Source: Candidatus Shapirobacteria bacterium | GTDB taxonomy: Bacteria; Patescibacteriota; Microgenomatia; UBA12405; BS750m-G30 | Direction: 5' to 3' | NCBI GenBank assembly: GCA_043817235.1 | Contig: JBDRHA010000006.1 | Coordinates: forward strand, 10,041-74,040 | Length of the DNA: 64,000 nt | Part shown: piece by piece, positions 1-64,000 of the stretch | Layout of the letters: every line of letters starts with the position of its first letter | Position numbering within the stretch: position 1 is the first letter of the stretch | Program-made: the position numbers and the translations under genes | The notes under the pieces: generated by a model | The model's input: only the letters and a program-made list of their open reading frames with translations | Database searches by the model: none | Told to the model about the DNA's origin: nothing

Positions 1-3
1 GCG

Positions 4-429
4 ATGATTGCCATAGGAGCGCTGGTTCTTTTTTTGCTTTTGCTTTTTGCCAATCAGGTTGTGCCGCGGGTGCTTTTGTATTTAACCCAGGCCACAAATT
101 CGCCGGGCCAGTATTCATTAGCTAATTCTTATGTTTTTGGCTCACCCTTAGTAGCCGCGGCTAATGGCGAGGATAAAATTAGAGTAACGGCTTTTTTGCT
201 TGACGATAAGGGTCGGGGAGTGGCTGGCTCGCAGATTGACTTAAGGGTAGCGCCAGCAAGCCCGCCTACTGGCGAGGCAAGCCCCCAGATTGAAGCAGTT
301 ACACCCGTGACAGACGAATTTGGCCGGGCAGTTTTTGAGATATTTTCCTCTAGCAAGGGCCAGTTTGTGGTATCAGCTCAAGTCGGCGGGTTGGATTTTC
401 CTCAAACGACCACGCTGACTTTTAGGTAA
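4..429 (+). CDS. C-terminal fragment of a secreted protein with a bacterial Ig-like (Big_1/invasin-like) domain; 5' end lies outside the window
   Basis: ORF open from the window edge. The pattern GEDKIRVTAFLLDDKGRGVAGSQIDLRV...TDEFGRAVFEIFSS...VSAQVGG resembles Big_1 beta-sandwich repeats. Assigned from memory of that family, not from a search. Confidence 0.35.
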   Translation: MIAIGALVLFLLLLFANQVVPRVLLYLTQATNSPGQYSLANSYVFGSPLVAAANGEDKIRVTAFLLDDKGRGVAGSQIDLRVAPASPPTGEASPQIEAVTPVTDEFGRAVFEIFSSSKGQFVVSAQVGGLDFPQTTTLTFR

Positions 430-435
430 AAGCCA

Positions 436-766
436 CAGCGCCATTACGAAGGGCGTGTCGTCCCCGCGAAAGCGGGATTTCTTGTCATCCTCGCGAAGGC
501 GGGGATCTATAAAAATATTAATATAGATTCCCGATCAAGTTGGGAATGACACTGTAAATAGTCATCCTGAGCGCAGCCCCGCGAGTCGCGGGGCGCAGCC
601 GAAGGATCTTTTAATTCCGAAGATCTCTCGGCTACGCTCGAGATGACATTGTTTCTGGCAATGGCATTTGGTTGACTTGTCTTTTTGCAGGGGTTTGATT
701 TATCAAGCCCAAAGTTTAATTTCCCCACACACCCGGTGTGGTTCGGGTCACACCGGGTGTGTGTAA
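436..766. repeat. MITE-like palindromic repeat cluster (TGTCAT... family), ending with the hairpin CACACCCGGTGTG-GTTCGGGT-CACACCGGGTGTGTG
   Basis: Direct reading. gtcatcctcgcgaaggcggggatc and gtcatcctgagcgcagccccgcgagtcgcggggcgcagccgaaggatc are units that recur throughout the window. The palindrome is ccccgcgagtcgcgggg. Confidence 0.8.
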
Positions 767-769
767 GCA

Positions 770-1642
770 TTATTCGAATTTAGCAGTTTGCTTTGCTCGT
801 CTGCTAGAATATTTACGCCTAATTAGCAAATAGATGATAAGAGCGATAGCAGATAATAGCAAGATAGTGATAAAGAACGGGTGGTTAATTAGCCACCATT
901 GCCAAAAAGAAAGAGCCGCAAACTGAATAGTATTGCTTTTGGGCGACGGATTTTCTCCTAGTTGAGTTTTGGTGGCGCCCACGTAAAGTTTCCAAACTGA
1001 GGGTTTATCTGTGGGTAAATTAAATGAGAAATCGCCGCGACTGTCGCTCTTTATTTCTAAATTTGGCCCTTCGCGAGCTAGTATCGGGCGACTGAAAAGA
1101 CGGCCCAGAATACTCCAAAAATATATTTTATTATCCTCAAAAAGAAAAACGCGCACTTCGGAACTGGGAACAGTGGCGCCTTCGGCACTGTTTTCTTCGC
1201 CTAGCCAATAAACTCCTTTTTCTATGCTGATAGTGGGCGGCAAAATAATGCCGGAAATACTGGTGTAAGTTTCGGCGGCCGGAGGAGAGAAGCAGACAGG
1301 CGCGGAAGAACGGTTTTGGGTATCAATGGCCGTAAAGCAAAAATCGCCGCTGTAAAGAGGCATGAGCGCGTTATAAAAGTGGAAAATACCTTGGTCGTCG
1401 GCAATAGTTTCTAAGTTTACGTTGCCCTGGGAGGAAGAGAACTCAACTCGGGCAAAAGCCGAAGTTAAGCCCTCAATGTCAAATAAACAGCCGCCGACGC
1501 GAGCCGATACCTTAGTGGTGAACTCCGGAGGGATTTTAATTCGGTTGACGGTTGTTTCCTGTTCTAAGATGACAGCCTTAACAGAGGAGCAGCAAAGGAG
1601 AAAGAAAGCAAAGAAAAAAATCATTGGGGCAGTTTTTTTCAT
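770..1642 (-). CDS. hypothetical secreted protein with N-terminal signal peptide and C-terminal transmembrane anchor
   Basis: N-terminus MKKTAPMIFFFAFFLLCCSSVKA is a signal peptide. The C-terminal hydrophobic stretch PFFITILLLSAIALIIYLLI is followed by RRKYSSRRAK. Last gene of the minus-strand operon 770-7800. Confidence 0.5.
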   Translation of the reverse strand: MKKTAPMIFFFAFFLLCCSSVKAVILEQETTVNRIKIPPEFTTKVSARVGGCLFDIEGLTSAFARVEFSSSQGNVNLETIADDQGIFHFYNALMPLYSGDFCFTAIDTQNRSSAPVCFSPPAAETYTSISGIILPPTISIEKGVYWLGEENSAEGATVPSSEVRVFLFEDNKIYFWSILGRLFSRPILAREGPNLEIKSDSRGDFSFNLPTDKPSVWKLYVGATKTQLGENPSPKSNTIQFAALSFWQWWLINHPFFITILLLSAIALIIYLLIRRKYSSRRAKQTAKFE

Positions 1643-1667
1643 GAAATCATGATAGCATGAACTTCAA

Positions 1668-2002
1668 TTGCGAGCGCTTTGTCATTCCGAGCGACCCCGC
1701 AGCTGCGGGAGAGTCGAGGAATCTTTGGAAACTAACCGACCTTTTTTCTGGCTCAAAAGATCTCTCGACTGCGCTCGAGATGACAGACTCACTATCAACC
1801 CCGCGCAGGCGGAATTTCTTGTCATCCCCGCGAAGGCCGAGAGCCCTGGTCATCCTGAGCGTAGCCGAAGGATCTTTCTTGTTTTGCTTAATTCCCCAAA
1901 AGATTCCTCGACTGCGCCCCGCGACTTGCGGGGCTGCGCTCGGAATGACACTGGTAGCGGGGGCTCGCGATGACATGTTTCGCACACCCCTGGTGTGTGT
2001 TT
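1668..2002. repeat. MITE-like palindromic repeat cluster, several nested or tandem units in both orientations
   Basis: Contains tgtcattccgagcgaccccgcagctgcgggagagtcgaggaatcttt, gtcatcctgagcgtagccgaaggatc and cgcgacttgcggggctgcgctcggaatgacac. Ends with the cacacccctggtgtgtg hairpin. Confidence 0.8.
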
Positions 2003-2057
2003 CTTTTTGGGCGTGATAAATCACGCCTCCTGCAAACTGCAGTTTCGAATTTGGAAA

Positions 2058-3008
2058 TTAGGATTTTGCTTCCGCTTTAAGTTCTTTTGGTTTCTTGAAG
2101 TAGATGATCAAAAGCACGATTAAGACAATGATAAGCAGGGCAATAGTCATCGCTCTCCAGGGAATAATCCAGAAAAAAGTGGTAGCTATTAAGGTTTTGC
2201 CCTGATTGCCGTAGCCTGCTTCCAGCTGAACTTTATACTTGCCAAACCCCCATTTTTGGTTCCAAATATTTTCAAAAGCGCGAATGGTCGTGGGGAAAAT
2301 ATTTTGCTCTTCTAATTTTAAGGTTTGATTATGCTGTCCTAGCCAATTGGTGATTTTAATACTGCCCATCGGCCGGATATGAATGTCGGAAAGGTTATAA
2401 ATTTCTGTGTCAATGTTTACTGGGCCGTATTCTTGGAATTTAGGAGTAGAGAATAAGCTTACCCGGGCATCTTCTTTAGTGTCGCCGGCAATTGTTAAGT
2501 AAATTAAAGAGCCGACGTTGGGCTCAATCGAGGAAACACTTTCATTAGCTTCCAAAGATTCGCCTGCAGGGGCGTAAAAAATAACGGCGTAATGGCCGCC
2601 GGGAGCCGCATCTTCCGGAACTACAGCCACAAAATCAAGCACTTTAGTTTCTCCGGGGTTAAGCAAAAATTTTTGGGGAGAAACGGTAATCCATAGCGAA
2701 GCGGCATACTGGTCGGCAAGCCCTTCTTCTACCGGAAGGGGAGTGCCTTCTTTATCGTTAACTATAAAGTCCTGAATTTTAAGCTCGATGCCGAGCTGAG
2801 AATCACCTTCGTTTCTCACTTTTAGCTGGTCAACCACCACATCGCCGGGATTAGCGGAAATTTCTAATCGAGGCGGAATGGCCGTGAGCTTAATTAATTG
2901 CGCGGCACCAGCCTGAGAAGGCTGGAGTAGCAAGTAGAAAGTAGCAAGTAGTAAAGGCAATAAAGCAAAAGAGCCTATTTTGACAATTTTTTTCTTTTTT
3001 ATTTTCAT
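2058..3008 (-). CDS. surface-anchored protein B1: signal peptide, beta-sandwich-like ectodomain, C-terminal TM anchor. Paralog of the 4461-5471 gene.
   Basis: N-terminal MKIKKKKIVKIGSFALLPLLLATFYLLLQPSQA. C-terminal WIIPWRAMTIALLIIVLIVLLIIYFKKPKELK. Architecture is reminiscent of DUF916-type cell-surface proteins (analogy only). Confidence 0.55.
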   Translation of the reverse strand: MKIKKKKIVKIGSFALLPLLLATFYLLLQPSQAGAAQLIKLTAIPPRLEISANPGDVVVDQLKVRNEGDSQLGIELKIQDFIVNDKEGTPLPVEEGLADQYAASLWITVSPQKFLLNPGETKVLDFVAVVPEDAAPGGHYAVIFYAPAGESLEANESVSSIEPNVGSLIYLTIAGDTKEDARVSLFSTPKFQEYGPVNIDTEIYNLSDIHIRPMGSIKITNWLGQHNQTLKLEEQNIFPTTIRAFENIWNQKWGFGKYKVQLEAGYGNQGKTLIATTFFWIIPWRAMTIALLIIVLIVLLIIYFKKPKELKAEAKS

Positions 3009-3037
3009 ACTGTATACTTTCTACTCACTACTAGCTA

Positions 3038-4450
3038 CTAAAAGGTCGCCGTCGCCCGATATGTAATCGCGTTCCAATAATCGCCGGCTTGCTGGGTAGA
3101 AGAAACAATTGCTCGGTAGCAAACATAAGCATTTTCATTATCGGCCACTGTACCAGAATAGAAAATAGTTTGGTGAGCTTGAGTAGCGGATGCGTCTGCA
3201 AATTGTTTGGCGCAAAAAACGCCGTCGCAATCGTCGTCAGTAGAGGTATATTCAAAAGCTGCAGTATTCGCATCCACGTTTTCCAGGGAGTAGCCAAATC
3301 CCTTAGTATCAGTGCTTACCCATTCATCGGTTTGGGTGTGAGAAGCAGTGGTATTGTCTCCGGGCGTATCTGGAATTTCCGGAGCGGTAGCTCCTACCAT
3401 TGTTAGCTGATTATTTTCTAGAGCAGTGACAGCATAGCCGCCGTCAGCATTAGTGGAAACGGTCAAGTTTTGAGCCAGGTCAGCAAAAGAGCCGATAGAC
3501 AAAGAGCCAAAGGGTACAGTAGTTGCTGTAGAGGTAACATCAAGTGCATTGCCGCAGGCGGTTTCGCCGATAGCTATTCCGGCAATAGAAAAAGAAATAG
3601 TCGGATCAACTGTAGCAGTGACTCGCACTGACTCAATAACGGCAACTTTGGTAGTGGTGGAATCAATCGCTGTGTAGTTGGCATCAAGATTATCAACAAT
3701 AATACTGTAAGTATCGGCAGTTCCTGCAGTGTGGCCGGTAGTGGCCGAAGGATTAATTATTTCAGCAGCGCTGCCTACAACAAAAGTCATAGATCGGCCC
3801 GGGTCGCCTGGGCCGGAATAGCGGCATTCAAAGCAATGGTAGCCGGATGCACATCCTGATCCGGCGGAAGCGGTGGCCGTGCCGGTAACAAAGTCATAGT
3901 AGCTGGCCACATCATTCGGGCAGGTGACATCTGTGCCGGAAACTGAATTAAAATCCCAGCCTTCGTTATCAGGATGGCCGTCGTTGGGAGTAGTGGAATC
4001 GGCTTTAATCCGTACTTTAATGGCACCATTGGGGATAGCAGAAGTGGTTGTAAAAGTAATAGTGTGAGTGCCGGTCCGGTCAATGACAAATTCATCATTA
4101 GCATCATCGTCCGCCGCGTTTAAAGCGGAAGTAACGGCAAATTCGTCACTATCTATAACATAGTCAACAGTATAAGTATTGCTGGTAGCAGTGTAAACAA
4201 CTGTGTCTCCGGTAAAAATGTTGGCGGTGGTGGTGGAGGGAGTGCCGGCGCCAGCCATTTTAATAATCGTCGTGCCAGCGGTTAACTGCTCATTATTTTT
4301 GCCATGAAAAGAAAGGCGGGAGGTTTCTAAAGTATCGGCAATTGAAGTTAGGTTCGCGGATTCTAAAGAAAAAGGAAAAACAAAGCTCAGGCTAATAATT
4401 AGAATAAAATAACTTAAAACCCTAATTATTTTTTTGCTATTTTTCTTCAT
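3038..4450 (-). CDS. secreted Thr/Ser-rich protein A1: signal peptide plus C-terminal domain shared with the 6299-7072 protein
   Basis: Signal peptide MKKNSKKIIRVLSYFILIISLSFVFPFSLES. The C-terminus KQFADASATQAHQTIFYSG...AGDYWNAITYRATATF aligns with RQFADQEGAESAQIVMSS...AGNYENAITYIAVPGY of the 6299-7072 ORF. Confidence 0.55.
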   Translation of the reverse strand: MKKNSKKIIRVLSYFILIISLSFVFPFSLESANLTSIADTLETSRLSFHGKNNEQLTAGTTIIKMAGAGTPSTTTANIFTGDTVVYTATSNTYTVDYVIDSDEFAVTSALNAADDDANDEFVIDRTGTHTITFTTTSAIPNGAIKVRIKADSTTPNDGHPDNEGWDFNSVSGTDVTCPNDVASYYDFVTGTATASAGSGCASGYHCFECRYSGPGDPGRSMTFVVGSAAEIINPSATTGHTAGTADTYSIIVDNLDANYTAIDSTTTKVAVIESVRVTATVDPTISFSIAGIAIGETACGNALDVTSTATTVPFGSLSIGSFADLAQNLTVSTNADGGYAVTALENNQLTMVGATAPEIPDTPGDNTTASHTQTDEWVSTDTKGFGYSLENVDANTAAFEYTSTDDDCDGVFCAKQFADASATQAHQTIFYSGTVADNENAYVCYRAIVSSTQQAGDYWNAITYRATATF

Positions 4451-4460
4451 AACTGGTTTG

Positions 4461-4721
4461 CTAAATTTCTTTATTAATATTTTTACCTAATTTTAATTTC
4501 CTTGTCAATGGGTAGTATTTAAGCAAAACAGCGATTAGAAAGGCGATAATCAAAGCCGTTATAAGTCTAATAGGAACAATCCAAAACCTCGTAGCGAATT
4601 TAATTATAGGGCTATTTCCATTGGGCGCCAGACTTAATTCTGCCAAGTAAGGGCCGGGAAAGAAAGAAGAAAAGGCGCAGTCTTTTTCCTGGCAGGTGAG
4701 CAGGCGCCCGGAAAAAGACAA
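4461..4721 (-). pseudogene. C-terminal TM-anchor segment of surface protein B2, separated from its body (4746-5471) by an in-frame TAA
   Basis: Same frame as the 4746-6299 ORF; the stop is the reverse complement of tta at 4746-4748. ATRFWIVPIRLITALIIAFLIAVLL parallels TTFFWIIPWRAMTIALLIIVLIVLL of B1 (2058-3008). Confidence 0.4.
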
Positions 4722-4745
4722 AACATTATCTGGCCTTAATTCTAT

Positions 4746-5471
4746 TTATTTAATTTTTTTGCCAAAGATATTATAGATCTCTATTTTCCCGGCGCTTTTA
4801 AAAAAATTTTCTCCTAAATTAGCGGCCTTAATCGTGAATTTTATTTCCTGACCTAAATCAGCCAATTTAGGTTGGCTGAAAAACTCGCTTATTTCTCCTT
4901 TGGCTTCCAGATCAGCGGTTTGGGAAACTGTAATTAAAATATTACTGCCGATCTGGCCGGCCAAGCCGGGCTGCGCCTGCTGCTCGGAGAAGCTCACTTC
5001 AGGGATTTGCTGAATAAAAAACGTCGCATAATAATCTTTTTGGGGAAGATCCAAAGGCGCAGTAATTTTCAAAACCAGCTGCTGGCTTTGGTTAGGCTCC
5101 AGAACAAAAGTATCGCCCAAATTTATATTAGCGTTATTAAGTTTAAACTCGGGAAGACCCGTAAAAATATCCGGTTCTTGATATGTAATTTGGCCCTCCT
5201 TCGCCAAGGCTTCGGAGGGTAGAAAAAACCTAATTTCAGTTTGTAAATAGAGCAGGGAAGTGCCTAGGTTTTTTACCTCATAAGCTTGGGTGATGCTTTT
5301 TCCCGGCTGCAAGACAACTTCCAAAAGAGGAGGGGAAAGGGAGAGGGAGAAGCTCTGACCAGCGGCGAGGCAAGCCCTGTTTCCCCTGGCCGCTATAAAG
5401 GATATAACGGTTATAACGATTATAATTTTTATAGCGGCCAACAGGAAAAAAAGGACCAAGAGAGCAAGAGA
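4746..5471 (-). CDS. surface protein B2 ectodomain, paralog of 2058-3008. It has no start codon of its own and is read through in frame from the upstream four-helix-bundle ORF.
   Basis: Signal-peptide-like LALLVLFFLLAAIKIIIVITVISFIAA, then LLEVVLQPGKSITQAYEVKNLG..., comparable to LIKLTAIPPRLEISANPGDVVVDQLKVRNEG of B1. The ORF caller fuses it to 5520-6299. Confidence 0.45.
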   Translation of the reverse strand, partial: SLALLVLFFLLAAIKIIIVITVISFIAARGNRACLAAGQSFSLSLSPPLLEVVLQPGKSITQAYEVKNLGTSLLYLQTEIRFFLPSEALAKEGQITYQEPDIFTGLPEFKLNNANINLGDTFVLEPNQSQQLVLKITAPLDLPQKDYYATFFIQQIPEVSFSEQQAQPGLAGQIGSNILITVSQTADLEAKGEISEFFSQPKLADLGQEIKFTIKAANLGENFFKSAGKIEIYNIFGKKIK

Positions 5472-5519
5472 GGCGGTGCCCGCCTCTCGGCGGTAATTTA
5501 GCCGCTTTTTGAGGAGGTT

Positions 5520-6020
5520 TTCTCGAAAACCCCCATTTTTAACAAAGTCCTCCTCCAGCCAGCGCAGTTTTTGGTCTAAAAGCTGGTTTGTCTGGTTAAT
5601 TAGGCAGATCATGGTGTTGGCTGCGGTTTCTCCGCTGCTCTGGTATTTTTTATAATCGTTATAATTTTTATAACGCTTATATACCAAAGCTCTAACAGCT
5701 TTGGCGCTCGGATCGTCTTTAGCCCAAATTTTCAGCTTTTTTTGACGCAAAAAGTCTTGGTAGTCGTTGAGAAGCTCTTCTAAAGAAGCGCGGGCAACGG
5801 CTAAGAGATTGAGTTTGAGCGCACTACTTTTTTGCAAGTATCCTTCGGCGATGTTCTGTTTGCCGGAGCGTGCGGCCTGAATAAGCTGATCGCTTTGCCG
5901 TGAGAAGTTCTTATAACTTTTATGACGGTTATAATTTTTATAAGGGCCAGAAAAACATTTATCTATGTATTTCTCGCAAAACTCCACCGTAAAATCGTGG
6001 ATTATTTCTGCCTGCTGGAA
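5520..6020 (-). CDS. four-helix-bundle protein (TIGR02436-like; the 23S rRNA intervening-sequence protein family). N-terminus unresolved; the upstream part of the ORF, to 6299, is MITE-derived.
   Basis: SDQLIQAARSGKQNIAEGYLQKSSALKLNLLAVARASLEELLNDYQDFL matches the family hallmark Q..R.a.Si..NIAEG...s.......l.iA.gSl.El (from memory). Tyr/Asn-rich 9-bp repeats lie at both ends. Confidence 0.5.
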
Positions 6021-6039
6021 AAATGGAAGAGAGCGATAC

Positions 6040-6250
6040 CCTCCTTCGCTAAAGCTACGGCGGGCAGGCCCTCCTTCGCGGGCAAGCCCTCCTCTGTCAT
6101 TGCGAGGAGTCCCGATGCTTCTTTTAGTCACCGGGACGACGTGGCAATCCCGTTTTGAGATTGCTTCAGTTTCGTTCGCAATGACATTTTTGTTAACCCC
6201 TGTTGCTGCGGTGTGGTTCGGGTCACGCCCGGTGTGTGATTTATCTTCTT
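6040..6250. repeat. MITE-like repeat cluster embedded in frame in the 5' part of the 4746-6299 ORF
   Basis: tgtcattgcgaggagtcccgatgc ... gtggcaatcccgtttt ... gttcgcaatgacattt, plus the ggtgtggttcgggtcacgcccggtgtgtg hairpin. Confidence 0.75.
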
Positions 6251-6298
6251 TCTGGTCCCTATAACGATTATAATGGTTATAACTGTTATATCCCGTCA

Positions 6299-7072
6299 TC
6301 AGTACCCCGGAACAGCAATATAAGTAATGGCATTTTCATAGTTTCCGGCGGCCTGGGATCCGCTGATATTAACTTTATAAGTAACTGTTGCGGTTGAGGA
6401 GGAAGTGACGGCATCAGAGCTCATCACGATTTGAGCACTTTCCGCGCCTTCTTGGTCAGCAAACTGGCGAAAAAAAGTAGAATCTTCAAAATCTTCCGGA
6501 ATATCATCGCCGCTGATTTTAAAGCCAAAGCCGTAAATAGAATCATTTATCCAGGGATCAGCGTCTGTTTCATCGCAAGAAAGTGTGTCACAAGTAGTAT
6601 CAACTATATCATTGGCTTGCTCAGAGCGGAGCGGATGGTTTTCAAAAGCCAGAACTTGGTACCCGCCGGCGCCACCAGCCGATACATTTAAAGTATTGGT
6701 GTCTGTCGAGGGGGTGCCGGGGACTAGTGAGCCAAAAGCAATGCTTAAATCGGAAATTGTAAAAGTAAAGGGAATAATAGAATGAATATACTGGAACCCG
6801 GCTCTCAGCCAATAGCCGTCGGACTGATAATCGCCGGGGGCAATCTGGCCAATAGTGTCGGTTAGGTTATAGCTGTCGGAGGATTTTTCTCCGCCGCCGA
6901 TGTTCACGTTTCCGCCCTGAATTTTATAGCTATCGGAATCCATATTGGCCGCGTTCACCCTCCGATTCGGAAGGCTCACCCTCCGGATTGGAGGGCTGGC
7001 TGCTATAAAAGATATAATCATTATAATAGTTATAATTTTTATAGCGGCCAACAAGAAATGAAGGCGGGTCAC
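6299..7072 (-). CDS. secreted protein A2, a shorter paralog of A1 (3038-4450)
   Basis: N-terminal MTRLHFLLAAIKIITIIMIISFIAA is encoded by the 57-bp repeat at 7002-7058. The C-terminal domain aligns with the A1 C-terminus. Confidence 0.5.
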   Translation of the reverse strand: MTRLHFLLAAIKIITIIMIISFIAASPPIRRVSLPNRRVNAANMDSDSYKIQGGNVNIGGGEKSSDSYNLTDTIGQIAPGDYQSDGYWLRAGFQYIHSIIPFTFTISDLSIAFGSLVPGTPSTDTNTLNVSAGGAGGYQVLAFENHPLRSEQANDIVDTTCDTLSCDETDADPWINDSIYGFGFKISGDDIPEDFEDSTFFRQFADQEGAESAQIVMSSDAVTSSSTATVTYKVNISGSQAAGNYENAITYIAVPGY

Positions 7073-7800
7073 GCCTCATCTCCCTCCAAATCAACCAATC
7101 TTTGCAGTTTATTAGCTCCCCTTAGCAGATATTTAGTTCGTTTGCGAATTTTCTTTAAATGATCTTTTTGAGTATAAGATAGCTGATTTAAAGCAATAAG
7201 CATTTGGGAAACCCGATCCAAAATTTCTTCCAGTCCTGGCTTGAGCTTTAAAGTGAGCCAAAACAAAGTATTAGCTTCCTGATTTTCCAAATGCTTTTCT
7301 CCGGAAAGCCATTTTTGCATGTAAAGCTTAGTTCTTTTGTCAGCGCTTAAATTGCGCAAATAAAGCTGGCCAAAATATAAAGCTAAGGGAGTGATTAGGA
7401 ATAAAGATAGCAGAGCGGCAATTTCCTGGCTGTTTTGAACGGTGGGTGTTAAAAAAACCAAGAGAATAAAAGCTAAAGTGATAGTAATTGGTGGCTCAAA
7501 AAGAAAAGAGAGCCCAAAAAGAAGAAAGTATATTAAGAAAAAAAGCGGGGAGCTTGCCCCGCCGGTGGCAAAAACCAGCAAAAGGATAACAATCGTTAAA
7601 ATTAAAGCATCTATTGTTTTATGAGTAAGATTTTGTTCTTGGCAAAAGAGCTTGTGTTTTAAAAACCAGATAATGACTAAGCCGGCAATAAGCTGAAGAT
7701 TGTAAAAAGAAAGAATTGGGTGCTGGGTCCAAACATAGGTAGTAACCACGGCCAAGAATAAATAAACAAGATGGAGAAAGAATTTGACCGAAATAATCAT
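7069..7800 (-). CDS. hypothetical polytopic membrane protein, first gene of the minus-strand surface-protein operon
   Basis: About 5 hydrophobic helices in the first 150 aa, followed by a charged coiled-coil-like C-terminus. The 4-nt overlap (ATGA) with the next gene suggests translational coupling. Confidence 0.45.
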   Translation of the reverse strand: MIISVKFFLHLVYLFLAVVTTYVWTQHPILSFYNLQLIAGLVIIWFLKHKLFCQEQNLTHKTIDALILTIVILLLVFATGGASSPLFFLIYFLLFGLSFLFEPPITITLAFILLVFLTPTVQNSQEIAALLSLFLITPLALYFGQLYLRNLSADKRTKLYMQKWLSGEKHLENQEANTLFWLTLKLKPGLEEILDRVSQMLIALNQLSYTQKDHLKKIRKRTKYLLRGANKLQRLVDLEGDEA

Positions 7801-7918
7801 AAATTAATTTAAGCAAGATTAGCAAAGAATTGCAAACTTTGCACACCCCGGGGGTGGGTTAGGTAGACACCTCGGGTGCGGTTGAAAGTTTTTTTCTTTT
7901 TCTTCATAATCTTTTTTA

Positions 7919-8530
7919 ATGGCTGAGTGGTCAAAAGAAAGCATAATTAAAGCAATTTATCACTATTCTCCTCAAGCTGTAATAATTCTGGGAATACTTT
8001 TGGCGGCGGCCGGCGCAGCTTACGTTTTTCTTCCTTCCTCGTCTTCCTCCCAAGTAGAAATAATTAAAGCTGACGAGCAAGAGGAAACCGGAGTGCTAAT
8101 TGCAGATATCTCCGGAGCCGTTATTCAGCCCGGCGTTTACACTCTTTCGGCCGGCTCGCGCTTAAATGATCTTCTGATTGCCGCGGGCGGTTTAAGCATT
8201 GAAGCAGATCGGGACTGGGTGGAGAAAAATATTAATCGAGCCGCACCATTAATAGATGGAGCAAAAATTTATATTCCTAAAATAGGGGAGGAGGTGGGTC
8301 CGCCAGCTGGCGGAGTGGCGGGGCAGAGCACTTCGGGGCTAATAAACTTAAATCAAGCAGACTTAGCTTTATTAGAAACTTTGCCGGGGATTGGGCCGGC
8401 CACGGCTCAAAAAATTTTGGATTATAGAAAAGAAATCGGCTCTTTTTCTGCTCCCGAAGAATTAATGAGCGTTTCCGGAATTGGGCCAAAGACCTATGAG
8501 CAATTAAAAGACCTGATTTCCGTCTACTAG
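7919..8530 (+). CDS. comEA: competence protein ComEA (SLBB domain plus tandem helix-hairpin-helix DNA-binding domain)
   Basis: LINLNQADLALLETLPGIGPATAQKILDYRKEIGSFSAPEELMSVSGIGPKTYEQL is the classic ComEA HhH pair. There is an N-terminal TM. Confidence 0.85.
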   Translation: MAEWSKESIIKAIYHYSPQAVIILGILLAAAGAAYVFLPSSSSSQVEIIKADEQEETGVLIADISGAVIQPGVYTLSAGSRLNDLLIAAGGLSIEADRDWVEKNINRAAPLIDGAKIYIPKIGEEVGPPAGGVAGQSTSGLINLNQADLALLETLPGIGPATAQKILDYRKEIGSFSAPEELMSVSGIGPKTYEQLKDLISVY

Positions 8531-9699
8531 TGAGAAAAGCTTTTCTTTACTTTTTTATTTTTCTTCTTGCTTTTCGTATTTTTGGCTATTATTTTTCTTT
8601 AGCTTCCGGCTATCAGGCGGGGGATCAGGTGCTAATTCATGCTTGCCTGGATACTCAGCCGAAAATAACAAGCCGCAATCAGATTTTTTCTTTAAGCAAA
8701 CTAAGAATAATAACGTCGCAAAATGAGCAGATAAATTTTGGCGATTGTTTGCAAATTAAAGGCAAAGTGGGAGAAAAGGGCTTTTTGGTTGATCCGGAAA
8801 TTGAGTTTTGGGAGCCAGGTCTAGCAAAAGACTGGCTTAACGGCCTAAAGAAGTTCGGGTTTTGGCTTCAGCAAAAAGCCAAAAGCCATTACAATCATTA
8901 TTTGCCTGAGCCTGTTTCTTCTTTGCTTTCCGGCATTGTTTTGGGAGCCAAATCTAATTTGCCCGTTAATTTTTACCAGAAACTGCAAAATACGGGGACA
9001 TTGCATATCGTGGTTGCCAGCGGTTATAACCTTACTGTTATAAGCCAATATCCGGCTGATTTTTTAGCCTGGTTTACGGGCCGCAAGGCCGCTTTAGTCC
9101 TTGGTGGGGCATTGGTCTGGCTTTATGTATTGGTTGCTGGTTTTCAGCCGCCTATAATTAGAGCGGCATTAATCATTAGCTTAGTTTATCTAGCCCGGTA
9201 TTTAGGTAGGAAATTCGATGTTTGGCGTGGGTTTTGGTTAGTAATAGGCTTGATGCTTATTTTTTCGCCCAGCCTTATAGCAAGTATTTCTTTTCAGTTG
9301 AGCGTTTCGGCGATGTTTGGCTTGCTGTATTTTGAAGATAAGTTCCAAAGATTGAGAAATATTAGGTTCGTTGGCAAAGCGTTAGCCGAATCGCTAAGCG
9401 CTCAATTAATGGTTTTGCCGATTATAGGCTTTCATTTTGGAACTGTTTCCTGGGCTTCGCCATTAATAAATATGCTGGTATTGCCTTTTGTGCCGCTTTT
9501 GATGACATTGGGTCTAATATCTTTGGGAGCAAGACCTTTTTTATATCTTGTTTATCCGGCGGGTTATTTATTAGAGAAAATAATTAATTTTTTTGGCCGA
9601 TTCTCTTTTTTGCAAATTTCTTTTTCCTTTTCTTGGTTTTTGGTAATAATTTATTATTTGATTTTGTTTTATATTTTTGGATGGAGAAAAAAAGACTAG
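8530..9699 (+). CDS. comEC: ComEC/Rec2 DNA-uptake channel, N-terminal membrane part (DUF4131 plus competence domain)
   Basis: Polytopic membrane protein directly after comEA. Continues into the MBL-domain ORF in another frame. Confidence 0.75.
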   Translation: MRKAFLYFFIFLLAFRIFGYYFSLASGYQAGDQVLIHACLDTQPKITSRNQIFSLSKLRIITSQNEQINFGDCLQIKGKVGEKGFLVDPEIEFWEPGLAKDWLNGLKKFGFWLQQKAKSHYNHYLPEPVSSLLSGIVLGAKSNLPVNFYQKLQNTGTLHIVVASGYNLTVISQYPADFLAWFTGRKAALVLGGALVWLYVLVAGFQPPIIRAALIISLVYLARYLGRKFDVWRGFWLVIGLMLIFSPSLIASISFQLSVSAMFGLLYFEDKFQRLRNIRFVGKALAESLSAQLMVLPIIGFHFGTVSWASPLINMLVLPFVPLLMTLGLISLGARPFLYLVYPAGYLLEKIINFFGRFSFLQISFSFSWFLVIIYYLILFYIFGWRKKD

Positions 9700-10571
9700 T
9701 TGTTTTTTTACTGCTGGGGTTAATTATTTTATTTTGCCTCCAAAGGCCGGATAAGAATTTTCATGTTGTTTTTTGTGATGTGGGAGAAGGGGACGCGATT
9801 TTATTGATCCAAAAGAATAATCAGATTTTAGTAGACGGTGGACCGGGTTCTTCTGTTTTGAAGTGTTTGAGTAATAATGTCCCTTTTTGGGATCGGAAGC
9901 TAGAAGCAGTTCTCTTAACCCATCCGGACGCTGATCATTATTCCGGCTTAATTGAAGTTTTAAAAAGATACAAAATAGAAAATTTTTTTGCTCCGCCTTT
10001 AGGTCAAAAAAACGATCTGTCTTTTAAAAAACTTATTTCTTTGTTAATTGATCAAAAAATTACTCCACAAGCTTTAACTCAAGGAGATAAAATTAGAGTT
10101 GGTTTGATTGATTTTGATATTTTTTGGCCGACTAAAAATAAACTAAAAGAACTAGAGACATTTCAAGATATCTCTAGTTTTCAAAACGGCTTTTGGTTAA
10201 TAAGTGAGAGCTTGGTTAACAATAATGAGTTTTCTTTGGTTGCTCGAGCTACTTTCGACCAATTTGATCTATTGTTAACCGGTGACTTGCCAAGTAACTT
10301 AAGCCAAACTTTAGCCTGGCAAAATAAACTGCCCCAAGTAGAGATATTAAAGGCCAGCCATCATGGATCGGGAGCAGATAACCCGGATGAGCTCTATGAT
10401 AAGACTAACCCCAAGCTGGTGGCTATCAGTGTGGGCGAAAATAATTATGGTCACCCAGGTAAAGAGCTTTTGGAAAAACTCAAAAAACTGAATATTCCCG
10501 CCAAAAGAACCGATGAAAAAGGGGACATTGAGATTATTTCGGACGGAAAGTCTTGGTGGGTGGCCGACTAG
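9633..10571 (+). CDS. comEC: ComEC C-terminal metallo-beta-lactamase domain, either frameshifted relative to 8530-9699 or a genuinely separate polypeptide
   Basis: HVVFCDVGEGDAILLIQ...VDGGPG...LLTHPDADHYSGL...LKASHHGS are MBL motifs typical of the ComEC C-terminus. 67-nt overlap with the preceding ORF in a different frame. Confidence 0.75.
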   Translation: MVFGNNLLFDFVLYFWMEKKRLVVFLLLGLIILFCLQRPDKNFHVVFCDVGEGDAILLIQKNNQILVDGGPGSSVLKCLSNNVPFWDRKLEAVLLTHPDADHYSGLIEVLKRYKIENFFAPPLGQKNDLSFKKLISLLIDQKITPQALTQGDKIRVGLIDFDIFWPTKNKLKELETFQDISSFQNGFWLISESLVNNNEFSLVARATFDQFDLLLTGDLPSNLSQTLAWQNKLPQVEILKASHHGSGADNPDELYDKTNPKLVAISVGENNYGHPGKELLEKLKKLNIPAKRTDEKGDIEIISDGKSWWVAD

Positions 10572-10852
10572 CAAAAAATCACACACTCGGTGTGAATTCG
10601 AACCACACCGGGCGTGTGGGAAGCGGGGTGTCGTCGCGAGAGGTGTTCAGTGTCATTGCGGGGCTCGCAATGACAGTCCAAATAGTCATCCCGAGCGCAG
10701 TCGAGGGATCTTTTGAACCAGAAAAAAGGTCGGTTAGTTTCCAAAGATTCCTCGGCTACGCCCCGCAGTTGCGGGGCTGCGCTCGGAATGACACTGAAAA
10801 CAGATTCCCGATCAGGTTGAGAATGACAAAGGAGGTCAGAGTGAGGCTGTAA
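10572..10852. repeat. MITE-like palindromic repeat cluster
   Basis: cacactcggtgtgaattcgaaccacaccgggcgtgtg hairpin, gtcattgcggggctcgcaatgaca, gtcatcccgagcgcagtcgagggatctttt and cgccccgcagttgcggggctgcgctcggaatgacac. Confidence 0.8.
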
Positions 10853-10905
10853 TGACAAAAACCCTGACAATAACATTTCGATTTTAAGACCTTATTTGTC
10901 AAAAT

Positions 10906-11166
10906 ATGCTATATTCAATCATGGTTTATCTTTGGGATTATGATTTAAAAAAGCTAAAGAAAAACAAGAGCGAGCGGGCGAAAATTTTTCTTTTGGAAAG
11001 AATGATAAATTATGGCCCTGGCAAAGAAAAAATAGACTTAAAAGAAGTGAAAAAATATTGGGATAAACTCAATTTGTTTAAACTGCAAAGACGTTTATTT
11101 GAACTATTAATATGGGGAAAATATCAATCCTCACCCCGGACCAAAAAGCCTTTCTGGCGGGGTTGA
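10906..11166 (+). CDS. hypothetical small protein upstream of, and overlapping, the AbiEii-like gene. Possible cognate antitoxin or a fragment.
   Basis: Position only; no recognisable motif. Confidence 0.2.
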   Translation: MLYSIMVYLWDYDLKKLKKNKSERAKIFLLERMINYGPGKEKIDLKEVKKYWDKLNLFKLQRRLFELLIWGKYQSSPRTKKPFWRG

Positions 11167-11768
11167 AGAAAAATCATTATTTTTGCGATAATTTTTACTT
11201 TACTGGAGGCACTGCTTTGGCTGAGTATTATCTTAGCCATCGTTTATCAGAGGATTTAGACTTTTTTTCCGACAAAAGATTTGACAATCATAGGGTGTTG
11301 GGTGGAATAAGAGACTTAAGCAAACTTCTTAATTTTAGCTTTAATTCCCATTTTGCGGAGCCTGCTTACAGTTTTTTTCTCAAGTTTTCTTCTCATTCTC
11401 CAACGAAAATTGACTTTGGTTTTTTCCCTTATCCTAGGTTGGGAAAGAGATTGAAGAAGCAGGGAATTTTGATTGATAGTCAGCTGGATATTGCTGTTAA
11501 TAAATTAATGACTATCTCCCAAAGAACGGATATCAAAGATTTTGTTGATCTTTACTTTTTGCTTGATAAATATTCTTTTTGGGATTTGTTTAGGGGAGTG
11601 GAGGCAAAATTTAAGCAAGAACTTAACCCTTTAATTATTGCTTCTGATTTCTTAAAAATTGAAGAGTTTAATTTCTTGCCGAAAATGATTAGATCTCTCG
11701 AGTTAGAAGATCTGAAAATTTTTTATCGCAAATTAGCAAAAAGATTGGGGAAAAAGAGTTTGCAATAG
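11112..11768 (+). CDS. AbiEii/DUF1814-family nucleotidyltransferase (type IV TA / abortive-infection toxin family)
   Basis: FTGGTALAEYYLSHRLSEDLDFF matches the GGTAL...R.S.DiD nucleotidyltransferase core of the AbiEii family (from memory). Confidence 0.55.
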   Translation: MGKISILTPDQKAFLAGLKKNHYFCDNFYFTGGTALAEYYLSHRLSEDLDFFSDKRFDNHRVLGGIRDLSKLLNFSFNSHFAEPAYSFFLKFSSHSPTKIDFGFFPYPRLGKRLKKQGILIDSQLDIAVNKLMTISQRTDIKDFVDLYFLLDKYSFWDLFRGVEAKFKQELNPLIIASDFLKIEEFNFLPKMIRSLELEDLKIFYRKLAKRLGKKSLQ

Positions 11769-12030
11769 CTTGAGCAAGAGATTCAAGATCACTCCGAACG
11801 TCCACGCTTTCTGGAGCACAAACAAATTCAATATTTTGGGCAGGGTCGTAATTATGATGAAGCTGGTCAGCTAGCATCACTCCGCGGGCGCGGTTGAGCA
11901 GACGCTCTGCATAGCCAAGATCGGCAGTTTCTAGGCCAGGCAGCACTGAATAAATTAAAGCCTCTTTTGCCGCTGCGGGTCGGACTGGGTAGGAGCGAAT
12001 AGAAATAATGTCTTTTCTTTCTGGGGTCAT
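11689..12030 (-). CDS. hypothetical protein; overlaps the AbiEii gene 3' end by 80 nt on the opposite strand
   Basis: 113-aa ORF with ordinary composition and no recognised motif; may be spurious. Confidence 0.2.
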   Translation of the reverse strand: MTPERKDIISIRSYPVRPAAAKEALIYSVLPGLETADLGYAERLLNRARGVMLADQLHHNYDPAQNIEFVCAPESVDVRSDLESLAQAIANSFSPIFLLICDKKFSDLLTREI

Positions 12031-12051
12031 GAATGATTATAGCAATGGGTG

Positions 12052-12345
12052 AGTGTCATTGTGAAGGGCGTTGCCATCCCCGCGAAGGCGGGGTTCTCGT
12101 TATTCCCGCGCAGGCCGAGAGTCTCTGTCATCCCTGCGCAGGCGGGGATCTATGAAATAATCATATAGATTCCCGATCAGGTCGGGAATGACAAAGAGGA
12201 TGTCATCCCGAGCGCAGTCGAGGGATCTTTTGAACCAGAAAAAAGGTCGGTTAGTTTCCAAAGATTCCTCGGCTGCGCCCCGCGATTCGCGGGGCTGCGC
12301 TCGGAATGACACTGAAAACAGATTCCCAATCAGGTTGAGAACGAT
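12052..12345. repeat. MITE-like palindromic repeat cluster
   Basis: gccatccccgcgaaggcggggttc, gtcatccctgcgcaggcggggatc, gtcatcccgagcgcagtcgagggatctttt and cgccccgcgattcgcggggctgcgctcggaatgacac. Confidence 0.8.
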
Positions 12346-12376
12346 ATTATTGGCGTAAATTTGCTATTATTTTCCT

Positions 12377-13420
12377 ATGTCCGAAGCAGGTGAGAGCAGT
12401 AACTTTTCTACGAAAATAAGCCGACGCAAATTTTTGGCAGGGGTGGGGGCAACGGCTGGAGTAGCCATGATCGATTCTTTAACCAATCAACGATTTAGCA
12501 AAGCAGCCGGGAGTAAAGTGGCTGGAGCCCTTGAAGTTTCGCGCTCTTTGAGAGAATCAGCGGCTGATTATCGTCTTGACGAAGTAAGCATATCCCAGCA
12601 AGAGGAAGTATTATCCGAGCCAAGCTTTCAAATTGAGCGCTTATTAGTAAAAGTAAAAGGGGAAAATCGGGACTTTGAAGCGGTTTTGGCGACTTTTAAT
12701 CCGCAAGCCCAAGCAAGCATCGAAAAAACAGAAGATTTTCGCCGCGAGAGCTTATTGGCCGCCAAGCAGCCGCGGCTTGTCGGCCCGGTGGGCTATTTAC
12801 AGGGTGATTATCATCGGGATGCCGTAGTTTCGGAGCAAGAAAGAAGAGTGAGTTTAAAGTTAGCTGGTCGAGATTCAAGAGGAGAAAATTATGGAGAAAA
12901 TGAAATTGTGGATCGATTCCCAGGTTTGAGGCCCGAAATTAATTCTGCTTCTGGGGGTTTAATTATTGACCAGCAGGGAAAAGTTAGACTAGGCAATAAA
13001 AAAGAACTGATCCAAGCTCAAAGTGAAGGAAGACCATTTTTGCAAATGGTTTATTACCTTGATAATCAAAATCAAGAACAGGTTTTAAGCCAAAAATGGC
13101 ATCACTTTGGCAAAGAACTGGAAATAGGCAATACTAGCTATTTTTTTGGTGCATATGTTGAGTATGTGAAAGAGGGCGCTTGGCGTAGTGGTTATGTTGT
13201 CTTTGATAAAGACATGGTTCCGATTAGACATTTAGTGAAGCTAGTGGAAGGGTTGTCAGAAACTAGTGACTTTCGCTTAGCCCTGGCTGACGCTGGCAAC
13301 GGCTCTTCTTTATTAGTTAGCAGTGATAAGCTGGAGGAATCTAAGGCGGCTTATGGCGTCAATGAATTTAATACTCATTATTCCCCTTTAGGGGTAGTTA
13401 TTGAAGGAGGTGAGAGCTAG
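12377..13420 (+). CDS. secreted protein with twin-arginine (Tat) signal peptide; mature domain unknown
   Basis: N-terminus ...KISRRKFLAGVGATAGVAMIDSL fits the S/T-R-R-x-F-L-K Tat motif followed by a hydrophobic h-region. Confidence 0.55.
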   Translation: MSEAGESSNFSTKISRRKFLAGVGATAGVAMIDSLTNQRFSKAAGSKVAGALEVSRSLRESAADYRLDEVSISQQEEVLSEPSFQIERLLVKVKGENRDFEAVLATFNPQAQASIEKTEDFRRESLLAAKQPRLVGPVGYLQGDYHRDAVVSEQERRVSLKLAGRDSRGENYGENEIVDRFPGLRPEINSASGGLIIDQQGKVRLGNKKELIQAQSEGRPFLQMVYYLDNQNQEQVLSQKWHHFGKELEIGNTSYFFGAYVEYVKEGAWRSGYVVFDKDMVPIRHLVKLVEGLSETSDFRLALADAGNGSSLLVSSDKLEESKAAYGVNEFNTHYSPLGVVIEGGES

Positions 13421-13722
13421 TGAAAGGTTTTCTGGAATTTGTAAGAAAGCAGGGTGTGGTGGGCCTGGCTGTTGGTTTTATTTTAGGCGGCTCGGTTAAA
13501 GAGGTTGTTTCCGCTTTAATTGAAGATATTATTAATCCTGTTTTAGGAGTTTTGCTGGGTTCTACCAAAGGATTAGCTAGTGCCAGTTTAAAGCTTGGGC
13601 CGTTGGAGCTTTTGTGGGGGCATTTTGTTTCTGTTTTAATTGACTTTTTGGTAGTCGCTTTTGTAGTTTATTTTGGAATTAAGGGTTTGGGGTTAGAAAA
13701 GCTGGATAAAAAGAAGAAATAA
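13420..13722 (+). CDS. mscL: large-conductance mechanosensitive channel MscL
   Basis: MKGFLEFVRKQGVVGLAVGFILGGSVKEVVSALIEDIINPVLG...VLIDFLVVAFVVYFGIK is the canonical MscL TM1/TM2. GTG start overlaps the upstream stop. Confidence 0.85.
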   Translation: MKGFLEFVRKQGVVGLAVGFILGGSVKEVVSALIEDIINPVLGVLLGSTKGLASASLKLGPLELLWGHFVSVLIDFLVVAFVVYFGIKGLGLEKLDKKKK

Positions 13723-13766
13723 TTTGAATTTAGGCTTGCTGGCTGATAAAATCAATGGTCTTTTTC

Positions 13767-13840
13767 GCGCCCGTAGCTCAGTTTGGCAGAGCACCTGCCT
13801 TTTAAGCAGTGGGTCGGGGGTTCGAATCCCTCCGGGCGCA
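13767..13840 (+). tRNA. tRNA-Lys (anticodon TTT)
   Basis: Manual cloverleaf: acceptor GCGCCCG/CGGGCGC, D arm GCTC-AGTTTGGCA-GAGC, anticodon loop CTTTTAA, T arm GGGGG-TTCGAAT-CCCTC. No CCA encoded. Confidence 0.8.
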
Positions 13841-13935
13841 CTAAGTTTGCCCCTAATTATTATATAGGACTTTTGGTCATTGACAATATAGGATACTGGT
13901 TATTATTCGTTTCTTAGTGATATACTTTAATCAAA

Positions 13936-16641
13936 ATGACTAAACGAGATTTTAAAAAGCAGGAAAATAAGTGGCAAGTTGTTTGGGAAAAACAGGGCTG
14001 GTATCGGGCTAAGGATTTTGAAAAAAGGAAAAAGAAAAAATATGTTTTAGTTGAGTTTCCTTATCCTTCCGGCGAGGGTTTGCATATCGGCCATGCCTTT
14101 TCTATGACTGGCGCAGATATTTACGCTCGCTTTTGCCGGATGAGTGGTTTTAATGTTCTTTTTCCCATGGGTTGGGATGCTTTTGGCTTGCCTACGGAAA
14201 ATTACGCCATTAAAACCGGCATTTCGCCCCAAAAAGCGACCAAAAAAAACACTGATAATTTTCGGCGGCAGATGAAAAAGCTGGCTTTTTCTTTTGACTG
14301 GAGCCGGGAAATCAATACCACTGATCCGGATTATTATCGCTGGACGCAGTGGATTTTTATTCAGCTTTTTAAAAAAGGTTTGGCCTATAAAGAAGAAAAG
14401 CCAATAAATTGGTGTCCTTCCTGTCGAATTGGGCTGGCCAACGAGGAAGTGATTGACAGCAAGTGCGAGCGATGTGGGGCACAAACTCTTAAAAAGAATA
14501 TTAACCAGTGGATTGTTAAAATCACTGATTATGCTGAGCGCTTAATTTCCGGGCTGGAAGAAACTACTTTTGTTTCTAAAGTAAAAGCGGCTCAAATTAA
14601 CTGGATTGGCAGGAGTGAGGGGGCAAGGGTGAAGTTTAAACTTTCTCAAGACTCGGTCTCAATTTTGCGGTGCTCATCCCGCAGTGGCGGGACTCCTAAA
14701 ATTGAAACCTCGTCAGCTTTCTTGGAGGTTTTTACTACCCGTCCTGATACTTTATGGGGAGCGACTTTTATGGTGCTTTCTCCCGAGCACCGCCTTGTGG
14801 CGGAAATTCTAAATTCTAAATCCGAAGCTCCTGCCTCGCCGGCAGGCGGGCCAAATAAATCAAAAATTTCAAATTCTAATATTGAAGAAATTAAGAAATA
14901 TGTTAATCGGGCGAGGAGAAAGACAGATTTAGAAAGAGCCGAGCTGGAAAAAGAGAAAACCGGGGTCTTTACCGGGATTTATGCCCTAAATCCAGCGAAT
15001 AACGAAAAAATTCCGGTTTGGGTATCGGATTTTGTTTTAAGCACTTATGGTACCGGGGCGATTATGGCCGTGCCCGCTCATGACCAGCGGGATTTTGCTT
15101 TTGCTAAAAAATATAATCTGCCGATTATTCCGGTCATCAAGCCGCCGAAAAAATGGGACTTTGGTAAAGAGCCTTATGTGGATGTGGATCGGGGGGCAAT
15201 GATTAATTCCGGCCCGATTAATGGATTGGCACCGAAAGAGGCGATTAAAAAGACTTTAAATATACTAGAAAAAAAAGAAGCAGGGAAAAAAGCAATTGAT
15301 TATCACTTGCGCGATTGGATTTTTTCCCGCCAGCATTATTGGGGAGAGCCAATACCCATGACTTATTGCGCCAGATGCGGTTGGCAGCCGGTTAAAGAAT
15401 CGGATTTGCCGGTGGAATTGCCAAAGGTAAAAAAATATGAGCCGACTAAAACCGGAGAATCGCCTTTGGCCAATATTAGGGATTGGGTTAATGTTACGTG
15501 CCCAGTTTGTGGAGGTAAAGCTGAGCGGGAAACCGACACCATGCCTAATTGGGCCGGTTCAGATTGGTACTACCTCGCCTATTGCTTCGCAGGCAAACTC
15601 GGAAATTACAAATTACAAATTCCAAAGACCAAACAAATTACAAATTCCAATAACCAAAAACTAAAAAGTTTGGATACTTGTAATTTGGAGCTTGGAAATT
15701 CTCAAAATATTTTTGAGTCTTCAAAAGATGTTTTGAGCCATTGGCTGCCGGTGGATGTTTATGTGGGCGGAGACGAACATAATACTTTGCACCTGCTTTA
15801 TTCCCGGTTTATTTACCAGTTTTTGCGGGATCTGGGAGTAGTGCCCAAATCTATTCCCGAGCCTTATTATTGGCGGCTTTCCCATGGAGTAATTTTAGGG
15901 GCAGACGGGAGTCGTATGAGCAAATCGCGGGGCAACATAGTGGAGCCGGACAAGCTTTGGGAAAAATACGGCGTGGATGCTTTGCGCACTTATATGATGT
16001 TCATGGGCCCGTTTGAGGGAACGATTGTTTGGAATGATAATGCTTTAAAAGGGGTGGTGCGTTTTTTGGATAGATTTTATGATTTCGTAATAACTCCCGA
16101 GGTAGGCCTTGATTCCTCGAGAGCTGCTTCGAGTCCCGGAACTCCCGAGGTAGGCCTTGATTCCTCGGGAGTTGAGGTTGTTGCAATAAATAAGCTTGTT
16201 AATAAAGTTTCTCGTGACTTGTCTAGTTTTCAGTTTAATACGGCAATAGCGGCGATGATGGAATGGCTTAATCAGGCTGAAAAAGAGGCTTGGCAATTAA
16301 AAGACGAAGAAAAAAGAATTTTAATTCAGTTGATTGCACCGTTTGCTCCATATACGTCTGAAGATCTTTGGGAAAATTTGGGAGGAAAAGGGAGTGTGCA
16401 TTGGAGCAAATGGCCAGAAGTGGAAAAAAAGGCTCTTCGAGAAGAAGAGGTGGTTATTGCTGTTCAAGTTAATGGGAAGTTGAGAGCAACAATACAGCTT
16501 AAAACTAAAAGCTTAAAGCTTAAAGCCAGAATAGAAGAAAAAGCAAAGAAAGAAGAAAAAGTCGCAAAATACTTAAAAGGCAAGAAAATAATCAAAACTA
16601 TTTACATCCCGGGAAGATTAATTAACTTTGTGGTAAAGTAA
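13936..16641 (+). CDS. leuS: leucyl-tRNA synthetase
   Basis: HIGH motif PYPSGEGLHIGHAF; KMSKS motif SRMSKSRGN; TTRPDT editing-domain motif. Carries low-complexity and palindromic in-frame insertions (see findings). Confidence 0.95.
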   Translation: MTKRDFKKQENKWQVVWEKQGWYRAKDFEKRKKKKYVLVEFPYPSGEGLHIGHAFSMTGADIYARFCRMSGFNVLFPMGWDAFGLPTENYAIKTGISPQKATKKNTDNFRRQMKKLAFSFDWSREINTTDPDYYRWTQWIFIQLFKKGLAYKEEKPINWCPSCRIGLANEEVIDSKCERCGAQTLKKNINQWIVKITDYAERLISGLEETTFVSKVKAAQINWIGRSEGARVKFKLSQDSVSILRCSSRSGGTPKIETSSAFLEVFTTRPDTLWGATFMVLSPEHRLVAEILNSKSEAPASPAGGPNKSKISNSNIEEIKKYVNRARRKTDLERAELEKEKTGVFTGIYALNPANNEKIPVWVSDFVLSTYGTGAIMAVPAHDQRDFAFAKKYNLPIIPVIKPPKKWDFGKEPYVDVDRGAMINSGPINGLAPKEAIKKTLNILEKKEAGKKAIDYHLRDWIFSRQHYWGEPIPMTYCARCGWQPVKESDLPVELPKVKKYEPTKTGESPLANIRDWVNVTCPVCGGKAERETDTMPNWAGSDWYYLAYCFAGKLGNYKLQIPKTKQITNSNNQKLKSLDTCNLELGNSQNIFESSKDVLSHWLPVDVYVGGDEHNTLHLLYSRFIYQFLRDLGVVPKSIPEPYYWRLSHGVILGADGSRMSKSRGNIVEPDKLWEKYGVDALRTYMMFMGPFEGTIVWNDNALKGVVRFLDRFYDFVITPEVGLDSSRAASSPGTPEVGLDSSGVEVVAINKLVNKVSRDLSSFQFNTAIAAMMEWLNQAEKEAWQLKDEEKRILIQLIAPFAPYTSEDLWENLGGKGSVHWSKWPEVEKKALREEEVVIAVQVNGKLRATIQLKTKSLKLKARIEEKAKKEEKVAKYLKGKKIIKTIYIPGRLINFVVK

Positions 16642-16642
16642 G

Positions 16643-16753
16643 TTATTTCTTCTTGTTAGAATTCTTTTTGATCAGGCTGGCAATTGCGCTTAGAATCGCC
16701 GCAATTCCCAAGACTTTAAGAATTCCCGAACAGCATTTTTTCTTTTTCGCCAT
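16643..16753 (-). CDS. possible 36-aa small hydrophobic peptide (MAKKKKCCSGILKVLGIAAILSAIASLIKKNSNKKK)
   Basis: Found by manual reverse-strand reading; ATG at 16751-16753, TAA at 16643-16645. Single TM-like helix with charged ends. Below the ORF-track cutoff. Confidence 0.2.
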   Translation of the reverse strand: MAKKKKCCSGILKVLGIAAILSAIASLIKKNSNKKK

Positions 16754-16778
16754 TTATATTTTTTAAACTAATAATAGA

Positions 16779-16801
16779 TTGTCATTGCGTTCGCAATGAC
16801 A
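16779..16801. repeat. minimal MITE terminus palindrome TGTCATTGCG-TT-CGCAATGACA
   Basis: Perfect 10-bp inverted repeat. These are the same termini as the larger elements, with nothing between them. Confidence 0.8.
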
Positions 16802-16863
16802 ATAATTTCATGATATCAAAAAGAAAAGAGAACGGACTGCCACAAAACTATTTTAACATATTC

Positions 16864-16893
16864 TTGACAAGAATGAATGTGCGATTGTACAAT
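16864..16893 (+). promoter_or_regulatory. sigma-70-like promoter for the RHH-VapC module: TTGACA, 18-nt spacer, TACAAT
   Basis: TTGACA at 16864-16869 and TACAAT at 16888-16893. GGAGG at 16901-16905 lies 6 nt before the ATG at 16912. Confidence 0.55.
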
Positions 16894-16911
16894 GGTATCG
16901 GAGGATAAGAA

Positions 16912-17178
16912 ATGAATTATGTAGCAACCAATATCCGTTTTCCGGAAGAGGACTGGAAGTATTTTAAAATCAAGGCCTTGGAGGCTAGGAAAAGTTTGGC
17001 TGCTTGGATCAGAGATTCTTTAAGAGAAAAAGAGGGCTTAACTAAAAAAACTGTCAAAAGCCAAGAGAAAGATTCTTTTTGGGAATTTCCTGAACTTTTG
17101 AAAAAGAATAAAATTAGAGATAAGGCGCCCAAAAATCTTTCTTTAAATCTTGATCAATATCTTTATGGCCAAGAATAA
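16912..17178 (+). CDS. vapB: ribbon-helix-helix (CopG-like) antitoxin, partner of the downstream PIN toxin
   Basis: NIRFPEEDWKYFKIKALEARKSLAAWIRDSL follows the beta-strand-then-helix pattern of RHH antitoxins. Overlaps the PIN gene start. Confidence 0.55.
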   Translation: MNYVATNIRFPEEDWKYFKIKALEARKSLAAWIRDSLREKEGLTKKTVKSQEKDSFWEFPELLKKNKIRDKAPKNLSLNLDQYLYGQE

Positions 17179-17581
17179 GGTATATATTGACACTTCCGCT
17201 TTAGTGGCTTACTTAAGGCCAGCTGATAGCTGTCACAAGAAAGCCGTTAAGGTTTGGGAAAGATTAAGAAAAGACCAGCCAAATCTAATTCTCACTAATT
17301 ATATTCTGGCTGAATTTTTCACTGTAATTAGACAAAGAATTGGAATAAAGGCGGCGGTAAAAGCAGGCGAGATAATAAAAAGGTCTTCGTATTTTAAGAT
17401 AATTTGGGCAGATCAAGTATTAGATGAGGAAGCTTGGAAAATTTTTAAAAAAAACACCCAAAAAAATATTAGTTTTGTTGACTGTGTTTCTATAGCGGTA
17501 ATCGAGAAGTTGAAAATTAATGCCGTTTTTGGTTTTGATAAACATCTTGTTAAGGCCGGAGTTAAATTGATAGAAAACTAA
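17150..17581 (+). CDS. vapC: PIN-domain ribonuclease toxin VapC
   Basis: KVYIDTSALVAYL...LTNYILAEFFTV...FVDCVSIAVIEKL...FGFDKHL carries the PIN acidic residues in canonical positions. Confidence 0.75.
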   Translation: MINIFMAKNKVYIDTSALVAYLRPADSCHKKAVKVWERLRKDQPNLILTNYILAEFFTVIRQRIGIKAAVKAGEIIKRSSYFKIIWADQVLDEEAWKIFKKNTQKNISFVDCVSIAVIEKLKINAVFGFDKHLVKAGVKLIEN

Positions 17582-17596
17582 TCAGCAATTTAAAGC

Positions 17597-17645
17597 AGAG
17601 ATTGCCACGCCCCCCGATGTAGCGTCGGGGGACTCGCAATGACAC
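17597..17645. repeat. MITE fragment (ttgccacgccccccgatgtagcgtcgggggactcgcaatgaca)
   Basis: Same right end as the elements at 20084-20222 and 53583-53662. Confidence 0.7.
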
Positions 17646-17963
17646 ATTCATCGTTCCAAAAAGAAAAGAGAACCGACTGCCACAAGGCTATTTTAACATT
17701 CTTTCACCCTTGATATAATTTTATTTTGCGAGCGGGAAAACCTCGGAGCTTGCTCCGTGGATGAAAGCTATAATCCTCGCAAAGCGAGCAAAAGAAGAAA
17801 CTGCGCAAGCTTGCTGCGCAGAGGCTTCATTTTTTATGTTAACTTTAAAATTAGTTGAAAGGAAATAAAATTATGGAAACCATCACTACTCTAAAAATTA
17901 TTTCTTCTTATATTTCGTATTTAGAAACATTTTCTTCGCCGCTTTTTCTTAACTAGCAAGAAT

Positions 17964-18161
17964 TTGGAATTGAAAGAGATTAATCAAGAAATAGCCGATT
18001 GGGCGGCAATGCTCAGAAGAAATTATCACATCGCTACTCCTGATACTCTTCAGATAGCGACGGCAGCAGTCAGTAAAGCAAAACTATTTGTCTCTAACGA
18101 CAAAAACTGTCAGAAAATCAAAGAAATAAAAGTATTGGTTTTAAAAGACTATTTGGATTAA
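17964..18161 (+). pseudogene. C-terminal remnant of a PIN-domain (VapC) gene
   Basis: ATPDTLQIATAAVSKAKLFVSNDKN resembles the PIN C-terminus (D...IAATA...LVT.D). The upstream N-terminal part and the antitoxin are not intact. The 5' flank duplicates 16786-16866. Confidence 0.4.
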
Positions 18162-18235
18162 AAAACAGCAAGAGGCTGAATGCTGGGACATCTTATAGCT
18201 TGAAAAATTAAAAAAGAAATGATAAAAATATAGTA

Positions 18236-18547
18236 ATGGAAAAAGAAGCAGGAGTTCTATTAAGCGAGGCTGTTAACAGTTTGCCGGAAGATAGCCGCTG
18301 GAAAGGTCGTTTTGAAAAATGGGGGGCGCAGTTTCCGGAGGCTACCATATCAGAATTAACTTTAAGTGATATCCGGAAAGGCGCTAATCCTAAGAAGGGT
18401 GAAGTTTTTCGGGAAGTGGCTAATGGCGAAGGAAAAGGAAGCACCCATGAATCGGTGGCAAGCTTAAGTTTGAAAGCAGATCATAAATATGGGTTACCCA
18501 AGTCCCACAGAGCTAAAACTAGCCGAAGTGTTCGACGCAGGTGGTGA
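18236..18547 (+). CDS. hypothetical protein
   Basis: ORF only. Confidence 0.25.
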   Translation: MEKEAGVLLSEAVNSLPEDSRWKGRFEKWGAQFPEATISELTLSDIRKGANPKKGEVFREVANGEGKGSTHESVASLSLKADHKYGLPKSHRAKTSRSVRRRW

Positions 18548-18627
18548 TTCTTAAAGTGCCGAAATAATCTTTTCGACTTATTCTGCCACTTGACAGATTC
18601 TTTCTTTGGTAATAAAATATTACCAGT

Positions 18628-18927
18628 ATGAAAGTCGGAGTTATTACCACTGCTAATGATAAAGGTCAGGTAGTTATCCCCAAATATATGAGGGAAAAAT
18701 TAGGTATTAACAAAAAGGTGCCTCTAAACTTTGTTTTAAGAGGGGAAGGTATTTATATTTATCCGGTAGACGAGGTCTTAGTTTCTAGTAAAAATAGTTC
18801 TTCCTCTTATTTAGAAATGCTGAAATTAACCCAGGGAGGCTGGTCTAGTGAAAATTGGGAATCTATCAGAAAAAGTAGAGAGAGAATAGAAAAAAAAGCA
18901 TCTGAGCAAAGAAGAAAAAGATGGTAG
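18628..18927 (+). CDS. vapB: AbrB/MazE/SpoVT-type antitoxin
   Basis: TANDKGQVVIPKYMREKLGINKKVPLNFVLRGEGIYIYPVDEV is the swapped-hairpin AbrB-fold signature. Overlaps the downstream PIN gene (ATGGTAG). Confidence 0.7.
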   Translation: MKVGVITTANDKGQVVIPKYMREKLGINKKVPLNFVLRGEGIYIYPVDEVLVSSKNSSSSYLEMLKLTQGGWSSENWESIRKSRERIEKKASEQRRKRW

Positions 18928-19307
18928 TAATCGACACGAGTATTGTTATAGATCATCTTCGACAGAAAACTAAAATTAGATCTTATTTAGTAAAACTCGT
19001 CGAAAAACATCCTAAAAACGAACTAGCAATATCAGTTCTGAGTGTTCAAGAGCTATATGAAGGCAGGAGCACGAGGGATGTAAATCAGGAAAAAATACTT
19101 TTGGCGACAATAAGTCCCTTAAGAATCTTGCCCTATAATTATGAAACAGCTAAAATGGCGGGAGAAATAGCGCGTGACTTGGCGGAAACGATTCAATTTG
19201 CAGATGCGGCAATTGCGGCGACAGCCATCGTTAACGGTGGGCAATTAGCCACTTTAAATAAGAAAGATTTTCAGAAAATACGAGATTTAGATTTTTTTAA
19301 TTTTTAA
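18921..19307 (+). CDS. vapC: PIN-domain toxin VapC
   Basis: MVVIDTSIVIDHL...SVQELYEG...FADAAIAATAIVNGGQLATLNKKDFQKI. Confidence 0.75.
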   Translation: MVVIDTSIVIDHLRQKTKIRSYLVKLVEKHPKNELAISVLSVQELYEGRSTRDVNQEKILLATISPLRILPYNYETAKMAGEIARDLAETIQFADAAIAATAIVNGGQLATLNKKDFQKIRDLDFFNF

Positions 19308-22300
19308 ACTTTCAGCTTTTTGGATTTTTTGCCCTCCGGTTTTGAGCAAAATCTCTTTTTCAAACTCCTTTGGCCAGGAAGGAGCAAAAATAATTATTTT
19401 ATCGGTTAATTCTAAATTTTCTTTTCTTCGCAGCGTCTGGACTTCTCTAATTAAATCGCGCGCTTTACCCTCTTTTTTTAATTCTGGGGTTAATTTTGTA
19501 TTGAGCTTTATGCTTTTAGCTAATTTTATTTTTTTAATATTCAGCTCATCTAAAAGAAGATAGTCGATATTTAGCTTCTTAAAAAAGGAAGCGTTTGGCG
19601 AATACAAGGCGGAAAGCGGTTGCTTGACGGCAATATTTTTTGCTTTGCGCAAGGCATGACCTTCGGTAACTTCGTTTCTTAATTGAGCCATTGCTTTTTC
19701 TAAATCCAAATTTAAATATTTCTTTTCTATTTTTGGCCAAGACTGGAGATGAATGGAGTCTTTAACTTTTAATTTATTTTTATTTCCCTGAAGGTTCTGC
19801 CAGACGGTTTCCGGCAAAAAAGGAATAAAGATACCCAAAAGCAAGGAAAGCTGCTCCAGGCAATGATAGAGGGTGCTAAAACAAGCTTCGCGGTCCCTCG
19901 TGTTTTGGCTGTTGGGCGAGAGCCGCTCGCGGGAGCGGCGCACATACCAAAGGGAAAGATCTTCTATAAAGTTTTCTAAGCTTTTTAAGGCGTTTTGATG
20001 ACGAAAACGATTCAGTTCGCCTTGGGCCTCTTTTTTGGTGTTTTCCAGCCGAGAGAGAATCCAAGCGTCAAGCGGGCTAGTGTCATTGCGAGGAGTCGCT
20101 GAGGAGGCGTGGAAATCCAGTTTCCGTGTCATTGCGAGGATCGGAGCGACGTGGCAATCTTTCCAACGGGATCGCCACGCCCCCGACGTCACGTCGTGGG
20201 ACTCGCGATGACAAGGACACCAGCCATTTAAATTCGCATAAGTAGCTAAAAAGCGAAAAGAGTTCCAATAAAGGAAAATAAATCTTCGCCTGATTTCATC
20301 GGCAATAGAATAGCCAAAATTAAGGCCAAGATGGGGCCTTTGCCGGCAGTATAGCCAGCGCATCGTGTCTACTCCCATTTTTTCGACAGCCTCATCATAA
20401 GGAATGCCGTTTTTCTTGGTCTTGCTCATTCGCTCGCCTTTTTCGTCGCGCACTTCGCCGTGGTTAAGAACACTCTTGTATGGAGCCATATTTTCAAAAA
20501 TTACTCCGTAAACGAGCATCGAATAAAACCAGAGCCGGATTTGCTCAATCATTTCCAAAACTAAGTCAGCCGGGAACCACTTTTGCCAGTATTTTTTGTC
20601 TTCAAAATATTTTAAGGTAGAAAAAGGAACGACGCCTGCGTCCAGCCAGCAATCGCCCACGTCCAAAATTCGGTTTACGGGCTTACCGCACTGGGGGCAT
20701 TTGATTTTAATTTCATCAACCCAGGGTCGGTGCAAAGAGGGGAGTTTGTCGACTAAATTTTGGTTTACTGCCAATTTTTTTAGTTCTTTTTTAGAGCCGA
20801 TTACGGTTAGTTTTTTGCACTTAAGGCATTCATAAAAAGGCAAAGATAAGCCGTAAAAGCGCTTGCGGCTGATCATCCAGTCTCCCATATTATTGAGCCA
20901 GCCCTGCATTCTTTTTCCGGCAAATTTCGGAATCCAGTTGGCCGTGGCCGCGGCCTTTTTTAGCTCGGGCTTGATTTTGGTGCAATTAATAAACCAATTT
21001 TCTTCTAAGCGAAATAAAGTTTTTGCGCCGCACCGCCAGCAGTGGGGGTAAGAATGGGTAATGGTTTCCGTTTTATAAAGTAGATTTTTGTCTTTTAAAT
21101 AGTTAATTACTTCTTTTCCCACTTCGTGGGCGTATTTATTAGTTAAACTACCGTAGCCCGGGCCAAATTGGCCGGCTTCCGTTAAAGGAGAAAGAGCGGG
21201 TGCGCCCAAGCTTTTTCCCAGGAGAAAATCGTCTTCTCCACAGCCCGGAGCAATATGAACGATTCCGGTTCCTTCATCTGGATTAGCCAGCTTCCATTTT
21301 ACGACAGAATGCTTAATATTTTTTTGAGCGGGAATATCATAAAGCGATTCGTATTCTTGACCTAATAAATCTTTGGCGGCAACGGAGATTTGGTTTTTCA
21401 AGCCCAAGCGGTCGGCCGACTCTTTAGCCAAATACCAGTATTCGACTCCGCTGTCATCCCGAGCGTAGTCGAGGGATCTTCTTTTTTTTGTCATTGCGAG
21501 CGTAGCGAAGCAATCCCGAGTGGAATCTGTAATTTCAACGGGATCGCCATGTCCCGCAGCTGCGGGACTCGCGATGACACGATTCTTCGCGACGACACGG
21601 ACTTTCACATACTCATATTCTGGATTGATCGCCAAAAGGACGTTAGCAGATAAAGTCCAGGGGGTTGTAGTCCAGGCTAAGAAATACTCATTCTTTTTAT
21701 TTTTTAAAGGGAATTTAACATGAACGGAAAAATCTTGAATATCTTTATAGCCTTCGGCCTGTTCATGGCGGGATAAACCGGTTTCGCACCTCGGGCACCA
21801 GGTGGTGGCGGATTTTGCCTTATAAAGTAATTCTTTTTGGCGGCAGATTTGCAAAAATTTCCAAATATATAAATTATTAGTTTCCGAATAAGTATAATAG
21901 GAATTATCCCAATCCATAAAATAGCCCAAGCGCTTGGACTGCTCGGCTTGCAAGGCAGCATAAGTTTTGACCCGGTCTTGGCATGATTGGGTAAATTTAG
22001 CTAAACCATATTTTTCAATATCTTTTTTGGAATTAAAGCCTAAGGCTTTTTCCACCTCTACTTCAACCCAAAGTCCCTGGCAGTCAAACCCGTTTTGAAA
22101 TCTTTGCTGATAGCCTTGGGCGTTTTTGTATTTTTGATAAAGGTCTTTTAAGGTTCGGCCCCAGGCATGGTGCGCACCCATGGGGTTATTGGCAGTAATT
22201 GGGCCGTCAATAAAAGAAAAGCGCTTTTTAGAATTTTTATTTTTGGCTAAATATTTTTCAAGCAAGCCGTTTTTTTCCCAAAACTTAAGAATCTTTTTTT

Positions 22301-22370
22301 CGTTTTGAACAAAATCAAATTGAGCTTCGGGTAAAGCAAAATAATTTTCTTTCTTTTTCTTAGTTTTCAT
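19287..22370 (-). CDS. ileS: isoleucyl-tRNA synthetase carrying two in-frame MITE insertions
   Basis: HxGH-type motif NPMGAHHAWG; KMSKS-like ERMSKTKKNG; Zn-finger-like WCPRCETGL; CP1 editing region. The ORF is continuous across repeats at 20084-20222 and 21437-21600. Confidence 0.95.
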   Translation of the reverse strand: MKTKKKKENYFALPEAQFDFVQNEKKILKFWEKNGLLEKYLAKNKNSKKRFSFIDGPITANNPMGAHHAWGRTLKDLYQKYKNAQGYQQRFQNGFDCQGLWVEVEVEKALGFNSKKDIEKYGLAKFTQSCQDRVKTYAALQAEQSKRLGYFMDWDNSYYTYSETNNLYIWKFLQICRQKELLYKAKSATTWCPRCETGLSRHEQAEGYKDIQDFSVHVKFPLKNKKNEYFLAWTTTPWTLSANVLLAINPEYEYVKVRVVAKNRVIASPAAAGHGDPVEITDSTRDCFATLAMTKKRRSLDYARDDSGVEYWYLAKESADRLGLKNQISVAAKDLLGQEYESLYDIPAQKNIKHSVVKWKLANPDEGTGIVHIAPGCGEDDFLLGKSLGAPALSPLTEAGQFGPGYGSLTNKYAHEVGKEVINYLKDKNLLYKTETITHSYPHCWRCGAKTLFRLEENWFINCTKIKPELKKAAATANWIPKFAGKRMQGWLNNMGDWMISRKRFYGLSLPFYECLKCKKLTVIGSKKELKKLAVNQNLVDKLPSLHRPWVDEIKIKCPQCGKPVNRILDVGDCWLDAGVVPFSTLKYFEDKKYWQKWFPADLVLEMIEQIRLWFYSMLVYGVIFENMAPYKSVLNHGEVRDEKGERMSKTKKNGIPYDEAVEKMGVDTMRWLYCRQRPHLGLNFGYSIADEIRRRFIFLYWNSFRFLATYANLNGWCPCHRESHDVTSGAWRSRWKDCHVAPILAMTRKLDFHASSATPRNDTSPLDAWILSRLENTKKEAQGELNRFRHQNALKSLENFIEDLSLWYVRRSRERLSPNSQNTRDREACFSTLYHCLEQLSLLLGIFIPFLPETVWQNLQGNKNKLKVKDSIHLQSWPKIEKKYLNLDLEKAMAQLRNEVTEGHALRKAKNIAVKQPLSALYSPNASFFKKLNIDYLLLDELNIKKIKLAKSIKLNTKLTPELKKEGKARDLIREVQTLRRKENLELTDKIIIFAPSWPKEFEKEILLKTGGQKIQKAESLKIKKI
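20084..20222. repeat. MITE pair inserted in frame in ileS (encodes ...CPCHRESHDVTSGAWRSRWKDCHVAPILAMTRKLDFHASSATPRNDTSPLDA...)
   Basis: gtcattgcgaggagtcgc ... gtcattgcgaggatcggagcgacgtggcaatcttt ... cgtgggactcgcgatgaca. The host frame is not broken. Confidence 0.85.
21437..21600. repeat. MITE pair inserted in frame in ileS (encodes ...ASPAAAGHGDPVEITDSTRDCFATLAMTKKRRSLDYARDDSG...)
   Basis: gtcatcccgagcgtagtcgagggatc, gtcattgcgagcgtagcgaagcaatcc and cccgcagctgcgggactcgcgatgaca. Confidence 0.85.
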
Positions 22371-22493
22371 CCTCCTTATTTTACCCCAATTTCCTTAAAA
22401 AATCTGCCGATATTCAACCTCGGGAGTTGATTACCCTTGCAACATCGGGAATCTGAAAAAAGTTGAACACAGGGCGCGTGCGAGTCAAATATT

Positions 22494-24947
22494 TTGCTAT
22501 ACTGGAATTTAATGAAGCGTTTAGGCTTAACTGCTTACCAAGTGGATCAGGCTAGACAAAAGCATGGCTCCAATGTTTTGCCGGAAGAAAAAAGAAAATC
22601 AGCTTGGCGCCTAGTCTTTAGTCAGCTCCAAAACCCTCTAATTTATATTTTGATTTTTGCCAATTTAGTCACTTTAGCTTTAGGCGACTATTCCGACTCC
22701 TTGGTTATTTTTTTGGCGGTAGCAGTTAATACTTTTTTGGGATTTTGGCAAGAAAAAAAAGTTGATCAGGCTCTATCGGCCTTGAAAAAGGCGATTCCTT
22801 TTAAGGTTGTAGCGATAAGGGACCGGAAAGAAGAGGAGATTGAGGCCAAGGACTTGGTTCCGGGAGATTTGGTTAAATTATCCGCCGGCCAGAAAATTCC
22901 GGCGGACGGAAGGCTGCTGGAAAGCCACGATTTGGCAATTAATGAAGCGGTTTTGACCGGGGAATCTCATCCAGTGCGCAAAAAGGCCAGCAGTAAAAAA
23001 AGCCGAGAACATGCTGTTTATTCCGGCACGGTAGTTGTCGGCGGCAGTGGTCTATTTGAAGTGACCAAGATTGGGTTAAGCACTAAAATTGGCCAAATTG
23101 CCCAAACTTTACAGCACACTGCGCAAGAACCTACCCCGCTGCAGCAGCAATTGACCAAATTAGCTAAAACTTTAGCTATAGTCGTTGGCGTCTTGTGTTT
23201 GTTGATTTTTGTTTGGGAAGTTTTGGAGGGAGGAGAGGTGGCGGAGATGTTTGAGCTAGCGGTGGCTATTGCTGTTTCGGCTATTCCTGAGGGCTTGATT
23301 ATTTCTTTGACGGTAATTTTGGCCATTGGGATGCAGAAGATATTTCAAAATAACGCTTTAGTGCGCCGTTTGGTTTCTGCCGAAACCTTAGGGGCGACCA
23401 GTGTTCTTTGTGTTGACAAAACAGGAACAATTACTTTAGGCGAAGTGCAATTAGTGGACTTAAAGGCCGACAAAAAGCGAGCGGCCTTGCGAGCGGCGGT
23501 TTTAGGAGCGGATTTATCTTCGGCGGAGGGCTTAGGAATTTGGGAATTTGCTAAAGAGAAAAAAGTTTTTGACCCCCAAAGAATAAAAGAAGCGGTCAAA
23601 AAAATTTATTTTGCCCCTTTTTCTTTTAAAAAAAAGCTTACCTACGCGATATATGAAGAAAAAGAGAGGAAATTTTGCTATACCGTTGGTGCACCGGAGG
23701 TATTATTGCGCTCCTGCTGTTCAGCCGATCAAAAAAAGTGGTTAAAGTTAATTGATCGCTATTCTGCTCAGGGCTATCGTTTATTAGGCATAGCTGTTTC
23801 GCAAAAAAAGGGCAAAGCGCGAAAAATAGCTGATTTTGGCTGTTTTCAATTTTTGGGCTTACTCAAATTGGAAGACCCGCCTCGGAGGCGGGTGAAAAAA
23901 ACTCTCCAAGAGTGTAGGCAAGCCGGACTGAAAATAAAAATTATTACCGGTGATTATTTGGCCACGGCTCGCGCTCTTTTGGAAAAAATTGGGATTGAGC
24001 TTAAAGCGGGAGAGTATTTGGAAGGCGAAGAACTAAAAGCTTTAAGCGAAGCGCAAAAGAAAGAAAGGATAAGCAAAACTGTTTTATTTGCCCGCACCGA
24101 TCCTTTTCAAAAGTTAGAAATTGTTCAGTCTTTAAAAGAGAGCGGGGAAGTAGTAGCGATGACTGGAGACGGAGTGAATGATGCTCTGGCCTTGAAAAAA
24201 GCGGACATTGGTGTTGTGGTGGCAGAAGGTACTCAGGTAGCTAAAGAAACAGCGGATATGGTTTTGCTGGACAATAATCTGTCCACAATTGTTCAGGCGA
24301 TTGCCCAGGGCCGAGTGATCTTTCAAAATATTCGTAAAGTAACGGTTTATTTGCTTGCCGATAGCTTTACGGAAGTAGTTTTAGTTATTGGTGCGCTGAT
24401 TTTAAGACTGCCCTTGCCCTTGCTGCCGGTGCAAATTCTTTGGGTCAATCTCATTGCCGATTCCTTTCCTTCTTTTGCTCTGGCTTTTGAAAAAGAAGAT
24501 GGCTGGTTGATGAAACAGCCGCCCCGTCGAAAAGATCAGCCGATTTTAGACAAAGAGGCCAAAATAATTATTTTTATTATTGGCTTGGTCACTGATCTAA
24601 TTTTATTAGGTTTCTTTTGGTATTTTAATCGCTCTAGTCTAGATATTCATTATATCCGCTCTTTTATCTTTGCCGCTTTATCAACAGACTCTCTTTTATA
24701 CGTATTTGCCTGCAAAACATTTGCCAAAAGCATCTGGCATACTCGGGTTTTGGACAATAAGTATTTGAATCTTTCGGTTCTTTTAGGTTTTGTTATGTTA
24801 ATCGTTACTTTTGTTTTTCCGCCTTTGGCTCGGCTCTTTGAGCTAACCCCTTTGGGTTGGGACAGCGTCCTCTTAATCGCCGTTTTAGCCGTAGTGGAAA
24901 TCGGCTTGATTGAGTTTGTCAAATTGTTTTTTCTTATTGACAAATAG
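22494..24947 (+). CDS. P-type cation-transporting ATPase (type II-like, HAD superfamily). The true start is probably the ATG at 22512.
   Basis: DKTGTIT phosphorylation motif (LCVDKTGTITLG), GDGVNDALALKKADIGV hinge motif, TGES-like TGESHPV, N-terminal cation-ATPase domain, 8-10 TM helices. Confidence 0.9.
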   Translation: MLYWNLMKRLGLTAYQVDQARQKHGSNVLPEEKRKSAWRLVFSQLQNPLIYILIFANLVTLALGDYSDSLVIFLAVAVNTFLGFWQEKKVDQALSALKKAIPFKVVAIRDRKEEEIEAKDLVPGDLVKLSAGQKIPADGRLLESHDLAINEAVLTGESHPVRKKASSKKSREHAVYSGTVVVGGSGLFEVTKIGLSTKIGQIAQTLQHTAQEPTPLQQQLTKLAKTLAIVVGVLCLLIFVWEVLEGGEVAEMFELAVAIAVSAIPEGLIISLTVILAIGMQKIFQNNALVRRLVSAETLGATSVLCVDKTGTITLGEVQLVDLKADKKRAALRAAVLGADLSSAEGLGIWEFAKEKKVFDPQRIKEAVKKIYFAPFSFKKKLTYAIYEEKERKFCYTVGAPEVLLRSCCSADQKKWLKLIDRYSAQGYRLLGIAVSQKKGKARKIADFGCFQFLGLLKLEDPPRRRVKKTLQECRQAGLKIKIITGDYLATARALLEKIGIELKAGEYLEGEELKALSEAQKKERISKTVLFARTDPFQKLEIVQSLKESGEVVAMTGDGVNDALALKKADIGVVVAEGTQVAKETADMVLLDNNLSTIVQAIAQGRVIFQNIRKVTVYLLADSFTEVVLVIGALILRLPLPLLPVQILWVNLIADSFPSFALAFEKEDGWLMKQPPRRKDQPILDKEAKIIIFIIGLVTDLILLGFFWYFNRSSLDIHYIRSFIFAALSTDSLLYVFACKTFAKSIWHTRVLDNKYLNLSVLLGFVMLIVTFVFPPLARLFELTPLGWDSVLLIAVLAVVEIGLIEFVKLFFLIDK

Positions 24948-24964
24948 GCAATTAGCGTAATAAA

Positions 24965-26536
24965 TTGGGAAAAGTGAAAAAATTAAAAGATCGTCTTTCT
25001 TTAAAAAGCTGGCTGCTGGTTTTTTTAGGACTAGCTCTTTTTGTAACGGTTTTGCAGATAAATGAAAGTCGGGAACCGCGCGGCGGGGCTCAAGCAGGAG
25101 AGAAGAAAATTGAAGTTGCTTTTTATAATTGCTCTGCTCATGCTTTGATCGTTGGTGAAGAATGCTATCTTTCCGCTTTAGTTCGGGATGAGAATAACCG
25201 ATCTTTGTTTGATGGATATCGCTACGATTGGAGCATTTCTTCAGATGGCTCTTTAGGGGAGCTTATTTTTGGCACTGACAAAATCGCGACTTTAAAAGTG
25301 CGAGAAGCAGGAAAGGGTGATTTAGTGGTGCGGGCGATCTCTGTGAGTACGGGAGAAATTATCACGAGAAGTATTGCTATTACCGCTTTAAATGAGCCTT
25401 TGGAGAGCGATTGCCAAAGAAGAGGGAGCAAAATTTCTGTTACGCCCTTGGGTGGCGAGGGGAAGTGCCATGATGTTCAGCAGGCGATAGATGTCGCTCA
25501 AAGCGGGGATGAGATTTGGTTATCGCCGGGAACATACCAAGTTAAAAGTAAAAACTGTTTTTCACTTCCGTATTCCTCCGAAGGTGGCCCAACATGCGGT
25601 CTAGAGATTAACGGAAAAAATAATCTTAGAGTCTTGTCGTCCTATGGTTCGTCTATTCTGGAATTTCAAGGCAGTGAGCATGGTTTGGTTCTTTCCTCTG
25701 TTAGTAATATTACCCTTAGAGGGTTATCGTTTCAAAAACAAGCGAATAATGCAATATATATTGTTAATAGTAATAATATTCATTTAGAAGAATTATCTTA
25801 CAATCAGTTTAATGGCAATTTAATTCTGGCGGAAGATTCTGATGGTCTGATGATTGCCCGAAATGTTTTTTATAACTATGATGGCCAGGACCAAGTTGAT
25901 TCTTTAGTTTTTTCACATATTCAAGGAGTGATTAGCAATAGCGTGTTTACTGGTGCTAACATTTTAGTCCGGGTAGATTCTGACTCAGATTTACAGGTTT
26001 TGCATAATACTTTTAACCAGAACAGAGCGGCTAGAATTATTCTTGGCGACAATGGGGTAAATAAAGTAGCTTTTAAGAATAATCTCGTCTTGGAAAGTGA
26101 GGGAGAGATGGTAGTTGGATCGCAAGGCGAAGTTGAGGCTGATTATAACTCTTTTTGGAATGTTCATGGGTCAGTTCAAGGGCTGATTAATTTAGGGATG
26201 CACAATATGTACACCGAGCCCAAAATTGATAGTAGAAATTTATGTCTCATGCCCGGGTCGCCCCTAATTGGTGCTGGAGAAAATGGTGGTAATATTGGAG
26301 CTTATTCTGAATGTAGATACCGAGGTTTTTGCTCTTGCTCGTTTGATTTAGGAGTAATTTATAAATCAAAAGGTGACGCCAATTGTGATAACAGGACTGA
26401 CCAAATCGATTACAATGCTTGGTTTGATAGCTTTATTAGAGGAAGTACTAAGTACGGCTTAGAGGCCGATTTAAACTGCAGTGGCAAAGTGAGCATTGAT
26501 GACTATGAGGTCTGGCGGCGATTTTTTATGTGGTGA
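24965..26536 (+). CDS. secreted right-handed parallel beta-helix protein (pectate-lyase fold-like) with a C-terminal dockerin-like double Ca-binding repeat
   Basis: N-terminal TM/signal. Repetitive N.....G.l. beta-helix rungs (NNIHLEELSYNQF...; ISNSVFTGANILVRV...; LHNTFNQNRAARIIL). C-terminal DANCDNRTDQIDYNAW and DLNCSGKVSIDDYEVW resemble dockerin type-I repeats. Confidence 0.55.
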   Translation: MGKVKKLKDRLSLKSWLLVFLGLALFVTVLQINESREPRGGAQAGEKKIEVAFYNCSAHALIVGEECYLSALVRDENNRSLFDGYRYDWSISSDGSLGELIFGTDKIATLKVREAGKGDLVVRAISVSTGEIITRSIAITALNEPLESDCQRRGSKISVTPLGGEGKCHDVQQAIDVAQSGDEIWLSPGTYQVKSKNCFSLPYSSEGGPTCGLEINGKNNLRVLSSYGSSILEFQGSEHGLVLSSVSNITLRGLSFQKQANNAIYIVNSNNIHLEELSYNQFNGNLILAEDSDGLMIARNVFYNYDGQDQVDSLVFSHIQGVISNSVFTGANILVRVDSDSDLQVLHNTFNQNRAARIILGDNGVNKVAFKNNLVLESEGEMVVGSQGEVEADYNSFWNVHGSVQGLINLGMHNMYTEPKIDSRNLCLMPGSPLIGAGENGGNIGAYSECRYRGFCSCSFDLGVIYKSKGDANCDNRTDQIDYNAWFDSFIRGSTKYGLEADLNCSGKVSIDDYEVWRRFFMW

Positions 26537-26553
26537 ATTTATAGAGGTCGGAA

Positions 26554-27072
26554 CTAGGGCGAGGTTATTTCTCGTGGTGGAAGAACGCGCTCTCTGATTG
26601 TATAAATCGTATTTGCTAGGGTTTCATGTCTTTCTTTTTTGGTTTCGTATTCTTGCTCGTAAACAATAGCTAAAAGAACAGATGCTCGATGCAGGGGGTA
26701 ATTTAGTGCTTTTAGGCTGGGGACACAATCTATTAGCCCTTGGGCGCTTTTCCTATAAAAGTCAGTAACCTGTTGAAAAGTTGAACCAGCTTTTTCTGCC
26801 AAGCTGCTTATTGGATGAAACCAGCTCATCCTTAGAACTTCTCCGGCTGCTTGGCGAAAAGGCCCGCTTATTTGAGCATCTTTTTCTTTCATTCTTCGGG
26901 CGGAAAATAAATATTGAAGAAGGCAAGATTCCACTCCGTTTAACTGCAATCTTTGCGCTATTCGGGCGGCTTGAAAGAAAGTGCCAGTTTCTTTGTCTTG
27001 CCCGTTGCGGACCAGTCTAAAAAATAATGATTGTTCTTGTTCAAAACCAGGAGGAGCAAATTCAGGCCTCAT
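26554..27072 (-). CDS. hypothetical protein
   Basis: 172-aa ORF with no recognised motifs. Confidence 0.35.
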   Translation of the reverse strand: MRPEFAPPGFEQEQSLFFRLVRNGQDKETGTFFQAARIAQRLQLNGVESCLLQYLFSARRMKEKDAQISGPFRQAAGEVLRMSWFHPISSLAEKAGSTFQQVTDFYRKSAQGLIDCVPSLKALNYPLHRASVLLAIVYEQEYETKKERHETLANTIYTIRERVLPPREITSP

Positions 27073-27230
27073 AATAACCTATATTATACCAGCCTCTTTC
27101 TTGTTTATCCAGAAAAAAGTTTATAGAATAATAGAAGACTAGGAGTGGAAGAACAAGAGAAAGAGAAGAAGAAAGAGGAAAATTAGAATTATTTCGGCTC
27201 GGAGTATGAGTCGAAAAGAAAGGGGTATTT

Positions 27231-27521
27231 ATGAATAAAGATAAAAAGGTAAGATTAGTGCCTAAATTTAAAAATGAGGCGCAAGAGCGAAAATTTTGGG
27301 CTAATCATGATTTAGCTGATTATCTTGAACAGTTCCAGTCAGTTAATCTTGATTTATCAGAGTTAAGACCGTCTACTAAGCCAATTACCATCAGGTTGCC
27401 CGTTTCTCTAATTTCAGCTTTAAAAGGGTTAGCTCACAAAAGAGACGTTCCTTACCAATCTTTACTGAAAATATTTTTAGCCGAAAGAGTGGAAAAAGAA
27501 ATTAAAAATATCCATGCTTGA
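27231..27521 (+). CDS. BrnA/COG3514-like antitoxin (ribbon-helix-helix family)
   Basis: KNEAQERKFWANHDLADYLE...KPITIRLPVSLISALKGLAHKRDVPYQSLLKIFLAERVEKE matches the BrnA-family pattern E.eF.E.HD...KR.TIRLP..ll..lK..A...G.pYQ.Lik.flae (from memory). Confidence 0.5.
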   Translation: MNKDKKVRLVPKFKNEAQERKFWANHDLADYLEQFQSVNLDLSELRPSTKPITIRLPVSLISALKGLAHKRDVPYQSLLKIFLAERVEKEIKNIHA

Positions 27522-27780
27522 ACGGGAAGAGCTAACCGAACCCAGAGAAATAGAATTAGTGGAGCTAGCGGATGATCAAAAAGTAACTTGGTATACTCCT
27601 GATTTGGGAGGAGTGGAAATTGAAGTTAAAGGAAAGTTTATTAAAAGGGCAGCCGAGGTGCTAGAAGAATACGGCCGAGAAATAAAATTGACAGTCATTG
27701 GGGCGACAGTATTAGCTATGGTTGTGGCTATTGTTCGCAAAAAGCGAAGCAAAGCAATTCCAGAAGCTGAACTTCCTTAG
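27514..27780 (+). CDS. small protein with a C-terminal TM helix, translationally coupled to the BrnA-like gene (ATGCTTGA overlap)
   Basis: ...EIKLTVIGATVLAMVVAIVRKKRSK is a single hydrophobic helix followed by a basic patch. Confidence 0.35.
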   Translation: MLEREELTEPREIELVELADDQKVTWYTPDLGGVEIEVKGKFIKRAAEVLEEYGREIKLTVIGATVLAMVVAIVRKKRSKAIPEAELP

Positions 27781-27795
27781 TGTATAATCAGAAAA

Positions 27796-28362
27796 ATGAA
27801 GAGGAGAAATAGACAAAGATGCCTTATTTTAATAGACGGCAGCAATTTCTACTTTAAGCTCAAAGAAATAAAACTTCAAAATCTTCTTGAATTTGATTTT
27901 TATAGATTTTCTGAAATGCTAGCAAGAAGGAAAGGGGAAGTAGCTCAGGCTACATATTATGTTGGCAGAATTCGCACAGATGGAACGGCAAAAACAAAAC
28001 GTTTGTTTAATGACCAAAGAAAGCTTTTGGCCCACTTAAAAAAATGTAAATTTTCCTACTCTCTTGGATATTTGATGAAAACAGATGGAAAATACCACGA
28101 AAAAGGAGTGGATGTTAATATTGCCGTAGATATACTGGTCTCGACGTATGAAAATTTGAGTGATAGGATAATTGTTGTTTCGTCAGATACGGATTTATTA
28201 CCAGCAATCCAAAAGGCAAAGGAAAAAGGTAAAATTGTGGAATATATTGGTTTTTCTCACCGGCCGAGTGTTGCTATGGTAGCTACTTGTTCTGTTTCTC
28301 GTCTTTTAGGGAGAGAAGATCTTGAAAAATTTACCAAAAGAAGAAACAAAAAAAGCCTGTGA
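27796..28362 (+). CDS. NYN-domain (LabA-like, PIN-related) putative ribonuclease
   Basis: CLILIDGSNFYFKLKE...VDVNIAVDIL...IIVVSSDTDLLPAIQKAKEKGKIVEYIGF are the conserved acidic residues of the NYN/LabA family. Confidence 0.65.
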   Translation: MKRRNRQRCLILIDGSNFYFKLKEIKLQNLLEFDFYRFSEMLARRKGEVAQATYYVGRIRTDGTAKTKRLFNDQRKLLAHLKKCKFSYSLGYLMKTDGKYHEKGVDVNIAVDILVSTYENLSDRIIVVSSDTDLLPAIQKAKEKGKIVEYIGFSHRPSVAMVATCSVSRLLGREDLEKFTKRRNKKSL

Positions 28363-28441
28363 AGACCTTGCGGCGTCACAGGCGGTTTTAGTAATTGAAT
28401 ATATCATGAAAAAAGCTTATTTGTCAATGAATATAAAATAA

Positions 28442-29692
28442 TTGTCGCATATAATTAAAAAAATGAAAGTTGAGCAATTTAGTTTAAAAAACGGCCTGAA
28501 TGTTTTTTTAGTTCCCCAAAAAGAAGCGACTTCAGTAGCTGTCCAATTATTAGTTGCGGCTGGTTCGAAAAACGAAAAAAAAGGCAATTACGGTTTGGCT
28601 CATTTTTTGGAGCATATGGCTTTTAAGGGTACTAAAAAATGGCCGACGGCTAAAATTTTGGCTAAAATTTTGGACAGTTCCGGAGCAGTTTATAATGCTT
28701 CCACTGGTAAGGAAGGGACTGATTACTGGATTAGAGTTACTCCCAAAAAGCTGGATCTGGCTTTGGAAATCATCTCCCAGATGCTTATTCATGCTTTGCT
28801 TCCCTCTCCCGAGCTTGAAGTGGAGCGGGGAGTAATTATTGAGGAAATGAATATGTATCAAGATCAGCCGCGGGATCTGGTGGGCGATTATTTTGAAGAA
28901 CAGCTTTTCGGAAAAAACGCTTTGGGTCGGGCGATTATTGGCAAAAAGAAGGACATTTTAAGGGTAAAAGCCCAGGACTTTTTGGATTTTAAAAAGCAGT
29001 GGTATTTGGGCTCTAATATGAGCTTGGCTGTAGTGGGCGCTATTCCTGATTTAAAAAAAGTCAGGCAGAATATCAAAAAATTGTACGACGTAATCGAAAA
29101 AGGAGAAGTAGAAAGACTAGAAATAGGGGCAGAGTCCAAAAAAGAAGAAATCTTTTGGCAAAAAAAGAAAGCAGAGCAAACGCATTTTGTTTTAGGCTTT
29201 CCTGGAGTAACAGTTACAGACGAGCGCAAATGGGCTTTAGAGATACTGATGGCTATTTTGGGCCAGGGCATGAGCTCTCGGCTTTGGGAGGAAGTTCGAG
29301 AGAAAAGGGGACTGGCTTATTATGTTTATTCTTTTTACGGAAATATGGAAACAACGGGGTGTTTTGGTGCGGCCGCAGGCGTAAAGAATCAATCCTCAAA
29401 GCTGGCTATTGAGCTGGTGAAAGATGAGTTTGTAAAGCTTACGAAAAATTTAACTAAAGAAGAGGTTACGCGGGCCAAAACAATGTCGAATGGGCAGTTT
29501 TTAATTTCTGTTGAAAGTCCTTTAAAAGTGGCAATGCTCTTAAACGGCCATTGGCTGAATGTGGGGAAAGTGATGACTCCGGAAGATCTTATTAAAAGAT
29601 CAAATAAAGTTACTTTTGATGAGGTGAGAAAAGTGGCTAAAGAGCTTATTGATCTTTCTGATCTTCGAGGAGCGGTGATTGGCCCTCGTTGA
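28442..29692 (+). CDS. M16-family zinc peptidase (pitrilysin/insulinase-like)
   Basis: Inverted zincin motif GLAHFLEHMAFKGT (HxxEH) with downstream Glu. About 410 aa, typical of single-chain M16B. Confidence 0.85.
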   Translation: MSHIIKKMKVEQFSLKNGLNVFLVPQKEATSVAVQLLVAAGSKNEKKGNYGLAHFLEHMAFKGTKKWPTAKILAKILDSSGAVYNASTGKEGTDYWIRVTPKKLDLALEIISQMLIHALLPSPELEVERGVIIEEMNMYQDQPRDLVGDYFEEQLFGKNALGRAIIGKKKDILRVKAQDFLDFKKQWYLGSNMSLAVVGAIPDLKKVRQNIKKLYDVIEKGEVERLEIGAESKKEEIFWQKKKAEQTHFVLGFPGVTVTDERKWALEILMAILGQGMSSRLWEEVREKRGLAYYVYSFYGNMETTGCFGAAAGVKNQSSKLAIELVKDEFVKLTKNLTKEEVTRAKTMSNGQFLISVESPLKVAMLLNGHWLNVGKVMTPEDLIKRSNKVTFDEVRKVAKELIDLSDLRGAVIGPR

Positions 29693-29852
29693 GGTAAATA
29701 ATCCTTCCTTGTTTAATAGCAATAGCTTCGGCCAAATTGTGCTCGTGAGGATTTTTTCCTTCAATTATATCTTGCACTCCCGCCAGTTCTTTGCAAGGAT
29801 TTAAGCGCACAGCACGACCTCTCCAGTTTAAGGGAATATGTTCAGCGGACAT
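29646..29852 (-). CDS. hypothetical small protein
   Basis: 68-aa ORF overlapping the 3' end of the M16 gene on the other strand. Weak call. Confidence 0.2.
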   Translation of the reverse strand: MSAEHIPLNWRGRAVRLNPCKELAGVQDIIEGKNPHEHNLAEAIAIKQGRIIYLNEGQSPLLEDQKDQ

Positions 29853-30198
29853 GATTGGTTTTGATTACTTTAATAAACCAGTAAAATAAATAGCTAAGAG
29901 CGAAAAGCGAAAAACTTAAAGCCAGAGAATCTAAATATTTTAGACCCGATCCCAGAATACTGGGCAGGGGGATATTAAAAAAATATTTTAAAACTAAATA
30001 AATTGCGCTAAATGAAAAAGCAAAAATCAGCGGGCCGCTTAAAGCGAATACTATTAAACTTATTTGGGAAAAATCTTTTTTATTAAAAATCCTATTTAAG
30101 GTTAAAAAGGGATGAAATATTAGTCCCAAAAGATTAACCAAAAGCAGATAAATCTCTTTAATAAAAATTAAAAAGCTTAATTTAATTATTCTCCCCAT
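29842..30198 (-). CDS. small polytopic membrane protein immediately downstream of the ECF sigma factor; possible anti-sigma factor
   Basis: 3-4 hydrophobic helices. Gene order sigma then membrane protein on the same strand with a 9-nt gap. Confidence 0.35.
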   Translation of the reverse strand: MGRIIKLSFLIFIKEIYLLLVNLLGLIFHPFLTLNRIFNKKDFSQISLIVFALSGPLIFAFSFSAIYLVLKYFFNIPLPSILGSGLKYLDSLALSFSLFALSYLFYWFIKVIKTNHVR

Positions 30199-30206
30199 CT
30201 ACTAAT

Positions 30207-30752
30207 TTAGTCGTTAGTTTTAAGCAATATCCTTCGCAACAAGCGGCGGGCGCGGGACAAGGCGGACTCAACGGCTTTGGGAGAAGTGGCTAATTTTACG
30301 GCAATTTCTTTAATTGAATATTCTTTAAAATATTTTAATCTAATTAGCTTTTGGTAGCGTTTAGGCAGGCGTTCTAATATCTTTATTATTTCTTGTTTAA
30401 GCTCGCTTTTTAAGGCCTCTTCTTCCGGCGTTAGTGCTTTGCTTGCCAATACTTCTAAAAAAGGAAAATGGGAAAAAAGAATGGTTTTAATTCTTTTTTT
30501 TCGATAATAGTCGGCAATTTCGTGCTTGGCAATGCTAATTAAAAAAGTAGAAAGTGAACATTGAAATTGAAAATTAGATAAAGAATTATGAGCGGCCCAA
30601 AAAGTGTCCTGAACTATTTCTTCGGCGTCTTTCGGATTATCGATTCGGCCAAGAACATAGTTAGTTACTTTTTTTTCAAATTTTTGATAAAAAATTATGC
30701 TTGCGCCGGGCTTTTTTTGAAGAATTTGATTAATTAGTTTTTTTTCGATCAC
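30207..30752 (-). CDS. ECF-type RNA polymerase sigma-70 family factor
   Basis: Region-2-like DAEEIVQDTFWAAHNSLSNF and region-4 HTH YSIKEIAVKLATSPKAVESALSRARRLL. Confidence 0.7.
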   Translation of the reverse strand: MIEKKLINQILQKKPGASIIFYQKFEKKVTNYVLGRIDNPKDAEEIVQDTFWAAHNSLSNFQFQCSLSTFLISIAKHEIADYYRKKRIKTILFSHFPFLEVLASKALTPEEEALKSELKQEIIKILERLPKRYQKLIRLKYFKEYSIKEIAVKLATSPKAVESALSRARRLLRRILLKTND

Positions 30753-30778
30753 TATTTTATATTATAATAGCTTTAACA

Positions 30779-31348
30779 GTGAAAAATAAAAAAGCTTATT
30801 GGCAGCAGAGTGTAGTATTAATCAAGCCCGATGGGGTAGCCAGAGGGCTAATTGGCGAGATAATCTCTCGGTTTGAAAAAGTGGGCTTGAAAATGACTGC
30901 TTGCAAGTTAGTGGTGATTCCTCGGGAAATAGCTTTTAAACATTATGGCTATAATGATGAGTGGTTTGAGAATGTGGGAAAAAAAGTAATGGAATTTTAT
31001 AAAGAGCACGGAAAAGATCCCAACGAAGAGCTGGGAACCATGAAGTCTAAAGAGATTGGCAAAATGGTTCAGGAGTGGAACGTGAATTACTTAACTTACG
31101 GTCCGGTTTTGGCTATGATTTGGGAAGGCCAGCACGCCATAGAAGTAATAAGAAAGATTGTTGGCTCCACGTATCCAAATCAGTCAGCTCCGGGAACCAT
31201 AAGAGGAGATTACGCTTTTGACTCGCCCTTAATTTCGAATTCGGAAAAAAGATCAGTTTTTAACTTGATTCATGCTTCAGGAAAAGAAGAAGAGGCAAAA
31301 TTGGAGATTGAGCTTTGGTTTAAAAAGGAAGAGATTTGTAGGTATTAA
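30779..31348 (+). CDS. ndk: nucleoside diphosphate kinase (long form with insertion); GTG start
   Basis: QQSVVLIKPDGVARGLIGEIISRFEKVGLKMTACKL and NLIHASGKEEEAKLEIELWF are NDK signatures including the catalytic His region. Confidence 0.9.
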   Translation: MKNKKAYWQQSVVLIKPDGVARGLIGEIISRFEKVGLKMTACKLVVIPREIAFKHYGYNDEWFENVGKKVMEFYKEHGKDPNEELGTMKSKEIGKMVQEWNVNYLTYGPVLAMIWEGQHAIEVIRKIVGSTYPNQSAPGTIRGDYAFDSPLISNSEKRSVFNLIHASGKEEEAKLEIELWFKKEEICRY

Positions 31349-31474
31349 GATTGTCAACCTCGGGGGTTAATTGCCCTTGCAACATCGGGAGAACCCCCAG
31401 TCTTGCGCTTACCTGCCCGCCATCCGGCCTAAGCCGTCAGGCGCTGGCAGGCGGGGGATGCGCTCTTTTCCTTG

Positions 31475-31546
31475 TGCCCCCGAAAGGAATCGAACCTTTA
31501 TCTGTCGCTTAGGAGGCAACTGCTCTATCCATTAAGCTACGGGAGC
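31475..31546 (-). tRNA. tRNA-Arg (anticodon CCT)
   Basis: Reverse complement folds as GCTCCCG-TA-GCTT-AATGGAT-AGAGC-A-GTTGC-CTCCTAA-GCGAC-AGATA-AAAGG-TTCGATT-CCTTT-CGGGGGC-A. Confidence 0.8.
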
Positions 31547-31573
31547 GATAGGCCTATTATTATAGCTCAAAAA

Positions 31574-32869
31574 TCACCTGATGGTGACACCGTAGAGATT
31601 GGGAGGCAGGTGAGGATGCAGACTAGTTAAGACAATAAGTTTATTGCCGTCAGGTGAGGGGAAGGCATACCCATTTTCAAAAGGCCCGGCAAAGACCGTA
31701 ATTTTGTTGGTGGCTTCTGCTTCAATTACTTTAACCTGATTATCTTCTAAAAAGAGCAAGTGATTATTGGTGCTTAGCCAGTAAACAGGAGATTGGGTTT
31801 GGGCCAAGTACCGGATTAGCAGATTTTCTTTGTTTTCTAAATTCTCTAAATTAATTCCTATTTTGTTTGCCTCGCCCATAAAGAAGTTAGTGTCGTCTTC
31901 CAGCTGGTAAATATAAACTCTTCCTCTTTTAATTTCTCTTTCTTCTGCTTGGGTGGAGCGGGCTGGCGGATGGACAATTAAGTTATTAGGAATACTGGCG
32001 TCTTGGCTGGCAAGATAATAAAGTCTTTTTTGGTTTGGTGAAAAAGTGATTAATTGGGCGGAATTGCTGGCAACTTCGGCGAGCTCAGGAGGCAGTTTTT
32101 CTAAATTTCTACCAAGCTGCTGATCAAGCTCGTCCTGCCAGGTGCTTAAAGTAAAGTTTAATTGCAACACTTCGTTTCTAAGCTCATCTTGGCCGGTAAG
32201 CCCATCACTAGGGAGGCGGTAAACAGAGGAAGGATTGTCTAGCGGGCCAAAAATAGCCAAAACCTGGGTGGAATCCGGGCTCCAGACTAAAACAGCTTTT
32301 GACCAGTCTAAAAAGTTTACCGGAGCCACCAGCTGGCGAGTATTGTTTCTGAATAAACCCAAGCCGCTTTCATCAATGCGGGAAACCCATAAACCGTTTT
32401 TGGTTTCCGCCGAAGCGCTGGCTACGGCATAAACAATTTTTAGGCCATCCGGAGAAAGAGTCGGATTAGCCGCGCCGGTATTGGTAAGAGTGGTTAAATC
32501 AGGGGCGGAGCGGAAAAGATAGGCGTCGGTTTGGAAAACCACCTCTTTTTTGATAGTTGCATTTTTCTCCCAAGGAAGATAGCCGTCTTTGACCAGTTTT
32601 ATTTGGTATTCGCCGGGGTTCAGGTTAATCGTATCATCCGTTGCCGTTACTAGTTTATCGTCTATATAAACTAAGGCTCCTTTAGGAAGAGAAGTAGCGG
32701 CCAGTAATCCGGTGGGCAAAAAGCCGCCGTTTTTTATATCGGGCCGATAACCCCTAATGAAAAAAGAAATAAGGGTAGTGCCGATTAAAACAAAGGTCAA
32801 AACTCCGGCAATAACGAAGGCGGGTTTAAATTGCTTAAGCTTCATTGTGAATTGGGTATATGATAACAA
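31574..32869 (-). CDS. membrane-anchored protein with a PEGA domain followed by a TolB-like beta-propeller
   Basis: N-terminal TM; GALVYIDDKLVTATDDTINLNPGEYQIKLVKDGYLPWEKNATI is PEGA-like; repeated SPDG../FSPN... blades (SPDGLKIVYAV, WSPDSTQVLAIF, FSPNQKRLYYLAS, PSPDGNKLIVLTS). Confidence 0.6.
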   Translation of the reverse strand: MLSYTQFTMKLKQFKPAFVIAGVLTFVLIGTTLISFFIRGYRPDIKNGGFLPTGLLAATSLPKGALVYIDDKLVTATDDTINLNPGEYQIKLVKDGYLPWEKNATIKKEVVFQTDAYLFRSAPDLTTLTNTGAANPTLSPDGLKIVYAVASASAETKNGLWVSRIDESGLGLFRNNTRQLVAPVNFLDWSKAVLVWSPDSTQVLAIFGPLDNPSSVYRLPSDGLTGQDELRNEVLQLNFTLSTWQDELDQQLGRNLEKLPPELAEVASNSAQLITFSPNQKRLYYLASQDASIPNNLIVHPPARSTQAEEREIKRGRVYIYQLEDDTNFFMGEANKIGINLENLENKENLLIRYLAQTQSPVYWLSTNNHLLFLEDNQVKVIEAEATNKITVFAGPFENGYAFPSPDGNKLIVLTSLHPHLPPNLYGVTIR

Positions 32870-32892
32870 ATTTAAGGACTAAATTCTTTAGG

Positions 32893-33068
32893 AGATCCTT
32901 CGGCTACGCTCAGGATGACGAAGAGAGTGTCATTGCGAGAGCTTTGACTTGCACACACCCGGTGTGGTTCGGGTCACACCGGGTGTGTGGCGATCCCGTT
33001 GAGATTGCCATGTCAGTCGCCCCGTAGCTGCAAGGCTCCTTCCTCGCAATGACAGGGAGTTGTTGGTA
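32893..33068. repeat. MITE-like repeat cluster with the cacacccggtgtggttcgggtcacaccgggtgtgtg hairpin
   Basis: ccttcggctacgctcaggatgac; a full element tgtcattgcgagagc...ttcctcgcaatgaca with the hairpin nested inside. Confidence 0.8.
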
Positions 33069-33121
33069 TAATGATTTTAGTTCAAAATTAACACTATCCA
33101 ATATAATCATAGTATATCAAA

Positions 33122-34132
33122 ATGGCATTAAGTAAGCAGTTAGCGATCGACTTAGGCACGGCTAATTGTTTGGTCTGGGAAATTGGCAAGGGGTTGGTAA
33201 TCAACGAGCCGACGGTCGTGGCTGTTACTCTGGAAGAAAGAAAAGTTTTGGCCGTAGGCAAGGAGGCAAAAGAAATGCTGGGCCGCACTCCTGAATACAT
33301 TGAGGTAGCTCGGCCAATGCGCGAGGGAGTAATTGCTGATTACCAAGTAACCGAGTCTATGCTTCGCTGGTTTATTCGCCAAACCGGAACTGGCATATTG
33401 AGTTTTTTTAAGCCGGAAGTGATGGTTTGCGTGCCTACAGGAGTGACCCAAGTAGAGCAAAGAGCGGTTTTGGATGCGGCTTTAAGCGCCGGGGCCCGGG
33501 TGGCTTATTTAATTGACTCGCCCTTGGCGGCGGCAATTGGAGCTGGTATTCCTATCAGTTTGGCGGCCGGCAATATGATTGTGGATATTGGTGGCGGAGC
33601 GTGTGAAGCGGCAGTAATCGCCTTAGGAGGAGTAGTGGTTCATAAAAGTGTTCGGGTGGCGGGCAATAAACTGGATGAGGCCATTATTAATTGGCTGAAA
33701 AAAAATCATAATATTGTTGTTGGCGATCAAACGGCCGAGCAAATAAAAATCGAAATTGGTACAGCTCTGCCCAGTAAAAGCAAAGAAAAGAAGATGGCTA
33801 TCCGCGGGCGGGATTCGGTCTCCGGCTTGCCGCGAAAAGTTGACTTGGCTTCTGTTCAAGTTAATGAGGCTATAAATGAGCCCTTAGCAGAGATTTTAAG
33901 TGCTGTTCGCGGGGTTTTAGAAAAGACGCCGCCAGAGTTGGTTGCTGATATTGTAGATAAAGGGATTATTCTTTCCGGCGGAACAGCACTATTAAATAAC
34001 CTAGATAAATTTTTAACAAGACAGATAGGAGTTTCTTTTCATGTGGCTCAAGAGCCGCTTCTTTGCACTGTTAAGGGAACGGCTATTGCTTTAGAGAACC
34101 TAGAAGAGTACAAGAGCTCTTTAAGATTTTAA
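33122..34132 (+). CDS. mreB: rod-shape-determining actin homolog MreB
   Basis: LAIDLGTANCLVWEIGKGLVINEPTVVAV phosphate-1 motif; DIGGGACEAAVIALGG phosphate-2; about 336 aa. Confidence 0.95.
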   Translation: MALSKQLAIDLGTANCLVWEIGKGLVINEPTVVAVTLEERKVLAVGKEAKEMLGRTPEYIEVARPMREGVIADYQVTESMLRWFIRQTGTGILSFFKPEVMVCVPTGVTQVEQRAVLDAALSAGARVAYLIDSPLAAAIGAGIPISLAAGNMIVDIGGGACEAAVIALGGVVVHKSVRVAGNKLDEAIINWLKKNHNIVVGDQTAEQIKIEIGTALPSKSKEKKMAIRGRDSVSGLPRKVDLASVQVNEAINEPLAEILSAVRGVLEKTPPELVADIVDKGIILSGGTALLNNLDKFLTRQIGVSFHVAQEPLLCTVKGTAIALENLEEYKSSLRF

Positions 34133-35601
34133 ATCCTATATAGATAAGAGTGCTAAAAGTATATTATATGCATTTTGAATATTAATAACCTCTTATAGTA
34201 TAAAGATAATTAATTTAAAACATTATTTAAGAATAATAAAGAGTATTAGTAGATTATTTACATCTTTATGAATAATATAAAAATAATTTAGAGCAAAATA
34301 TTTATACTAAAAAGGAAAAATATTGTTTCAGGCCTGAAGATATTCATATCTTATAGAAAAGATAGCGAAAAACTATGTTAAGAAGAATAATATTATTAGC
34401 ATAATTAGATTATTATAGGAAAGATTAAGAGAATTTTAGTTAATTTATTAAAGTATTAATAAAATATATCTCTTGAAAAAAGTTAAAATAATTAAAAAAT
34501 TATCAAAATAATTTAGTAGACCTAGAGAAAGTATAAATAAGGATGCGAAAATAGTGAAAAGATTATCGTTAATTAGAAAAATCTTATCTTAAAGACAAAA
34601 AAATGACCCAGAAAGGCCATTCTCTTGGGTTAGAATACTCGTAAAGAATGGGTAAAAAACTATATTTTATTCCTTTAGCAAAGCATACAAAGCTCTGATA
34701 AGTTCACCTGCGTTCTAATATTATATTTCCTATCTATAGGGATTTTATTGTAAATAGTCTTGTTTCGTGCCTGAGCGGGAAGACGCTGGGTTTTCATAAG
34801 AAAGAAGAATCAAAAAACCAAAAAGAATAGTTAGTTCTTTTAAAAGATTTAATGCGGAAAATATTTTTGCTTTTTTTTAGCACACGGCCAGGAAAGCAAA
34901 AAATATTCGGTATATGGCTTATTATGGCCCACTAGAGCGGTGCTGAGCAGCTTTGAGCTTCTTTGACTACTTGAGTAGAGGTAATTTCCTTAAGTTAACA
35001 ACTCTAAAATAATCTTGAGGGCTTAGCAAGAAAAGCAGTTCTTTGATAAATTTCAGGATAAAAGCATAATTGGAGGTGAGAAATAAGTGGTGAATAGATA
35101 GTGGATAGGGATAAATATCTGAAGTTTTTTTTGCCTTACCCCAGGCGTATTTTTTTGGTGATTCAGGAGAGATTTAAGAGTGATGTAGGGTGTGATTAAG
35201 ATGTAGGCAAAAGAGCCGCTGAATTTCTTTGTTGCCTTGAAAAATACAGAAAAAGCCCTTTTTTTCCATTGATAGTTTTTTATATCTTTTAATTATCAGT
35301 ATAGTCTTTTAATAGCCAAAGATAGGGGGAGTTATATTAGCAATTTCAACTTTTCACGAAGCATGCACTCGGGGTTAGGATAAATAAAATATTATCGCAG
35401 GTTATCCGATTGTGTAGCAGTGTATGCCTAAATATGTAAAATAGATTGTGAAAATAGACTAAAATATTTTTCGCAAAATAATTATTAAATCAACCATGCT
35501 TTTAAAAACTAGTTCTTGACATGCTAACAGATGATTTGTTATTGTTGTTTTAATAAAGACATTCATTGTTATAAATAATAGTAGAAAATTAAAAGAAGAA
35601 A

Positions 35602-35817
35602 ATGACGCAAGAAAAAAAAGAAATTTCTCTAGAAAATCTTCCTGATTTATTGACTGTTAGAGAAGTGGCGGAATTGCTCCGAGTTTCTCCCTTAACAGTA
35701 AAGCGCTGGGGGAATAGAGGAAAGTTAGTGCCGATCCGAATAAATGCTCGAGGCGACAGGCGATACCGCAAGGAGCAGGTTTTATATTTACTAGGAATGT
35801 ATCAAAAAGAAGAATAG
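35602..35817 (+). CDS. excisionase/MerR-superfamily HTH DNA-binding protein (Xis/AlpA-like)
   Basis: LLTVREVAELLRVSPLTVKRWGNRGKLVPIRINARGDRRYRKEQV matches the excisionase-family DNA-binding domain pattern (TIGR01764-like, from memory). Confidence 0.5.
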   Translation: MTQEKKEISLENLPDLLTVREVAELLRVSPLTVKRWGNRGKLVPIRINARGDRRYRKEQVLYLLGMYQKEE

Positions 35818-35859
35818 TTTATTAGTTGCCAAATAAATAAAAAAGGACTAAATTAGTTT

Positions 35860-36813
35860 ATGGGCAAAATCCAAATAATTTCTGGAAGTGCCCATCCCAG
35901 GCTCGCTCGCCAAATTTGCTCCTATTTAAAAATAAAGTTAACTCCTGTACAAATTGAACATTTCGCTGATGGCGAAATTTACGTTAAGATCAAAAATAAG
36001 GTGCGAGGCGATGATGTGTTTATCATTCAAAGCATGGCGCCGCCAATCAATGACCACTTAATGGAGCTTTTGATTATGATTGATGCTTTAAAAAGAGCTT
36101 CGGCCGATAGGATTAATGTGGTTTGCCCTTATTTATGCTACTCTCGACAAGAGAGGAAGGCCAGCTCGCGGGAACCGATTAGTGCCAAGCTCGTGGCCGA
36201 TTTAATTACCAAAGCCGGCGCAACCCGCCTGCTGACAGTGGACTTGCATGCGGACGCAATTCAGGGTTTTTATGATATTCCCGTAGATCACTTTGTTGGA
36301 TACCCAAAGTTTGTCGAGTATTTGGAAAAAAAGAAATATAAAGATTTAGTAGTAGTTTCGCCGGACGTGGGGGGAATGAAAAGAGGAAGAGCAATGGCCA
36401 AACTGTTAAATGTCCCTTTGGCGGTAATTGATAAAAGGCGGCCGCGAAAGAATAGGGCCGAGGTGTTGGCGATTATCGGCGAAATTAAAAACAAAACGTG
36501 CATAGTGCTAGACGATATAATTGATACTGCGGGCACGATTAGTAACGTGACTCAGGTTTTAAAAGATCGGGGAGCCAAAGAAGTAATTATTTGTGCCACT
36601 CATGCCCTTTTTTCCGGTGAAGCTTGCAAGAAAATTAATGGCTGTCCGGCTTCCAAAGTCCTGCTTTTAGATACTCTGCCCCTGGCTAAAGAAAAGCAGT
36701 CGGAAAAAGTGGAAATTATTTCTCTGGCTAAGCTTTTTTCCAAGATAATCAGAAGAATTCACTCCGGCCGCTCCTTAGGCGCGCTTTTTGATTGGGAAAG
36801 CAAGATAAAATAA
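35860..36813 (+). CDS. prs: ribose-phosphate pyrophosphokinase (PRPP synthetase)
   Basis: VRGDDVFIIQS; PYLCYSRQERKASSREPISAKLVADLITKAGATRLLTVDLHADAIQGFYDIPVDH; PRPP-binding VVSPDVGGMKRG. Confidence 0.95.
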   Translation: MGKIQIISGSAHPRLARQICSYLKIKLTPVQIEHFADGEIYVKIKNKVRGDDVFIIQSMAPPINDHLMELLIMIDALKRASADRINVVCPYLCYSRQERKASSREPISAKLVADLITKAGATRLLTVDLHADAIQGFYDIPVDHFVGYPKFVEYLEKKKYKDLVVVSPDVGGMKRGRAMAKLLNVPLAVIDKRRPRKNRAEVLAIIGEIKNKTCIVLDDIIDTAGTISNVTQVLKDRGAKEVIICATHALFSGEACKKINGCPASKVLLLDTLPLAKEKQSEKVEIISLAKLFSKIIRRIHSGRSLGALFDWESKIK

Positions 36814-36836
36814 GAATATTAATACACAGACGCAGT

Positions 36837-37068
36837 GTGGGGGTTGATAGTCATCCCGAGTGCATCCCGAGGGATCTTTGGAATTAAGAAATCTCTCCTT
36901 TAACAAGATCCCTCGGGATGCACTCGGGATGACGAGAAACATGTCATTGCGAGCCCCAAAGGGGCGTGGCAATCTTGCTTTCCCAATGGGATTGCCGCGT
37001 CAGTCGCTTCGCTTCCTTCCTGGCAATGACACTCTTTCTGTCATCCTCGTGAAGGCGAAGGATCTATA
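36837..37068. repeat. MITE-like repeat cluster
   Basis: gtcatcccgagtgcatcccgagggatcttt, its inverted partner, and the full element tgtcattgcgagccccaaaggggcgtggcaatcttgc...cctggcaatgaca. Confidence 0.8.
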
Positions 37069-37216
37069 AAAATTGCTCGCACTATATAATATGTTATAGT
37101 ATAGTTATTGGGACTTGAACAATTGCGTTCAACGTCCACAAAGCACGTTTAAATCGAGAGAGACCCCCCCTCTCTCGGTTCTCTACTAAATAGAATATGC
37201 TAATATCTTCTTATCA

Positions 37217-39667
37217 ATGAATTTTCTTTCTTGGCATTATCAAAAGGGAATTGGCTACTATTGGAATCGCTATTTACATGCCTTAGGCTGGATTAAACAT
37301 CAATATTCTTATGTGTTGCTTTTAAAAACCCTTTTTTCTCCTTACAAAAGAATGGTTATGGACGAAAGGGCAGGCTTTAATTTGCAAAAATGGGCGCAAA
37401 ATCTGACCTTTAATTTAATTTCCCGCGGTATTGGCGCTATTGTTCGCTCCCTTTTTCTTATTTCCGGTCTGATCCTTTTAATCTTAGCCTTAATTTTAGG
37501 ATTTTTAGGATTAATTATCTGGACCTTTATTCCTGTTTTTAGTTTGCCTGCTTACTTTTGCCAAAAGAAATCTTATTCTAATTTGCTTTCTAAAATAGCC
37601 AAAAAGATAAACGGTCATCCTCAAGATGCTTTAAAAATAATTTTTTCTAACCCCGCTGGAAAGTTTATTTTAAATAAAAGCGGAATTGAAAATTTGGAAA
37701 ATATCAAGATAAAAGAAAGCCCCGCTTTGCTTGAGGCAAAAACTTGGGAAAAAGCGGTTATTTGGCTTAAGGAAAACACCCAAGACTTAGAGGAAGTTCT
37801 TAGATCAAAAAATCTTGATTTTGAAGATTTGCGCTTAGCCGCCGTTTGGCAGGATCAAAAAATTAAACATTCTTTAGAAAAAGAAGAAGAAAAAAATAAA
37901 TTTGGCCGGCCGGGAATTGGGCTGGAGCTTCTTTTTGGCTTTACCCCCAACTTAGATCAATACACAAAAGACTTAAGCATCAGCCAGCCGTTTTTTCACC
38001 GCCTAATCGGCCGAGACAAGCTAATTGCCGAAATTGAGCGTACGCTAACAAGCGGTAAAAGCGTTTTTTTAATAGGCCAGCCGGGAGTGGGCAAAAAAAC
38101 CAGTGTTTTAGAGTTTGCCAAAAGAGCGGCTAATGGAGATTTGGGCAAGCAAATGGCTTATAGAAGGGTATTGGAGCTAAATTGTGGATTTTTGCTGGCG
38201 GAAAGCGCTGATCTGGATGCCAAAAAGACCAAGCTGAGCAAAATTTTAGCCGAAGCGGCTCGGGCAGGGAATGTTATTCTAGTAATTAGAGATATTCACC
38301 GTTTAACTAATTCGGAGACAGAGGGCCATGATTTTGCCGATATTTTCGCAGAGTATTTAGAGAAAAAAGACTTAAAAATAATGGCGATTCTAAGCTCGAT
38401 TGAGTATGAGCGTTTTGTAGCTCCGGACAGTCGGCTAGCCAAGTTTTTTTCAGCAATTGAAGTGGTTCCTCCTAACTTCCGGCAAGCCTTGCTTATTTTA
38501 ATGATTATTGCTGATGTTATTGAGAAAAGAGAAAAATTAGAGATTAAAATACCGGTTTTGCGTCGAAGCTTGGAGGGGAGCGATCAGTACATAACGGAAA
38601 TTCCTTTTCCGGAAAAAGCGATTGCTTTGCTTGAAGAAGCGGTAGTTTTGGCTGGACAAAGCGGCAAGCAAGAAGTAGTGCCCGAAGACGTAAACACGGT
38701 TTTAGCTCAAAAAACTGGGATTTCTTTTTCTCATCTTACTCAAACCGAAAAAGACCGCCTGCAGAATATTGAAGAAATTATTCATCAGAAATTAATCAAT
38801 CAAAACGGAGCCGTTGACCTGATTGCTAAAAGTTTGCGAGCCAGAAGCGTGGGGGTTAAAGACGAGAAGCGGCCGATCGGCTCTTTTTTGTTTTTGGGGC
38901 CGACCGGAGTAGGAAAAACTCAAACCGCTAAAGTGCTAGCCGAAGTTTATTATGGAAGCGAGAAAAACATTCTTCGCTTTGATATGGCCGAATATTCTGG
39001 AAATAACGGGCTGAATCGGCTTATTGGCTTGGTGGAAAAAAATCAGCCAGGGGCTCTTACAACCGCCATTAAAAATAGTCTGGCAAGTTTGCTGCTTTTG
39101 GATGAAATAGAAAAAGCTCCGCCGGAAATTATTAATCTTTTTTTGGCTCTTTTAGATGAGGGTCAGATTACTGATGCTTGGGGCAAGAAAATAAATTGCC
39201 GGCATTTGTTTGTAATCGCCACCTCTAATGCGGGGAGCGAGTTTATCCGCCAATTGGTTTCAGGAGGAGCAGAAAGAGAAGAACTGCAGTCTCAAGTTTT
39301 GAATTATATTCAAAAAGAAAAATTATTTTCTCCGGAGTTTTTGAACCGATTTGACGGAGTAGTAGTTTATGAACCTTTAGAAAATGAGCATTTAGTAAAA
39401 ATTGCCGGCTTACTGCTTGCTGAACTTCAGGATAAATTGAAAAAAAAGAATATCAATTTAGAGATTGCCTCTCGGGTTTGCGAAAAAATTGCGGTTGATG
39501 GGTATCAGCCAGAGCTGGGCGCTAGGCCGATGCGTCGGATTATTGATCTGGTTTTGGGAGATTTGCTGGGCAAGGCGATTTTAAATGACCAGATCAACAG
39601 CGGGGATAAAATTATGATTATTCCTCAGGAAGGGAAAGACCACTATTCCTGGGAAAAAATAAATTAA
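37217..39667 (+). CDS. ClpA/ClpB-family double AAA+ ATPase with an unusual N-terminal transmembrane region
   Basis: Two hydrophobic helices at aa 70-110. Degenerate D1 Walker A GQPGVGKKT; D2 LFLGPTGVGKTQTAKVLAE...FDMAEYSGNNGLNRLIG. Confidence 0.65.
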   Translation: MNFLSWHYQKGIGYYWNRYLHALGWIKHQYSYVLLLKTLFSPYKRMVMDERAGFNLQKWAQNLTFNLISRGIGAIVRSLFLISGLILLILALILGFLGLIIWTFIPVFSLPAYFCQKKSYSNLLSKIAKKINGHPQDALKIIFSNPAGKFILNKSGIENLENIKIKESPALLEAKTWEKAVIWLKENTQDLEEVLRSKNLDFEDLRLAAVWQDQKIKHSLEKEEEKNKFGRPGIGLELLFGFTPNLDQYTKDLSISQPFFHRLIGRDKLIAEIERTLTSGKSVFLIGQPGVGKKTSVLEFAKRAANGDLGKQMAYRRVLELNCGFLLAESADLDAKKTKLSKILAEAARAGNVILVIRDIHRLTNSETEGHDFADIFAEYLEKKDLKIMAILSSIEYERFVAPDSRLAKFFSAIEVVPPNFRQALLILMIIADVIEKREKLEIKIPVLRRSLEGSDQYITEIPFPEKAIALLEEAVVLAGQSGKQEVVPEDVNTVLAQKTGISFSHLTQTEKDRLQNIEEIIHQKLINQNGAVDLIAKSLRARSVGVKDEKRPIGSFLFLGPTGVGKTQTAKVLAEVYYGSEKNILRFDMAEYSGNNGLNRLIGLVEKNQPGALTTAIKNSLASLLLLDEIEKAPPEIINLFLALLDEGQITDAWGKKINCRHLFVIATSNAGSEFIRQLVSGGAEREELQSQVLNYIQKEKLFSPEFLNRFDGVVVYEPLENEHLVKIAGLLLAELQDKLKKKNINLEIASRVCEKIAVDGYQPELGARPMRRIIDLVLGDLLGKAILNDQINSGDKIMIIPQEGKDHYSWEKIN

Positions 39668-39669
39668 GT

Positions 39670-40320
39670 ATGCTAGTTTTAGGCTTGGGCAATCCGGAAA
39701 AAGAATATCAAGATAATCGCCATAATACGGGCAAGCAGTTTTTAGACTTTTTAGACCAAAATAACGAATTAAATTGGCAAAAAAGAAAAGACTTGCTTTG
39801 TTTTTTGGCCAAGAAAGATGATTTATATTTGGCCAAATCTCTAACTTATATGAATGATTCGGGTCAAGCTGCTCAGGCTTTAGTAAAAAAATTAAAAGTA
39901 AAATTAAATAATTTTTATTTAGCTCATGATGAGCTGGATTTAAAATTAGGGGAGTATAAAATTAGCTTTGGCAAAAGTTCGGCTCTTCATAAAGGAGTTT
40001 TATCAGTAGAGCGGGAGCTAAAAAGTAAAGATTTCTGGCGCGTTAGGATTGGGGTAGATAATCGCGATTCAGAAAACCGGATTGCGGGGGAAAGATATGT
40101 TTTGCAGGATTTTCGATCAGAGGAAGAAAAAAAGCTAAAAAAAGTATTTGAGGAAATCATTGTGTCATTGCGGGGGTATTGTCATCCTGAGCGAAGTCGA
40201 AGGATCTTTCCGAAGATTCCTCGATCCCGCAGCTGCGGGACTCAAGATGACTATTTAAACTGTCATTCCGAGCGCAGCCCCGCTACTGCGGGGCGTAGCC
40301 GAGGGATCTTTGAGAATTAA
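39670..40320 (+). CDS. pth: peptidyl-tRNA hydrolase with about 45-aa C-terminal extension encoded by MITE repeats
   Basis: MLVLGLGNPEKEYQDNRHNTGKQFLD is the Pth N-terminal signature with catalytic His. Residues after about 170 (GYCHPERSRRIFPKIPRSRSCGTQDDYLNCHSERSPATAGRSRGIFEN) are the translation of the repeat units at 40168-40317. Confidence 0.9.
   Translation: MLVLGLGNPEKEYQDNRHNTGKQFLDFLDQNNELNWQKRKDLLCFLAKKDDLYLAKSLTYMNDSGQAAQALVKKLKVKLNNFYLAHDELDLKLGEYKISFGKSSALHKGVLSVERELKSKDFWRVRIGVDNRDSENRIAGERYVLQDFRSEEEKKLKKVFEEIIVSLRGYCHPERSRRIFPKIPRSRSCGTQDDYLNCHSERSPATAGRSRGIFEN
40168..40317. repeat. MITE-like repeats forming the 3' end of pth
   Basis: gtcatcctgagcgaagtcgaaggatcttt, cccgcagctgcgggactcaagatgac and tgtcattccgagcgcagccccgctactgcggggcgtagccgagggatctttg. 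Confidence 0.8.
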
Positions 40321-40353
40321 GTAGGGATTTCCCTCTGGTAAAATTATTATTAA

Positions 40354-40644
40354 ATGCAAAAACAGTTCTTTGTTTATATCTTAAGCAATTTCAAAAGAAA
40401 CGTTCTTTGCATTGGGGTTACCAGTAATTTAAGGAAAAGGGTTTGGGAACACAGGCAAGATTTAGTTCAAGGATTTACCAAAAAATATCAAGTTCATGAC
40501 CTGCTCTATTACGAAGTGTTTACTGATTCTATGCTGGCGATTGCCAGAGAAAAACAGCTAAAAAAATGGAACAGAAGAAAGAAAAATGCCTTAATTGCGA
40601 CGACCAATCCTAAACTTAAAGATCTTTATTCAATAATTTCTTAG
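40354..40644 (+). CDS. GIY-YIG nuclease superfamily protein (UPF0213-like small standalone GIY-YIG)
   Basis: FFVYILSNFKRNVLCIGVTSNLRKRVWEH contains the GIY/YIG motifs and the conserved Arg and Glu. 96 aa. Confidence 0.8.
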   Translation: MQKQFFVYILSNFKRNVLCIGVTSNLRKRVWEHRQDLVQGFTKKYQVHDLLYYEVFTDSMLAIAREKQLKKWNRRKKNALIATTNPKLKDLYSIIS

Positions 40645-40790
40645 ATTGACAAAAGATCTTTCGACTTCGCTCGGGATGACAGGAAACAATGTCATTCCGA
40701 GCATAGTCGAGGAATCTTTGGCGATTAAGCGAAGTATTTTTCTGATTTACGAAAGATCCTTCGGCTACGCTCAGGATGACTTATGGATCA
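40641..40790. repeat. MITE-like repeat cluster
   Basis: ctttcgacttcgctcgggatgaca, tgtcattccgagcatagtcgaggaatcttt and ccttcggctacgctcaggatgac. Confidence 0.8.
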
Positions 40791-41783
40791 ACTAACCTGA
40801 TTTTCTGTCTTGTTTGCCAAAAAGGAGCGAATATTTTCATAAGTAGTTTGAATAATGCGTTTTATAGCCTCTTTGCTGTTAAAGGCATTGTGCGGGGTGA
40901 TAATCACGTTCGGCATTTCTCTTAGCAGGTGAACCGCGACTAATTCTTTTAAATCATCATTAGAAATATAGCGAGAAAATAAAGCGGACGGATCATCTAA
41001 AATTTCTTCTTCCTCTAAAACGTCCAAGCCTGCCCCTCTCAAAATCTTTTGTTCTAGAGCCCATAAAATTGCTTCGGTTTCCACGACCGGGCCGCGGGCG
41101 GTGTTGATAAGCAAACTTCCTTTTTTCATTCTTTTAATATTTTGCTTATTTATTAAGTGATGAGTGGCTTTACAGTAGGGAACATGCAAGGAGATAATAT
41201 CTGACTCTTTTAAGCACAGCTCAAGGGGAACACGCTGATAGCCAAGCTTTTTTTCCAGTTTGGGGTGGCCCTCGTTGGTTACTCCCAGGACTTTCATCTC
41301 AAAGGCCTTGGCATAGCGCGTCATCCATTGGCCAATCTTTCCAACGCCTACCACTCCCAATATTTTCCCTTTTAAGTCAAAGCCGGTTAAGCCATTAGGT
41401 GAAAACCCACCTTGCCTGACTCTTTCCGAGCCTTCCACGATACGGCGGGATAAGGCCAAAATTAAAGCAAAAGTATGCTCGGCGACCGTATTTTCGCCAT
41501 AAGAAGGAACGTTGCAAACTATGATTTTGTTTTTTTGGCAATATTCAAGGTCAATATGATCAAATCCGGTGGAACGGGTAGCAATCATTTTTAAAGCGGG
41601 TAGTTTTTTTAAGATTTTGGCCGATAGATCAGAGTAAATAAAAGTGGAAATAATTTCATACTCGGCTGCGGTTTTTAAATCTTCTTCTACTTCAGAAGGA
41701 TAAATATCTGCTTTTAGCTTTTTGGCAAAAGAAGGCAAAACCTCTTTTTCCCATTCTTTTAATTCAAAAAAGGCAATTTTCAT
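40788..41783 (-). CDS. D-isomer-specific 2-hydroxyacid dehydrogenase (NAD-binding Rossmann enzyme)
   Basis: GKILGVVGVGKIGQWMTRYAKAFEMKVLG dinucleotide-binding motif; catalytic R/E/H context (NTARGPVVETEAIL...PHNA). Confidence 0.8.
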   Translation of the reverse strand: MKIAFFELKEWEKEVLPSFAKKLKADIYPSEVEEDLKTAAEYEIISTFIYSDLSAKILKKLPALKMIATRSTGFDHIDLEYCQKNKIIVCNVPSYGENTVAEHTFALILALSRRIVEGSERVRQGGFSPNGLTGFDLKGKILGVVGVGKIGQWMTRYAKAFEMKVLGVTNEGHPKLEKKLGYQRVPLELCLKESDIISLHVPYCKATHHLINKQNIKRMKKGSLLINTARGPVVETEAILWALEQKILRGAGLDVLEEEEILDDPSALFSRYISNDDLKELVAVHLLREMPNVIITPHNAFNSKEAIKRIIQTTYENIRSFLANKTENQVS

Positions 41784-41788
41784 ATTTT

Positions 41789-43261
41789 TTAAGGACAGCT
41801 GGCAGTGGAGCCATTATCGCATATTTCCGGGCCGTAAAGAAGACCGGTGGCAGGGTTGTATGCCTGAGCACAGTATTGATAAGTTGTCCCACATTCTAAA
41901 TAGGCTTGGGCTGTCACAAAGGGGACAGCCATACTGGTGTAGGCAGATAAAATATCTGTCCAGCCAGACGGGTTACGGTAAAGATGAATTTCGTGACCGG
42001 TTGGGCAGTCGGTCACGATTGTCACAATTTGGATTTGGCTGGCGTATTTTTGATCGCTGGCGGCAATCGATAGGAGCCTGCACTCGCCCTGAAGCTGAGG
42101 GGTGGGCAAGGATGTGGGAGTAGCGATCACTCGGGGGCCCAAACTATTGGCTGCCTGGTCAAAGTCGCCAATAAAAGACCAGAAATTAAACATTTCTTTG
42201 CCTTGATAAATAATTCCGTTATTTTTCCCGGGAAGATTTTGCATCCACCAGACATAATAAGCTACCTCCGTGCAAGTGGAGTCAGTGAAAGTGTTGCTGC
42301 AGCTCTTGCACCCAAAGTACTTTCCCCAAGTCTGACAATTAAGATTTTTTTGCGCCCCGCCCTCCGGCTTCCAGTTTTCGCAGTCAGAAAGAATGATTTG
42401 ATAATTTTGGTAATCATATTCTTTTAAAGAATTTGGGGGGTTATGGGTGTTTCCGCAATGTCTTTGGGTGCCTACCCATTCCGGCTTTTGAGGACAGCAG
42501 GAATATTTTACTCCGGCAAACTTATCAGAAAACAAAGATTTATCTACCCATTCTGAAATTGCCTCTAGGTGATGCATATGATTGTGCAAAGGAAATCTTT
42601 CCAAATAAGGCTCATTGGCGTAAGCGGGAAGGGTATAGTTATAAACTGTGTAAGTGTTTTGGCAGCGAGGATAGCTTAATCCGGAAGCTTTAATAGTTGC
42701 CAAAGACCCGACCTGAAAAGACTCAATCGGGTGAACCTGGTCATTATGGGGCATCCAGATCCAAATTTCTTTAATTCCTTTGTTGTCTACATAATCGCAG
42801 ATATTAAAGCCCAATTCGGTGAAGATAGCCTGGTGATCCGCCGGCCGGCTCTTGCCCTCACCTGCCTGGCGGGGGACAGATTGGCTGAAATTTTTTCTTT
42901 CAACGAAAGTATAATGCAAAGAAGAGGAGGCATTGGCGTTACGATAGCCATGATAGATGCTTCCTTTTTCCAAGGCGGCGGCAATTTTATTTTCTACTCC
43001 CTGTAATAAGGATTTGGCAGTTGCCACCGAATACTTAGCTCTAGTTTCCGGGTCCAGCTGGCCGTTCTTATCAGCGTCGGTTAAAAAGCGTAAAACTAAA
43101 ACGGGAATTTTGTACTCATAATTCGGTTCTTGAAGATTGGGCCGAAAATTGCGGTCAGGCGGGGGAGAGAAGCTCTTGCTATACTGAGCAAAAGAAAAAG
43201 AAAAAATACCCAAACTGACGGCCGCCAAAAAAAAGATTAGATACCCCAGTTTCTTACTCAC
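41789..43261 (-). CDS. hypothetical secreted Cys-rich protein with signal peptide
   Basis: N-terminus MSKKLGYLIFFLAAVSLGIFSFSFA; 20 or more Cys residues. Confidence 0.45.
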   Translation of the reverse strand: MSKKLGYLIFFLAAVSLGIFSFSFAQYSKSFSPPPDRNFRPNLQEPNYEYKIPVLVLRFLTDADKNGQLDPETRAKYSVATAKSLLQGVENKIAAALEKGSIYHGYRNANASSSLHYTFVERKNFSQSVPRQAGEGKSRPADHQAIFTELGFNICDYVDNKGIKEIWIWMPHNDQVHPIESFQVGSLATIKASGLSYPRCQNTYTVYNYTLPAYANEPYLERFPLHNHMHHLEAISEWVDKSLFSDKFAGVKYSCCPQKPEWVGTQRHCGNTHNPPNSLKEYDYQNYQIILSDCENWKPEGGAQKNLNCQTWGKYFGCKSCSNTFTDSTCTEVAYYVWWMQNLPGKNNGIIYQGKEMFNFWSFIGDFDQAANSLGPRVIATPTSLPTPQLQGECRLLSIAASDQKYASQIQIVTIVTDCPTGHEIHLYRNPSGWTDILSAYTSMAVPFVTAQAYLECGTTYQYCAQAYNPATGLLYGPEICDNGSTASCP

Positions 43262-43307
43262 AATATTTTGATTATATTGAGATTTATCTAAATAGTAAAG
43301 TTCTAGC

Positions 43308-43560
43308 TAGTCATTCCGAGCTTCGAGACCAGTGTCATTGCGAGTCCCGATGGTTCTGTTAGCCATCGGGGCGCGGCAATCCCGCTGGGATTACGGGTTA
43401 CGCACGGGATCGTTCCGCTACGCTCAGGATGGCGATTTAAACTGTCATTCCGAGCGCAGCCCCGCAGTAGCGGGGCGCAGTCGAGGAATCTTTGGCAATT
43501 AAGCGAAGTATTTCTCTGATTTACGAAAGACCCTTCGGCTACGCTCAGGATGACGATCTC
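43308..43560. repeat. MITE-like repeat cluster
   Basis: gtcattccgagcttcgagacc, tgtcattgcgagtcccgatggttc...ggcgcggcaatcccgctgggatta, tgtcattccgagcgcagccccgcagtagcggggcgcagtcgaggaatcttt and ccttcggctacgctcaggatgacga. Confidence 0.8.
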
Positions 43561-43562
43561 TT

Positions 43563-45347
43563 TTACCAGCTTCCTCCGCCGCCGCCGCCAAAGCCGCCAC
43601 CGGAAGAGCCGCCGCCGCTAAAGCCTGATCCTCCGGACCAAGAGGAGCGGCCGGACCAAGATTGACTGGGTGAAGAAACTAGATTGGCGCTGGCTTGCCG
43701 GGAAAAACGATTAAAGTCAGCGTTAAAAGTACTCACGGCAAAGCCATTTAAATAAGAAGGCGGAGGAACTTCAAGTTTGGCCATATCGGAAGTTAATTTG
43801 GTGACTACGCTTAAGCAAATGGCCAAAGGCAGCATTTCCTCTAAAAATAAATGCTTTTCGCTAATTTCTTCCCGCCACTTTCCTTTGCCCAAATAGTACC
43901 GCAAGCCCGTGATTTGGCGAAAAAGCGAATGGCCCCAGGCCGTGCGGCGGGGCATGTTTTTGCCAAATAAAATCGCCGGGAGAATACCAGCGATTAATAA
44001 TAATATAGGGCCAGGGTTGGCGGTTAAACTAACAAAAGAAATAATCGGGCCAAAAACTGCCCCTGCCAAAACAAAGTAAATAATCAGCCACTTGAGGCGG
44101 ACTTTTTCCGGGTTGCCGGAAAAAATATTTTCTTGGGCTAGATATTCATAAAGCTTTTTCTTAAAAAGATTTAAAGAAGAGTAGAATTTATTTTTTAGTT
44201 CAGAAAGCTTAATTTCGCCGTCTTTAGCTTTGCTAAATATTTCTTGATATAAATATTTTTGGTAGCTTTTTAAGCTTTTCGTGTCTTTTTGTTTTTTAAT
44301 AAATAAATAGTCTGTTTTTTGGCCAATTAGCCTCTTTTTCTTTATTTTCTTAATTTCTAAAAAACCTAAACGGGCAAGCTCAATAATTTCAGCTACCACA
44401 TCTTGAATATCTACCTTTTCGTCTAAAATAGTGCCTACCTCGGCCGGGGTAAGGTTATCAATCGGGTGGTAAACCAAGGGCAGGTGCTCCCGAGCAAAAA
44501 CAGAAACAGTTTTTGTTTTTTGATTTTCTGGCTGGTAATAAACATTGCCAGAAACAAAGCGCAGATCCCGGCCCTTTTTATACCAGAAGAAAAATATTAT
44601 GGCCAGCGGAAGCAGCGCTAAAGGATAGCCCCAATTAGCAGCCAAAAAACTAATACTTCTTTCTAAAATCCCCGGAAAAATTAAATTATTTTCGGGTTCT
44701 AAGCCGACGACAATCGTAAAATCATCTCCCCAAGATAGGGGAGAGACAGCCGAAAATTCGGCAGAATTTTCGGTTTGATTAATTAGTTTTCCGTTAAAAC
44801 TTTCGGTTTTTGCTATTTTGCCATAAGGCGAAGTAATAATAGCCTTAGCTTGTTTAATAGTTGTATCCCACTCTGATCCAGTCACGTTCCAATAAAGTTC
44901 CGGCATACCCTCCGATTCGGAGGGCGAGTAAACTAAAAGAATATTTTTCATCTGATATTTAATAATATAAATATGTTCTCCTATAATGGTTTTACCAGGA
45001 TCGCCGATTTGGATTTTAATACTCTGATTTAGCCGGGAGGTTTGATACTGATAAGGCTGGCTCATTTCGTTTTCGATTGAGAGAATTTTAAGTTGAGCAT
45101 TAATCGTTCGGCCGTGGGCAGTGTATATCGTGGGAATAATTCGGAAGATTCCGTGTTTATTAATATTAAAATTAACCAAAATAGTTTCGGCGACTGTTAA
45201 AGAGGTATCCTGATTAATCGTAATTTCACTTTTAAAGTCTTCGATAATATAGTCAGAAGAAGTAGCCAAAGCAGGGGAGAGGAAAGCAAAAAACAAGAAA
45301 ATAGCTAAGCTGATTAAAAGCTTTTTCATGGTTAATAATGATAGCAT
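43563..45347 (-). CDS. DUF2207-family membrane protein with Gly-rich C-terminal tail
   Basis: Signal peptide, large ectodomain, TM helices around aa 230-250 and 420-470, and the tail GGSGFSGGGSSGGGFGGGGGGSW characteristic of DUF2207 proteins. Confidence 0.6.
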   Translation of the reverse strand: MLSLLTMKKLLISLAIFLFFAFLSPALATSSDYIIEDFKSEITINQDTSLTVAETILVNFNINKHGIFRIIPTIYTAHGRTINAQLKILSIENEMSQPYQYQTSRLNQSIKIQIGDPGKTIIGEHIYIIKYQMKNILLVYSPSESEGMPELYWNVTGSEWDTTIKQAKAIITSPYGKIAKTESFNGKLINQTENSAEFSAVSPLSWGDDFTIVVGLEPENNLIFPGILERSISFLAANWGYPLALLPLAIIFFFWYKKGRDLRFVSGNVYYQPENQKTKTVSVFAREHLPLVYHPIDNLTPAEVGTILDEKVDIQDVVAEIIELARLGFLEIKKIKKKRLIGQKTDYLFIKKQKDTKSLKSYQKYLYQEIFSKAKDGEIKLSELKNKFYSSLNLFKKKLYEYLAQENIFSGNPEKVRLKWLIIYFVLAGAVFGPIISFVSLTANPGPILLLIAGILPAILFGKNMPRRTAWGHSLFRQITGLRYYLGKGKWREEISEKHLFLEEMLPLAICLSVVTKLTSDMAKLEVPPPSYLNGFAVSTFNADFNRFSRQASANLVSSPSQSWSGRSSWSGGSGFSGGGSSGGGFGGGGGGSW

Positions 45348-45600
45348 GAAATTCCCAGAGTCATTCCGAGCGAAGTCCCGAGTACTCGGGACGAAGTCGA
45401 GGAATCTTTAGGAGTAAAAAGATCCTTCGGCTGCGCCCCGTGAATCGCGGGGCTGCGCTCAGGATGACAGGAAACAATGTCATTGCGAGCCCCGCAGCTG
45501 CGGGGGAAGTAATCCCAGGCGGAATATGCAATCCCGTTGGATAGATTGCTTCGTTAGTCACTAGCGTTTCTTCCTCGCAATGACAAAGGAGGTTGAGATT
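45348..45600. repeat. MITE-like repeat cluster including a full 113-bp element with perfect 12-bp TIRs (45476-45590)
   Basis: tgtcattgcgagccccgcagctgcggggg ... ttcctcgcaatgaca; also gtcattccgagcgaagtcccgagtactcgggacgaagtcgaggaatcttt. Confidence 0.85.
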
Positions 45601-45665
45601 TTCCTAAAAATATGATATTATAGGCTGTTTTCACCAAACAGAGCCAGCAATCGCGCTGACTTGCT

Positions 45666-46067
45666 TTGGTTGAAAAGCACATTAAAAGCCAGCAGTGGAC
45701 AAAACTGAAAGGAGACGCAATGAAGGGCTTGGCGATCGTCGTTCTTTTCTTGGTTTCTCTTTGTCTCCTTGTCGAGACACCTACAGTTTCTCCGACTCCA
45801 GTTTTCCGGATCGGGGATTCGGTGGAGGTGGAGGGCATCGGCCTTCCTGACCCCGATTGCGCCGGCCTTTGGGGCGGCTGGAGGCAGTTCACGAGGGTAA
45901 GTTTCCTCGAAAAATGCTCTCAGCTTACTCCTGCAGGTCCGGCTTTCGGGATTGTCCGAGACGACGAAAGCGGAAGTTACCAGAACGGTGACTACGTTTT
46001 TGTCTGTTTATATTATGAACAGGGATGCGCCTGGTTCAGCCAGGTTTATCCCGTCGCCGGGGACTGA
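45666..46067 (+). CDS. hypothetical small secreted protein (likely start at the internal MKGLAIVV...)
   Basis: The hydrophobic signal MKGLAIVVLFLVSLCLLV is followed by a Cys-containing domain. Confidence 0.35.
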   Translation: MVEKHIKSQQWTKLKGDAMKGLAIVVLFLVSLCLLVETPTVSPTPVFRIGDSVEVEGIGLPDPDCAGLWGGWRQFTRVSFLEKCSQLTPAGPAFGIVRDDESGSYQNGDYVFVCLYYEQGCAWFSQVYPVAGD

Positions 46068-46170
46068 ATTTTCACTCGAGAGAGAGCCAACTGTGTCCAT
46101 CTGGACACAAAAAATCCCACTGCTGGCTTCTCTCTTTTAAAAAAATTATTATTTTTGTTATAATTCAAAC

Positions 46171-46788
46171 ATGAGCGAGCAAGAAACCAGAGAACATAAA
46201 GAGATTGAAAGCACTACCGATCTTGGTGAGTTTGTCAATCGCTTTTATGAGAGCAAGGTGTTTAAAGATGGATTTTATAATTCGCTGTCCCGAACAAATA
46301 TTGAAGGCTACTCTCAATATCGAGAAGTTGTTTTAAGCAGAGTTGCGTCTTTAGACGAGAAAGTGGATGAAAAAGAAGTTTTTGATACTTTTTTAGAAAC
46401 GGACCAAGCTAAGCAGCTTTTGCTGGCTTTTGCTCAAAATGATTTGAAATTTGAGTATGATCCTGATCAATGCACTCCTAAGGTCAAAACAGCTTTTACG
46501 ACCTATCAAAACGCTATTAGGGCAATGGAGTCATCAAGATATAAGGCATTAGCTTCGGACGCTCTATGCGGAGGTGCAGATTCAAAAGAGAGAATCGAAG
46601 AAGCAGACCAGCTTCGCCAGCACCGACATAATCGACTAGCCACTGCTTTGCAGGAATCAGGAATCGTTGCCAGCTATCGAATGGCAAGGACTTTAGCCAG
46701 AATAATGATGGTCTCTATCGACATGGACACTTTTGATTCTATCCAGGCTGACGAAAAAATAAGATTTAAGATATTAGCTGGCCTTTAA
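46171..46788 (+). CDS. hypothetical protein
   Basis: 205-aa ORF with no recognised motif. Confidence 0.35.
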   Translation: MSEQETREHKEIESTTDLGEFVNRFYESKVFKDGFYNSLSRTNIEGYSQYREVVLSRVASLDEKVDEKEVFDTFLETDQAKQLLLAFAQNDLKFEYDPDQCTPKVKTAFTTYQNAIRAMESSRYKALASDALCGGADSKERIEEADQLRQHRHNRLATALQESGIVASYRMARTLARIMMVSIDMDTFDSIQADEKIRFKILAGL

Positions 46789-46789
46789 C

Positions 46790-47233
46790 TTATTTCAATT
46801 CTACTTTCGCTCCGGCTTCACCTAATTTTTTCTGCGCTTCTTCGGCCTGATCTTTTTTCACATCTACCAAAACTTCTGCCGGAAGTTTTTCCGTCATGTC
46901 TTTAGCTTCTTTTAAGCCCAAATCCGGCTTAATTTCCCGTAAAGCTTTAATGACATTAATTTTATTAGCTCCGGTTTCAGTCAAAACTACAGTAAACTGA
47001 GTTTTTTCTTCAGCGGGAGCGCCGCCGGCATCTTGCCCGCCTGCCGATGAGGCAGCCACTGGAGCCGCGGCCATGGCTTGCACCCCGAATTTTTCTTCCA
47101 AGCCTTTGACCAGATCAGATAATTCCAGAACAGATAATTCTCCGATTTGATCTAAAATTTTGGATAATTTTGGATCTAGGTTAACAGAAATTTTTTCCTC
47201 TTGTTTTTCTTCTTTCTTTTTTTCTTTTGCCAT
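46790..47233 (-). CDS. rplL: 50S ribosomal protein L7/L12
   Basis: N-terminal dimerisation helix and C-terminal domain [54 protein letters not shown]. Confidence 0.95.
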
Positions 47234-47754
47234 TAATTTTCACCTCCTTTATCTTTTTCTAGTGCTTTTAATACTAAAAGCAGTTTTTGCTGATTATAAT
47301 TTAAAGAGTAAGCTAAGCGAGAAAGGGGATTGGCTAGCCCGCCGACAAACCTAGAAAGCAAGACCTCTTTTCCGGGCAAGCTAATTAATTTTTCTAACTC
47401 TGTCAAAGTTAATAACTTCCCCTGAAAAACCCCGAGTTTAAATTCCGGTTTTTCGTACTGTTTTCTGGTTTCCTCAATTTGCTTTAAAGGAGCAATTTCA
47501 TCCTCGTTGGCCACTACTAGGGCGGTGGGGCCGGTTAGTTTTTCGGAAAGCTCAATTCCCAAAGCTTTTAGGGCAAACATTATTAAAGTATTTTTGGCAA
47601 CCAGCATTATTCCGCCATTTTCACCAATAGCTATTCTTAAAGCACGGACTTGTTCGGCTGATAAGCCCTGATAATCAATTAAAGCACTGCTTTTACTGCC
47701 TTCGATTAAAGCTTTTAAGTTTTCTACCTCGTAAATTTTAGCTTGGTTGACCAT
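47233..47754 (-). CDS. rplJ: 50S ribosomal protein L10
   Basis: [40 protein letters not shown]... with immediate rplL downstream (ATGA overlap). Confidence 0.95.
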
Positions 47755-47778
47755 TTTTAAAATCCTAATTAATTACCT

Positions 47779-47878
47779 TGTCATTCCCGATTCTGATCGG
47801 GAATTCTCTGTCATCCTGAGCGTAGCCGAAGGATCTATTGCTTCCAAAGATTCCTCGGTTGCACTCGGAATGACCTTT
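47779..47878. repeat. MITE-like repeats inside the rplJ leader
   Basis: tgtcattcccgattctgatcgggaattc, tgtcatcctgagcgtagccgaaggatctat and ctcggttgcactcggaatgac. Confidence 0.75.
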
Positions 47879-47892
47879 TAGTAACGTGCACA

Positions 47893-47925
47893 AAAAAAGC
47901 CTCGAATCCGAGGCTGCTTTAAGCT
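47893..47925 (-). terminator. Rho-independent terminator/attenuator hairpin in the rplJ leader (minus strand reads GCCTCGGATTCGAGGC followed by TTTTTTT)
   Basis: Perfect 6-bp stem GCCTCG/CGAGGC with a 4-nt loop and a 7-T run on the minus strand. Lies between the inferred rplJ promoter and the rplJ start. Confidence 0.55.
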
Positions 47926-48014
47926 TTAAGTTTTTGGCTTTAAGCTAATTACCGCCTCGGTAAGATTTTTAAGTCCCGCAGCTGCGGGAGACTTACTGTC
48001 TTGGGCTAGACTTA

Positions 48015-48043
48015 TATTACCAGATTATCCTTTCTTGTCAAGC
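48015..48043 (-). promoter_or_regulatory. candidate sigma-70 promoter for rplJL: TTGACA, 16-nt spacer, TAATAT on the minus strand
   Basis: Reverse complement of 48038-48043 is TTGACA; reverse complement of 48015-48020 is TAATAT. Confidence 0.45.
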
Positions 48044-48050
48044 TAGATTT

Positions 48051-48080
48051 TGACATATCCCTCTTTCTTATGCTATTATA
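48051..48080 (+). promoter_or_regulatory. candidate divergent sigma-70 promoter (TTGACA, 18-nt spacer, TATTAT) driving a ~200-nt structured leader upstream of 48285
   Basis: TTGACA at 48051-48056; TATTAT at 48075-48080. Confidence 0.45.
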
Positions 48081-48284
48081 CACTTCGTTGACAGATCGTA
48101 GGGAGACCCCTTTGCTCTCAACCGCGAGAGCAGAAAGAAGGGCGCTTCCTTTCAATCATGACCGGGGAAGCGAGAAAAAGAGAGAAGGCAACGATGCCTC
48201 TCAACAAACTTTTTCCTGCTTCCCCCGGTCGACAATACTTCCTTTATTATTGACTTCTTTCCCTTACTTTGCTAATTTTTAGTT

Positions 48285-48539
48285 ATGCAAGAAAGCGGAT
48301 CTTCTTTAGAAAACCAAGTTCAAGAACTTAATCAATACCTTAAGGTTTTAATTAAAAGAAAGTCTCCGGCTTATTTATTTTTATCCGGAGCCCTGCATTC
48401 TTTAGGTTCTGTTTTTGGTACCGTGGTGGTTTTAGGTATTTTAGGATTTTTAGCTTCGCAAGTTTTTCGGAATTTTGACTTTACCAAAATAACTGCCGAT
48501 TGGGTAAGCAATATCTTAAAAACAGTCAATGAGCATTAA
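48285..48539 (+). CDS. hypothetical small membrane protein
   Basis: Central hydrophobic span FLSGALHSLGSVFGTVVVLGILGFLASQVF. Confidence 0.35.
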   Translation: MQESGSSLENQVQELNQYLKVLIKRKSPAYLFLSGALHSLGSVFGTVVVLGILGFLASQVFRNFDFTKITADWVSNILKTVNEH

Positions 48540-48921
48540 TCCTTATGTAAAAAAAGTTGAAAAGCCCTGGGGTTATGAGCTAATTCTAACCCAGCCTGAC
48601 CTTCCTTATACCGGAAAAATTCTCCACATTAATCAAAAAGAACGTTTTAGTTTGCAGTATCATGAGCAAAAACAAGAAACTTTATGTTTGCTTAAAGGAG
48701 AAGCAAAATTATATTTAGAGGATGAAAAAGGGGAGCTTTTAGAGTTAGAGATGGAGCCACTAAAAGGATACTTAATTGCTCCTTATCAACAGCATCGAGT
48801 AGAGGGGATTACTGATTGCGACATCCTAGAAGCCTCTACTTCGGAAAAAGGAAATACGATTAGAGTGAAAGATGATTATCAGCGGGGAGTAGAGACTGAG
48901 GAGGAGAGAAGCCGGCGATGA
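48529..48921 (+). CDS. cupin-domain protein (mannose-6-phosphate-isomerase-type small cupin)
   Basis: EKPWGYELIL...GKILHINQKERFSLQYHEQKQETLCLLKGEAKLYL fits cupin motif 1 G(X)5HXH-like with the WG.E prefix typical of type-II PMI/GMP cupins. Confidence 0.65.
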   Translation: MSINPYVKKVEKPWGYELILTQPDLPYTGKILHINQKERFSLQYHEQKQETLCLLKGEAKLYLEDEKGELLELEMEPLKGYLIAPYQQHRVEGITDCDILEASTSEKGNTIRVKDDYQRGVETEEERSRR

Positions 48922-49691
48922 AACCAATAACAAATTTATCTAACAAGAACATCGCTCCCTTAAAATTACTGTGTTTTGACTGCGACGGGGTAACGGTGCC
49001 GGAGGGAACCAAGATTTCTGAAAGCAGGGGTCGGTTAGTCGTGGAAACAAAATTAATTGAAGATCGTTTAGTGCAAAAACTAAATAAACTTAAAAGTAAA
49101 TATTATTTGGTTTTTTCTTCCGGCCGAAGCCTTCTTTATTTAACTAGGATGTTTGAACCGGTTTTGGGTAAAAAAGTAATTTTGCAGGCAGAAGTGGGTT
49201 TATTTACACTTTTAAACGGCGAAGTTTTACAGCTTGATCCGTTAAGCGAAGAACAACTAGGGTTATTGACTAAAATCAGGAGAAGAATCAGGGCGGAGGC
49301 GAAGAATAACTCGGATATTTTGGGGTTTGAGCCTAAGCAATTTTTAGCAACCGTGCATTGTAAAAAAGAATTGCCAGTAATCGAGGAAATTGTCAGACAA
49401 GAAGCTCAAGGGGAAGATTTATATTGTTTGTGGAGCGGGGAAGCTTATGATATTAACTTTGCTCATCTAAATAAGGGCAGGGGATTAGAAAAATTATGTG
49501 CTAAGCTAGGAGTAAAAAGAGAGGAAGCACTTGCTATTGGCAATGATCCTAATGATCGGGAAATGGTTGAGTGGGCAGGCATTGGCGTTACTTCCAATAA
49601 AGAGACAATGAGTTCGGCTGATTATTATACTTTAGGCAAACAGGAGCTGGGCGGGGAGGAATTAATAGATAGGATTTTGGAGTTAGTTTAA
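48918..49691 (+). CDS. HAD-superfamily hydrolase, Cof/IIB subfamily-like (sugar-phosphate phosphatase)
   Basis: Motif I LLCFDCDGVTVPEG (DxDGT) and motif IV GNDPNDREMVEWAGIGV. Confidence 0.7.
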   Translation: MKPITNLSNKNIAPLKLLCFDCDGVTVPEGTKISESRGRLVVETKLIEDRLVQKLNKLKSKYYLVFSSGRSLLYLTRMFEPVLGKKVILQAEVGLFTLLNGEVLQLDPLSEEQLGLLTKIRRRIRAEAKNNSDILGFEPKQFLATVHCKKELPVIEEIVRQEAQGEDLYCLWSGEAYDINFAHLNKGRGLEKLCAKLGVKREEALAIGNDPNDREMVEWAGIGVTSNKETMSSADYYTLGKQELGGEELIDRILELV

Positions 49692-50699
49692 AAAATTTTG
49701 GAAAAATTCCAAATCTCTTTGCACTACCAGGTCCCAATCTGGCTCTAAATTGTGATCGGAGCGAGGATAATAAAAGTAATTTACCTCTTTATTCAAGCTA
49801 TTAAGCTCCTTAATTAACTTCTCCTGCCATTCGGCCGGCACTAAATAGTCTGCTCCTCCTTGATGAATTAACAAAGGCGCTTTTATTTTTCCATAATAGC
49901 TGGTAGTGGAATACTTTTGAGGGTCATAGCTTTTAGTAAAATTATTTATTGCTTCTAAGACCTTTTGGGAGTCAGGGGTTAAATTATCTTGATCAATATA
50001 ATTGATAATGCATTCCGGAAAACTTTCGGTAACTGGAGCCCAAAGACTGGTCGGGTAAGCAAATTGGCTAATCTCCAAAACCGATAAGGCAATTTGGCCG
50101 CCATTGCTATGGGCCCAAAGAAATATTTGATCAGGATTGGCTTCGGGTAAAGTTTTAACTGAAGCGATTAGATTTAAAACCGTAATTGGCCGTTTAAAAC
50201 GATTGAGAAGAACGTCGGTTGTTTCCGGGTCAGAGCCGCCAAAGCCCAAAAAATCAGGGGCTAGGGTAATAAACCCGTTTTCTGCCAATGCCCCGGCCGC
50301 TTTCCGAGTGCCTAATCCTGTAAAATATATTTCTTTATCTGCATAGCCTCGGAGCATAATTACTGCCGGAAGTTTGCCTGCTTTTTGGGGCAAATTTAGC
50401 TGGCCTGTTACTTTTTGGCCGTCGGGCAAATAAGAAAAAAGATAACTGGTGAAATTTTCTTCTTTGCTGATTTCCTTTTCGATTTTAATTTCGCTTCCGG
50501 CGTATTCTCTTTCGCCTAAAGCTTCAAAACTATAGGGAGCATAAACGCCATTATTTTTATTTTTTTCCGGCTCTTCGGTTCTACTGACTCTACTGACCAA
50601 GGGAGAGAGGATAAAGATGCCCTGGGGCTTGAATAGGTCGTAAGCCAAGATTCCTGCGCCTAAAACCAGAATCAACCAGCCAATTCTTTTGAAAGACAT
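49683..50699 (-). CDS. alpha/beta-hydrolase (dienelactone-hydrolase/peptidase S9-like) with N-terminal TM anchor
   Basis: Nucleophile elbow LWAHSNGGQIAL (GxSxG-like) and downstream Asp/His (GGADYLVP...DHNLEP). Confidence 0.65.
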   Translation of the reverse strand: MSFKRIGWLILVLGAGILAYDLFKPQGIFILSPLVSRVSRTEEPEKNKNNGVYAPYSFEALGEREYAGSEIKIEKEISKEENFTSYLFSYLPDGQKVTGQLNLPQKAGKLPAVIMLRGYADKEIYFTGLGTRKAAGALAENGFITLAPDFLGFGGSDPETTDVLLNRFKRPITVLNLIASVKTLPEANPDQIFLWAHSNGGQIALSVLEISQFAYPTSLWAPVTESFPECIINYIDQDNLTPDSQKVLEAINNFTKSYDPQKYSTTSYYGKIKAPLLIHQGGADYLVPAEWQEKLIKELNSLNKEVNYFYYPRSDHNLEPDWDLVVQRDLEFFQNFLN

Positions 50700-50750
50700 A
50701 GGATATTATATAAATTTCTAAACCCCAATGCTTTGTGATATAATTCTTCC

Positions 50751-50933
50751 ATGCCTAAAGGGGTAAACTTTTTTAGTGAAGTTTTTGAACAGTTAAAGCA
50801 AGTAACTTGGCCGGATAAAGAAACCTTGACAACTTTGACTGTTGTCGTTATTGTAGTTTCGGCGGCAGTGGCTGTATACTTAGGCGCTTTGGATGTTTTC
50901 TTTACCCGGGCAGTAGGAATTTTAGTTAAATAA
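50751..50933 (+). CDS. secE: preprotein translocase subunit SecE
   Basis: 60-aa protein: FFSEVFEQLKQVTWPDKETLTTLTVVVIVVSAAVAVYLGALDVFF is the SecE amphipathic helix plus TM. Immediately precedes nusG. Confidence 0.85.
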   Translation: MPKGVNFFSEVFEQLKQVTWPDKETLTTLTVVVIVVSAAVAVYLGALDVFFTRAVGILVK

Positions 50934-50944
50934 TTTTTTTAAAG

Positions 50945-51559
50945 ATGGCTGTTAAAAATAAAAAAGAGAAGAAAAAAGGCAGTAGGATTAAAAAAAGCGA
51001 ATATCGCTTTAAAATTAGCGAAAAGCCTGCTTCCTGCCGAGCGCTGTGGTTTGTCATTCATACTTATTCCGGCCATGAGCATCGGGTAGTGGAAGCATTA
51101 AAACAACGGACAGCGAGCATGGGATTGGAGGACCGGGTTTTTGAGGCAGTTGTTCCCTTGCAAACAAAATTTATTATCAGAAGGGGCCAAAAGGTAAAGG
51201 CCAAGGAAAAAGTATTTCCCGGCTATATCCTGGTGAAAATGATTTTAGATGATAATTCTTGGATTGTGGTAAAAACTACCCCCGGTGTGACTGGTTTTGT
51301 CGGCGGCGAGGAAAAACCCTTGCCTATTCCCAGCTTGGAAGTGGAAAAGATTTTGGAGACCGTAGAAAAAGAAAAACCGCAGTATAAAGCAAAATTCAGC
51401 GTAGGCGAGGCAGTAAAAGTTACCGATGGGCCCTTCGCCGATTCTTTGGGTACCATAGAGTCAATAGACCGAAAACGAGGCAAGCTAAGGGTCTTAATTT
51501 CCATTTTTGGCCGGGAAACGCCGGTAGAACTGGACTTTTTACAAATAAGTAAAATATAA
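50945..51559 (+). CDS. nusG: transcription termination/antitermination factor NusG, with a Lys-rich N-terminal extension
   Basis: NGN domain WFVIHTYSGHEHRVVEALKQ and KOW domain FSVGEAVKVTDGPFADSLGTIESID. Confidence 0.95.
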   Translation: MAVKNKKEKKKGSRIKKSEYRFKISEKPASCRALWFVIHTYSGHEHRVVEALKQRTASMGLEDRVFEAVVPLQTKFIIRRGQKVKAKEKVFPGYILVKMILDDNSWIVVKTTPGVTGFVGGEEKPLPIPSLEVEKILETVEKEKPQYKAKFSVGEAVKVTDGPFADSLGTIESIDRKRGKLRVLISIFGRETPVELDFLQISKI

Positions 51560-51560
51560 A

Positions 51561-51989
51561 ATGGCTAAAAAAGTAAAAGCAATTGTCAAGCTAAACTTGC
51601 CAGCTGGAGAAGCAACGGCCGGTCCTCCGGCCGGGCCCATCTTAGGCCAGCATGGGGTCGCAATTATGGATTTCATTAATCAATATAATGCGGCTACCAA
51701 AGAACAAAAAGGCAATATTATTCCGGCTGTTTTGACCATTTACGAAGACCGGAGTTTTAGTTTTGTTACCAAGCTTCCGCCGGTAGCGGATTTGATTAAA
51801 AAGAAATTAGGAATAGAAAAGGGCGCGAAGGAAACCAAAAGAGAGAAAATAGGCAACTTGAATAAAGTGGACTTGGAAGAAATTGCCCGGCAAAAAATAA
51901 AAGATTTAAATACCAAGAGCCTTGAATCAGCGGTTAAAATAGTTCAGGGAACAGCTAAAAGCATGGGCGTGGAGGTGGATAATGGCTAA
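51561..51989 (+). CDS. rplK: 50S ribosomal protein L11
   Basis: AKKVKAIVKLNLPAGEATAGPPAGPILGQHGVAIMDF. Confidence 0.95.
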   Translation: MAKKVKAIVKLNLPAGEATAGPPAGPILGQHGVAIMDFINQYNAATKEQKGNIIPAVLTIYEDRSFSFVTKLPPVADLIKKKLGIEKGAKETKREKIGNLNKVDLEEIARQKIKDLNTKSLESAVKIVQGTAKSMGVEVDNG

Positions 51990-52746
51990 ATCAGCAAAAG
52001 AAAAAGCTCAAAAAAAACAAGAAAAAAAGGCGGCAGAAATAAAGGTTACCGGCTTGAAAGGTGGAGAGCGGGTAAAGGTAGTCGAGGGTGAGAATATTCA
52101 GGCGCCCAAAATTGAGCAAGAGGAAGAGAAAGCTGAAACCAAATCTAAGAAAGGAAAGAAAAAAAGCCGCGGCAAGCTTTACAAAGAAGTCTTGGCTAAA
52201 GTGGATAAAAATAAGCTTTATTCTTTAAAAGAAGCAATTAAATTAACTAAAGACACTTCAATTTCAAAGTTTGTCGGAAATTTGGAAGCACACTTAGTAG
52301 TTGATAAGATTGGCGACTTTGGTGAACTGAAGCTGCCTCATTTTCAGGCTAAAGAAAAGAAAATTGCTTTGGTGGATGCCAAGACCATAACTAAGATTAA
52401 AGAAAGTAAAATTGATTTTGATGTTCTTTTGGCTTCTCCGGCGGAAATGAAAATTTTGGTGCCTTTGGCTAGAATATTGGGCCCCAAGGGCTTAATGCCT
52501 AATCCGAAAAACGGCACTTTGGTAAAAGACCCCGCAAAAGCAGTTAAAAACTGGGGCCAAAAGGGAATAGACTTAAAAACTGAAAAAAAGGCGCCAGTTG
52601 TTCATTCTGTTTTGGGAAAACTTGATCAAAAAGACGAGGAGCTTATCGCCAATGTAGAAGAACTAATCAGAGCAATTGGCCGGGACAAAATTAAAAAAAT
52701 TACCTTAACCTCTACCATGGGCCCAGGAATAAAAACGGCTCCCTAA
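51982..52746 (+). CDS. rplA: 50S ribosomal protein L1, with a ~60-aa Lys/Glu-rich N-terminal extension
   Basis: Core KLYSLKEAIKLTKD...; GPKGLMPNPKNGTLV; C-terminal L1 fold. The extension MAKSAKEKAQKKQEKKAAEIKV...KKGKKKSRGK precedes the canonical start region. Confidence 0.9.
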   Translation: MAKSAKEKAQKKQEKKAAEIKVTGLKGGERVKVVEGENIQAPKIEQEEEKAETKSKKGKKKSRGKLYKEVLAKVDKNKLYSLKEAIKLTKDTSISKFVGNLEAHLVVDKIGDFGELKLPHFQAKEKKIALVDAKTITKIKESKIDFDVLLASPAEMKILVPLARILGPKGLMPNPKNGTLVKDPAKAVKNWGQKGIDLKTEKKAPVVHSVLGKLDQKDEELIANVEELIRAIGRDKIKKITLTSTMGPGIKTAP

Positions 52747-53414
52747 TGGAAAAAAATCTAAAAAGTTTTTTAAATCAGTATTTTGCTCTTGAAATAATCC
52801 CCGGCAAAAAAATTCGTATTCCTTATTGGCGCAATAAATTTCCCCCTTGGGGCGGAAGAATTCAGGGGCCATATGGGGGCAAGGGAATGCCGGCTCAAAT
52901 CAAAAGAATTACCCTGAAAAAAGCCAAGCAGGCCAGGATTAATTTGACGGATTTAAATTCCGATCAAATTCGTAACTTTATGAAGCAGAAAAAGATTGGG
53001 GTTGAATGTTCCGGCTTTACTTTTCAAGTTCTAAATTTTTTAAAACCGGGGTTTTACAAGCACTTGAAAAAAGCGCCGGGAATAAGCCCTAATCCGATCA
53101 GGAGATTTAATGCGGCTGCTCTCACTTCAGCAGAAAACAGCCGCCCAATAAAAAAAGTAAAAGAAATTCAAGTAGGAGATTTAATCGCCGCCAGCTTTGA
53201 GAAGAACATTATTGATCATGTTTTAATAATTGTTGATATTTCTAAAAAGGAAATTATTTATGCTCATTCTTCCAGTCAAACCCCCACTTCCGGCCCGCAT
53301 CTGGGCAAGCTAAAGATAGCCAACCCGAGCGCCAGCCCCCAAGAGCTTAAATTTGTCGAAAAAACCAAGAGGCCTTTGAAGATTTTAGGAATAAGAAGGA
53401 TCGAGGGGCAGTAA
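52746..53414 (+). CDS. hypothetical protein, possibly NlpC/P60-like papain-fold hydrolase; overlaps rplA stop (ATGA)
   Basis: Candidate catalytic Cys in ECSGFTFQVLNFL and His in NIIDHVLIIVDISKKEIIYAHSS. Assignment is tentative. Confidence 0.35.
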   Translation: MEKNLKSFLNQYFALEIIPGKKIRIPYWRNKFPPWGGRIQGPYGGKGMPAQIKRITLKKAKQARINLTDLNSDQIRNFMKQKKIGVECSGFTFQVLNFLKPGFYKHLKKAPGISPNPIRRFNAAALTSAENSRPIKKVKEIQVGDLIAASFEKNIIDHVLIIVDISKKEIIYAHSSSQTPTSGPHLGKLKIANPSASPQELKFVEKTKRPLKILGIRRIEGQ

Positions 53415-53457
53415 AAGCTAAAGGAGGTCTTTGTCGTTCCCGACTTAATCGGGTTTC

Positions 53458-53662
53458 CCTTGTCATTCCGAGCGCAGCCCCGCCGTTGCGGGGCGTAGTC
53501 GAGGAATCTTTTGGGGAATTAACCAAACACCGCTTGGACAAGAAAGATCCCTCGACTGCGCTCGGGATGACCATTTGAACTGTCATTGCGTGGCAATCTT
53601 GCTTTTCCGACGGGATCGCTGCGCCCCCGACGTGACGTCGGGGGACTCGCGATGACATTTAA
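53458..53662. repeat. MITE-like repeat cluster
   Basis: tgtcattccgagcgcagccccgccgttgcggggcgtagtcgaggaatctttt, ccctcgactgcgctcgggatgac and the full element tgtcattgcgtggcaatcttgc...gggactcgcgatgaca. Confidence 0.8.
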
Positions 53663-53743
53663 GAAATTTTAACCCTATTTTATCTACGATCGTGAAGAAA
53701 ATGAGGGAGATTATTAAAATCAAAGCCAAATTATTCTGAAAGT

Positions 53744-56215
53744 TTGATATACTGGAAAAAAGTGAAGTTTATAATAAATAAAGAAATATTTAATCGTTGG
53801 CCTGGTTTAAAAATAGGTGTAATTGTCGGTTTAGAAATTGATAATATCAAGGCCAGAAGAAAAAGCCTTGACTTGTTAAGACAAGAAGAGCAAAAACAAA
53901 GAAATAGTTATTCTTTGGAAGACTTAGAAGAGAAAAAAGTTCTTCAAGCCTGGCGCCAGACATATCAGGATTTTGGGGCAAGCTCCAAAAAGTATAGTTC
54001 TTCAATAGAAGCTTTACTAAAAAGAGTTCTTTCAGGCAGTGTTCTTCCAGATATTAATCCCTTGGTAAACTTTTATAATTATCTTTCTTTAAAATACTGC
54101 CTTCCTTTGGGAGGAGAAGACTTAGACAAAATTAAAGGAGATATTTCTCTTGCCTTTGCCGTTGGCGAGGAAAAAGGGCAATATATTGGTTCTGATAAGA
54201 TTGAGGCTGCTCTTCCCGGAGAAGTAATTTATAAAGATGAATTAGGATTTATTTGCCGCCGTTTTAACTGGAGGGAAGCAGATCGGACTAAGTTTACGAC
54301 TCAAACTAAAAATGCAATCTTGATTGCCGAGTACTTACCCGAGGGCGAGTTTTCCCTATTTGATCAAGCAGGAGAAGAATTGGCCAAGATAGTTGAGGAG
54401 GAGCTGGGTGGAAAGACTTTAAAAATTATTTTAGATAAAAAAAATCCCGGTTTTGAGTTTAAGTTTTCTTCGAAAGCGAGCTTGAGAGCAGAAAAAGAAA
54501 AAGTAATTTATACTCCATCGGCGGGGTGGATGGTCGAGGAGAAACTAAAAATCTTGCTTGCCAAAGCAGTAAAAGATATTTGGGGCAAGAAAATTAGTAA
54601 AAAAGAAATTAATATTGAGCACCCGACGATAGCTAATCACGGCGACCTTTCGTCTAATTTAGCTTTAATTTTAGCCAAAGAACTTAAAAAATCTTCCCAA
54701 GAGCTTGGCCAGGAGCTTCTTTCCTATTTTAATAAACAAGAAATTTCCATGATAGAAAAAATTGAATTTGCTTCACCAGGATTTTTAAATTTTTGGTTGA
54801 CTCCCCGATATCTGACTTCCGAAGCAAAAAAAATTTCTAACCAAAAGAGCTTTGAGAAAGAAATGCGGGAACTTGGCAAGGGCAGGACTGTAGTGATTGA
54901 TTATTCGGCCCCGAATATTGCTAAAGCTTTTGGCATTGGCCATTTGCGCTCGACGAACATTGGCCAGGCAATTTACAATCTTTATTCTTTTCTAGGCTGG
55001 AAAACAATTGGCGACAATCACTTGGGCGATTGGGGAACGCAATTTGGCAAGCTGATTGTCGCGATTCAAAAGTGGTGGAGAAAAGATTTGAACAAATTGA
55101 CAATCAATGATTTAGAAAAGCTTTATGTCAAATTCCACAAAAAAGAGAAGCAAGACAAAAGATTAGAAAAGGAAGGCCGGCTTTGGTTTAAGAAATTAGA
55201 AAAGGGGAACAGAGAGGCCAAAAAAATCTGGCAATGCTGTGTAAATATTTCTTTAAAAGAATTTGACCGTGTTTATCAGCTGCTGGAAATAAAGATTGAT
55301 TATGCGTATGGCGAGGCTTTTTATCATTTTAAAGGCTGGATGGAGAAAGTAGAAAAAGATTTGGGGAAAAATAATCTTTTGGAAAAAAGCCAAGGAGCAA
55401 CAGTAATAAAGATTCCCGGTTTTAAAGTGCCTGGGATGATGATTAAATCAGATGGAGCAACTACTTATTTACTGCGAGATATGGCGACCCTGTTTTTTAG
55501 GAAAAAGACTTGGAATCCGGATTTAATTATTTACGAGGTAGGGGCGGATCAAAAATTTCACTTTCGCCAACTTTTCGCCGCCGCTCAAAAGGCCGGTTAC
55601 TTTCAAAAAGAGCAATTAATTCACGTTGCCCATGGTTTAATCCGCTGGAAGCATGCCAAGTTTTCAACACGCAAGGGAGATACGATCCATTTAGAGGATA
55701 TTATAAAAGAGGGGATTAAAAAAGCCGGAAAGCTGGCTGAAAAAAAAGACCGAAAGATTGCCCAAGCAGTAGGGATTGGGGCAATTAAATTTAATGATTT
55801 AAAGCAAGAGCCGGAAAAAGATATTATTTTTGACTGGGATAAACTATTAGCTCTCAATGGCTACAGCGCGCCCTACTTGCAGTATACTTATGCTCGCTGT
55901 GCTTCAGTAGAAAAAAGGGCAGGCAGTAGTAAGCTTACGGTTCAAAGCCAAAAGCTGAATGCCGAAGAAATTAATTTGCTAAGAATTTTTTACCAGTTTC
56001 CCGAAGTGATTTTGGCAGGGGCGAACTTTTTTGCTCCGCACCTGCTGGCCCAGTATTTGTTTAAGCTTGCCCAAAGCTTTAATTTGTTTTACCAAAAAAA
56101 TAGAATTATAGAAGAAGAACCAAATTATTTTAGATTATTTTTAACCAAGACTACCGGGCAAATCTTAAAAACAGGCTTGAGAATTTTGGGTATTCCGGTT
56201 TTAGAAAGGATGTAA
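53744..56215 (+). CDS. argS: arginyl-tRNA synthetase fused to a ~280-aa N-terminal extra domain (B3/4-like)
   Basis: From about residue 290: HPTIANHGDLSSNLALILAK (N-terminal Arg-RS add-1 domain); SAPNIAKAFGIGHLRSTNIGQAIYNLYSFLGWKTIGDNHLGDWGTQFGKL (class I HIGH region); C-terminal DALR anticodon-binding region. Total 823 aa versus about 550-600 for typical bacteria. Confidence 0.9.
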   Translation: MIYWKKVKFIINKEIFNRWPGLKIGVIVGLEIDNIKARRKSLDLLRQEEQKQRNSYSLEDLEEKKVLQAWRQTYQDFGASSKKYSSSIEALLKRVLSGSVLPDINPLVNFYNYLSLKYCLPLGGEDLDKIKGDISLAFAVGEEKGQYIGSDKIEAALPGEVIYKDELGFICRRFNWREADRTKFTTQTKNAILIAEYLPEGEFSLFDQAGEELAKIVEEELGGKTLKIILDKKNPGFEFKFSSKASLRAEKEKVIYTPSAGWMVEEKLKILLAKAVKDIWGKKISKKEINIEHPTIANHGDLSSNLALILAKELKKSSQELGQELLSYFNKQEISMIEKIEFASPGFLNFWLTPRYLTSEAKKISNQKSFEKEMRELGKGRTVVIDYSAPNIAKAFGIGHLRSTNIGQAIYNLYSFLGWKTIGDNHLGDWGTQFGKLIVAIQKWWRKDLNKLTINDLEKLYVKFHKKEKQDKRLEKEGRLWFKKLEKGNREAKKIWQCCVNISLKEFDRVYQLLEIKIDYAYGEAFYHFKGWMEKVEKDLGKNNLLEKSQGATVIKIPGFKVPGMMIKSDGATTYLLRDMATLFFRKKTWNPDLIIYEVGADQKFHFRQLFAAAQKAGYFQKEQLIHVAHGLIRWKHAKFSTRKGDTIHLEDIIKEGIKKAGKLAEKKDRKIAQAVGIGAIKFNDLKQEPEKDIIFDWDKLLALNGYSAPYLQYTYARCASVEKRAGSSKLTVQSQKLNAEEINLLRIFYQFPEVILAGANFFAPHLLAQYLFKLAQSFNLFYQKNRIIEEEPNYFRLFLTKTTGQILKTGLRILGIPVLERM

Positions 56216-56217
56216 AA

Positions 56218-56778
56218 ATGCCGACTAGAGCCGAAAGTAACATAACAAGGACAGAAGAAAAAATTAGCAGGGAAGCCAACTACTTTTTTCGTTTAACTGG
56301 ATCAGAGACGGCCTGTTTTTTACTTGCTTGCGCTAGAGCCTTGGAAGGAAAAAAAAGATTTTGTTTTAATCTTTATTTTTACCCAACCGGCAATGCAAAG
56401 GTAGGGGTTGACAGTGCCGATTTAGCGCGAGAAGGTTTGCGTTGTTGGCGAGATTCCGGATTATCCGAACTTTCAGCGAGCTTTTATGCTAAAAGCTATC
56501 AGCTTTTGTATTGTTTCGCCCAGGTAGTTGCTTCTGGCGAAAAAGTCAGAACATTGACTTCAGGGGATGAAATTACTTTAGAAGTGCTAACCGAAACATA
56601 TCCGGAGCAGAATTTGGCAGGTTTGTTTCGCGGCCTACATTCCGGCAGCAGACATTTAATTGATTCTCAGCCAGAGTTATGCTCAACAAGAGTCATCCTG
56701 GTCGATGTTTGGGAAAACAAGTTTTCTGATGGACAAAGGAATGAATTAAGCGGGATGGCGCCGGGTAATTTATTTTAA
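56218..56778 (+). CDS. hypothetical protein
   Basis: 186-aa ORF 2 nt after the argS stop. Confidence 0.35.
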   Translation: MPTRAESNITRTEEKISREANYFFRLTGSETACFLLACARALEGKKRFCFNLYFYPTGNAKVGVDSADLAREGLRCWRDSGLSELSASFYAKSYQLLYCFAQVVASGEKVRTLTSGDEITLEVLTETYPEQNLAGLFRGLHSGSRHLIDSQPELCSTRVILVDVWENKFSDGQRNELSGMAPGNLF

Positions 56779-57021
56779 CCGTGCAAATAATTCAGAATCT
56801 CTAGTGGTGATAGGTAAGAGGGTAAAAAACATTTTGCGACGTGGAAGTGGTGAAATTACCCCTGGTTTTTAATTCTTTCCTATAGATTAGTGGTTTTTAT
56901 TCTGCTGATAAATTTTGATACATTAATTGCTACTTGACACTTTTCCGTGGTTGTTTTTTACTAAGAAGCTTTCTTTATCTGCCCGATAAGTTTTTAGTGA
57001 GTTTAATATTGTATTAAATCT

Positions 57022-59097
57022 ATGTTCCGCGCCAAAAAAGAAATTAAAATTAAAAAAATCAAAAAAAGGAGTGGAAAAATTGTCCGCTTCGCGCCTTCTA
57101 AGATTGAGCGAGCAATTCATCAGGCTTTTAAAGCTGCTGGCGAGGGTGATAGAAAAAAAGCTAAGCTGCTAACCCAAAAGGTAATCAAAGAACTGGAAAA
57201 ACGCTTTAATTCTACTATTGTTCCTGAGGTGGAACAGGTGCAGGATATTATTGAAGGAATTTTCCAAAGACATAATCTGGAAAAGACGCTTAAGGCTTTT
57301 ACTTTATATCGGGAATTGCACCGCAAACTGCGGGATATTTCATCATTAGTGGACTCCGATGAGCTAATTGAGAAATATTTAGATCATAGCGATTGGCGAG
57401 TAAAAGAAAATGCCAACATGACCTACTCTCTTCAGGGATTAAATAATCATGTGGCAAGCATAATTTCTTCTAACTTCTGGCTGAATAAAATTTATTCTCG
57501 GGATATTCGAAAAGCTCACGCCCAAGCTGATATTCATATTCATGACTTAGCTTCACTTTCTCCTTACTGCACTGGTTGGGATTTAAAAGACCTGCTTATT
57601 AAGGGGTTTGGGGGAGTGCCCGGCAAAGTAAACAGCAAGCCGGCCAAACACTTTGGTGCGGCTTTGGGTCAGCTAGTTAACTTTTTCTACACCATCCAAG
57701 GAGAAGTGGCGGGAGCGGTTGCTGTTTCTAACTTTGATACTTATCTGGCTCCTTTTATTCGCCTTGATAAGCTTAAATATTCCGAAGTTAAGCAGGCAAT
57801 GCAGGAATTTCTTTTTAATATGAATGTGCCTACTCGGGTTGGTTTTCAAAGTCCTTTTACTAATGTTACCTTGGATTTAAGACCGACTAAAACAGTTGGA
57901 GAGGAGGCAGTTATCATCGGCGGTAAGCCGACTAAACACAAATATAAAGAATTTCAAAAAGAAATTGACATCTTTAATCAGGCATTTGCTGAAGTAATGA
58001 TGGAAGGAGACGCGCAAGGCCGGGTTTTTACTTTTCCCATTCCCACTTATTCTATTACCAAGGACTTTGATTGGGATAACCCGAAGCTGGAGCCGGTTTG
58101 GGAGATGACCCGAAGGTATGGCGTGCCCTATTTTTCTAACTTTGTCAATTCGAGCATGGATCCGGATGACGTTAGAAGTATGTGTTGTCGGTTGCGGCTA
58201 GACAATCGGGTTTTAAGAAAACGCGGCGGTCTTTTTGCCGCCAACCCGTTGACAGGCTCTTTGGGAGTAGTGACGATTAATTTATCGCGCATTGGCTACC
58301 TAGCTAAAAAAAGAGGAGGCAGTGAAAAAGACAAAAAAAATCAATTTTTGAAAATCTTAAGACAGATGATGGATCTAGCCAAAGACTCTTTGGTTACCAA
58401 AAGAGAAATGGTAGAGCAATTTACTAAACAGGGTCTTTATCCTTACTGTCGGTTTTACTTGGCTGATATTTATGAGCGCAATAATGTTTATTGGAAAAAC
58501 CACTTTAATACGATTGGTCTAAATGGGATGAATGAAGCCTTGATTAATTTATTGGGAGCATCTATCGCCGATTTTCAAGGAAAGGAATTTGCTTTAGAAA
58601 TAATGAGGTTTATGCAAGATAGAATTTTGGATTATCAAAAAGATACTGGAGAAATGTTTAATTTAGAGGCCACCCCGGCTGAAGGAACAAGCTACCGCTT
58701 TGCTCAAATTGATAAAGCTAAATATCCTAAAATCAAAGCGGCTAACGAGAAAGATGTTCAGAATAAAAATATTCCTCCTTTTTATACAAACTCTACCCAT
58801 CTACCGGTGGATTATACGGATGATATTTTTGAAGCTCTAGATCATCAAGACGATCTTCAGTGCATGTATACCGGCGGAACGGTTTTGCATGGCTTTTTGG
58901 GAGAGAGTCTGCCCGACACAGGGAGTGTCAAAAGTTTGGTAAAGAAAATAGCCCAGAACTATAAACTTCCTTATTTTACCCTTACTCCTACTTTTTCAAT
59001 TTGTCCTACCCATGGTTATCTTAAGGGGGAGTGGAAGTATTGTCCTAAATGCGATGAAGAAATTGGTTATTCTAAAAAAAAGAAAGGAGGTAAATAA
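57022..59097 (+). CDS. nrdD: anaerobic ribonucleoside-triphosphate reductase (class III) catalytic subunit, lacking the glycyl-radical tail
   Basis: N-terminal ATP-cone (KIKKRSGKIVRFAPSKIERAIHQAFKAAG); large barrel domain; C-terminal Zn-ribbon-like CPTH...CPKC. The ORF ends before any RVxGY glycyl-radical motif. Confidence 0.85.
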   Translation: MFRAKKEIKIKKIKKRSGKIVRFAPSKIERAIHQAFKAAGEGDRKKAKLLTQKVIKELEKRFNSTIVPEVEQVQDIIEGIFQRHNLEKTLKAFTLYRELHRKLRDISSLVDSDELIEKYLDHSDWRVKENANMTYSLQGLNNHVASIISSNFWLNKIYSRDIRKAHAQADIHIHDLASLSPYCTGWDLKDLLIKGFGGVPGKVNSKPAKHFGAALGQLVNFFYTIQGEVAGAVAVSNFDTYLAPFIRLDKLKYSEVKQAMQEFLFNMNVPTRVGFQSPFTNVTLDLRPTKTVGEEAVIIGGKPTKHKYKEFQKEIDIFNQAFAEVMMEGDAQGRVFTFPIPTYSITKDFDWDNPKLEPVWEMTRRYGVPYFSNFVNSSMDPDDVRSMCCRLRLDNRVLRKRGGLFAANPLTGSLGVVTINLSRIGYLAKKRGGSEKDKKNQFLKILRQMMDLAKDSLVTKREMVEQFTKQGLYPYCRFYLADIYERNNVYWKNHFNTIGLNGMNEALINLLGASIADFQGKEFALEIMRFMQDRILDYQKDTGEMFNLEATPAEGTSYRFAQIDKAKYPKIKAANEKDVQNKNIPPFYTNSTHLPVDYTDDIFEALDHQDDLQCMYTGGTVLHGFLGESLPDTGSVKSLVKKIAQNYKLPYFTLTPTFSICPTHGYLKGEWKYCPKCDEEIGYSKKKKGGK

Positions 59098-59237
59098 TGA
59101 AAAAAATAAAGAAAAAGGAAAGAACTAAATGCGAAATTTTCTCTCGGATTGTTGGCTATTTACGCCCCATTTCTCAGTGGAATGCCGGAAAAGAAGCAGA
59201 GTATAATAAAAGAGTGACCTATACTATGGCGAAATGA
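59097..59237 (+). CDS. 46-aa ORF encoding the NrdD C-terminal glycyl-radical motif (MKKIKKKERTKCEIFSRIVGYLRPISQWNAGKEAEYNKRVTYTMAK)
   Basis: SRIVGYLRP..WN.GK..E...R matches the class III RNR glycyl-radical tail (RVCGY...W..GK..E). The ATG overlaps the nrdD TAA (TAATG) in the -1 frame. AAAGGAGG lies 7 nt upstream. The stop overlaps the nrdG start. Confidence 0.55.
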   Translation: MKKIKKKERTKCEIFSRIVGYLRPISQWNAGKEAEYNKRVTYTMAK

Positions 59238-59926
59238 AATTAGCGGGCCTGCAAAAAACTACTTTAATTGATTTTCCGGGAATAATTGCCTGTAGCGTTT
59301 TTACCCTAGGATGTAATTTTCGGTGTCCTTTTTGTCATAATAAACAGCTAGTTGACCCAAGTTTTTTTTCTGAATTAAAAATAATCAGCCTTGGCGACTT
59401 CTTTTCTTTTTTAGCAAAAAGAAAAAATATTTTAGATGGAGTTTGTATTACTGGCGGCGAACCTACTCTACATAAGGACCTGGTTTCCTTTATCAGCCGA
59501 ATTAAAGATTTGGGATTTAAAATAAAACTGGATACTAACGGAAGCAACCCAGTAGCAGTAAGTAAGCTTATTAAAAATAATTTGGTTGATTTTTTCGCTC
59601 TTGACTTCAAAACTAGCTGGGAAAACTATCCAAAATTAACTGGCTTTAAAAATACAGAAAAAATTAAAGAATCAATTAGATTAATATTAAAAGCTAAAAA
59701 AAAGCTGCAGATAAGAACAACTCTTGTGCCCAAAATTCATAACCAGAAAGTCTTGCTTGCCATGGCCAAAGAGCTAAAAGAATTTGAGGGCAAATTTACT
59801 TGGAAATGGCAGGACTTTCGGCCGAGAAATACACTTGAGCCTCGATTTAGTAAGCTAAAATCTTATTCGGGTAAAGAAATTAAGGAGTTAACTTTTGCTT
59901 GTCAAAAGATTATTCCGGTCGGGTAA
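59234..59926 (+). CDS. nrdG: anaerobic ribonucleotide reductase activating protein (radical SAM)
   Basis: CNFRCPFCHN is the CxxxCxxC radical-SAM cluster motif. Located immediately after nrdD. Confidence 0.85.
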   Translation: MKLAGLQKTTLIDFPGIIACSVFTLGCNFRCPFCHNKQLVDPSFFSELKIISLGDFFSFLAKRKNILDGVCITGGEPTLHKDLVSFISRIKDLGFKIKLDTNGSNPVAVSKLIKNNLVDFFALDFKTSWENYPKLTGFKNTEKIKESIRLILKAKKKLQIRTTLVPKIHNQKVLLAMAKELKEFEGKFTWKWQDFRPRNTLEPRFSKLKSYSGKEIKELTFACQKIIPVG

Positions 59927-60599
59927 AAAGGCCGAGAATTTTTTTCTTGAACTCCGATCCGTATTCCTTATAAAAGTGATAGGCGGAAGGAAGAAGAGAG
60001 ACAAATATTACTGCCAAAACAAGATAGTGAAAGTATTTATCCGCTCCGGGGAAATATGTGCCAATTAAATAGCCCCCAAAACCCATTGTCAAAACCCATA
60101 AGATTCCGCCGATAACATTAAAAGAGACAAAGCGATCATAGTGCATCTGAGCTACTCCGGCCATAATCGGCACAAAGGTGCGAATAATCGGCATAAATCG
60201 GGCAATGACTATTGCTTTTCCGCCATGAAGTCTATAAAAATCTTCTGCTTTTTCTAAGTGCTTTTTTTTAAAAATTAAAGATTCTTTTTTTTCAAAAAGG
60301 CGGCGGCCCCATTTGTGGCCAATCCAGTAGCCGGCTGTATCGCCGCCAATAGCGCCGATAATTGATAAAATTACCAAGTAATAAATATTTAAATATCCAC
60401 GGGAAGCAAGCAAGCCAGCGGTTAAAAGTAGACTGTCACCCGGGAAAAAGAAACCAAAAAGTAATCCGGATTCGGCAAAAACAATACCAAATATTCCGAC
60501 GTAACCTACAGTTCTGATTAAGCCCTCAATGTCCCAGTGCATGCTTTGAATTGTAATCAAGTTAATAAAATATGTCAATAAATAGCAAGACGAGGTCAT
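59910..60599 (-). CDS. DedA/SNARE-associated (TVP38/TMEM64) family membrane protein
   Basis: FFPGDSLLLTAGLLASRGYLN...GAIGGDTAGYWIGHKWGRRLF is the DedA signature. Confidence 0.8.
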   Translation of the reverse strand: MTSSCYLLTYFINLITIQSMHWDIEGLIRTVGYVGIFGIVFAESGLLFGFFFPGDSLLLTAGLLASRGYLNIYYLVILSIIGAIGGDTAGYWIGHKWGRRLFEKKESLIFKKKHLEKAEDFYRLHGGKAIVIARFMPIIRTFVPIMAGVAQMHYDRFVSFNVIGGILWVLTMGFGGYLIGTYFPGADKYFHYLVLAVIFVSLLPSAYHFYKEYGSEFKKKILGLFTRPE

Positions 60600-60670
60600 T
60601 GCGAGGCAGGAATGAAATGACTAACGAAGTAATCTCCCAACGGGGTTGCTTCACTTGCGTTCGCAATGAC
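60595..60670. repeat. single 76-bp MITE with 10-bp perfect TIRs GTCATTGCGA...TCGCAATGAC
   Basis: gtcattgcgaggcaggaatgaaatgactaacgaagtaatctcccaacggggttgcttcacttgcgttcgcaatgac. Confidence 0.85.
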
Positions 60671-60903
60671 AAAGCGGTTGTCTTTTGGCCTTAATCTGTT
60701 AAAATAGCAAACAATGGCAAAAAAGGGGAATAGGCTAATTCTTGGTTTAGTTTGTTCGGTGTGCAATAGTTTTAATTACATTACCGAGCGTAACAAAATT
60801 AATACCACCGAAAAGCTGAAAATAAGCAAGTACTGCAGAAAGTGCAAAAAGCGGACCGAGCACAAAGAAACGCAGAAATTAAAATAGCTTTAAGTTAACT
60901 TGC

Positions 60904-60977
60904 GGGCCCGTGGCTCAGTTGGCTAGAGCGCCTCGATGGCATCGAGGAGGCCGCCGGTTCAAGTCCGGCCGGGTCCA
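60904..60977 (+). tRNA. tRNA-Ala (anticodon GGC) with G3:U70 identity pair
   Basis: GGGCCCG-TG-GCTC-AGTTGGCTA-GAGC-G-CCTCG-ATGGCAT-CGAGG-AGGCC-GCCGG-TTCAAGT-CCGGC-CGGGTCC-A. Confidence 0.8.
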
Positions 60978-62081
60978 CTAATAATATTTTTTTGCCCAAG
61001 TTTGAACTTCTCTAAATTTATTTTCCTCTATGCTTTTTCTAATCCAGGCCATTAAGCGCATGTAAAAAGTTAGATTATGAATAGTTAATAAACGAGAGGC
61101 GAGCGGCTCTTTGACTCGCAGTAAGTGATGCAAATAAGAGCGGGTATAGGTTTGGCAGGTCAAACAGGGGCAATTTTTATCCAGGGAAGCTTGATCTAAT
61201 CTGTATTGACTCTTTTTTAGATTTAGTTTGCCAGAAAAAGTATAAATAGTGCCATGGCGGGCGTTGCGAGTGGGAATTACGCAGTCAAATAAATCCCAGC
61301 CCATGCTGACGGCTTGAACAATTTGTTTTGGCGGCCCGCCGCCCATTAAATAGCGCAAGCGATTGTTAGGAATAAGTGAAGCAGTGTAAGCTAGAATCTC
61401 GTTATTTTCCGGCGGGCCGCCAAACCCATATCCCGGAAAACAAGAAATTGCTTCCAGCTCTTGAAAATTAATTTTCCGCAGTTTTTTGTTATTTGCTCCC
61501 TGAATAATAGACAGCAGCATTTTATTTTTGCTATTTTTTGATTTTTGAAAAGCTTCTAAGCTTTCTTTAGCCCATTTAGTTGTTAGCTTTACTGACAATT
61601 TGTTGTCTTTTTTGCTGCCTTTGGGAGCAATGGGGTAATCTAGACACATTAAAATATCTGCGCCCAAATTAAGCTGGATTTTAATAGATTCGGCTGGCGT
61701 AAAAAAGTGTTTGGCTCCGGTCAGATGGTCGCGAAATTCCACGCCCATATTTCCGACTCGGCCCATCTTTTTTTGGTAAACCAAAGAGAAAACCTGCCAG
61801 CCGCCGCTGTCGGTAAGCAATGGCCTTGGCCAACCCATAAACTTTTTTAAGCCGCCGGCTTTTTTAATAACTTCAAATCCTGGCCGTAGCCAGAGGTGGT
61901 AGCTATTGCCTAAAATCATTTGCAAGCAGATTTCTTTTAAATCTAAAGCGGATAAGTGCTTAACCGCGCCGTAAGTGGCATCAGGAATAAAGCAGGGAGT
62001 AAAAACTTTTCCCGAAGGGGTATTAATAACCCCAGTTCTGGCTTGGGTTTTGCTGTCGCTTTTCAGAACAGAAAATTTCAT
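60978..62081 (-). CDS. tgt: queuine tRNA-ribosyltransferase
   Basis: MKFSVLKSDSKTQARTGVINTPSGKVFTPCFIPDATYGAVKHL; Zn site CPCLTCQTYTRSYLHHL. The stop abuts the tRNA-Ala 3' end. Confidence 0.95.
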   Translation of the reverse strand: MKFSVLKSDSKTQARTGVINTPSGKVFTPCFIPDATYGAVKHLSALDLKEICLQMILGNSYHLWLRPGFEVIKKAGGLKKFMGWPRPLLTDSGGWQVFSLVYQKKMGRVGNMGVEFRDHLTGAKHFFTPAESIKIQLNLGADILMCLDYPIAPKGSKKDNKLSVKLTTKWAKESLEAFQKSKNSKNKMLLSIIQGANNKKLRKINFQELEAISCFPGYGFGGPPENNEILAYTASLIPNNRLRYLMGGGPPKQIVQAVSMGWDLFDCVIPTRNARHGTIYTFSGKLNLKKSQYRLDQASLDKNCPCLTCQTYTRSYLHHLLRVKEPLASRLLTIHNLTFYMRLMAWIRKSIEENKFREVQTWAKKYY

Positions 62082-62102
62082 GCTCCTATTTTAGCAATAC
62101 TT

Positions 62103-62290
62103 GCCCAACTAGTCATTCCGAGCGAGTCAAGATAGAAAGATCCTTCGGCTATGCTCAGGATGACTATTTAATCTGTCATTCCGAGCGAAGCCCCGCGATT
62201 CGCGGGGCGCAGTCGAGGAATCTTCGGAAAAATCCTTCGATCCCGCCGGTGCGGGGCTCGCAATGACAATAGGTGCGGTATTATTGAGTT
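62103..62290. repeat. MITE-like repeat cluster
   Basis: gtcattccgagcgagtcaagatagaaagatccttcggctatgctcaggatgac, tgtcattccgagcgaagccccgcgattcgcggggcgcagtcgaggaatctt and gatcccgccggtgcggggctcgcaatgaca. Confidence 0.8.
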
Positions 62291-62325
62291 TAAGCGGGGG
62301 AGTAGGATAAAATATAGTAGTCTTT

Positions 62326-62396
62326 TAGGCCCGTGGTGAAATGGCTATCATCAACGTCTCCAACCCCGCAGCTGCGGGGCGAGTCCTGGAAGGGCC
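62326..62396 (+). pseudogene. disrupted copy of tRNA-Trp: the first 38 nt are identical to the intact gene, then a MITE-core palindrome CCCCGCAGCTGCGGGG replaces the middle
   Basis: aggcccgtggtgaaatggctatcatcaacgtctccaa is identical to 62665-62701. It is followed by ccccgcagctgcggggcgagtcctggaagggcc, which keeps only T-loop/acceptor-like remnants. Confidence 0.55.
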
Positions 62397-62408
62397 TTTT
62401 AGATTAAA

Positions 62409-62666
62409 ATGTTTTACGTTTATGTCTTGTTGAGTATAAAAGACAAGAATATTTATACTGGGCTTACCTCTAATTTGCTGGCTAGACTAACCGAACATAA
62501 AGAAGGTTTAGTGAGGTCAACCAGAAGCAGAAGACCGGTAAAATTGATATACTATGAGGCTTATTTATCTAAGGTAGACGCTTTACGCAGAGAAAAATAT
62601 TTAAAATTGGGCGGCAAAGCCAAGACGACTTTAAAAAAACAAATACAAGAATCTTTATTATTTTAG
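62409..62666 (+). CDS. GIY-YIG nuclease superfamily protein (second copy; 85 aa)
   Basis: MFYVYVLLSIKDKNIYTGLTSNLLARLTEHKEG...KLIYYEAYLSKVDALRREKYLK. The TAG stop overlaps the 5' end of tRNA-Trp. Confidence 0.8.
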   Translation: MFYVYVLLSIKDKNIYTGLTSNLLARLTEHKEGLVRSTRSRRPVKLIYYEAYLSKVDALRREKYLKLGGKAKTTLKKQIQESLLF

Positions 62667-62736
62667 GCCCGTGGTGAAATGGCTATCATCAACGTCTCCA
62701 AAACGTTGGTTTCAGGTTCGAGTCCTGACGGGCCTG
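62665..62736 (+). tRNA. tRNA-Trp (anticodon CCA)
   Basis: AGGCCCG-TG-GTGA-AATGGCTA-TCAT-C-AACGT-CTCCAAA-ACGTT-GGTT-TCAGG-TTCGAGT-CCTGA-CGGGCCT-G. Good acceptor, anticodon and T arms. Confidence 0.75.
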
Positions 62737-62764
62737 CCGCGATTTTGAATGCTATAATTATTCT

Positions 62765-63229
62765 ATGGATGTAAAGATTAAGAAGGCTCGGACAAAAGAT
62801 TGGAAAGTGATTCAAAAACTCAATAATCAAGTTTATCTTAATGATAAAAAGAACGATGACGACCTTGATTTAACCCAGCCTTTTACCGAAAAAGGAATAA
62901 AATATTACAAAGATTTGGCTGAGGGCAAATATGGACATTGTTTGATTGCTTTTTTAGATAATAAGCCGGTTGGCTATATCGCTTTGGCCAAGAAGAGTTT
63001 CAGTTATCGGAAAAGCAAGTACGTAGAGGTTGAAAACATGGGAGTTGATCCTGAGTATCGTTCTAAAGGAATAGGGAAGAAATTGATGGATGCAGGAAGC
63101 AAGTGGGCCAAAAGCACGGGGGCAGCCAAAATGTGGGTGGTTGCTTACTGGGGGAACAAGGAGGCAATTAAGTTCTATAAAAAGAATGGTTTTTATGAGT
63201 CGGGTTTAGAGTTGGATAAAAAGCTATAG
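62765..63229 (+). CDS. GNAT-family N-acetyltransferase
   Basis: VENMGVDPEYRSKGIGKKLMDAGSKWAKSTGAAKMWV carries the acetyl-CoA-binding motif A (Q/RxxGxG/A). Confidence 0.8.
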   Translation: MDVKIKKARTKDWKVIQKLNNQVYLNDKKNDDDLDLTQPFTEKGIKYYKDLAEGKYGHCLIAFLDNKPVGYIALAKKSFSYRKSKYVEVENMGVDPEYRSKGIGKKLMDAGSKWAKSTGAAKMWVVAYWGNKEAIKFYKKNGFYESGLELDKKL

Positions 63230-63302
63230 TCTTTTTCTTAAAATAGGTTCTAACTCAAGTCCCTGCCAATCCGGCGGGCAAGTACCGGAATCTGCTGCTG
63301 TT

Positions 63303-63785
63303 TCATTCTATGGGGGAGAGGGCGAAAACATGGACGAAAACTAGTTCCCCTTGGTAAAAAATGCTTTCTTTTCCTGTGGTGACTGGAATATCATCTTCTC
63401 TGTCCATTATTTGGTATTCATATTGCCAATCTCCTTCTGATTCTGGCCCGAAGTCCTCGTAAAGTCGTATTTCGTCTCCGTTTTTAGTGATTTGTCCTTT
63501 AAGAAAGGCTATTACCTCTTTTTTAGTTAGTCCTAGCGACTCCAATATTTCTTCTGAAACAGTTCCTCCAGCGTAAACTCTGGTAAATCTTTTTCCATCT
63601 ACCTCAACTATTTCTTGTCCACCGCCTACCCTGTTTGCTAGCCACTCGTCGTGGTAAACATTGCCTTCTTCGGTTTCATAATGGCTTGATTCTAGCTCAA
63701 AAGGTCCTCTTTGAACATTTTCTCTAACTGTTTTGCCACCAAAACCTTCTTCTAGTCCTTTAGAGAGTAAAGCTTCTGTATTCAT
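63303..63785 (-). CDS. hypothetical protein
   Basis: 160-aa acidic ORF with no recognised motifs. Confidence 0.35.
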   Translation of the reverse strand: MNTEALLSKGLEEGFGGKTVRENVQRGPFELESSHYETEEGNVYHDEWLANRVGGGQEIVEVDGKRFTRVYAGGTVSEEILESLGLTKKEVIAFLKGQITKNGDEIRLYEDFGPESEGDWQYEYQIMDREDDIPVTTGKESIFYQGELVFVHVFALSPIE

Positions 63786-64000
63786 ACTCTTATTATATCA
63801 ATTGTTGAGTAGAGACTTACCCAAAACACAGGATTTAGGCTCAAAACAGGTTCTAGCATAGTAGTTCGGTAAACTCACTATAAATCCACAAGGGCCTGCT
63901 GCGTGTTTTCAGATGATATACTTTATTTATGAGAAGACCTATTAGGGTAGTGGGGATAATTATTAATAAAAATGGAATCCTTTTAATCCACAGAAAGAAG

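Follow-up and report, generated by a model that had tools for sequence, protein, structure and literature searches.

TGTC-tagged hairpin repeats in a Patescibacteria genome and their putative relation to a GIY-YIG nuclease cassette

Described systems of tagged hairpin repeats

The closest described systems are the CGTC-tagged REPs and the Ssn-related motifs. The CGTC-tagged REP superfamily (Di Nocera, De Gregorio and Rocco 2013, BMC Genomics 14:522, PMC3733652) has Neisseria dRS3 and Rickettsia conorii RPE-4 and RPE-6 among its members; its CGTC- or TGTC-tagged elements have A-T as the first two pairs of the stem, form inverted dimers, and can lie within genes. Ssn-related motifs (SRM) are bound and cut as single-stranded DNA by small GIY-YIG nucleases (Chenal et al. 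2025, Nat Commun 16:2388, PMC11893778). In the Neisseria NTS, CGTCATTCCCGCGMAVGCGGGAATCYRG, cleavage depends on the three bases upstream and binding on the C that follows the palindrome, whereas the identity of the loop is dispensable (PMC11893778). NTS/SRM motifs occur very widely among bacteria.

We analysed a 64-kb stretch of a Candidatus Shapirobacteria genome, hereafter the window, and consider it likely that its repeats are tagged hairpins of the CGTC/TGTC-REP class (Ssn-related motifs) whose gene-less pairs are the non-autonomous form of a GIY-YIG cassette. A preliminary description of this DNA had taken the family to be undescribed, but the class is already known as CGTC/TGTC-tagged REPs (PMC3733652) and NTS/SRM hairpins (PMC11893778). 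What is new is a long-loop variant, greatly expanded in a tiny Patescibacteria (candidate-phyla-radiation) genome; neither this unit form nor its abundance in such a genome was found in the searchable literature.

Like CGTC-tagged REPs, the repeats have a terminal unpaired CGTC/TGTC tag, a stem that opens with two A-T pairs, and a short 3' tail whose first base is C; they form inverted dimers, are unevenly spread among related species, and have copies within protein-coding genes, tRNA synthetases included. Described families have 8–9 bp stems and 4–5 nt loops, whereas in most units here a closing stem of 5 bp surrounds a structured interior of 12–40 nt (GAGCGNAGYCGA, in some units with a G+C hairpin nested in it). 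Clusters, rare in described families, are the rule in the window, and Patescibacteria are absent from the five phyla listed for the superfamily. Similarities with NTS/SRM are the oriented hairpin, conserved GTC upstream, C downstream, and a tolerated variable loop. The published SRM pattern matched only 1 of 53 units, the one at 483–510, so any recognition would have to accommodate stems of 5 bp and long loops. No unit matched the Neisseria NTS at up to 3 mismatches, and dRS3-like ATTCCC-N9/10-GGGAAT sites numbered only three in the window.

REP/BIME elements with RAYT tyrosine transposases (REPINs, REPtrons) are likewise short tagged palindromes that form inverted pairs and mosaics, flank the gene of their enzyme, lack target-site duplications, and presumably move through a single-stranded intermediate. 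However, the tag here is GTC rather than GTAG, the enzyme is a GIY-YIG nuclease rather than an HUH/Y1 transposase, and no RAYT gene was found in the 64-kb window. Rickettsia palindromic elements, too, are in-frame insertions in the essential genes of a small genome, where they add a peptide segment and preserve the frame, but RPE-1 is a longer, unrelated palindrome, the CGTC design occurs only in RPE-4 and RPE-6, and the host phylum is different. Neisseria NIMEs are intergenic mosaics of dRS3-type hairpins with variable segments between, although their sequences differ and the window also contains intragenic copies.

Unit architecture, distribution, and pairing

Using a permissive finder and hand curation, we found at least 53 copies of one unit in the window, in 19 clusters. 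This agrees with the at least 19 clusters noted previously; measured by their curated units, the clusters span about 2.6 kb, and the 3.5–4 kb given before is plausible if degenerate copies are added. Each unit consists of an unpaired (T)GTC tag, a hairpin whose stem starts with AT and ends with AT (first two pairs A-T and T-A), and then C. T preceded GTC in 40 of 53 units, and the post-stem base was C in 48 cases versus G in 14, T in 4, and A in 2. A strict finder, which asked for GTC, then a perfectly paired stem of 5 bp or more whose first arm opens with AT and whose second arm, beyond the loop, closes with AT, and finally C, returned 48 units against 1.15 ± 1.06 expected from 100 dinucleotide shuffles of the window, and TGTCATYSYGAG occurred 32 times against 0.00 expected. 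Stems also co-varied in a non-circular test with heads set by GTCATNNNGAR alone (n = 54): 40 of 54 heads had their own exact NNNATC closure at most 75 nt away, compared with 6.1% for foreign closures.

The unit interior is variable, consisting of a 12-nt GAGCGNAGYCGA loop that at times carries a nested G+C hairpin. Three types previously listed as separate units are all variants or pairings of this one design: type iii corresponds to the 26-nt unit by itself, type ii adds a G+C hairpin nested within the loop (as in the single unit at 17600–17643, minus strand), and type i joins two inverted units with GTCAT tags outward. A point against the tagged-hairpin reading is that nearest-neighbour folding does not predict the short 26-nt units to be stable hairpins (z about 0). 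The earlier examples fit their descriptions, including those at 45476–45590 and 60595–60670 and the minimal 22-bp palindrome TGTCATTGCG-TT-CGCAATGACA (16780–16801), which contains two tags and stem starts and nothing else. The accessory hairpin CACACCSGGTGTG was also confirmed, with 10 matches in the window against 0.33 expected. It adjoins clusters and once forms the loop of a unit (32929–32995); copies include CACACCCGGTGTG-N8-CACACCGGGTGTG at 727–765 and others at 1985–1997, 6224–6236, 10582–10616, and 32954–32987.

Units were present in 16 of 23 intergenic gaps of at least 150 nt, in keeping with the claim that they fill most such gaps. Cluster 1 (462–647) lies between convergent genes and includes an NTS-like hairpin (462–477) and units at 484–507(+), 526–550(−), 561–608(+), and 622–647(−). 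Cluster 2 (1681–1975) has units at 1681–1723(+), 1759–1784(−), 1849–1874(+), and 1902–1949(−) plus degenerate copies, and cluster 3 (6096–6185) is a tag-outward pair within the 5' part of an ORF (4746–6299). Downstream of ComEC, cluster 4 (10652–10828) combines units at 10685–10710(+) and 10746–10792(−) with degenerate copies; the ComEA/ComEC system is encoded at 7919–10571. Cluster 5 (12055–12346) contains units at 12127–12150(+), 12168–12192(−), 12202–12227(+), and 12263–12310(−). Cluster 10 (32894–33054; −,+,−) occupies the divergent promoter region upstream of mreB, cluster 11 (36850–37064) has five units in the order + − + − +, and cluster 14 (43310–43554) includes a gene-less pair at 43444–43554. 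The order + − + − recurs in cluster 15 (45360–45585), which holds the first type i example, and in cluster 17 (53462–53657), upstream of ArgRS. Cluster 18 (60595–60670) is an isolated tag-outward pair.

Several features could suggest that the hairpins are not mobile but are kept for a role in transcripts, such as termination, mRNA stabilisation, or processing. In the folding proposed by the preliminary description, paired units were predicted to form long stable hairpins (z −4.0 to −6.8). T-rich tails follow many units, three lie in the rplJ 5' UTR between the L10 leader RNA and the start codon (47765–47874), and many REPs have been argued to be transcribed (Di Nocera et al., PMC3733652). We nevertheless consider an RNA-level explanation unlikely. 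Orientation is nearly even (28 units on the plus and 25 on the minus strand), all kinds of context are occupied, including five divergent promoter regions and the interior of IleRS, and a terminator scan showed no enrichment (30 sites versus 24.8 expected), with almost none at units. Additionally, the units are missing from the 10–22 kb compared in the closest relatives, which are at genus-level distance, and SsnA does not bind RNA (PMC11893778).

Pairing of units follows a regular geometry. Tag-outward pairs numbered 21, and all five clean two-unit clusters (at 6096, 10685, 40691, 47810, and 60595) were of this form; at tag-inward junctions, 9–10 nt separated the two GTCAT in 8 of 9 cases. 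Many pairs are bounded by 10–12 bp inverted ends, and the copies are abundant and non-coding, as would be expected of classical MITEs, that is, insertion-sequence deletion derivatives moved by a conventional (DDE-type or other) transposase that is encoded elsewhere and recognises TGTCATTGCGAG terminal inverted repeats. The inspected part of the genome is 64 kb, which leaves room for such a gene. We still find this origin very improbable. The supposed terminal inverted repeats are conserved 5' tags plus stem starts of two inverted hairpin units, and each unit is self-contained, also found singly, and co-varies internally along its stem. No target-site duplication of at least 3 bp was present at 15 element boundaries, so the repeats are not MITE-like in the classical sense. 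A Pfam scan of 40 window ORFs found no classical transposase, the translations of the other long ORFs look like those of housekeeping genes, and the sole protein gene bracketed by these ends, in five genomes, encodes a GIY-YIG nuclease. The earlier report of no transposase thus holds for conventional enzymes among these ORFs, but it had overlooked two GIY-YIG nuclease genes, which provide a candidate cognate enzyme within the window.

IleRS insertions and lineage restriction

Two composites of three units each (+,+,−) are inserted in frame in IleRS, at 20081–20214 (site 1, about 40 aa added) and 21451–21580 (site 2, about 48 aa added). At 1027 aa, the window's IleRS is longer than all of the best 120 database hits (903–999 aa). 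A search for empty sites, as the preliminary description had advised, found both sites without units in all 17 of the IleRS homologues that were aligned from genomes of other species, and they were also empty of units in the five nearest database proteins aligned. Unrelated insertions occur at these places in other proteins: one of the 17 homologues (L068) has its own at site 1, and the closest database protein (P0121) has its own at site 2.

The units are a lineage-specific expansion. The closest relatives had 0 units in the 10–22 kb surrounding their IleRS or GIY-YIG genes, so unit positions are not conserved, as they should have been if, in the alternative offered earlier, the units were immobile regulatory or structural sequence. 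Other Patescibacteria have their own stem variants, with 17 units in one case (L023) and 6 in another (L012).

GIY-YIG genes and their flanking units

Both overlooked genes are on the plus strand and match PF01541: gene 1 (40354–40644, 96 aa) with E = 2.7e-13 and gene 2 (62409–62666, 85 aa) with E = 2.5e-15. Gene 1 is bracketed by units. The left bracket (40181–40308) has units at 40181–40206(+), 40203–40251(−), and 40262–40308(+), and the right bracket (40655–40780) has a degenerate unit at 40655–40681(−), then a gene-less pair at 40691–40716(+) and 40755–40780(−). A peptidyl-tRNA hydrolase ORF also takes its final ~46 codons and its stop codon from the left bracket.

Sequence comparison suggests that gene 1 is a candidate cognate nuclease of the Ssn type. 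Its product shares 46% identity along the entire length with an Azospirillum lipoferum protein whose gene has canonical SRM pairs on both sides, and, as in Ssn systems, it is a small single-domain GIY-YIG gene with repeats on both flanks. Tyr8, position 19, and Glu66 have the spacing of SsnA Y6, Y17, and E64, the residues mutated in published work (PMC11893778). In contrast to Ssn systems, gene 1 is bracketed by tag-outward single units, where Azospirillum has pairs, and its second catalytic Tyr is replaced by Cys (Tyr in 104 and Cys in 3 of 120 homologues); changing this Tyr to Ala in SsnA abolished cleavage (PMC11893778).

The same unit-gene-unit arrangement was found in five genomes, comprising the window and four distinct homologue loci (L210, L211/212, L213/214, and L215), with different, unrelated neighbour genes. 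A (+) unit lies 32–55 nt upstream of the gene in four of the five loci and overlaps the annotated start in L215, and a (−) unit lies 8–14 nt downstream in all five. Moreover, the left 81 nt of the window's cassette are 85% identical to 43423–43503, the left end of the gene-less pair in cluster 14 (family D1). Since the tag-outward geometry brackets a GIY-YIG gene and the same cassette recurs in unrelated contexts, gene-less pairs look like non-autonomous derivatives of a unit-nuclease-unit cassette. The proposal that the elements behave like non-autonomous mobile DNA is supported by this shared tag-outward frame, by the in-frame IleRS insertions, and by lineage specificity.

The units could also be domesticated marks for restriction of single-stranded DNA, that is, nuclease targets that modulate recombination of incoming DNA, as proposed for Neisseria NTS/SsnA, and that spread by recombination, gene conversion, or slippage with no part for the nuclease in copying. 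This is the only function demonstrated for any Ssn/NTS pair (PMC11893778); uptake of single-stranded DNA is likely given that ComEA and ComEC are encoded in the window; and whole multi-unit blocks, junctions included, have been duplicated (families D4 and D7). We regard this as possible but doubtful as a full account, which would leave unexplained the precise in-frame IleRS insertions, the cassette in unrelated contexts, and the fixed 9–10 nt spacing of facing tags. It is compatible with a mobile cassette, and the two are not mutually exclusive.

For the mobile cassette, SsnA biochemistry suggests how movement might proceed. The nuclease would bind the folded hairpin only in single-stranded DNA, for example at replication forks, during repair, or in DNA taken up via ComEA/ComEC, and its nick would fall 5' of the GTC tag, a few nucleotides away. 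Such nicks would delimit an element that may then be copied or moved via a single-stranded intermediate, as in REP/RAYT and IS200/IS605. New copies would tend to land at the nick site next to a resident unit, which could explain why facing tags are almost always 9–10 nt apart. Binding, cleavage, and any copying by the window's GIY-YIG proteins are extrapolated here from Neisseria and Wolbachia SsnA, and a nuclease role in mobilisation is inferred.

Gene 2 is closer to the UPF0213 group (PDB 1zg2, 1ywl), and its orthologues in relatives have no GTCAT units nearby. Cluster 19 (62113–62268) lies upstream of it, and the gene adjoins tRNA-Trp (62665–62738), its stop codon overlapping the first tRNA bases. 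In a pseudo-tRNA-Trp (62328–62398, plus strand), the hairpin CCCCGCAGCTGCGGGG replaces the 3' strand of the anticodon arm together with the 5' strand of the T arm.

Counts and design of the repeat unit

Repeats in the window were far more numerous than in shuffled sequence. The motif TGTCATYSYGAG, which the preliminary description had placed at the repeat termini, occurred 32 times in the window and never in the shuffles, and repeat finding recovered many multi-copy families. Reading the clusters by eye, we found one design common to the three types of element distinguished earlier. The unit opens with the tag (T)GTC, continues with a stem arm that begins with AT and a variable triplet, and closes, across an interior, with the perfectly complementary arm, which ends in AT and is followed by C. 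A strict search for units built in this way returned 48, compared with 1.15 ± 1.06 in 100 dinucleotide-preserving shuffles; a more permissive search, curated by hand, raised the total to 53 in 19 clusters (28 on the + strand, 25 on the - strand; about 0.8 per kb). The repeats first noticed by eye are thus real, although the three separate types dissolve into a single tagged-hairpin design. Of 23 intergenic gaps no shorter than 150 nt, 16 contained units, whether the neighbouring genes were convergent, co-directional or divergent.

The tag and the stem ends were the most constant parts of the unit. All 53 curated units carried GTC, preceded by T in 40 and by C in 3. When each of the 64 possible NNNAT heads was tried with this hairpin rule, GTCAT ranked first (48 units; runner-up, 30). 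All stems opened with AT and closed with AT, with TCC, CCT, TGC, CCC, CGC or CTC as the variable triplet and a closing triplet that co-varied with it. The base following the stem was C in 48 cases, compared with 2, 14 and 4 for the other three bases. For a non-circular test of the stem, 54 heads were picked solely as GTCATNNNGAR, and the complement of each, followed by C, was sought within 75 nt. The exact complement of the head itself was present for 40 of the 54, while the complements of other heads were found at 6.1%.

Units differed mainly in what the stem encloses. The most frequent form, 26 nt long, reads GTC-ATYSY-GAGCGNAGYCGA-RSRAT-C and corresponds to the former type iii, and type ii differs from it by a nested G+C hairpin, YCCCGC-N4-GCGGGR, in the loop. 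The majority of units had a 5-bp closing stem and an interior of 12-40 nt. A few short units with 8-9 bp stems resembled the Neisseria elements (e.g., TGTCATCCTCGCGAAGGCGGGGATC at 483-507 and 12127-12150), and the combination of an 8-9 bp stem with a 4-5 nt loop was limited to a handful (484-507, 526-550, 12127-12150, 12168-12192 and 47783-47804).

Predicted folding stability varied with the form of the unit. Under nearest-neighbour folding, z was about 0 for the 26-nt units, a model in which sheared G-A pairs and GNA triloops fall outside the scoring. Judging by eye, tandem sheared G-A pairs, together with a G-C pair and a C-GNA-G mini-hairpin, are conceivable in the 12-nt loop. The short units with 8-bp stems and the units with nested G+C hairpins had z of -2.7 to -3.8, and pairs of units and a composite from the isoleucyl-tRNA synthetase (IleRS) gene reached -4.0 to -6.8.

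Arrangement of units, insertions into genes and distribution among relatives

Adjacent units alternated in orientation. We counted 21 tag-outward pairs, in which the tails face each other across spacers of 7-38 nt belonging to a few sequence families, and all five clean two-unit clusters were of this kind. The tag-outward pair is what had been described as a type i element with terminal inverted repeats. Where pairs abut, the tag-facing junctions had 9-10 nt between the two GTCAT in eight of nine cases. Such inverted ends invite comparison with classical MITEs, which depend on a transposase, but we consider this explanation unlikely. No direct repeat of 3 bp or longer, as expected of a target-site duplication, was found at 15 element boundaries, each unit is a self-contained hairpin, and the sole gene bracketed by units encodes a GIY-YIG nuclease. 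The 40 window ORFs scanned contained no transposase domain, in agreement with the preliminary description.

Units were also present within protein-coding genes. The IleRS ORF (19287-22370, - strand, 1027 aa) remains open through two three-unit composites, at 21451-21580 and 20081-20214, both bounded by TGTCAT...ATGACA and both in frame. The best 120 database matches to this protein are 903-999 aa long. In an alignment with 17 homologues from genomes of other species and five database proteins, both sites were empty apart from two unrelated inserts, one at site 1 in a homologue from another genome (L068) and a low-complexity one at site 2 in the nearest database protein (P0121). The latter (L089, 12000-12200) encodes SNLGNSDLFRNSKLEIRNS from DNA of AATTCGAAATTAGAAATT type. 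The loop at site 2 seems to be a hot spot tolerant of unrelated insertions. In the peptidyl-tRNA hydrolase ORF (39670-40320), the Pfam domain stops at residue 168 of 216, and the last ~46 codons and the stop are supplied by repeat units.

Two other ORFs contained unusual segments. The leucyl-tRNA synthetase gene (LeuRS; 13936-16641) has a lone in-frame TCCCGCAGTGGCGGGA hairpin (14677-14692) with CTCA, not GTCA, in front of it. A CCTGCCTCGCCGGCAGGCGGG palindrome lies near 14830, and some peptide segments of the protein are duplicated or of low complexity (PEVGLDSS, present twice; LELGNSQ). The ORF at 4746-6299 includes a weak match to the four-helix-bundle domain of 23S rRNA intervening-sequence proteins, flanked by direct repeats of TATAACNNTTATAACNNTTATAATTTTTATA (at 5403, 5642, 5912 and 7013) that encode YNGYNDYN-like peptides. 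The region 4746-7072 may be a further insertion by which ORFs became fused.

Units were unevenly distributed among relatives. The closest relatives had none, which applied to the 17-kb locus L089, whose IleRS is 62% identical to that of the window, to the loci L009-L020 other than L012, and to loci with orthologues of the second GIY-YIG gene described below. L012, from Patescibacteria, had six units of the same types as the window. The 17 units at L023, from a Shapirobacteria MAG (S014), follow this design too, but they have stems of 7 bp (ATCCTGA/TCAGGAT and ATGCTGA/TCAGCAT), vary in their nested hairpins and are laid out as inverted heterodimers; they are an independent expansion with different specificity. 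More broadly, the 26-nt pattern was common in metagenomes, in at least 120 contigs, with G+C content ranging from 32% to 71% among the matches listed.

Hairpins of this kind could in principle act on transcripts, but action solely as RNA is unlikely to be the main explanation. Bias was absent with respect to both strand and gene context, a terminator scan was not enriched and almost none of its sites coincided with units, and relatives do without the units. Individual copies may nevertheless affect transcripts, as with the three that lie between the L10 leader and rplJ.

The only Rfam matches in the window were tRNAs and this L10 leader RNA (RF00557, 47.4 bits; region 47765-48023, - strand), which the three units separate from the rplJ start codon. 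In the leader region, a TCCCGCAGCTGCGGGA hairpin lies at 47974-47989. This layout could affect the autoregulation of rplJ.

GIY-YIG genes and their flanking hairpins

A nuclease associated with similar hairpins is known from Neisseria. SsnA is a 94-aa single-domain GIY-YIG nuclease that binds and cuts its target, the NTS (CGTCATTCCCGCGMAVGCGGGAATCYRG, which includes dRS3), solely as single-stranded DNA; the triplet upstream of the palindrome is important for cleavage and the C after it for binding, while the loop is dispensable (PMC11893778). Genes for Ssn homologues in many phyla are flanked by "Ssn-related motifs" (SRMs) (PMC11893778). The window encodes two GIY-YIG proteins, of 96 and 85 aa, each with PF01541 as its sole domain; the preliminary description had overlooked both genes.

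The first, gene 1 (40354-40644, + strand, 96 aa), was detected with a profile built from homologues of the second (PF01541, E = 2.7e-13). The protein had no sequence relative among solved structures. It was 46% identical over its full length to a protein of Azospirillum lipoferum, the gene for which, in a plasmid collection, sits between sufB and sufC with canonical CGTCATCCCCGCGAAGGCGGGGATCCAG pairs (SRM) on both sides; we used this SRM-flanked homologue as a stand-in for authentic SsnA in comparisons. Tyr8, position 19 and Glu66 of the gene 1 protein have the spacing of Y6, Y17 and E64, the residues mutated in SsnA. Position 19 (codon TGC, 40408-40410), the equivalent of SsnA Y17, is Cys, as in only 3 of 120 homologues (Tyr in 104). 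With Cys in place of the second catalytic Tyr, the protein may bind without cutting, or the codon may be an assembly error.

As in the Ssn/SRM system, gene 1 is flanked on both sides by hairpin repeats, with a (+) unit 45 nt upstream (40262-40308) and a degenerate (-) unit 10 nt downstream (40655-40681). We compared this cassette with four distinct loci of gene 1 homologues (63-74% identity), which were likewise flanked. A (-) unit lies 8-14 nt past the stop codon in all four, and a (+) unit lies 32-55 nt ahead of the start codon in three and overlaps the annotated start in the fourth (L215). The two bracketing units of L210 are inverted copies of each other with identical sequence. Genes next to the cassette were unrelated among the homologue loci (rpsP/KH, a DUF763 gene, a PMT glycosyltransferase and a Wzy_C gene). 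In the window, the leftmost 81 nt of the cassette match the left end of a pair that has no gene (43423-43503; repeat family D1) at 85% identity. Tag-outward pairs therefore look like the cassette minus its gene.

Two further comparisons concerned insertion polymorphism and gene frequency. The near-identical contigs L211 and L212 were compared for insertion polymorphism, and their differences adjoin masked runs of N. GIY-YIG genes occurred near single units at 0.14 per 100 kb in 120 metagenome loci, compared with 0.21 in 80 controls; because hundreds of units are served by just one or two genes, these rates carry little information.

Gene 2 (62409-62666, + strand, 85 aa) was detected by a six-frame motif scan (PF01541, E = 2.5e-15), and its best matches among solved structures were UPF0213 proteins. 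Hairpins of the form CCCGC-N4-GCGGG flank both gene 2 and its orthologues and are almost absent elsewhere in those loci.

The surroundings of gene 2 include two tRNA-Trp sequences. Within 62328-62738, the gene lies between a pseudo-tRNA-Trp, in which whole tRNA arms are replaced by a G+C hairpin, and the real tRNA-Trp, and its stop codon overlaps the first bases of the latter. Two other Shapirobacteria repeat this layout (L002, 9950-10430; L004, 9908-10440; ~66% protein identity), with tandem partial tRNA-Trp copies and a TCCCGCNGCTGCGGGA hairpin downstream. The arrangement suggests that tRNA-Trp was long ago the target of an insertion or was duplicated.

Relation to known repeats and possible routes of spread

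The repeats of the window are a new long-loop variant of the CGTC-REP/Ssn system in a new host phylum. The CGTC-tagged REP superfamily, defined by Di Nocera et al. in 2013, frequently has TGTC as its tag, has A-T at the first two stem pairs, a short tail, inverted dimers and intragenic copies, and includes dRS3 and the Rickettsia elements RPE-4 and RPE-6 (PMC3733652). Window units share the tag, the A-T pairs, the inverted dimers and the intragenic copies (IleRS and the 3' end of the peptidyl-tRNA hydrolase gene), but most fall outside the definition of an 8-9 bp stem with a 4-5 nt loop. Of the tail consensus CCA, the leading C is strongly preferred after window stems, and the bases that follow are TTT or CCG in place of CA. 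In-frame insertion into protein-coding genes, seen twice in IleRS, is shared with the Rickettsia palindromic elements. REP/RAYT systems, by contrast, combine a GTAG tag with a Y1 (RAYT) transposase, whereas the window tag is GTC and the window ORFs scanned contained no match to such a transposase. The published SRM search pattern, which misses the long-loop form of the motif, matched the window once (483-510; 0.15 expected), and the Neisseria NTS had no match in the window at up to three mismatches.

The earlier view of these repeats as undescribed mobile elements needs revision in part, since their class is already described (CGTC-REP/Ssn; PMC3733652, PMC11893778). They are non-autonomous and mobile-like, as proposed, but genes for enzymes of the cognate type are present. 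The window adds an example from Patescibacteria (Candidatus Shapirobacteria), at very high density, to the tagged-REP/Ssn system. The comparative evidence is unusually clear, combining unrelated contexts of the cassette, shared pair ends, in-frame inserts in an essential synthetase and fixed tag spacing. With these lines in hand, the spread of CGTC REPs, and any part of Ssn nucleases in driving it, can be tested directly. For annotation, the units account for many spurious small ORFs and for odd peptide inserts and extensions in genes of the candidate phyla radiation.

We tentatively propose, as a possibility we regard as rather less than even, that an Ssn-type GIY-YIG nuclease mobilises the hairpins, with the ~420-bp unit-gene-unit cassette as the autonomous element and gene-less pairs as its MITE-like derivatives. 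Judging from published SsnA biochemistry, the GIY-YIG protein would recognise the folded hairpin in single-stranded DNA and nick a few bases 5' of the tag. In a tag-outward pair, nicks would fall just outside either end, on opposite strands, and the element could be copied via a single-stranded intermediate without duplication of the target. Insertion beside the nick site of a resident unit, a few bases 5' of its tag, would leave a constant 9-10 nt between facing tags. Insertion through single-stranded DNA at a nick site would thus explain both the missing target-site duplications and the fixed spacing, which is roughly twice the ~3-4 nt offset implied by the published design of SsnA oligonucleotides. 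Di Nocera et al. remarked in 2013 that CGTC-tagged REPs lack a dedicated transposase (PMC3733652). If the proposal is true, it answers the question raised then of what moves these repeats, and adds a third enzyme class, besides DDE and HUH/Y1, that drives the expansion of miniature repeats in bacteria.

Restriction or trimming of incoming single-stranded DNA, as in Neisseria, would be an equally possible role for the nuclease, because the window encodes ComEA and ComEC, and would be compatible with mobilisation. The ComEA-ComEC competence operon (7919-10571) adjoins the fourth cluster of units and is split into an ORF with the Competence domain and a metallo-beta-lactamase ORF. Toxin genes, one AbiEii and two with PIN domains, were also found in the first 20 kb (11112-11768; 17150-17581; 18921-19307).

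Follow-up and report, generated by a model that had tools for sequence, protein, structure and literature searches.

A probable Pam-type pilus operon in a Candidatus Shapirobacteria genome

The gene cluster at positions 770-7800 (minus strand) of the 64-kb window, that is, the whole stretch of DNA analysed, from a Candidatus Shapirobacteria MAG, is probably a Pam-type pilus operon of a monoderm CPR bacterium, and would build a thin surface filament. With this assignment the cluster belongs to an already described, very recent kind of system. ORF calling bore out, all on the minus strand, the reading frames proposed in the first-pass annotation for a membrane protein (7069-7800), A2 (6299-7072), A1 (3038-4450), B1 (2058-3008) and an anchored protein (770-1642), and the description of the products as secreted or anchored surface proteins of a CPR bacterium also held. 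Of the seven genes counted in that annotation six are conserved, and the seventh is an insertion without counterpart in the related loci L003 and L004.

The Pam pilus is known from a cryo-EM structure from Ca. Mycosynbacter amalyticus (bioRxiv 10.64898/2026.03.03.709456; PamA and PamB, PDB 25PZ and 25QA). Its parts are the two-domain pilins PamA, PamB and PamE with a donated linker, the single-domain tip PamT, the chaperones PamC and PamD and the terminator PamR, with no usher; in PamA and PamB this linker ranks with the best-conserved parts (bioRxiv 10.64898/2026.03.03.709456). PamC and PamD are PapD-like and membrane-anchored, their chaperone role being only predicted, and PamR is a membrane-anchored terminator with two tandem FnIII (RbmA-like) beta-sandwiches between an N-terminal donor strand and a C-terminal membrane helix (bioRxiv 10.64898/2026.03.03.709456). 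Pam homologues have been reported from Microgenomatia (bioRxiv 10.64898/2026.03.03.709456).

The putative major pilin is A1 (3038-4450, minus strand; 470 aa, eight cysteines), which comprises an N-terminal beta-sandwich at about residues 32-272, a linker at 273-284 and a C-terminal Pam-type domain at 309-470. In the AlphaFold2 model (mean pLDDT 92.8) the N-terminal strands extend to residue 271 and are followed by a coil at 272-284 and the C-terminal domain at 285-470. The linker sequence ESVRVTATVDP (residues 273-283; 3602-3634, minus strand) is the candidate donor strand: the monomer model leaves it as coil, with the pLDDT falling to 82 there, and of all 11-residue windows in the A family it shows the strongest conservation (3.96 bits vs a mean of 2.86). 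A1 matched the NCBIfam model NF058581 (CPR_Pam_pilin_C) over positions 3-148 of 148 with E = 1.9e-6 and 28 bits, against a curated cut-off of 55. Of the 76 members of the A family, 70 matched this model at E≤0.01 (best E = 1.7e-11), and no other NCBIfam family had more than one match among them. No Pam model was matched by the N-terminal domain of A1, and the fold search against the PDB returned only generic beta-sandwich proteins for A1, the Pam pilin structures apparently being outside the libraries.

A2 (6299-7072, minus strand; 257 aa), the putative tip subunit, covered the whole of NF058581 (E = 1.5e-8, 34.8 bits vs the curated cut-off of 55) and also matched NF058579 (CPR_pilus_PamT; E = 6.3e-12, 45 bits vs a curated cut-off of 240), and alignments of its orthologues ran along the full PamT model (positions 7-241 of 241; E = 1e-13 to 4e-9). 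Judged from these matches A2 appears to be a divergent PamT homologue below the NCBI equivalog threshold, and the profile scores support homology of both A1 and A2 to the Pam models, though the naming threshold is not reached. The two proteins had been proposed to share a C-terminal domain, and pairwise alignment confirmed this (33% identity across 160 C-terminal residues, E = 4e-18, BLASTP). Their architectures differ, A1 being a two-domain pilin and A2 a single-domain tip-like protein; the description as Thr-rich in the first-pass annotation fits A1 (15.1% T) but not A2 (7.8%).

B1 (2058-3008, minus strand; 316 aa), whose gene adjoins that of A1, carries a signal peptide and two beta-sandwich domains, with a membrane helix at the C-terminal end (residues 284-305). 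When its AlphaFold2 model (mean pLDDT 90.2) was compared with the PDB using Foldseek, the best match was the E. faecium WxLIP (9i25_C/9i1y, E = 2.4e-11), a structure described as 'bound to long WxL', followed by the chaperone-usher chaperones CfaA, FimC, Caf1M and CsuC, with E-values for WxLIP and these chaperones ranging from 1e-11 to 1e-8. The match extends over the two-domain chaperones in full, beyond one Ig domain, and B1 is predicted to be a membrane-anchored PapD-like chaperone. There was no Pfam match to B1 itself. Sub-threshold matches (E≤1) to PF06030 (DUF916) were found in 63 of the 81 B-family members (best 3.2e-6), alongside weak matches to further E-set families (FixG_C and fn3_5, for example), and PapD_N was not among the 25 Pfam families matched by most members. 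Profile comparison of the mature B family with ten WxLIP proteins using hhalign gave a probability of 84-90% for the N-domain, one value being 89.6%, and detected no DUF3324 similarity in the C-domain. In NCBIfam no model, Pam or other, was matched by B1, the B2 orthologues or the anchored protein at E≤0.1, and in the B family as a whole no single model was prominent. The profile comparison of the N-domain supports the view that the B proteins are distant relatives of the Gram-positive WxL-interacting proteins.

The second paralogue, B2 (4461-5471, minus strand), adjoins the tip gene. It aligns with B1 at 25% identity across 295 residues, the C-terminal anchor among them (E = 7e-19), which bears out the paralogy that had been proposed, but 4461-5471 is not an intact gene as had been assumed. 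It contains an in-frame TAA at 4746-4748, where the orthologues read GKKKKEI, it has no start codon at 5471, and its signal-peptide region is an in-frame continuation of an upstream four-helix-bundle ORF (4746-6299, 517 aa). B2 is orthologous to 338-aa proteins in loci L002 and L003, and is 49-51% identical to its orthologues compared with 66% between the orthologues themselves. In this genome B2 is damaged by the nonsense codon and by the inserted four-helix-bundle element.

The inserted element (5475-6298, minus strand) combines a REP-like leader (about 6040-6298) with a four-helix-bundle ORF that carries a suffix domain (about 5475-6017). It lacks both a start and a stop of its own and reads through in frame into B2. 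That it encodes a four-helix bundle, as suggested earlier, was confirmed by matches to TIGR02436 (E = 7.5e-7) and TIGR04258 (E = 2.2e-18), and PF05635 was matched too. Elements of this type lie at other positions in five related loci (L001, L084, L068, L073 and L076), and at the same tip/B2 junction in L015 and L023, where they form a separate gene. A 30-nt repeat is common to 6209-6238 and 734-763. A 69-nt repeat (6996-7064), which holds a 54-nt palindrome of TTATAANNN units whose arms abut with 0 nt between them, codes for the hydrophobic signal-peptide core of A2, and a second palindromic copy with 84% identity (5386-5454) encodes the signal-peptide core of B2. The TTATAANNNTTATAA pattern is confined to 5402-7044 of the 64-kb window (15 matches vs 0.95 expected). 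B1 and the anchor gene are separated by 415 nt (1643-2057) full of REP-like GC-rich hairpin repeats, and direct and inverted repeats connect 1712-1949 with 462-612 and 10685-10757.

The last gene (770-1642, minus strand) encodes the candidate terminator or anchor, a 290-aa protein with an apparently PamR-like architecture: a signal peptide, two beta-sandwich domains suggested by weak profile matches (CarboxypepD_reg in 25/30 and Big_6 in 21/30 family members, all weakly) and a C-terminal membrane helix, with a hydrophobic segment at residues 249-278. An N-terminal donor strand is a guess from the alignment only. The gene follows B1 in nearly all relatives. The first gene (7069-7800, minus strand) encodes a polytopic membrane protein of 243 aa (an exact match to NCBI MFH1601468.1, locus tag ABIB61_00745) with about 5-6 hydrophobic segments and a C-terminal helical tail according to hydropathy. 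No Pfam family was found among the 374 representatives of its family, which are all about 200-250 aa. Its stop codon overlaps the A2 start (GTGA), and in relatives the gene always precedes the tip gene.

The six-gene order membrane protein, tip, B2, A1, B1, anchor is conserved in Microgenomatia, where it is repeated in about 80 loci with a gap between B2 and A1. The tip-B2 and A1-B1 adjacencies are kept even with up to 6 kb between the two modules, and the genes overlap or are tightly spaced. What varies among relatives is the number of major-pilin genes, with two tandem A1-type genes in some, and the presence or absence of the tip module. Between the ComEA and Big_1 genes there are only the six conserved genes and the insertion, and among these no usher, secretin or assembly ATPase was found.

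Three other explanations of the cluster were weighed against a Pam-type pilus. The first-pass annotation had suggested a cell-surface complex recalling WxL/DUF916 operons; taken as a static display complex of the WxL/WxLIP type, B stalks would hold the A proteins permanently on the surface by strand insertion and no polymer would form. For this speak the WxLIP 'bound to long WxL' as the best solved-structure match of B1 (WxLIPs are predicted to insert a beta-hairpin strand into their partner), the DUF916 N-domain homology seen in hhalign and in the recurrent PF06030 matches, a cluster grammar similar to that of WxL clusters (small protein, large protein, WxLIP) and the presence of one B gene beside each A gene. 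The analogy is supported for the B proteins and not for the A proteins. None of the 76 A-family members matched a WxL Pfam domain (PF13731), neither A1 nor A2 contains a W-x-L motif, let alone a dual one, and hhalign against ten WxL proteins gave 0.1% for the A C-terminal domain and 1.9% for the tip family. In addition, cryo-EM has shown polymerisation of a domain to which the C-terminal domain of the A proteins is homologous, a static complex leaves unexplained why conservation in A1 peaks in the interdomain linker, and a separate anchored protein is kept at the operon end. Given that the Pam pilus is the closer and more specific relative, a polymerising filament is favoured and a static complex appears rather unlikely.

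A scarcely credible explanation is that the A-B cassette is a recent, copy-variable tandem duplication with two functionally redundant pairs. Both paralogies are statistically significant and tandem A1-type genes do occur in some relatives, but the A1/A2 identity of 33% is restricted to one domain, B1/B2 identity is only 25%, A1 is built differently from A2 and the two match different Pam models, and near-identical contigs that were compared showed no indels. Both modules are also orthologously kept in 36/53 Microgenomatia loci with enough flank. This explanation, and with it the copy variation proposed earlier, is largely refuted because of the low identity and the conserved orthology; the duplication is ancient (25-33% identity), asymmetric and fixed across Microgenomatia. 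It is also very improbable that the cluster merely places unrelated secreted adhesins or wall proteins beside Ig-fold membrane proteins with no assembly relationship. Such a reading would fit the generic fold matches of A1, the weak FixG_C and fn3_5 matches of the B family and the great frequency of Ig-like folds among surface proteins; against it stand the strictly kept order of closely packed genes, the specificity of the Pam pilin and PamT matches (NF058581 alone recurring in the A family) and the full two-domain chaperone fold of B1. Evidence against the Pam-type reading itself is that every Pam model match is below the NCBI curated cut-off (28 and 35 bits vs 55; 45 bits vs 240), that the A1 N-terminal domain matches no Pam model and has generic PDB fold matches, that B1, the B2 orthologues and the anchor lack NCBIfam matches, and that the anchor resembles CarboxypepD_reg/Big_6-type domains and not FnIII as in PamR.

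If the cluster encodes a Pam-type pilus, all subunits would be exported by Sec. A1 would form the shaft, its C-terminal domain being an incomplete Ig-like fold that in the filament would be completed by the linker ESVRVTATVDP of the neighbouring subunit through donor-strand exchange, and A2, with its single domain, would sit at the tip and take up the first strand. B1 and B2, held in the membrane by their C-terminal helix, would act as PapD-like chaperones capping the open groove until exchange, each probably serving the client encoded beside it (B1 with A1, B2 with A2). The 290-aa anchored protein may end the fibre and tie it to the membrane, and assembly would proceed without an usher and without an ATPase.

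Several features are common to the cluster and the Pam pilus. The pilin has two domains, the C-terminal one of Pam type, and a strongly conserved linker; there is a PamT-like protein of one domain; a pair of paralogous PapD-like chaperones is present, both with a membrane helix at the C terminus; the last gene encodes a protein that appears to have two domains and a C-terminal membrane helix; and the host is a monoderm CPR bacterium, with neither usher nor ATPase. The cluster differs in having a single major pilin gene as against the three of the Pam system (PamA, PamB, PamE), a pilin N-terminal domain that matches no Pam model, with scores below the NCBI naming cut-offs, a CarboxypepD_reg/Big_6-like anchor instead of an RbmA/FnIII-like PamR, and ComEA/ComEC and Big_1 proteins as neighbours where the Pam system has ATP synthase. 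The published Pam model contains no counterpart of the conserved polytopic membrane protein heading the Shapirobacteria operon, and the hosts are Saccharimonadia in one case and Microgenomatia in the other.

Chaperone-usher pili (Fim, Pap, CFA/I, Caf1, Csu) resemble the cluster in that their chaperones have the PapD-like fold of two domains (E = 1e-10 to 1e-8 in Foldseek), and in a presumed assembly by donor-strand complementation and exchange from tip, shaft and terminator subunits. A classical pilus of this type was rejected, given that the cluster, in a CPR host without an outer membrane, contains no usher or usher-sized gene and its chaperones are anchored by a membrane helix instead of being soluble in the periplasm; the donor strand here would be the interdomain linker, there it is an N-terminal extension.

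In the WxL/WxLIP (Csc) clusters of Lactobacillales and Listeria, WxLIP consists of DUF916, DUF3324 and a membrane helix (PDB 9i25, 9i1y), and B1 is alike in its signal peptide, two Ig-like domains and C-terminal membrane helix, as is the grammar of one small and one large secreted partner beside an anchored protein. The present cluster differs in having two WxLIP-like genes instead of one, no detectable DUF3324 similarity in the B C-domain, no LPXTG protein or sortase, and partners that lack WxL domains and W-x-L motifs and carry a domain homologous to a polymerising pilin. A link between Pam pili and WxLIP is absent from the Pam preprint (bioRxiv 10.64898/2026.03.03.709456), and it is the most interesting lead from this analysis.

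The genes of the operon were listed on the minus strand, in six-frame translation, as open reading frames at 7069-7800 (membrane protein), 6299-7072 (A2), 4746-6299, 4461-4721, 3038-4450 (A1), 2058-3008 (B1) and 770-1642 (anchored protein). The first-pass annotation had proposed that A1 and A2, and likewise B1 and B2 (4461-5471), are paralogs. By formal pairwise alignment A1 and A2 are 33% identical across the last 160 residues (E=4e-18), and B1 and B2 are 25% identical over 295 aligned residues that take in the hydrophobic helix at the C-terminus as well as the FWI(I/V)P motif (E=7e-19). Since both similarities are significant, the proposed paralogy stands.

When the proteins were scanned singly against Pfam no match was obtained for A1, A2 or B1, nor in PDB sequence searches with these three proteins or with the A-family profile. 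The C-terminal 160 residues of both A proteins matched the full length of the NCBIfam model NF058581, "Pam pilus system pilin subunit" (A1, E=1.9e-6; A2, E=1.5e-8), and A2 also matched NF058579, "CPR-type pilus protein PamT" (E=6.3e-12), all three matches being below the curated cut-offs. NF058581 was matched by 70 of the 76 A-family members (best E=1.7e-11) and was the only NCBIfam family with matches in more than one of them, and the PamT model was aligned by orthologues of A2 across positions 7-241 of 241. The Pam pilus was described in 2026 in Ca. Mycosynbacter amalyticus, where filaments seen by cryo-EM consist of the two-domain pilins PamA and PamB, in which the linker joining the two domains is donated to the following subunit, at its truncated Ig-like C-terminal domain, and where the tip protein PamT has a single domain (bioRxiv 10.64898/2026.03.03.709456). 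The AlphaFold2 model of A1 (pLDDT 92.8) consists of an N-terminal beta-sandwich, a coil at residues 272-284 and a C-terminal beta domain, and among all 11-residue windows of the family conservation peaks at ESVRVTATVDP (A1 273-283). Such conservation is as expected of a donor strand, in agreement with the preprint's account of the Pam pilins.

B1 is modelled (pLDDT 90.2) as a pair of beta-sandwich domains plus a helix spanning residues 284-305. The model's top match among solved structures was the WxL-interacting protein (WxLIP) of E. faecium (9i25_C, 9i1y; E=2.4e-11), followed by chaperones of chaperone-usher systems (CfaA, FimC, Caf1M, CsuC and others). In the Pam system, which has no usher, PamC and PamD are PapD/FimC-like chaperones bearing a C-terminal membrane helix, and PamR, with two domains and a membrane helix, is the proposed terminator and anchor of the fibre (bioRxiv 10.64898/2026.03.03.709456). 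The family of the anchored protein is small (31 homologues), and its repeated weak matches to CarboxypepD_reg and Big_6 are consistent with two beta-sandwich domains ahead of a C-terminal helix. The family of the membrane protein comprises proteins of about 200-250 residues and is without a Pfam family; that this polytopic protein is a truncated histidine kinase was rejected, given the shortness of each of the 150 listed homologues and the lack of any HisKA or HATPase match.

B2 had been taken for an ordinary gene and is not intact. An in-frame TAA is present at 4746-4748 (minus strand), where orthologues read GKKKKEI, so that a single GAA-to-TAA change accounts for the stop. Given that B2 has no start codon at 5471 and that no stop codon lies between it and the four-helix-bundle ORF, the two make up one continuous 517-codon frame (4746-6299, minus strand), which runs from an ATG overlapping the A2 stop (TGATG), first through REP-like sequence and then through the four-helix-bundle domain, into the signal peptide and ectodomain of B2. 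The identity of this B2 to its orthologues is 49-51%, compared with 66% among the orthologues themselves, and the excess divergence was much smaller or absent in the other five operon proteins. If the stop is not an assembly error, this faster divergence indicates that the B2 gene is probably in decay here. In related loci from other genomes (numbered with the prefix L), the four-helix-bundle gene is absent (L003/L004) or found at other positions, i.e. the junction of the membrane protein and tip genes (L001), the junction of the B1 and anchor genes (L084) or after the anchor gene (L068, L073, L076). In L015 and L023 it occupies the same junction between tip gene and B2, yet as a separate gene, and in-frame fusion to B2 was seen only in this window. 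A functional tie to the operon was rejected on these grounds, and the gene, judged by its variable junctions and its separate state elsewhere, is a passenger. A DGR/Avd role for its product was considered from a resemblance to the PF05635/bAvd family; no second copy of the gene was found in the 64-kb window.

Several repeats were observed in and around the operon. A 69-nt repeat with a 54-nt palindrome of TTATAANNN units is present in two copies (5386-5454 and 6996-7064; 84% identical), which encode the hydrophobic cores of the B2 and A2 signal peptides. Three more clusters of these units (5650-5682, 5911-5943 and 6259-6291) lie in or beside the four-helix-bundle ORF and add YKNYN-type inserts; the pattern was matched 15 times (0.95 expected), and within the 64-kb window it was confined to one 1.7-kb stretch. 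In A2, a 21-nt tandem duplication (6955-6997) places SPPIRRV/SLPNRRV after the hydrophobic core and ahead of the conserved mature N-terminus, leading to an unusually long and Arg-rich signal-peptide cleavage region. Other genomes have different short repeats in the signal-peptide regions of the same operon, for example a fourfold tandem CTATATT, the unit differing between genomes and being common to several genes of one genome (L001/L002 at 6765 and 10035; L003 at 6760-6860 and 7560-7620; L023 at 6250-6330 and 7420-7500). This sharing suggests that the segments coding for signal peptides may be homogenised. Phase variation through these repeats was rejected, since near-identical contig pairs showed no indels and no length variation and thus gave no evidence for it. 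The intergenic sequence surrounding the operon is filled by GC-rich REP-like hairpin repeats (462-612, 734-763, 1712-1949, 6209-6238 and 10669-10828), which occupy both the leader of the four-helix-bundle insertion and the 415-nt spacer separating B1 from the anchor gene; spurious ORFs arise from them on both strands. An Rfam search of positions 1-12000 gave no match, and promoter and terminator scans were uninformative. The G+C content at 34001-36000 is 0.30, compared with about 0.40 in the rest of the window.

Exact counterparts of four operon products exist in a Candidatus Shapirobacteria MAG: ABIB61_00725 (B1), ABIB61_00730 (A1), ABIB61_00720 (anchored protein) and ABIB61_00745 (membrane protein), each annotated as hypothetical in NCBI. 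In related contigs the gene order is membrane protein, A2-like, B2-like (338 aa, intact), A1-like, B1-like and anchored protein, bounded by ComEA/ComEC and a Big_1 gene. In conserved synteny, the operon of the window likewise lies between a gene for a Big_1/invasin-like Ig-domain protein and the DNA-uptake genes ComEA and ComEC (4-429, 7919-8530 and 8530-10571, all on the plus strand). A genome scan found more than 487 relatives of B1 in GTDB species genomes, the best 80 being nearly all from Shapirobacteria or other Microgenomates; many such CPR contigs (L010, L011, L015, L019-L021, L033 and others) bear the GTDB titles "uncultured Gammaproteobacteria", "Pseudomonadales" or "Candidatus Methanoperedens" and are evidently mislabelled or mis-binned. 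The loci of the best relatives were scanned with HMMs built from the operon's own protein families, and the order membrane protein, tip, B2, a gap of 0 to 6 kb, A1, B1 and anchor recurred. Upstream flank of 8 kb or more was available for 53 loci, of which 36 have the module of membrane protein, tip and B2 and 17 lack it nearby. Tip and B2, and A1 and B1, stay adjacent even where unrelated genes separate the modules (e.g. L005), and in several loci (L038, L043, L050, L052, L055, L065 and L073) two tandem major-pilin genes of A1 type precede a single chaperone gene of B1 type. The recurring order and persistent adjacencies indicate that the A-B duplication is ancient, asymmetric and fixed. A recent, copy-variable duplication of the pair is essentially refuted.

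The resemblance to WxL/DUF916 operons pointed out in the first-pass annotation held for the B proteins, by DUF916 profile and WxLIP fold, and failed for the A proteins, in which no WxL domain was detectable. PF06030 (DUF916, WxLIP_PGBD) was the commonest Pfam match of the B family (63/81 members, best E=3.2e-6), and the best PDB sequence match of the B-family profile was EfmWxLIP1, at a marginal E=0.03. The comparison set was drawn from plasmids of Enterococcus, Lactococcus, Listeria, Lactiplantibacillus and Latilactobacillus and comprised ten WxL proteins and ten proteins annotated as DUF916/DUF3324. The hhalign probability of the B family against the WxLIP alignment was 97.3% with signal peptides included, 83.8% (E=7.9e-6) with signal peptide and membrane helix trimmed and 89.6% (E=1.9e-6) for the N-domain alone, with controls at or below 20%; the comparison was informative only with the ten-protein alignment, a single 122-residue WxLIP fragment giving a weak 5%. 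No sequence similarity was found by hhalign between the B C-domain and DUF3324. For the B proteins, these profile alignments take the analogy beyond mere resemblance. The A proteins have no WxL Pfam match and no W-x-L motif, their hhalign probabilities against WxL proteins were 0.1-1.9%, and no WxL chain was among the top fold matches of the A1 model. These results bear on the main rival reading, a static WxLIP-like display complex, which agrees with the B family and finds no WxL partner in the A family, and which we consider improbable. The operon probably encodes a Pam-type pilus, usher-less, chaperone-assisted and linked by donor strands. In such a pilus A2 would be the tip, A1 would polymerise into the shaft as its only major pilin, B2 and B1 would serve as membrane-anchored chaperones of A2 and A1, respectively, and the 290-aa anchored protein would act as terminator or anchor.

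A typical WxL cluster holds one WxLIP, one small and one large WxL protein, and a hairpin strand of WxLIP is predicted to insert into WxL, so that its logic is similar to that of this operon, even if no relationship between the partner domains is detectable. We tentatively raise the possibility that the Pam pilus and the WxL/WxLIP (Csc) clusters of Bacillota derive from one ancient monoderm system of membrane-anchored PapD-like chaperone, secreted partners and strand insertion, with no usher. Under this hypothesis WxLIP would itself be a chaperone of pilus type and WxL clusters might therefore build strand-linked assemblies, or alternatively the Pam "chaperones" could also serve as permanent anchors; at the sequence level, the two systems would be bridged by the B family of Microgenomatia. 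WxL and DUF916 are unmentioned in the Pam preprint (bioRxiv 10.64898/2026.03.03.709456). The relationship of B to WxLIP is measurable, ties the WxL-interacting proteins of enterococci, lactobacilli and Listeria to membrane-anchored chaperones across two fields without mutual citation, and suggests experiments on the way in which WxL surface proteins are kept in place or assembled; it is the part likeliest to interest specialists.

The operon probably joins a kind known since 2026, and on this reading proteins annotated as hypothetical are now assigned to a filament system first described in that year. Distant Pam homologues in Microgenomatia were reported by the preprint authors (bioRxiv 10.64898/2026.03.03.709456), and the compact six-gene version is widespread in this group; Pam-type pili are a candidate means for ultrasmall, host-dependent cells to reach and hold their hosts. 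Compared with the Pam system of Mycosynbacter, the operon has one major pilin with a different N-terminal domain, a candidate anchor that looks to be of a different fold class and an extra membrane protein, and its neighbours are ComEA/ComEC and Big_1, whereas the Mycosynbacter operon is reported beside ATP synthase genes (bioRxiv 10.64898/2026.03.03.709456).

Follow-up and report, generated by a model that had tools for sequence, protein, structure and literature searches.

A palindromic 9-bp repeat family in a TIGR04258 bundle gene and in the predicted signal-peptide cores of a Pam pilus operon from a Candidatus Shapirobacteria bacterium

The window analysed here, a 64-kb stretch of a Candidatus Shapirobacteria contig (JBDRHA010000006.1), carries on its minus strand an operon related to the Pam pilus operons of CPR bacteria, together with a gene for a predicted four-helix-bundle protein (Table 1). 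The multi-pass membrane protein encoded by the operon's first gene has no family match in Pfam or NCBIfam, and a homologue stands at the same position in related loci (242 aa in L081-L085, 247 aa in L206). A2 matches the NCBIfam models for PamT (NF058579; E = 6e-12, 45.4 bits against a cut-off of 240) and for the Pam pilin C-terminal domain (NF058581, Pam_pilin_C; E = 1.5e-8, 34.8 bits against a cut-off of 55), and with a PamT score below the equivalog level it is, judged by sequence, a PamT-like relative and not a certified equivalog. The operon context agrees with this assignment, as a 470-aa Pam pilin is encoded downstream, synteny is conserved and a Sec signal peptide is present. A2 has 954 homologues and is 100% identical to a protein of a Candidatus Shapirobacteria MAG, and signal peptides are found in all of its aligned homologues. 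The start given to A2 in the NCBI annotation lies 17 codons late. Both the tip-pilin role of PamT and the description of PamC/D as chaperones come from a preprint (bioRxiv 10.64898/2026.03.03.709456). B2, which shares 52% identity with L084 6783-7799, is probably a PamC/D-type membrane-anchored chaperone, a role taken solely from the description in that preprint (10.64898/2026.03.03.709456). The B2 gene is split or carries a nonsense codon. B2, its 338-aa orthologue, the 242-aa membrane protein and the other operon genes remain without a name in NCBIfam.

Table 1. Features of the operon and its repeat arrays (window positions; all within the 64-kb window).
Feature	Position	Strand	Description
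243-aa multi-pass membrane protein	7069-7800	-	Operon's first gene; stop overlaps A2 start (GTGA)
A2, PamT-like single-domain tip pilin of CPR Pam pilus (predicted)	6299-7072	-	NCBIfam matches below cut-offs
Long copy 1	6997-7050	-	Hairpin-forming; core 7004-7043, 5 units; TTGGCCGC / GCAGCCAG clamps
21-bp tandem repeat	6955-6996	-	Small CCCTCC..GGAGGG hairpin motif (Tandem Repeats Finder); translated SPPIRRVSLPNRRVN
Continuous ORF, 517 codons	4746-6299	-	No stop between bundle gene and B2
Bundle-gene start array	6260-6290	-	4 units, read YNSYNHYNRY; corresponds to the upstream/N-terminal array of homologues (-140..-217 from the SGKQN anchor)
MITE	6095-6186		11-bp perfect TIR TGTCATTGCGA; read through in frame
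Four-helix-bundle protein with suffix domain (predicted)	5484-6044	-	Residues 86-272 of the ORF
Loop-1 array	5911-5943	-	Read YKNYNRHKSYKNF; insert in part of the family only, length variable (homologue alignment)
Loop-3 array	5651-5681	-	Read YKRYKNYNDYKKY; Tyr ladder invariant across the family
Long copy 2	5387-5440	-	Hairpin-forming; core 5394-5433, 5 units; TTGGCCGC / GCGGCCAG clamps
B2 ectodomain	4749-5357	-	Orthologue of a 338-aa protein encoded next after the PamT homologue in relatives
Rest of B2 orthologue	4464-4748	-	After in-frame TAA (4746-4748); includes C-terminal transmembrane helix
470-aa Pam pilin	3038-4450	-	C-terminal Pam pilin domain, NF058581 E = 1.9e-6, below cut-off

Five sites inside 1.7 kb carry TTATAAYNN arrays, and the rest of the window has none. 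The 9-bp unit consists of an 8-bp palindrome, RTTATAAY, and one free base. When an array was defined as three units (TTATAAY, then two TATAA cores at 9-bp spacing) with at most two mismatches, 23 strand-matches were obtained across the 64 kb against 0.05 expected, and all 23 fall in 5393-5434, 5650-5682, 5911-5943, 6259-6291 and 7003-7044. Tandem Repeats Finder assigns a period of 9 to each of the five sites, and the two longest stretches, 5392-5448 and 7002-7058, are identical at 49 of 57 positions (86%). These results bear out the initial annotation, which had reported the repeats as real and mutually related, and the five sites are copies of one repeat family. TATAAAAATTATAAY begins four of the five arrays, which also have CTGGCC/GGCCAG-type flanks in common; this common start and the flanks suggest homogenisation across the locus. 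Whichever strand is translated, the unit has just three readings: TTA-TAA (with a stop), TAT-AAY-NNT (Tyr-Asn/Lys-x) and ATA-AYN-NTT (Ile-x-hydrophobic). Read-through therefore yields a Tyr ladder in one frame (the bundle loops) and a hydrophobic helix in another (the Pam signal-peptide cores). On the minus strand, the arrays within the bundle ORF are translated as YNSYNHYNRYR, YKNYNRHKSYKNF and YKRYKNYNDYKKY, and the two long copies as ...LLAAIKIIIVITVISFIAA and ...LLAAIKIITIIMIISFIAA, in agreement with the Tyr/Asn-rich peptides, and with the signal-peptide hydrophobic cores of two non-homologous proteins, that had been described before.

Similarity between the long copies extends to 84% over 69 nt (5386-5454 against 6996-7064). 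In the ATA frame long copy 1 gives AAIKIITIIMIISFIAA, the h-region of the A2 signal peptide, and long copy 2 gives AAIKIIIVITVISFIAA, the h-region of that of B2; the pattern scan detected no array at the signal peptide of the 470-aa Pam pilin. In A2, SPPIRRVSLPNRRVN separates the h-region from the cleavage region as an insertion absent from aligned PamT homologues, and the four Arg residues directly after the h-region are unfavourable for export. That the array-encoded signal peptides function is a prediction from sequence, as is expression of the fusion ORF described below. I-x-x periodic h-regions occur in 8-11 of 120 PamT homologues, and in L103 and L206 the PamT homologue and the protein encoded next to it form a pair with array-encoded signal peptides and without an intervening bundle gene. 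The long copies therefore do not serve to bracket an insert, as had been claimed for them, and such pairs also weaken the idea that the A2 and B2 copies were both brought in by the bundle gene. The B2 copy may have come with that gene, since it sits where the TIGR04258 family has its downstream (stop-codon) array. The fifth array, at the 5' end of the pilin gene A2, is a near-copy of the fourth, long copy 2.

The ATG of the 517-codon ORF overlaps the A2 stop (TGATG). This ORF comprises, in order, an N-terminal Tyr/Asn array, the MITE read-through, the four-helix-bundle suffix protein, a hydrophobic array segment and the B2 ectodomain, and shuffles put the chance that such non-homologous stretches stay open in one frame at ~0.001. 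A long fused ORF in L062, with no array at its junction, was set aside as coincidence. The bundle protein scores 65.9 bits with the TIGR04258 suffix HMM (cut-off 40; residues 224-271), 29.3 bits with TIGR02436 (cut-off 24) and 26.3 with Pfam PF05635, the last under its cut-off of 33.8. Its AF2 model has a pLDDT of 85 and finds its best PDB matches in 2GSC and 2RLD (TM(target) up to 0.74); a profile match to 2GSC has E = 0.002. More than 7,900 homologues are spread over many phyla, at up to 71% identity. In the alignment, TIGR04258 homologues end 5-15 aa after KKRL. The window copy does not end with its own stop at stand-alone length (~173-227 aa) and reads on into B2. One clear MITE stands between the arrays; its motif has 21 occurrences in the window against 1 expected, and with its TIR and multiple copies the element has the hallmarks of a MITE.

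The bundle gene lies between the PamT-like pilin gene and the next pam gene, a place where syntenic relatives lack it. In L084/L085, L103, L206 and L208 the PamT homologue is followed directly by the B2 homologue; the spacing is 36 bp in L084/L085 and 4 bp in L206, and in L103 a single nucleotide (a T) separates the PamT-homologue stop from the next ATG. Of the inserted cassette proposed in the initial annotation, the bundle gene survives as an insertion relative to the syntenic relatives, but the extent 5449-7001 does not: A2 is conserved, every syntenic relative keeps its PamT homologue, and none lacks the whole segment. By these comparisons, the insert is the bundle gene alone, at ~5434-6299. 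The search found no closely related pair of filled and empty sites, and the nearest relatives (71-81% PamT identity) are without any arrays. The B2 array could have been there first or could have arrived with the bundle gene. This gene occurs in at least five different synteny contexts, and recombination between arrays is a reasonable route for its insertion.

The initial annotation had gone further, reading the arrays as hypermutable contingency loci whose 57-bp copies bound a shuffled cassette of A2, MITEs and the bundle gene. Such a design would suit repeats at the 5' ends of surface-protein genes, the 3-7 units seen between species at orthologous sites and the variable length of the loop-1 insert among homologues. 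The units are imperfect, however, with only 3-5 per array and no identical neighbours in any of the five, and a 9-bp period cannot switch frame, so that a change in repeat number could alter only protein length. Moreover, where near-identical contigs come from different samples (L206/L207, 99.97%, and L209/L210, from species other than the source), their arrays do not differ. With A2 conserved and syntenic in all relatives, and twin copies existing without an insert between them, the model is largely refuted and we regard it as scarcely tenable. The repeat family itself is real and apparently undescribed, and a role as a genetic on/off switch is unsupported; the arrays go unmentioned in the literature searched (by TIGR04258 family, accession numbers, and repeat and peptide strings).

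Sequence comparison indicates that three of the five arrays are not peculiar to this locus but recur in stereotyped form across the whole TIGR04258 family. Four window arrays stand at the start, loop 1, loop 3 and the end of the bundle gene, and Microgenomates homologues carry arrays at the same four positions, with all four present in L211 and the loop-1 place occupied in both L211 and L058. Among 19 Microgenomates loci, an array just upstream of the gene is found in 18 (-136..-217 from the SGKQN anchor), a loop-3 array in at least 17 (about +186..+225) and a stop-codon array in about half (about +388..+439). In 7 of 26 loci the first downstream unit supplies, with its TAA, the stop codon of the gene, and about five more arrays start within a few nucleotides of the stop. 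Upstream arrays occur in all three frames relative to the ORF (8/3/7), which rules out that they are merely N-terminal coding sequence. In loop 3, Y207/210/213/216/219 are invariant in the homologue alignment. Their codons are TAT in 94 of 95 cases in CPR, against 89 of 125 Tyr codons elsewhere in the same genes (p = 2.5e-9), and in 196 of 217 cases in other phyla, against 201 of 349 (p = 4e-18); the base before the loop-3 Tyr codon is T in 85 of 95. The loop-3 Tyr ladder is thus family-wide, and its constraint acts on the nucleotides. In other phyla the array positions are unchanged but the unit is a different one, TAT-NNG-NCY; loop 3 carries it in 51 array calls (loci L020-L080), and about a dozen loci have flanking arrays. 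Control periods of 8 and 10 gave almost no array calls in the same test.

One explanation of this regularity is that the arrays are DNA or RNA binding sites of the bundle-suffix protein, serving as operators or targets through which it would control the pilin and B2 genes. We consider this unlikely, while recognising what agrees with it. Nearly every Microgenomates gene copy examined carries arrays, and the unit type, within the gene as well as next to it, tracks the gene lineage: RTTATAAY for Microgenomates, TAT-NNG-NCY for Saccharibacteria and other phyla. At non-CPR loci, flanking units are slightly nearer to the loop-3 units of their own locus than to those of other loci (similarity 0.672 versus 0.654; permutation p ~0.016), a small effect. 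The window arrays lie only within 1.2 kb of the bundle gene, palindromic 8-mers are typical for dimeric binders, and loops 1 and 3 would be at the same end of the modelled bundle, going by helix order. DGR Avd, a related four-helix-bundle protein, binds nucleic acid. Gene conversion, however, explains the within-locus similarity of units equally well, the co-variation amounts essentially to two unit classes, and the searched literature yielded nothing on array binding by the family. Furthermore, an unbiased metagenome scan found the bundle gene within reach at only 8 of 120 array-bearing loci, the neighbours being diverse housekeeping genes, which rules out that arrays occur only with this gene, although a trans-acting factor need not adjoin its sites. 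Rather improbable, in our view, is the wider proposition that TIGR04258 proteins and 9-bp arrays form a widespread, undescribed two-part system of a protein with its cognate site. The protein's gene would then be built around its own sites (start, two loops and stop), the unit sequence would co-evolve with the protein, arrays at other gene starts would be a regulon or landing pads, and array-encoded signal peptides and Tyr ladders would be by-products of the three reading frames.

The metagenome arrays favour gene starts. An ATG-ORF begins within -9..+40 nt of the array edge for 30 of 58 arrays (52%), against 19% of random positions, the array-to-ATG distances having maxima at -1 and 5-8 nt. 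At rplA, rplK, secE, tmk and ndk the array stops 3-10 nt short of the ATG, and arrays are kept at orthologous starts across species (rplK in L103, L154 and L173; tmk/ndk in L002, L005 and L008). This retention and the fixed 5-8 nt distance to the ATG point to a selected function. The arrays might be phased -10-like (TATAAT) boxes or AU-rich translation-initiation elements, many units reading TGnTATAAT or TATAAT, with their presence inside ORFs incidental. Yet all five window arrays are inside ORFs and none is placed 5-8 nt ahead of a start codon, and in PamT-type genes the array comes after the ATG. A consensus promoter and terminator scan of the region gave 10 hits against 6.6 +/- 2.1 in shuffles, with nothing meaningful at the arrays; the arrays of other phyla (TATAGGACC) are unlike -10 boxes, and the downstream array of L211 lies between convergent genes. 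We hold an initiation role to be decidedly unlikely.

Several arrays are predicted to fold. Each long copy is an imperfect palindrome (5387-5413/5414-5440 and 6997-7023/7024-7050) with predicted stems of ~22-29 bp and internal loops (-30.5 kcal/mol, z -5.7, for 5387-5440; -22 kcal/mol, z -6.6, for 6997-7050), and the loop-3 array folds at -12 kcal/mol (z -4.7). Around the bundle gene, 5400-5452 and 6241-6293 form a 53-nt inverted repeat that is 79% complementary. Pairing of the flanking arrays, or self-folding of the long copies, could be imagined to direct RNase III to cut the polycistronic mRNA around the insert, in the manner of an intervening sequence (IVS). The only Rfam look-alikes, both sub-threshold and at the two long copies, are miRNA-type hairpins, and the founding members of the bundle family are IVS-encoded. 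Any two arrays are complementary, however, because the unit is palindromic, and those of L103 show no better folding than shuffled sequence (z -1.5 and -1.8), so that not every array forms a hairpin. Cleavage without ligation would separate B2 from its start codon, and Rfam found no rRNA here. We judge such processing very improbable.

The account that we favour, with a probability of roughly 0.55 for the whole, is one of a single repeat family and an insertion of the bundle gene between array-bearing gene starts, in which arrays are tolerated and duplicated. Arrays would arise, and stay alike within a locus, through hairpin- or slippage-mediated duplication and short-tract gene conversion, and would persist at gene boundaries, in signal-peptide cores and in surface loops as places that tolerate repeats. 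They would also offer short homology for relocation of the bundle gene between array-bearing gene starts, and here the insertion would have kept frame with B2. The B2 product is predicted to arise in one of two ways, by translation as a fusion whose internal signal-anchor can be cleaved or by initiation at an internal TTG. Against the favoured account, homologous recombination works poorly on imperfect stretches of only 30-40 bp, and tolerance of repeats supplies no selected function. The locus may also be decaying, given the in-frame stop in B2.

These arrays give a first concrete handle on TIGR04258, a very large family of uncharacterised small proteins, whose genes have a stereotyped, nucleotide-constrained repeat architecture that matches repeats at other gene boundaries. 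One palindromic repeat would serve two opposite protein uses, secretion-signal core and Tyr/Asn-rich loop, set by reading frame alone. For CPR annotation, ORFs extended through arrays can be spurious (tmk and ndk in L002), start-codon choice near arrays is unreliable (A2 in NCBI), and an apparent fusion protein may be an in-frame insertion. A tempting phase-variation reading is also removed for the newly described Pam pilus operon.

Several known systems resemble parts of this locus. As in 23S rRNA IVSs with a PF05635 ORF, an ORF of the same superfamily lies within a transcribed host unit, flanked by mutually complementary repeats able to form a long stem; unlike them, the host is a protein-coding pilus operon and not rRNA, and the bordering repeats are arrays of 9-bp period, found within the ORF and at the starts of unrelated genes as well. 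Rickettsia palindromic elements (RPEs) are palindromic repeats of 100-150 bp, dispersed and found in frame within protein-coding genes. Like RPEs, the present repeat forms hairpins and is translated in unrelated ORFs without breaking their frame. It differs in consisting of tandem 9-mers concentrated at gene 5' ends, in supplying a functional sequence class (signal-peptide core or Tyr ladder, as predicted) and in forming a single local cluster, with no copy outside 5390-7045 in the 64 kb in place of many dispersed copies. Simple-sequence contingency loci are known in Haemophilus, Neisseria and Mycoplasma. The likeness to them is that surface-structure genes bear short tandem repeats at their 5' end or promoter and that copy number varies between lineages, whereas here the unit is a multiple of 3, imperfect and present in 3-5 copies, near-identical contig pairs (of other species) are unchanged, and the window arrays show neither a tract of perfect units nor expression switching. 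The bundle protein resembles TIGR04258/TIGR02436 proteins, including DGR Avd, in sequence and predicted fold, but the window copy no longer ends in a stop of its own and continues as a fusion into the downstream gene. Finally, as in the CPR Pam pilus operon (10.64898/2026.03.03.709456), a PamT-like tip pilin, a Pam pilin and a TM-anchored partner are encoded in one operon, and all members need Sec signal peptides (10.64898/2026.03.03.709456); what sets the present operon apart is that two signal-peptide cores would be made from a repeat, that a foreign gene and a MITE have apparently been inserted and that B2 has an in-frame stop.

The arrays of tandem 9-bp TTATAAYNN units in the window belong to a repeat family that occupies stereotyped positions within TIGR04258 genes and beside them, and that occurs more widely at gene starts. 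A search for TTATAAY followed by two TATAA cores spaced 9 bp apart (at most two mismatches, both strands) gave 23 strand-matches of this three-unit pattern in the 64-kb window against 0.05 expected from shuffles. All matches are confined to 5393-5434, 5650-5682, 5911-5943, 6259-6291 and 7003-7044, and Tandem Repeats Finder called period 9 at each of the five sites. The initial annotation had described five repeat sites, two long copies about 86% identical (5392-5448 in B2, 7002-7058 in A2) and the peptides they encode; the sites are real, the long copies agree at 49 of 57 positions, and the quoted translations are correct. Similarity between the long copies reaches 84% over 69 nt, flanks on either side included. 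Each repeat unit consists of an 8-bp palindrome (RTTATAAY) and one further, free base, and every array is therefore partly self-complementary and complementary to all other arrays. GC clamps (TTGGCCGC...GCRGCCAG) enclose both long copies, whose predicted RNA folds have energies of -30.5 kcal/mol (z -5.7) and -22 kcal/mol (z -6.6). These clamps are related flanks shared by the A2 and B2 copies, and related flanks are also found at the N-terminal array (...GGGACCAG) and the loop-1 array (CTGGCCCT...). In addition, TATAAAAATTATAAY forms the first bases of four of the five arrays, and 5400-5452 and 6241-6293 constitute a 53-nt inverted repeat, 79% complementary, around the bundle gene, the TIGR04258 four-helix-bundle suffix gene located between A2 and B2. 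The relatedness of the window arrays is best read as recent within-locus duplication or gene conversion among arrays. Other tandem repeats called in the window are a 7/25/32-bp AAATTAC-type repeat (15603-15665) and a 15-bp GCCGCCGCCGCAAAA repeat of 3.2 copies (43578-43625).

In the Pam pilus the tip pilin is PamT, PamC and PamD act as PapD-like chaperones anchored in the membrane, and every component carries a Sec signal peptide (2026 preprint, 10.64898/2026.03.03.709456). A2, a PamT-like pilin, is 100% identical to a Candidatus Shapirobacteria MAG protein. The NCBI version of A2 (P0121, 240 aa) begins 17 codons downstream, within the array; the related locus L084 keeps the GTG that overlaps the stop of the preceding gene (GTGA), and this GTG is the likelier start. 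A 21-bp tandem hairpin repeat at 6955-6996 puts four arginines after the A2 h-region and adds SPPIRRVSLPNRRVN; the arginines make the A2 signal segment less convincing. This tandem pair carries a CCCTCC...GGAGGG hairpin motif, and similar motifs lie beside the MITE (6039-6093) and within B2 (5194-5222). In relatives, the gene after the PamT homologue encodes the 338-aa orthologue of B2 (52% identity). The B2 frame contains a TAA at 4746-4748, past which it matches the C-terminal part of the 338-aa orthologues, transmembrane helix included, and the B2 gene is split, decaying or mis-assembled. No family model put a name on B2, which may be a PamC/D-type chaperone.

Genes of the pam operon in the window, and array positions around TIGR04258 genes measured from the SGKQN motif
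Feature	Position	Strand	Basis or occurrence
243-aa membrane protein	7069-7800	-	ORF list
A2, PamT-like single-domain pilin	6299-7072	-	NF058579 and NF058581, both below cut-off
517-codon ORF	4746-6299	-	ORF list
B2 in-frame continuation past TAA	4464-4742	-	Comparison with 338-aa orthologues
470-aa Pam pilin	3038-4450	-	Profile match below cut-off
Upstream/start array	-136 to -217 from SGKQN		18/19 Microgenomates loci
Loop-3 array	about +186 to +225 from SGKQN		At least 17/19 Microgenomates loci
Stop array	about +388 to +439 from SGKQN		About half of Microgenomates loci

The bundle gene runs into B2 with no intervening stop codon, and the 517-codon ORF leads from a Tyr/Asn repeat through a MITE, the four-helix bundle with its suffix domain and a hydrophobic segment to the B2 ectodomain. 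The bundle protein scores 65.9 bits with TIGR04258 (cut-off 40) and 29.3 with TIGR02436 (cut-off 24), and the best structure matches of its AF2 model (pLDDT 85) are 2GSC and 2RLD. The bundle ORF continues in frame through the MITE (6095-6186, 11-bp perfect TIR). Across the 64 kb the terminal motif of this MITE-like family, TGTCATTGCGAGG, was counted 21 times against 1 expected; about 20 further sites include 20081, 20127, 33040 and 45571. The only possible starts are ATG 6299 and GTG 6131 for the bundle protein and TTG 5459 or TTG 5441 for B2 alone. In shuffles the N-extension is open in 1.5% and the linker in 20%, and the joint chance of such continuity, shared frame included, is ~0.001. The positive charges of KKRLNYRRE, ahead of the hydrophobic segment, and a ...CLAAG/QSF junction suggest that the fusion would insert N-in and would possibly be cleavable.

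The bundle protein has more than 7,900 homologues. Alignment A1 reveals that the loop-3 tyrosines (Y207, 210, 213, 216 and 219) are invariant, and that the loop-1 insert and N-terminal Tyr/Asn tail, variable in length, are present in only some family members. In the 19 Microgenomates loci retrieved along with the protein alignment, the arrays keep fixed distances to the SGKQN motif (see table). In 7 of 26 loci (L001-L005, L010, L211), the bundle gene ends at the TAA supplied by the first unit of its downstream array, and about five more downstream arrays begin within a few nt of the stop codon. L211, among the closest homologues with 69% identity, carries arrays at the start, loop 1, loop 3 and stop, as the window does. 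In the L211 region 893-3466 a glycosyltransferase gene lies between two bundle-suffix genes, and starts and stops overlap; one bundle-suffix gene has the four arrays, and the other has neither arrays nor a Tyr ladder. The window arrays lie at -423, -76, +186 and +434 from SGKQN, and the start array moves to about -180 once the MITE region is removed. At +434 the B2 copy stands where other family members have their downstream array, and the 517-codon ORF runs on because this copy is in the ATA frame, which encodes hydrophobic Ile-x-x, and not in the TTA-TAA frame, which supplies a stop.

Constraint on the arrays acts on nucleotides, not on the protein alone. Loop-3 Tyr codons, the third (TAT) frame, are TAT in 94/95 cases in CPR loci and 196/217 in other phyla, versus 89/125 and 201/349 at the remaining Tyr codons of those genes (Fisher p = 2.5e-9 and 4e-18). 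The loop-3 Tyr codon of CPR loci is preceded by T in 85 of 95 cases and followed by an Asn or Lys codon (AAN) in 72 of 95. Upstream arrays are distributed 8/3/7 across the three frames relative to the ORF, and downstream arrays of bundle genes are non-coding. In other phyla a TAT-NNG-NCY unit (e.g. CCTATAGG) is found at corresponding positions, with 51 array calls at loop 3 across L020-L080 and flanking arrays in about a dozen, and control periods of 8 and 10 gave almost no arrays in these loci. The main rival explanation, that the TIGR04258 protein binds the arrays, is attractive; it would explain why the bundle gene always carries arrays and why unit type tracks gene lineage. The evidence for such binding is one of association, however, and unit co-variation within a phylum is small.

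In an unbiased search of metagenome contigs, at least 120 loci contained four units, and among the matches listed only 8 of 120 hold the bundle gene. Array-adjacent ORFs are diverse housekeeping genes, such as those for L14, S17, SecY and thymidylate kinase. On contigs of CPR-like composition, with gene starts approximated by ATG-ORFs (at least 90 aa), a start lies within -9 to +40 nt of the array edge for 30 of 58 arrays, versus 19% of random positions, and array-to-ATG distances peak at -1 and 5-8 nt. Arrays stand at the starts of rplA, rplK and secE in L103 (rplK also in L154 and L173), and L002, L005 and L008 have them at tmk and at two ndk genes. The L002 ORFs extended through arrays, MSYNCYNGYNDYNSYNSYKNY-MFIVIEG... 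and ...IIVIIIITVITVITL-MEKTLIILKPD..., show how read-through yields both peptide kinds. Higher-GC contigs (GC 0.47-0.58; L086, L096, L135, L204, L099, L182 and others) carry 9-bp TATAAGGTT/TATAAGTCT-type arrays of up to 7-8 units beside unrelated genes, and the repeat class is not restricted to CPR bacteria. Models in which the arrays are promoter or initiation elements, or undergo IVS-like processing, each explain part of the data but fail on the window geometry, where all five arrays lie inside ORFs; a promoter scan of the region was also not above shuffles.

Comparison with the window's closest relatives identifies the bundle gene as the insertion. L084/L085 (71%) have the order 242-aa gene, PamT homologue, 36 bp, B2 homologue and pilin, with neither bundle gene nor arrays in the pam operon; their sole array call, of three units, lies close to an integrase gene some 5 kb downstream. 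L081-L083 (81%) encode a different, 124-aa bundle gene (PF05635/bAvd, about 5607-6004), preceded by 8-bp ACGAATAT repeats, one junction upstream, with the 242-aa gene on one side and the PamT homologue on the other, where the window has its 7002-7058 copy. The suffix gene occurs in at least five synteny contexts, each kept within its subclade. The initial annotation had proposed a cassette spanning 5449-7001, but relatives keep the PamT homologue and lack the bundle gene at the PamT-B2 junction, which narrows the variable element to roughly 5434-6299. The proposal of a contingency or phase-variable locus is likewise unsupported, as no array has identical neighbouring units and the unit cannot shift frame. 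In other species, arrays are identical in two near-identical contig pairs from different samples, and the difference in unit number at orthologous sites between species (3-7 units) is ordinary repeat evolution.

We infer that arrays spread and are homogenised by slippage, hairpins and gene conversion, and that they may serve as homology for bundle-gene relocation. Array-encoded segments may function in export. Array-built signal peptides were found in Pam genes of L103, L206 and L208; in L103 and L206 they occur as twins with no insert between the two genes. The L103 PamT homologue begins ATGCGCAAGTT-TATAATCATTATAATTTTTATAACTGTTATA (MRKFIIIIIFITVITIII) and the following gene ATGCGCAGGTT-TATAATCTTTATAATCGTTATAATTTTTATAATTATTATA (MRRFIIFIIVIIFIIII). 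In L206 the corresponding pair, 4 bp apart, carries MTKLKTITIIIFITIITVILIT and ...SISVITIIMIITVIL, and the ends of the two encoding arrays are nearly the same; in L208 the PamT homologue alone has an array-encoded signal peptide. I-x-x periodic cores are present in 8-11 of 120 PamT homologues. The signal peptides of L081-L085 are ordinary and derive from other simple repeats (CTATATT x4 and TTGCTAC xN). Lineage-specific simple repeats, a AGATATTA-type repeat also among them, encode signal peptides of Pam orthologues at 6016-6050 in L081, 6010-6085 and 6800-6860 in L084, and 894-960 in L208. Repeat-built signal peptides may be general in such Pam operons.
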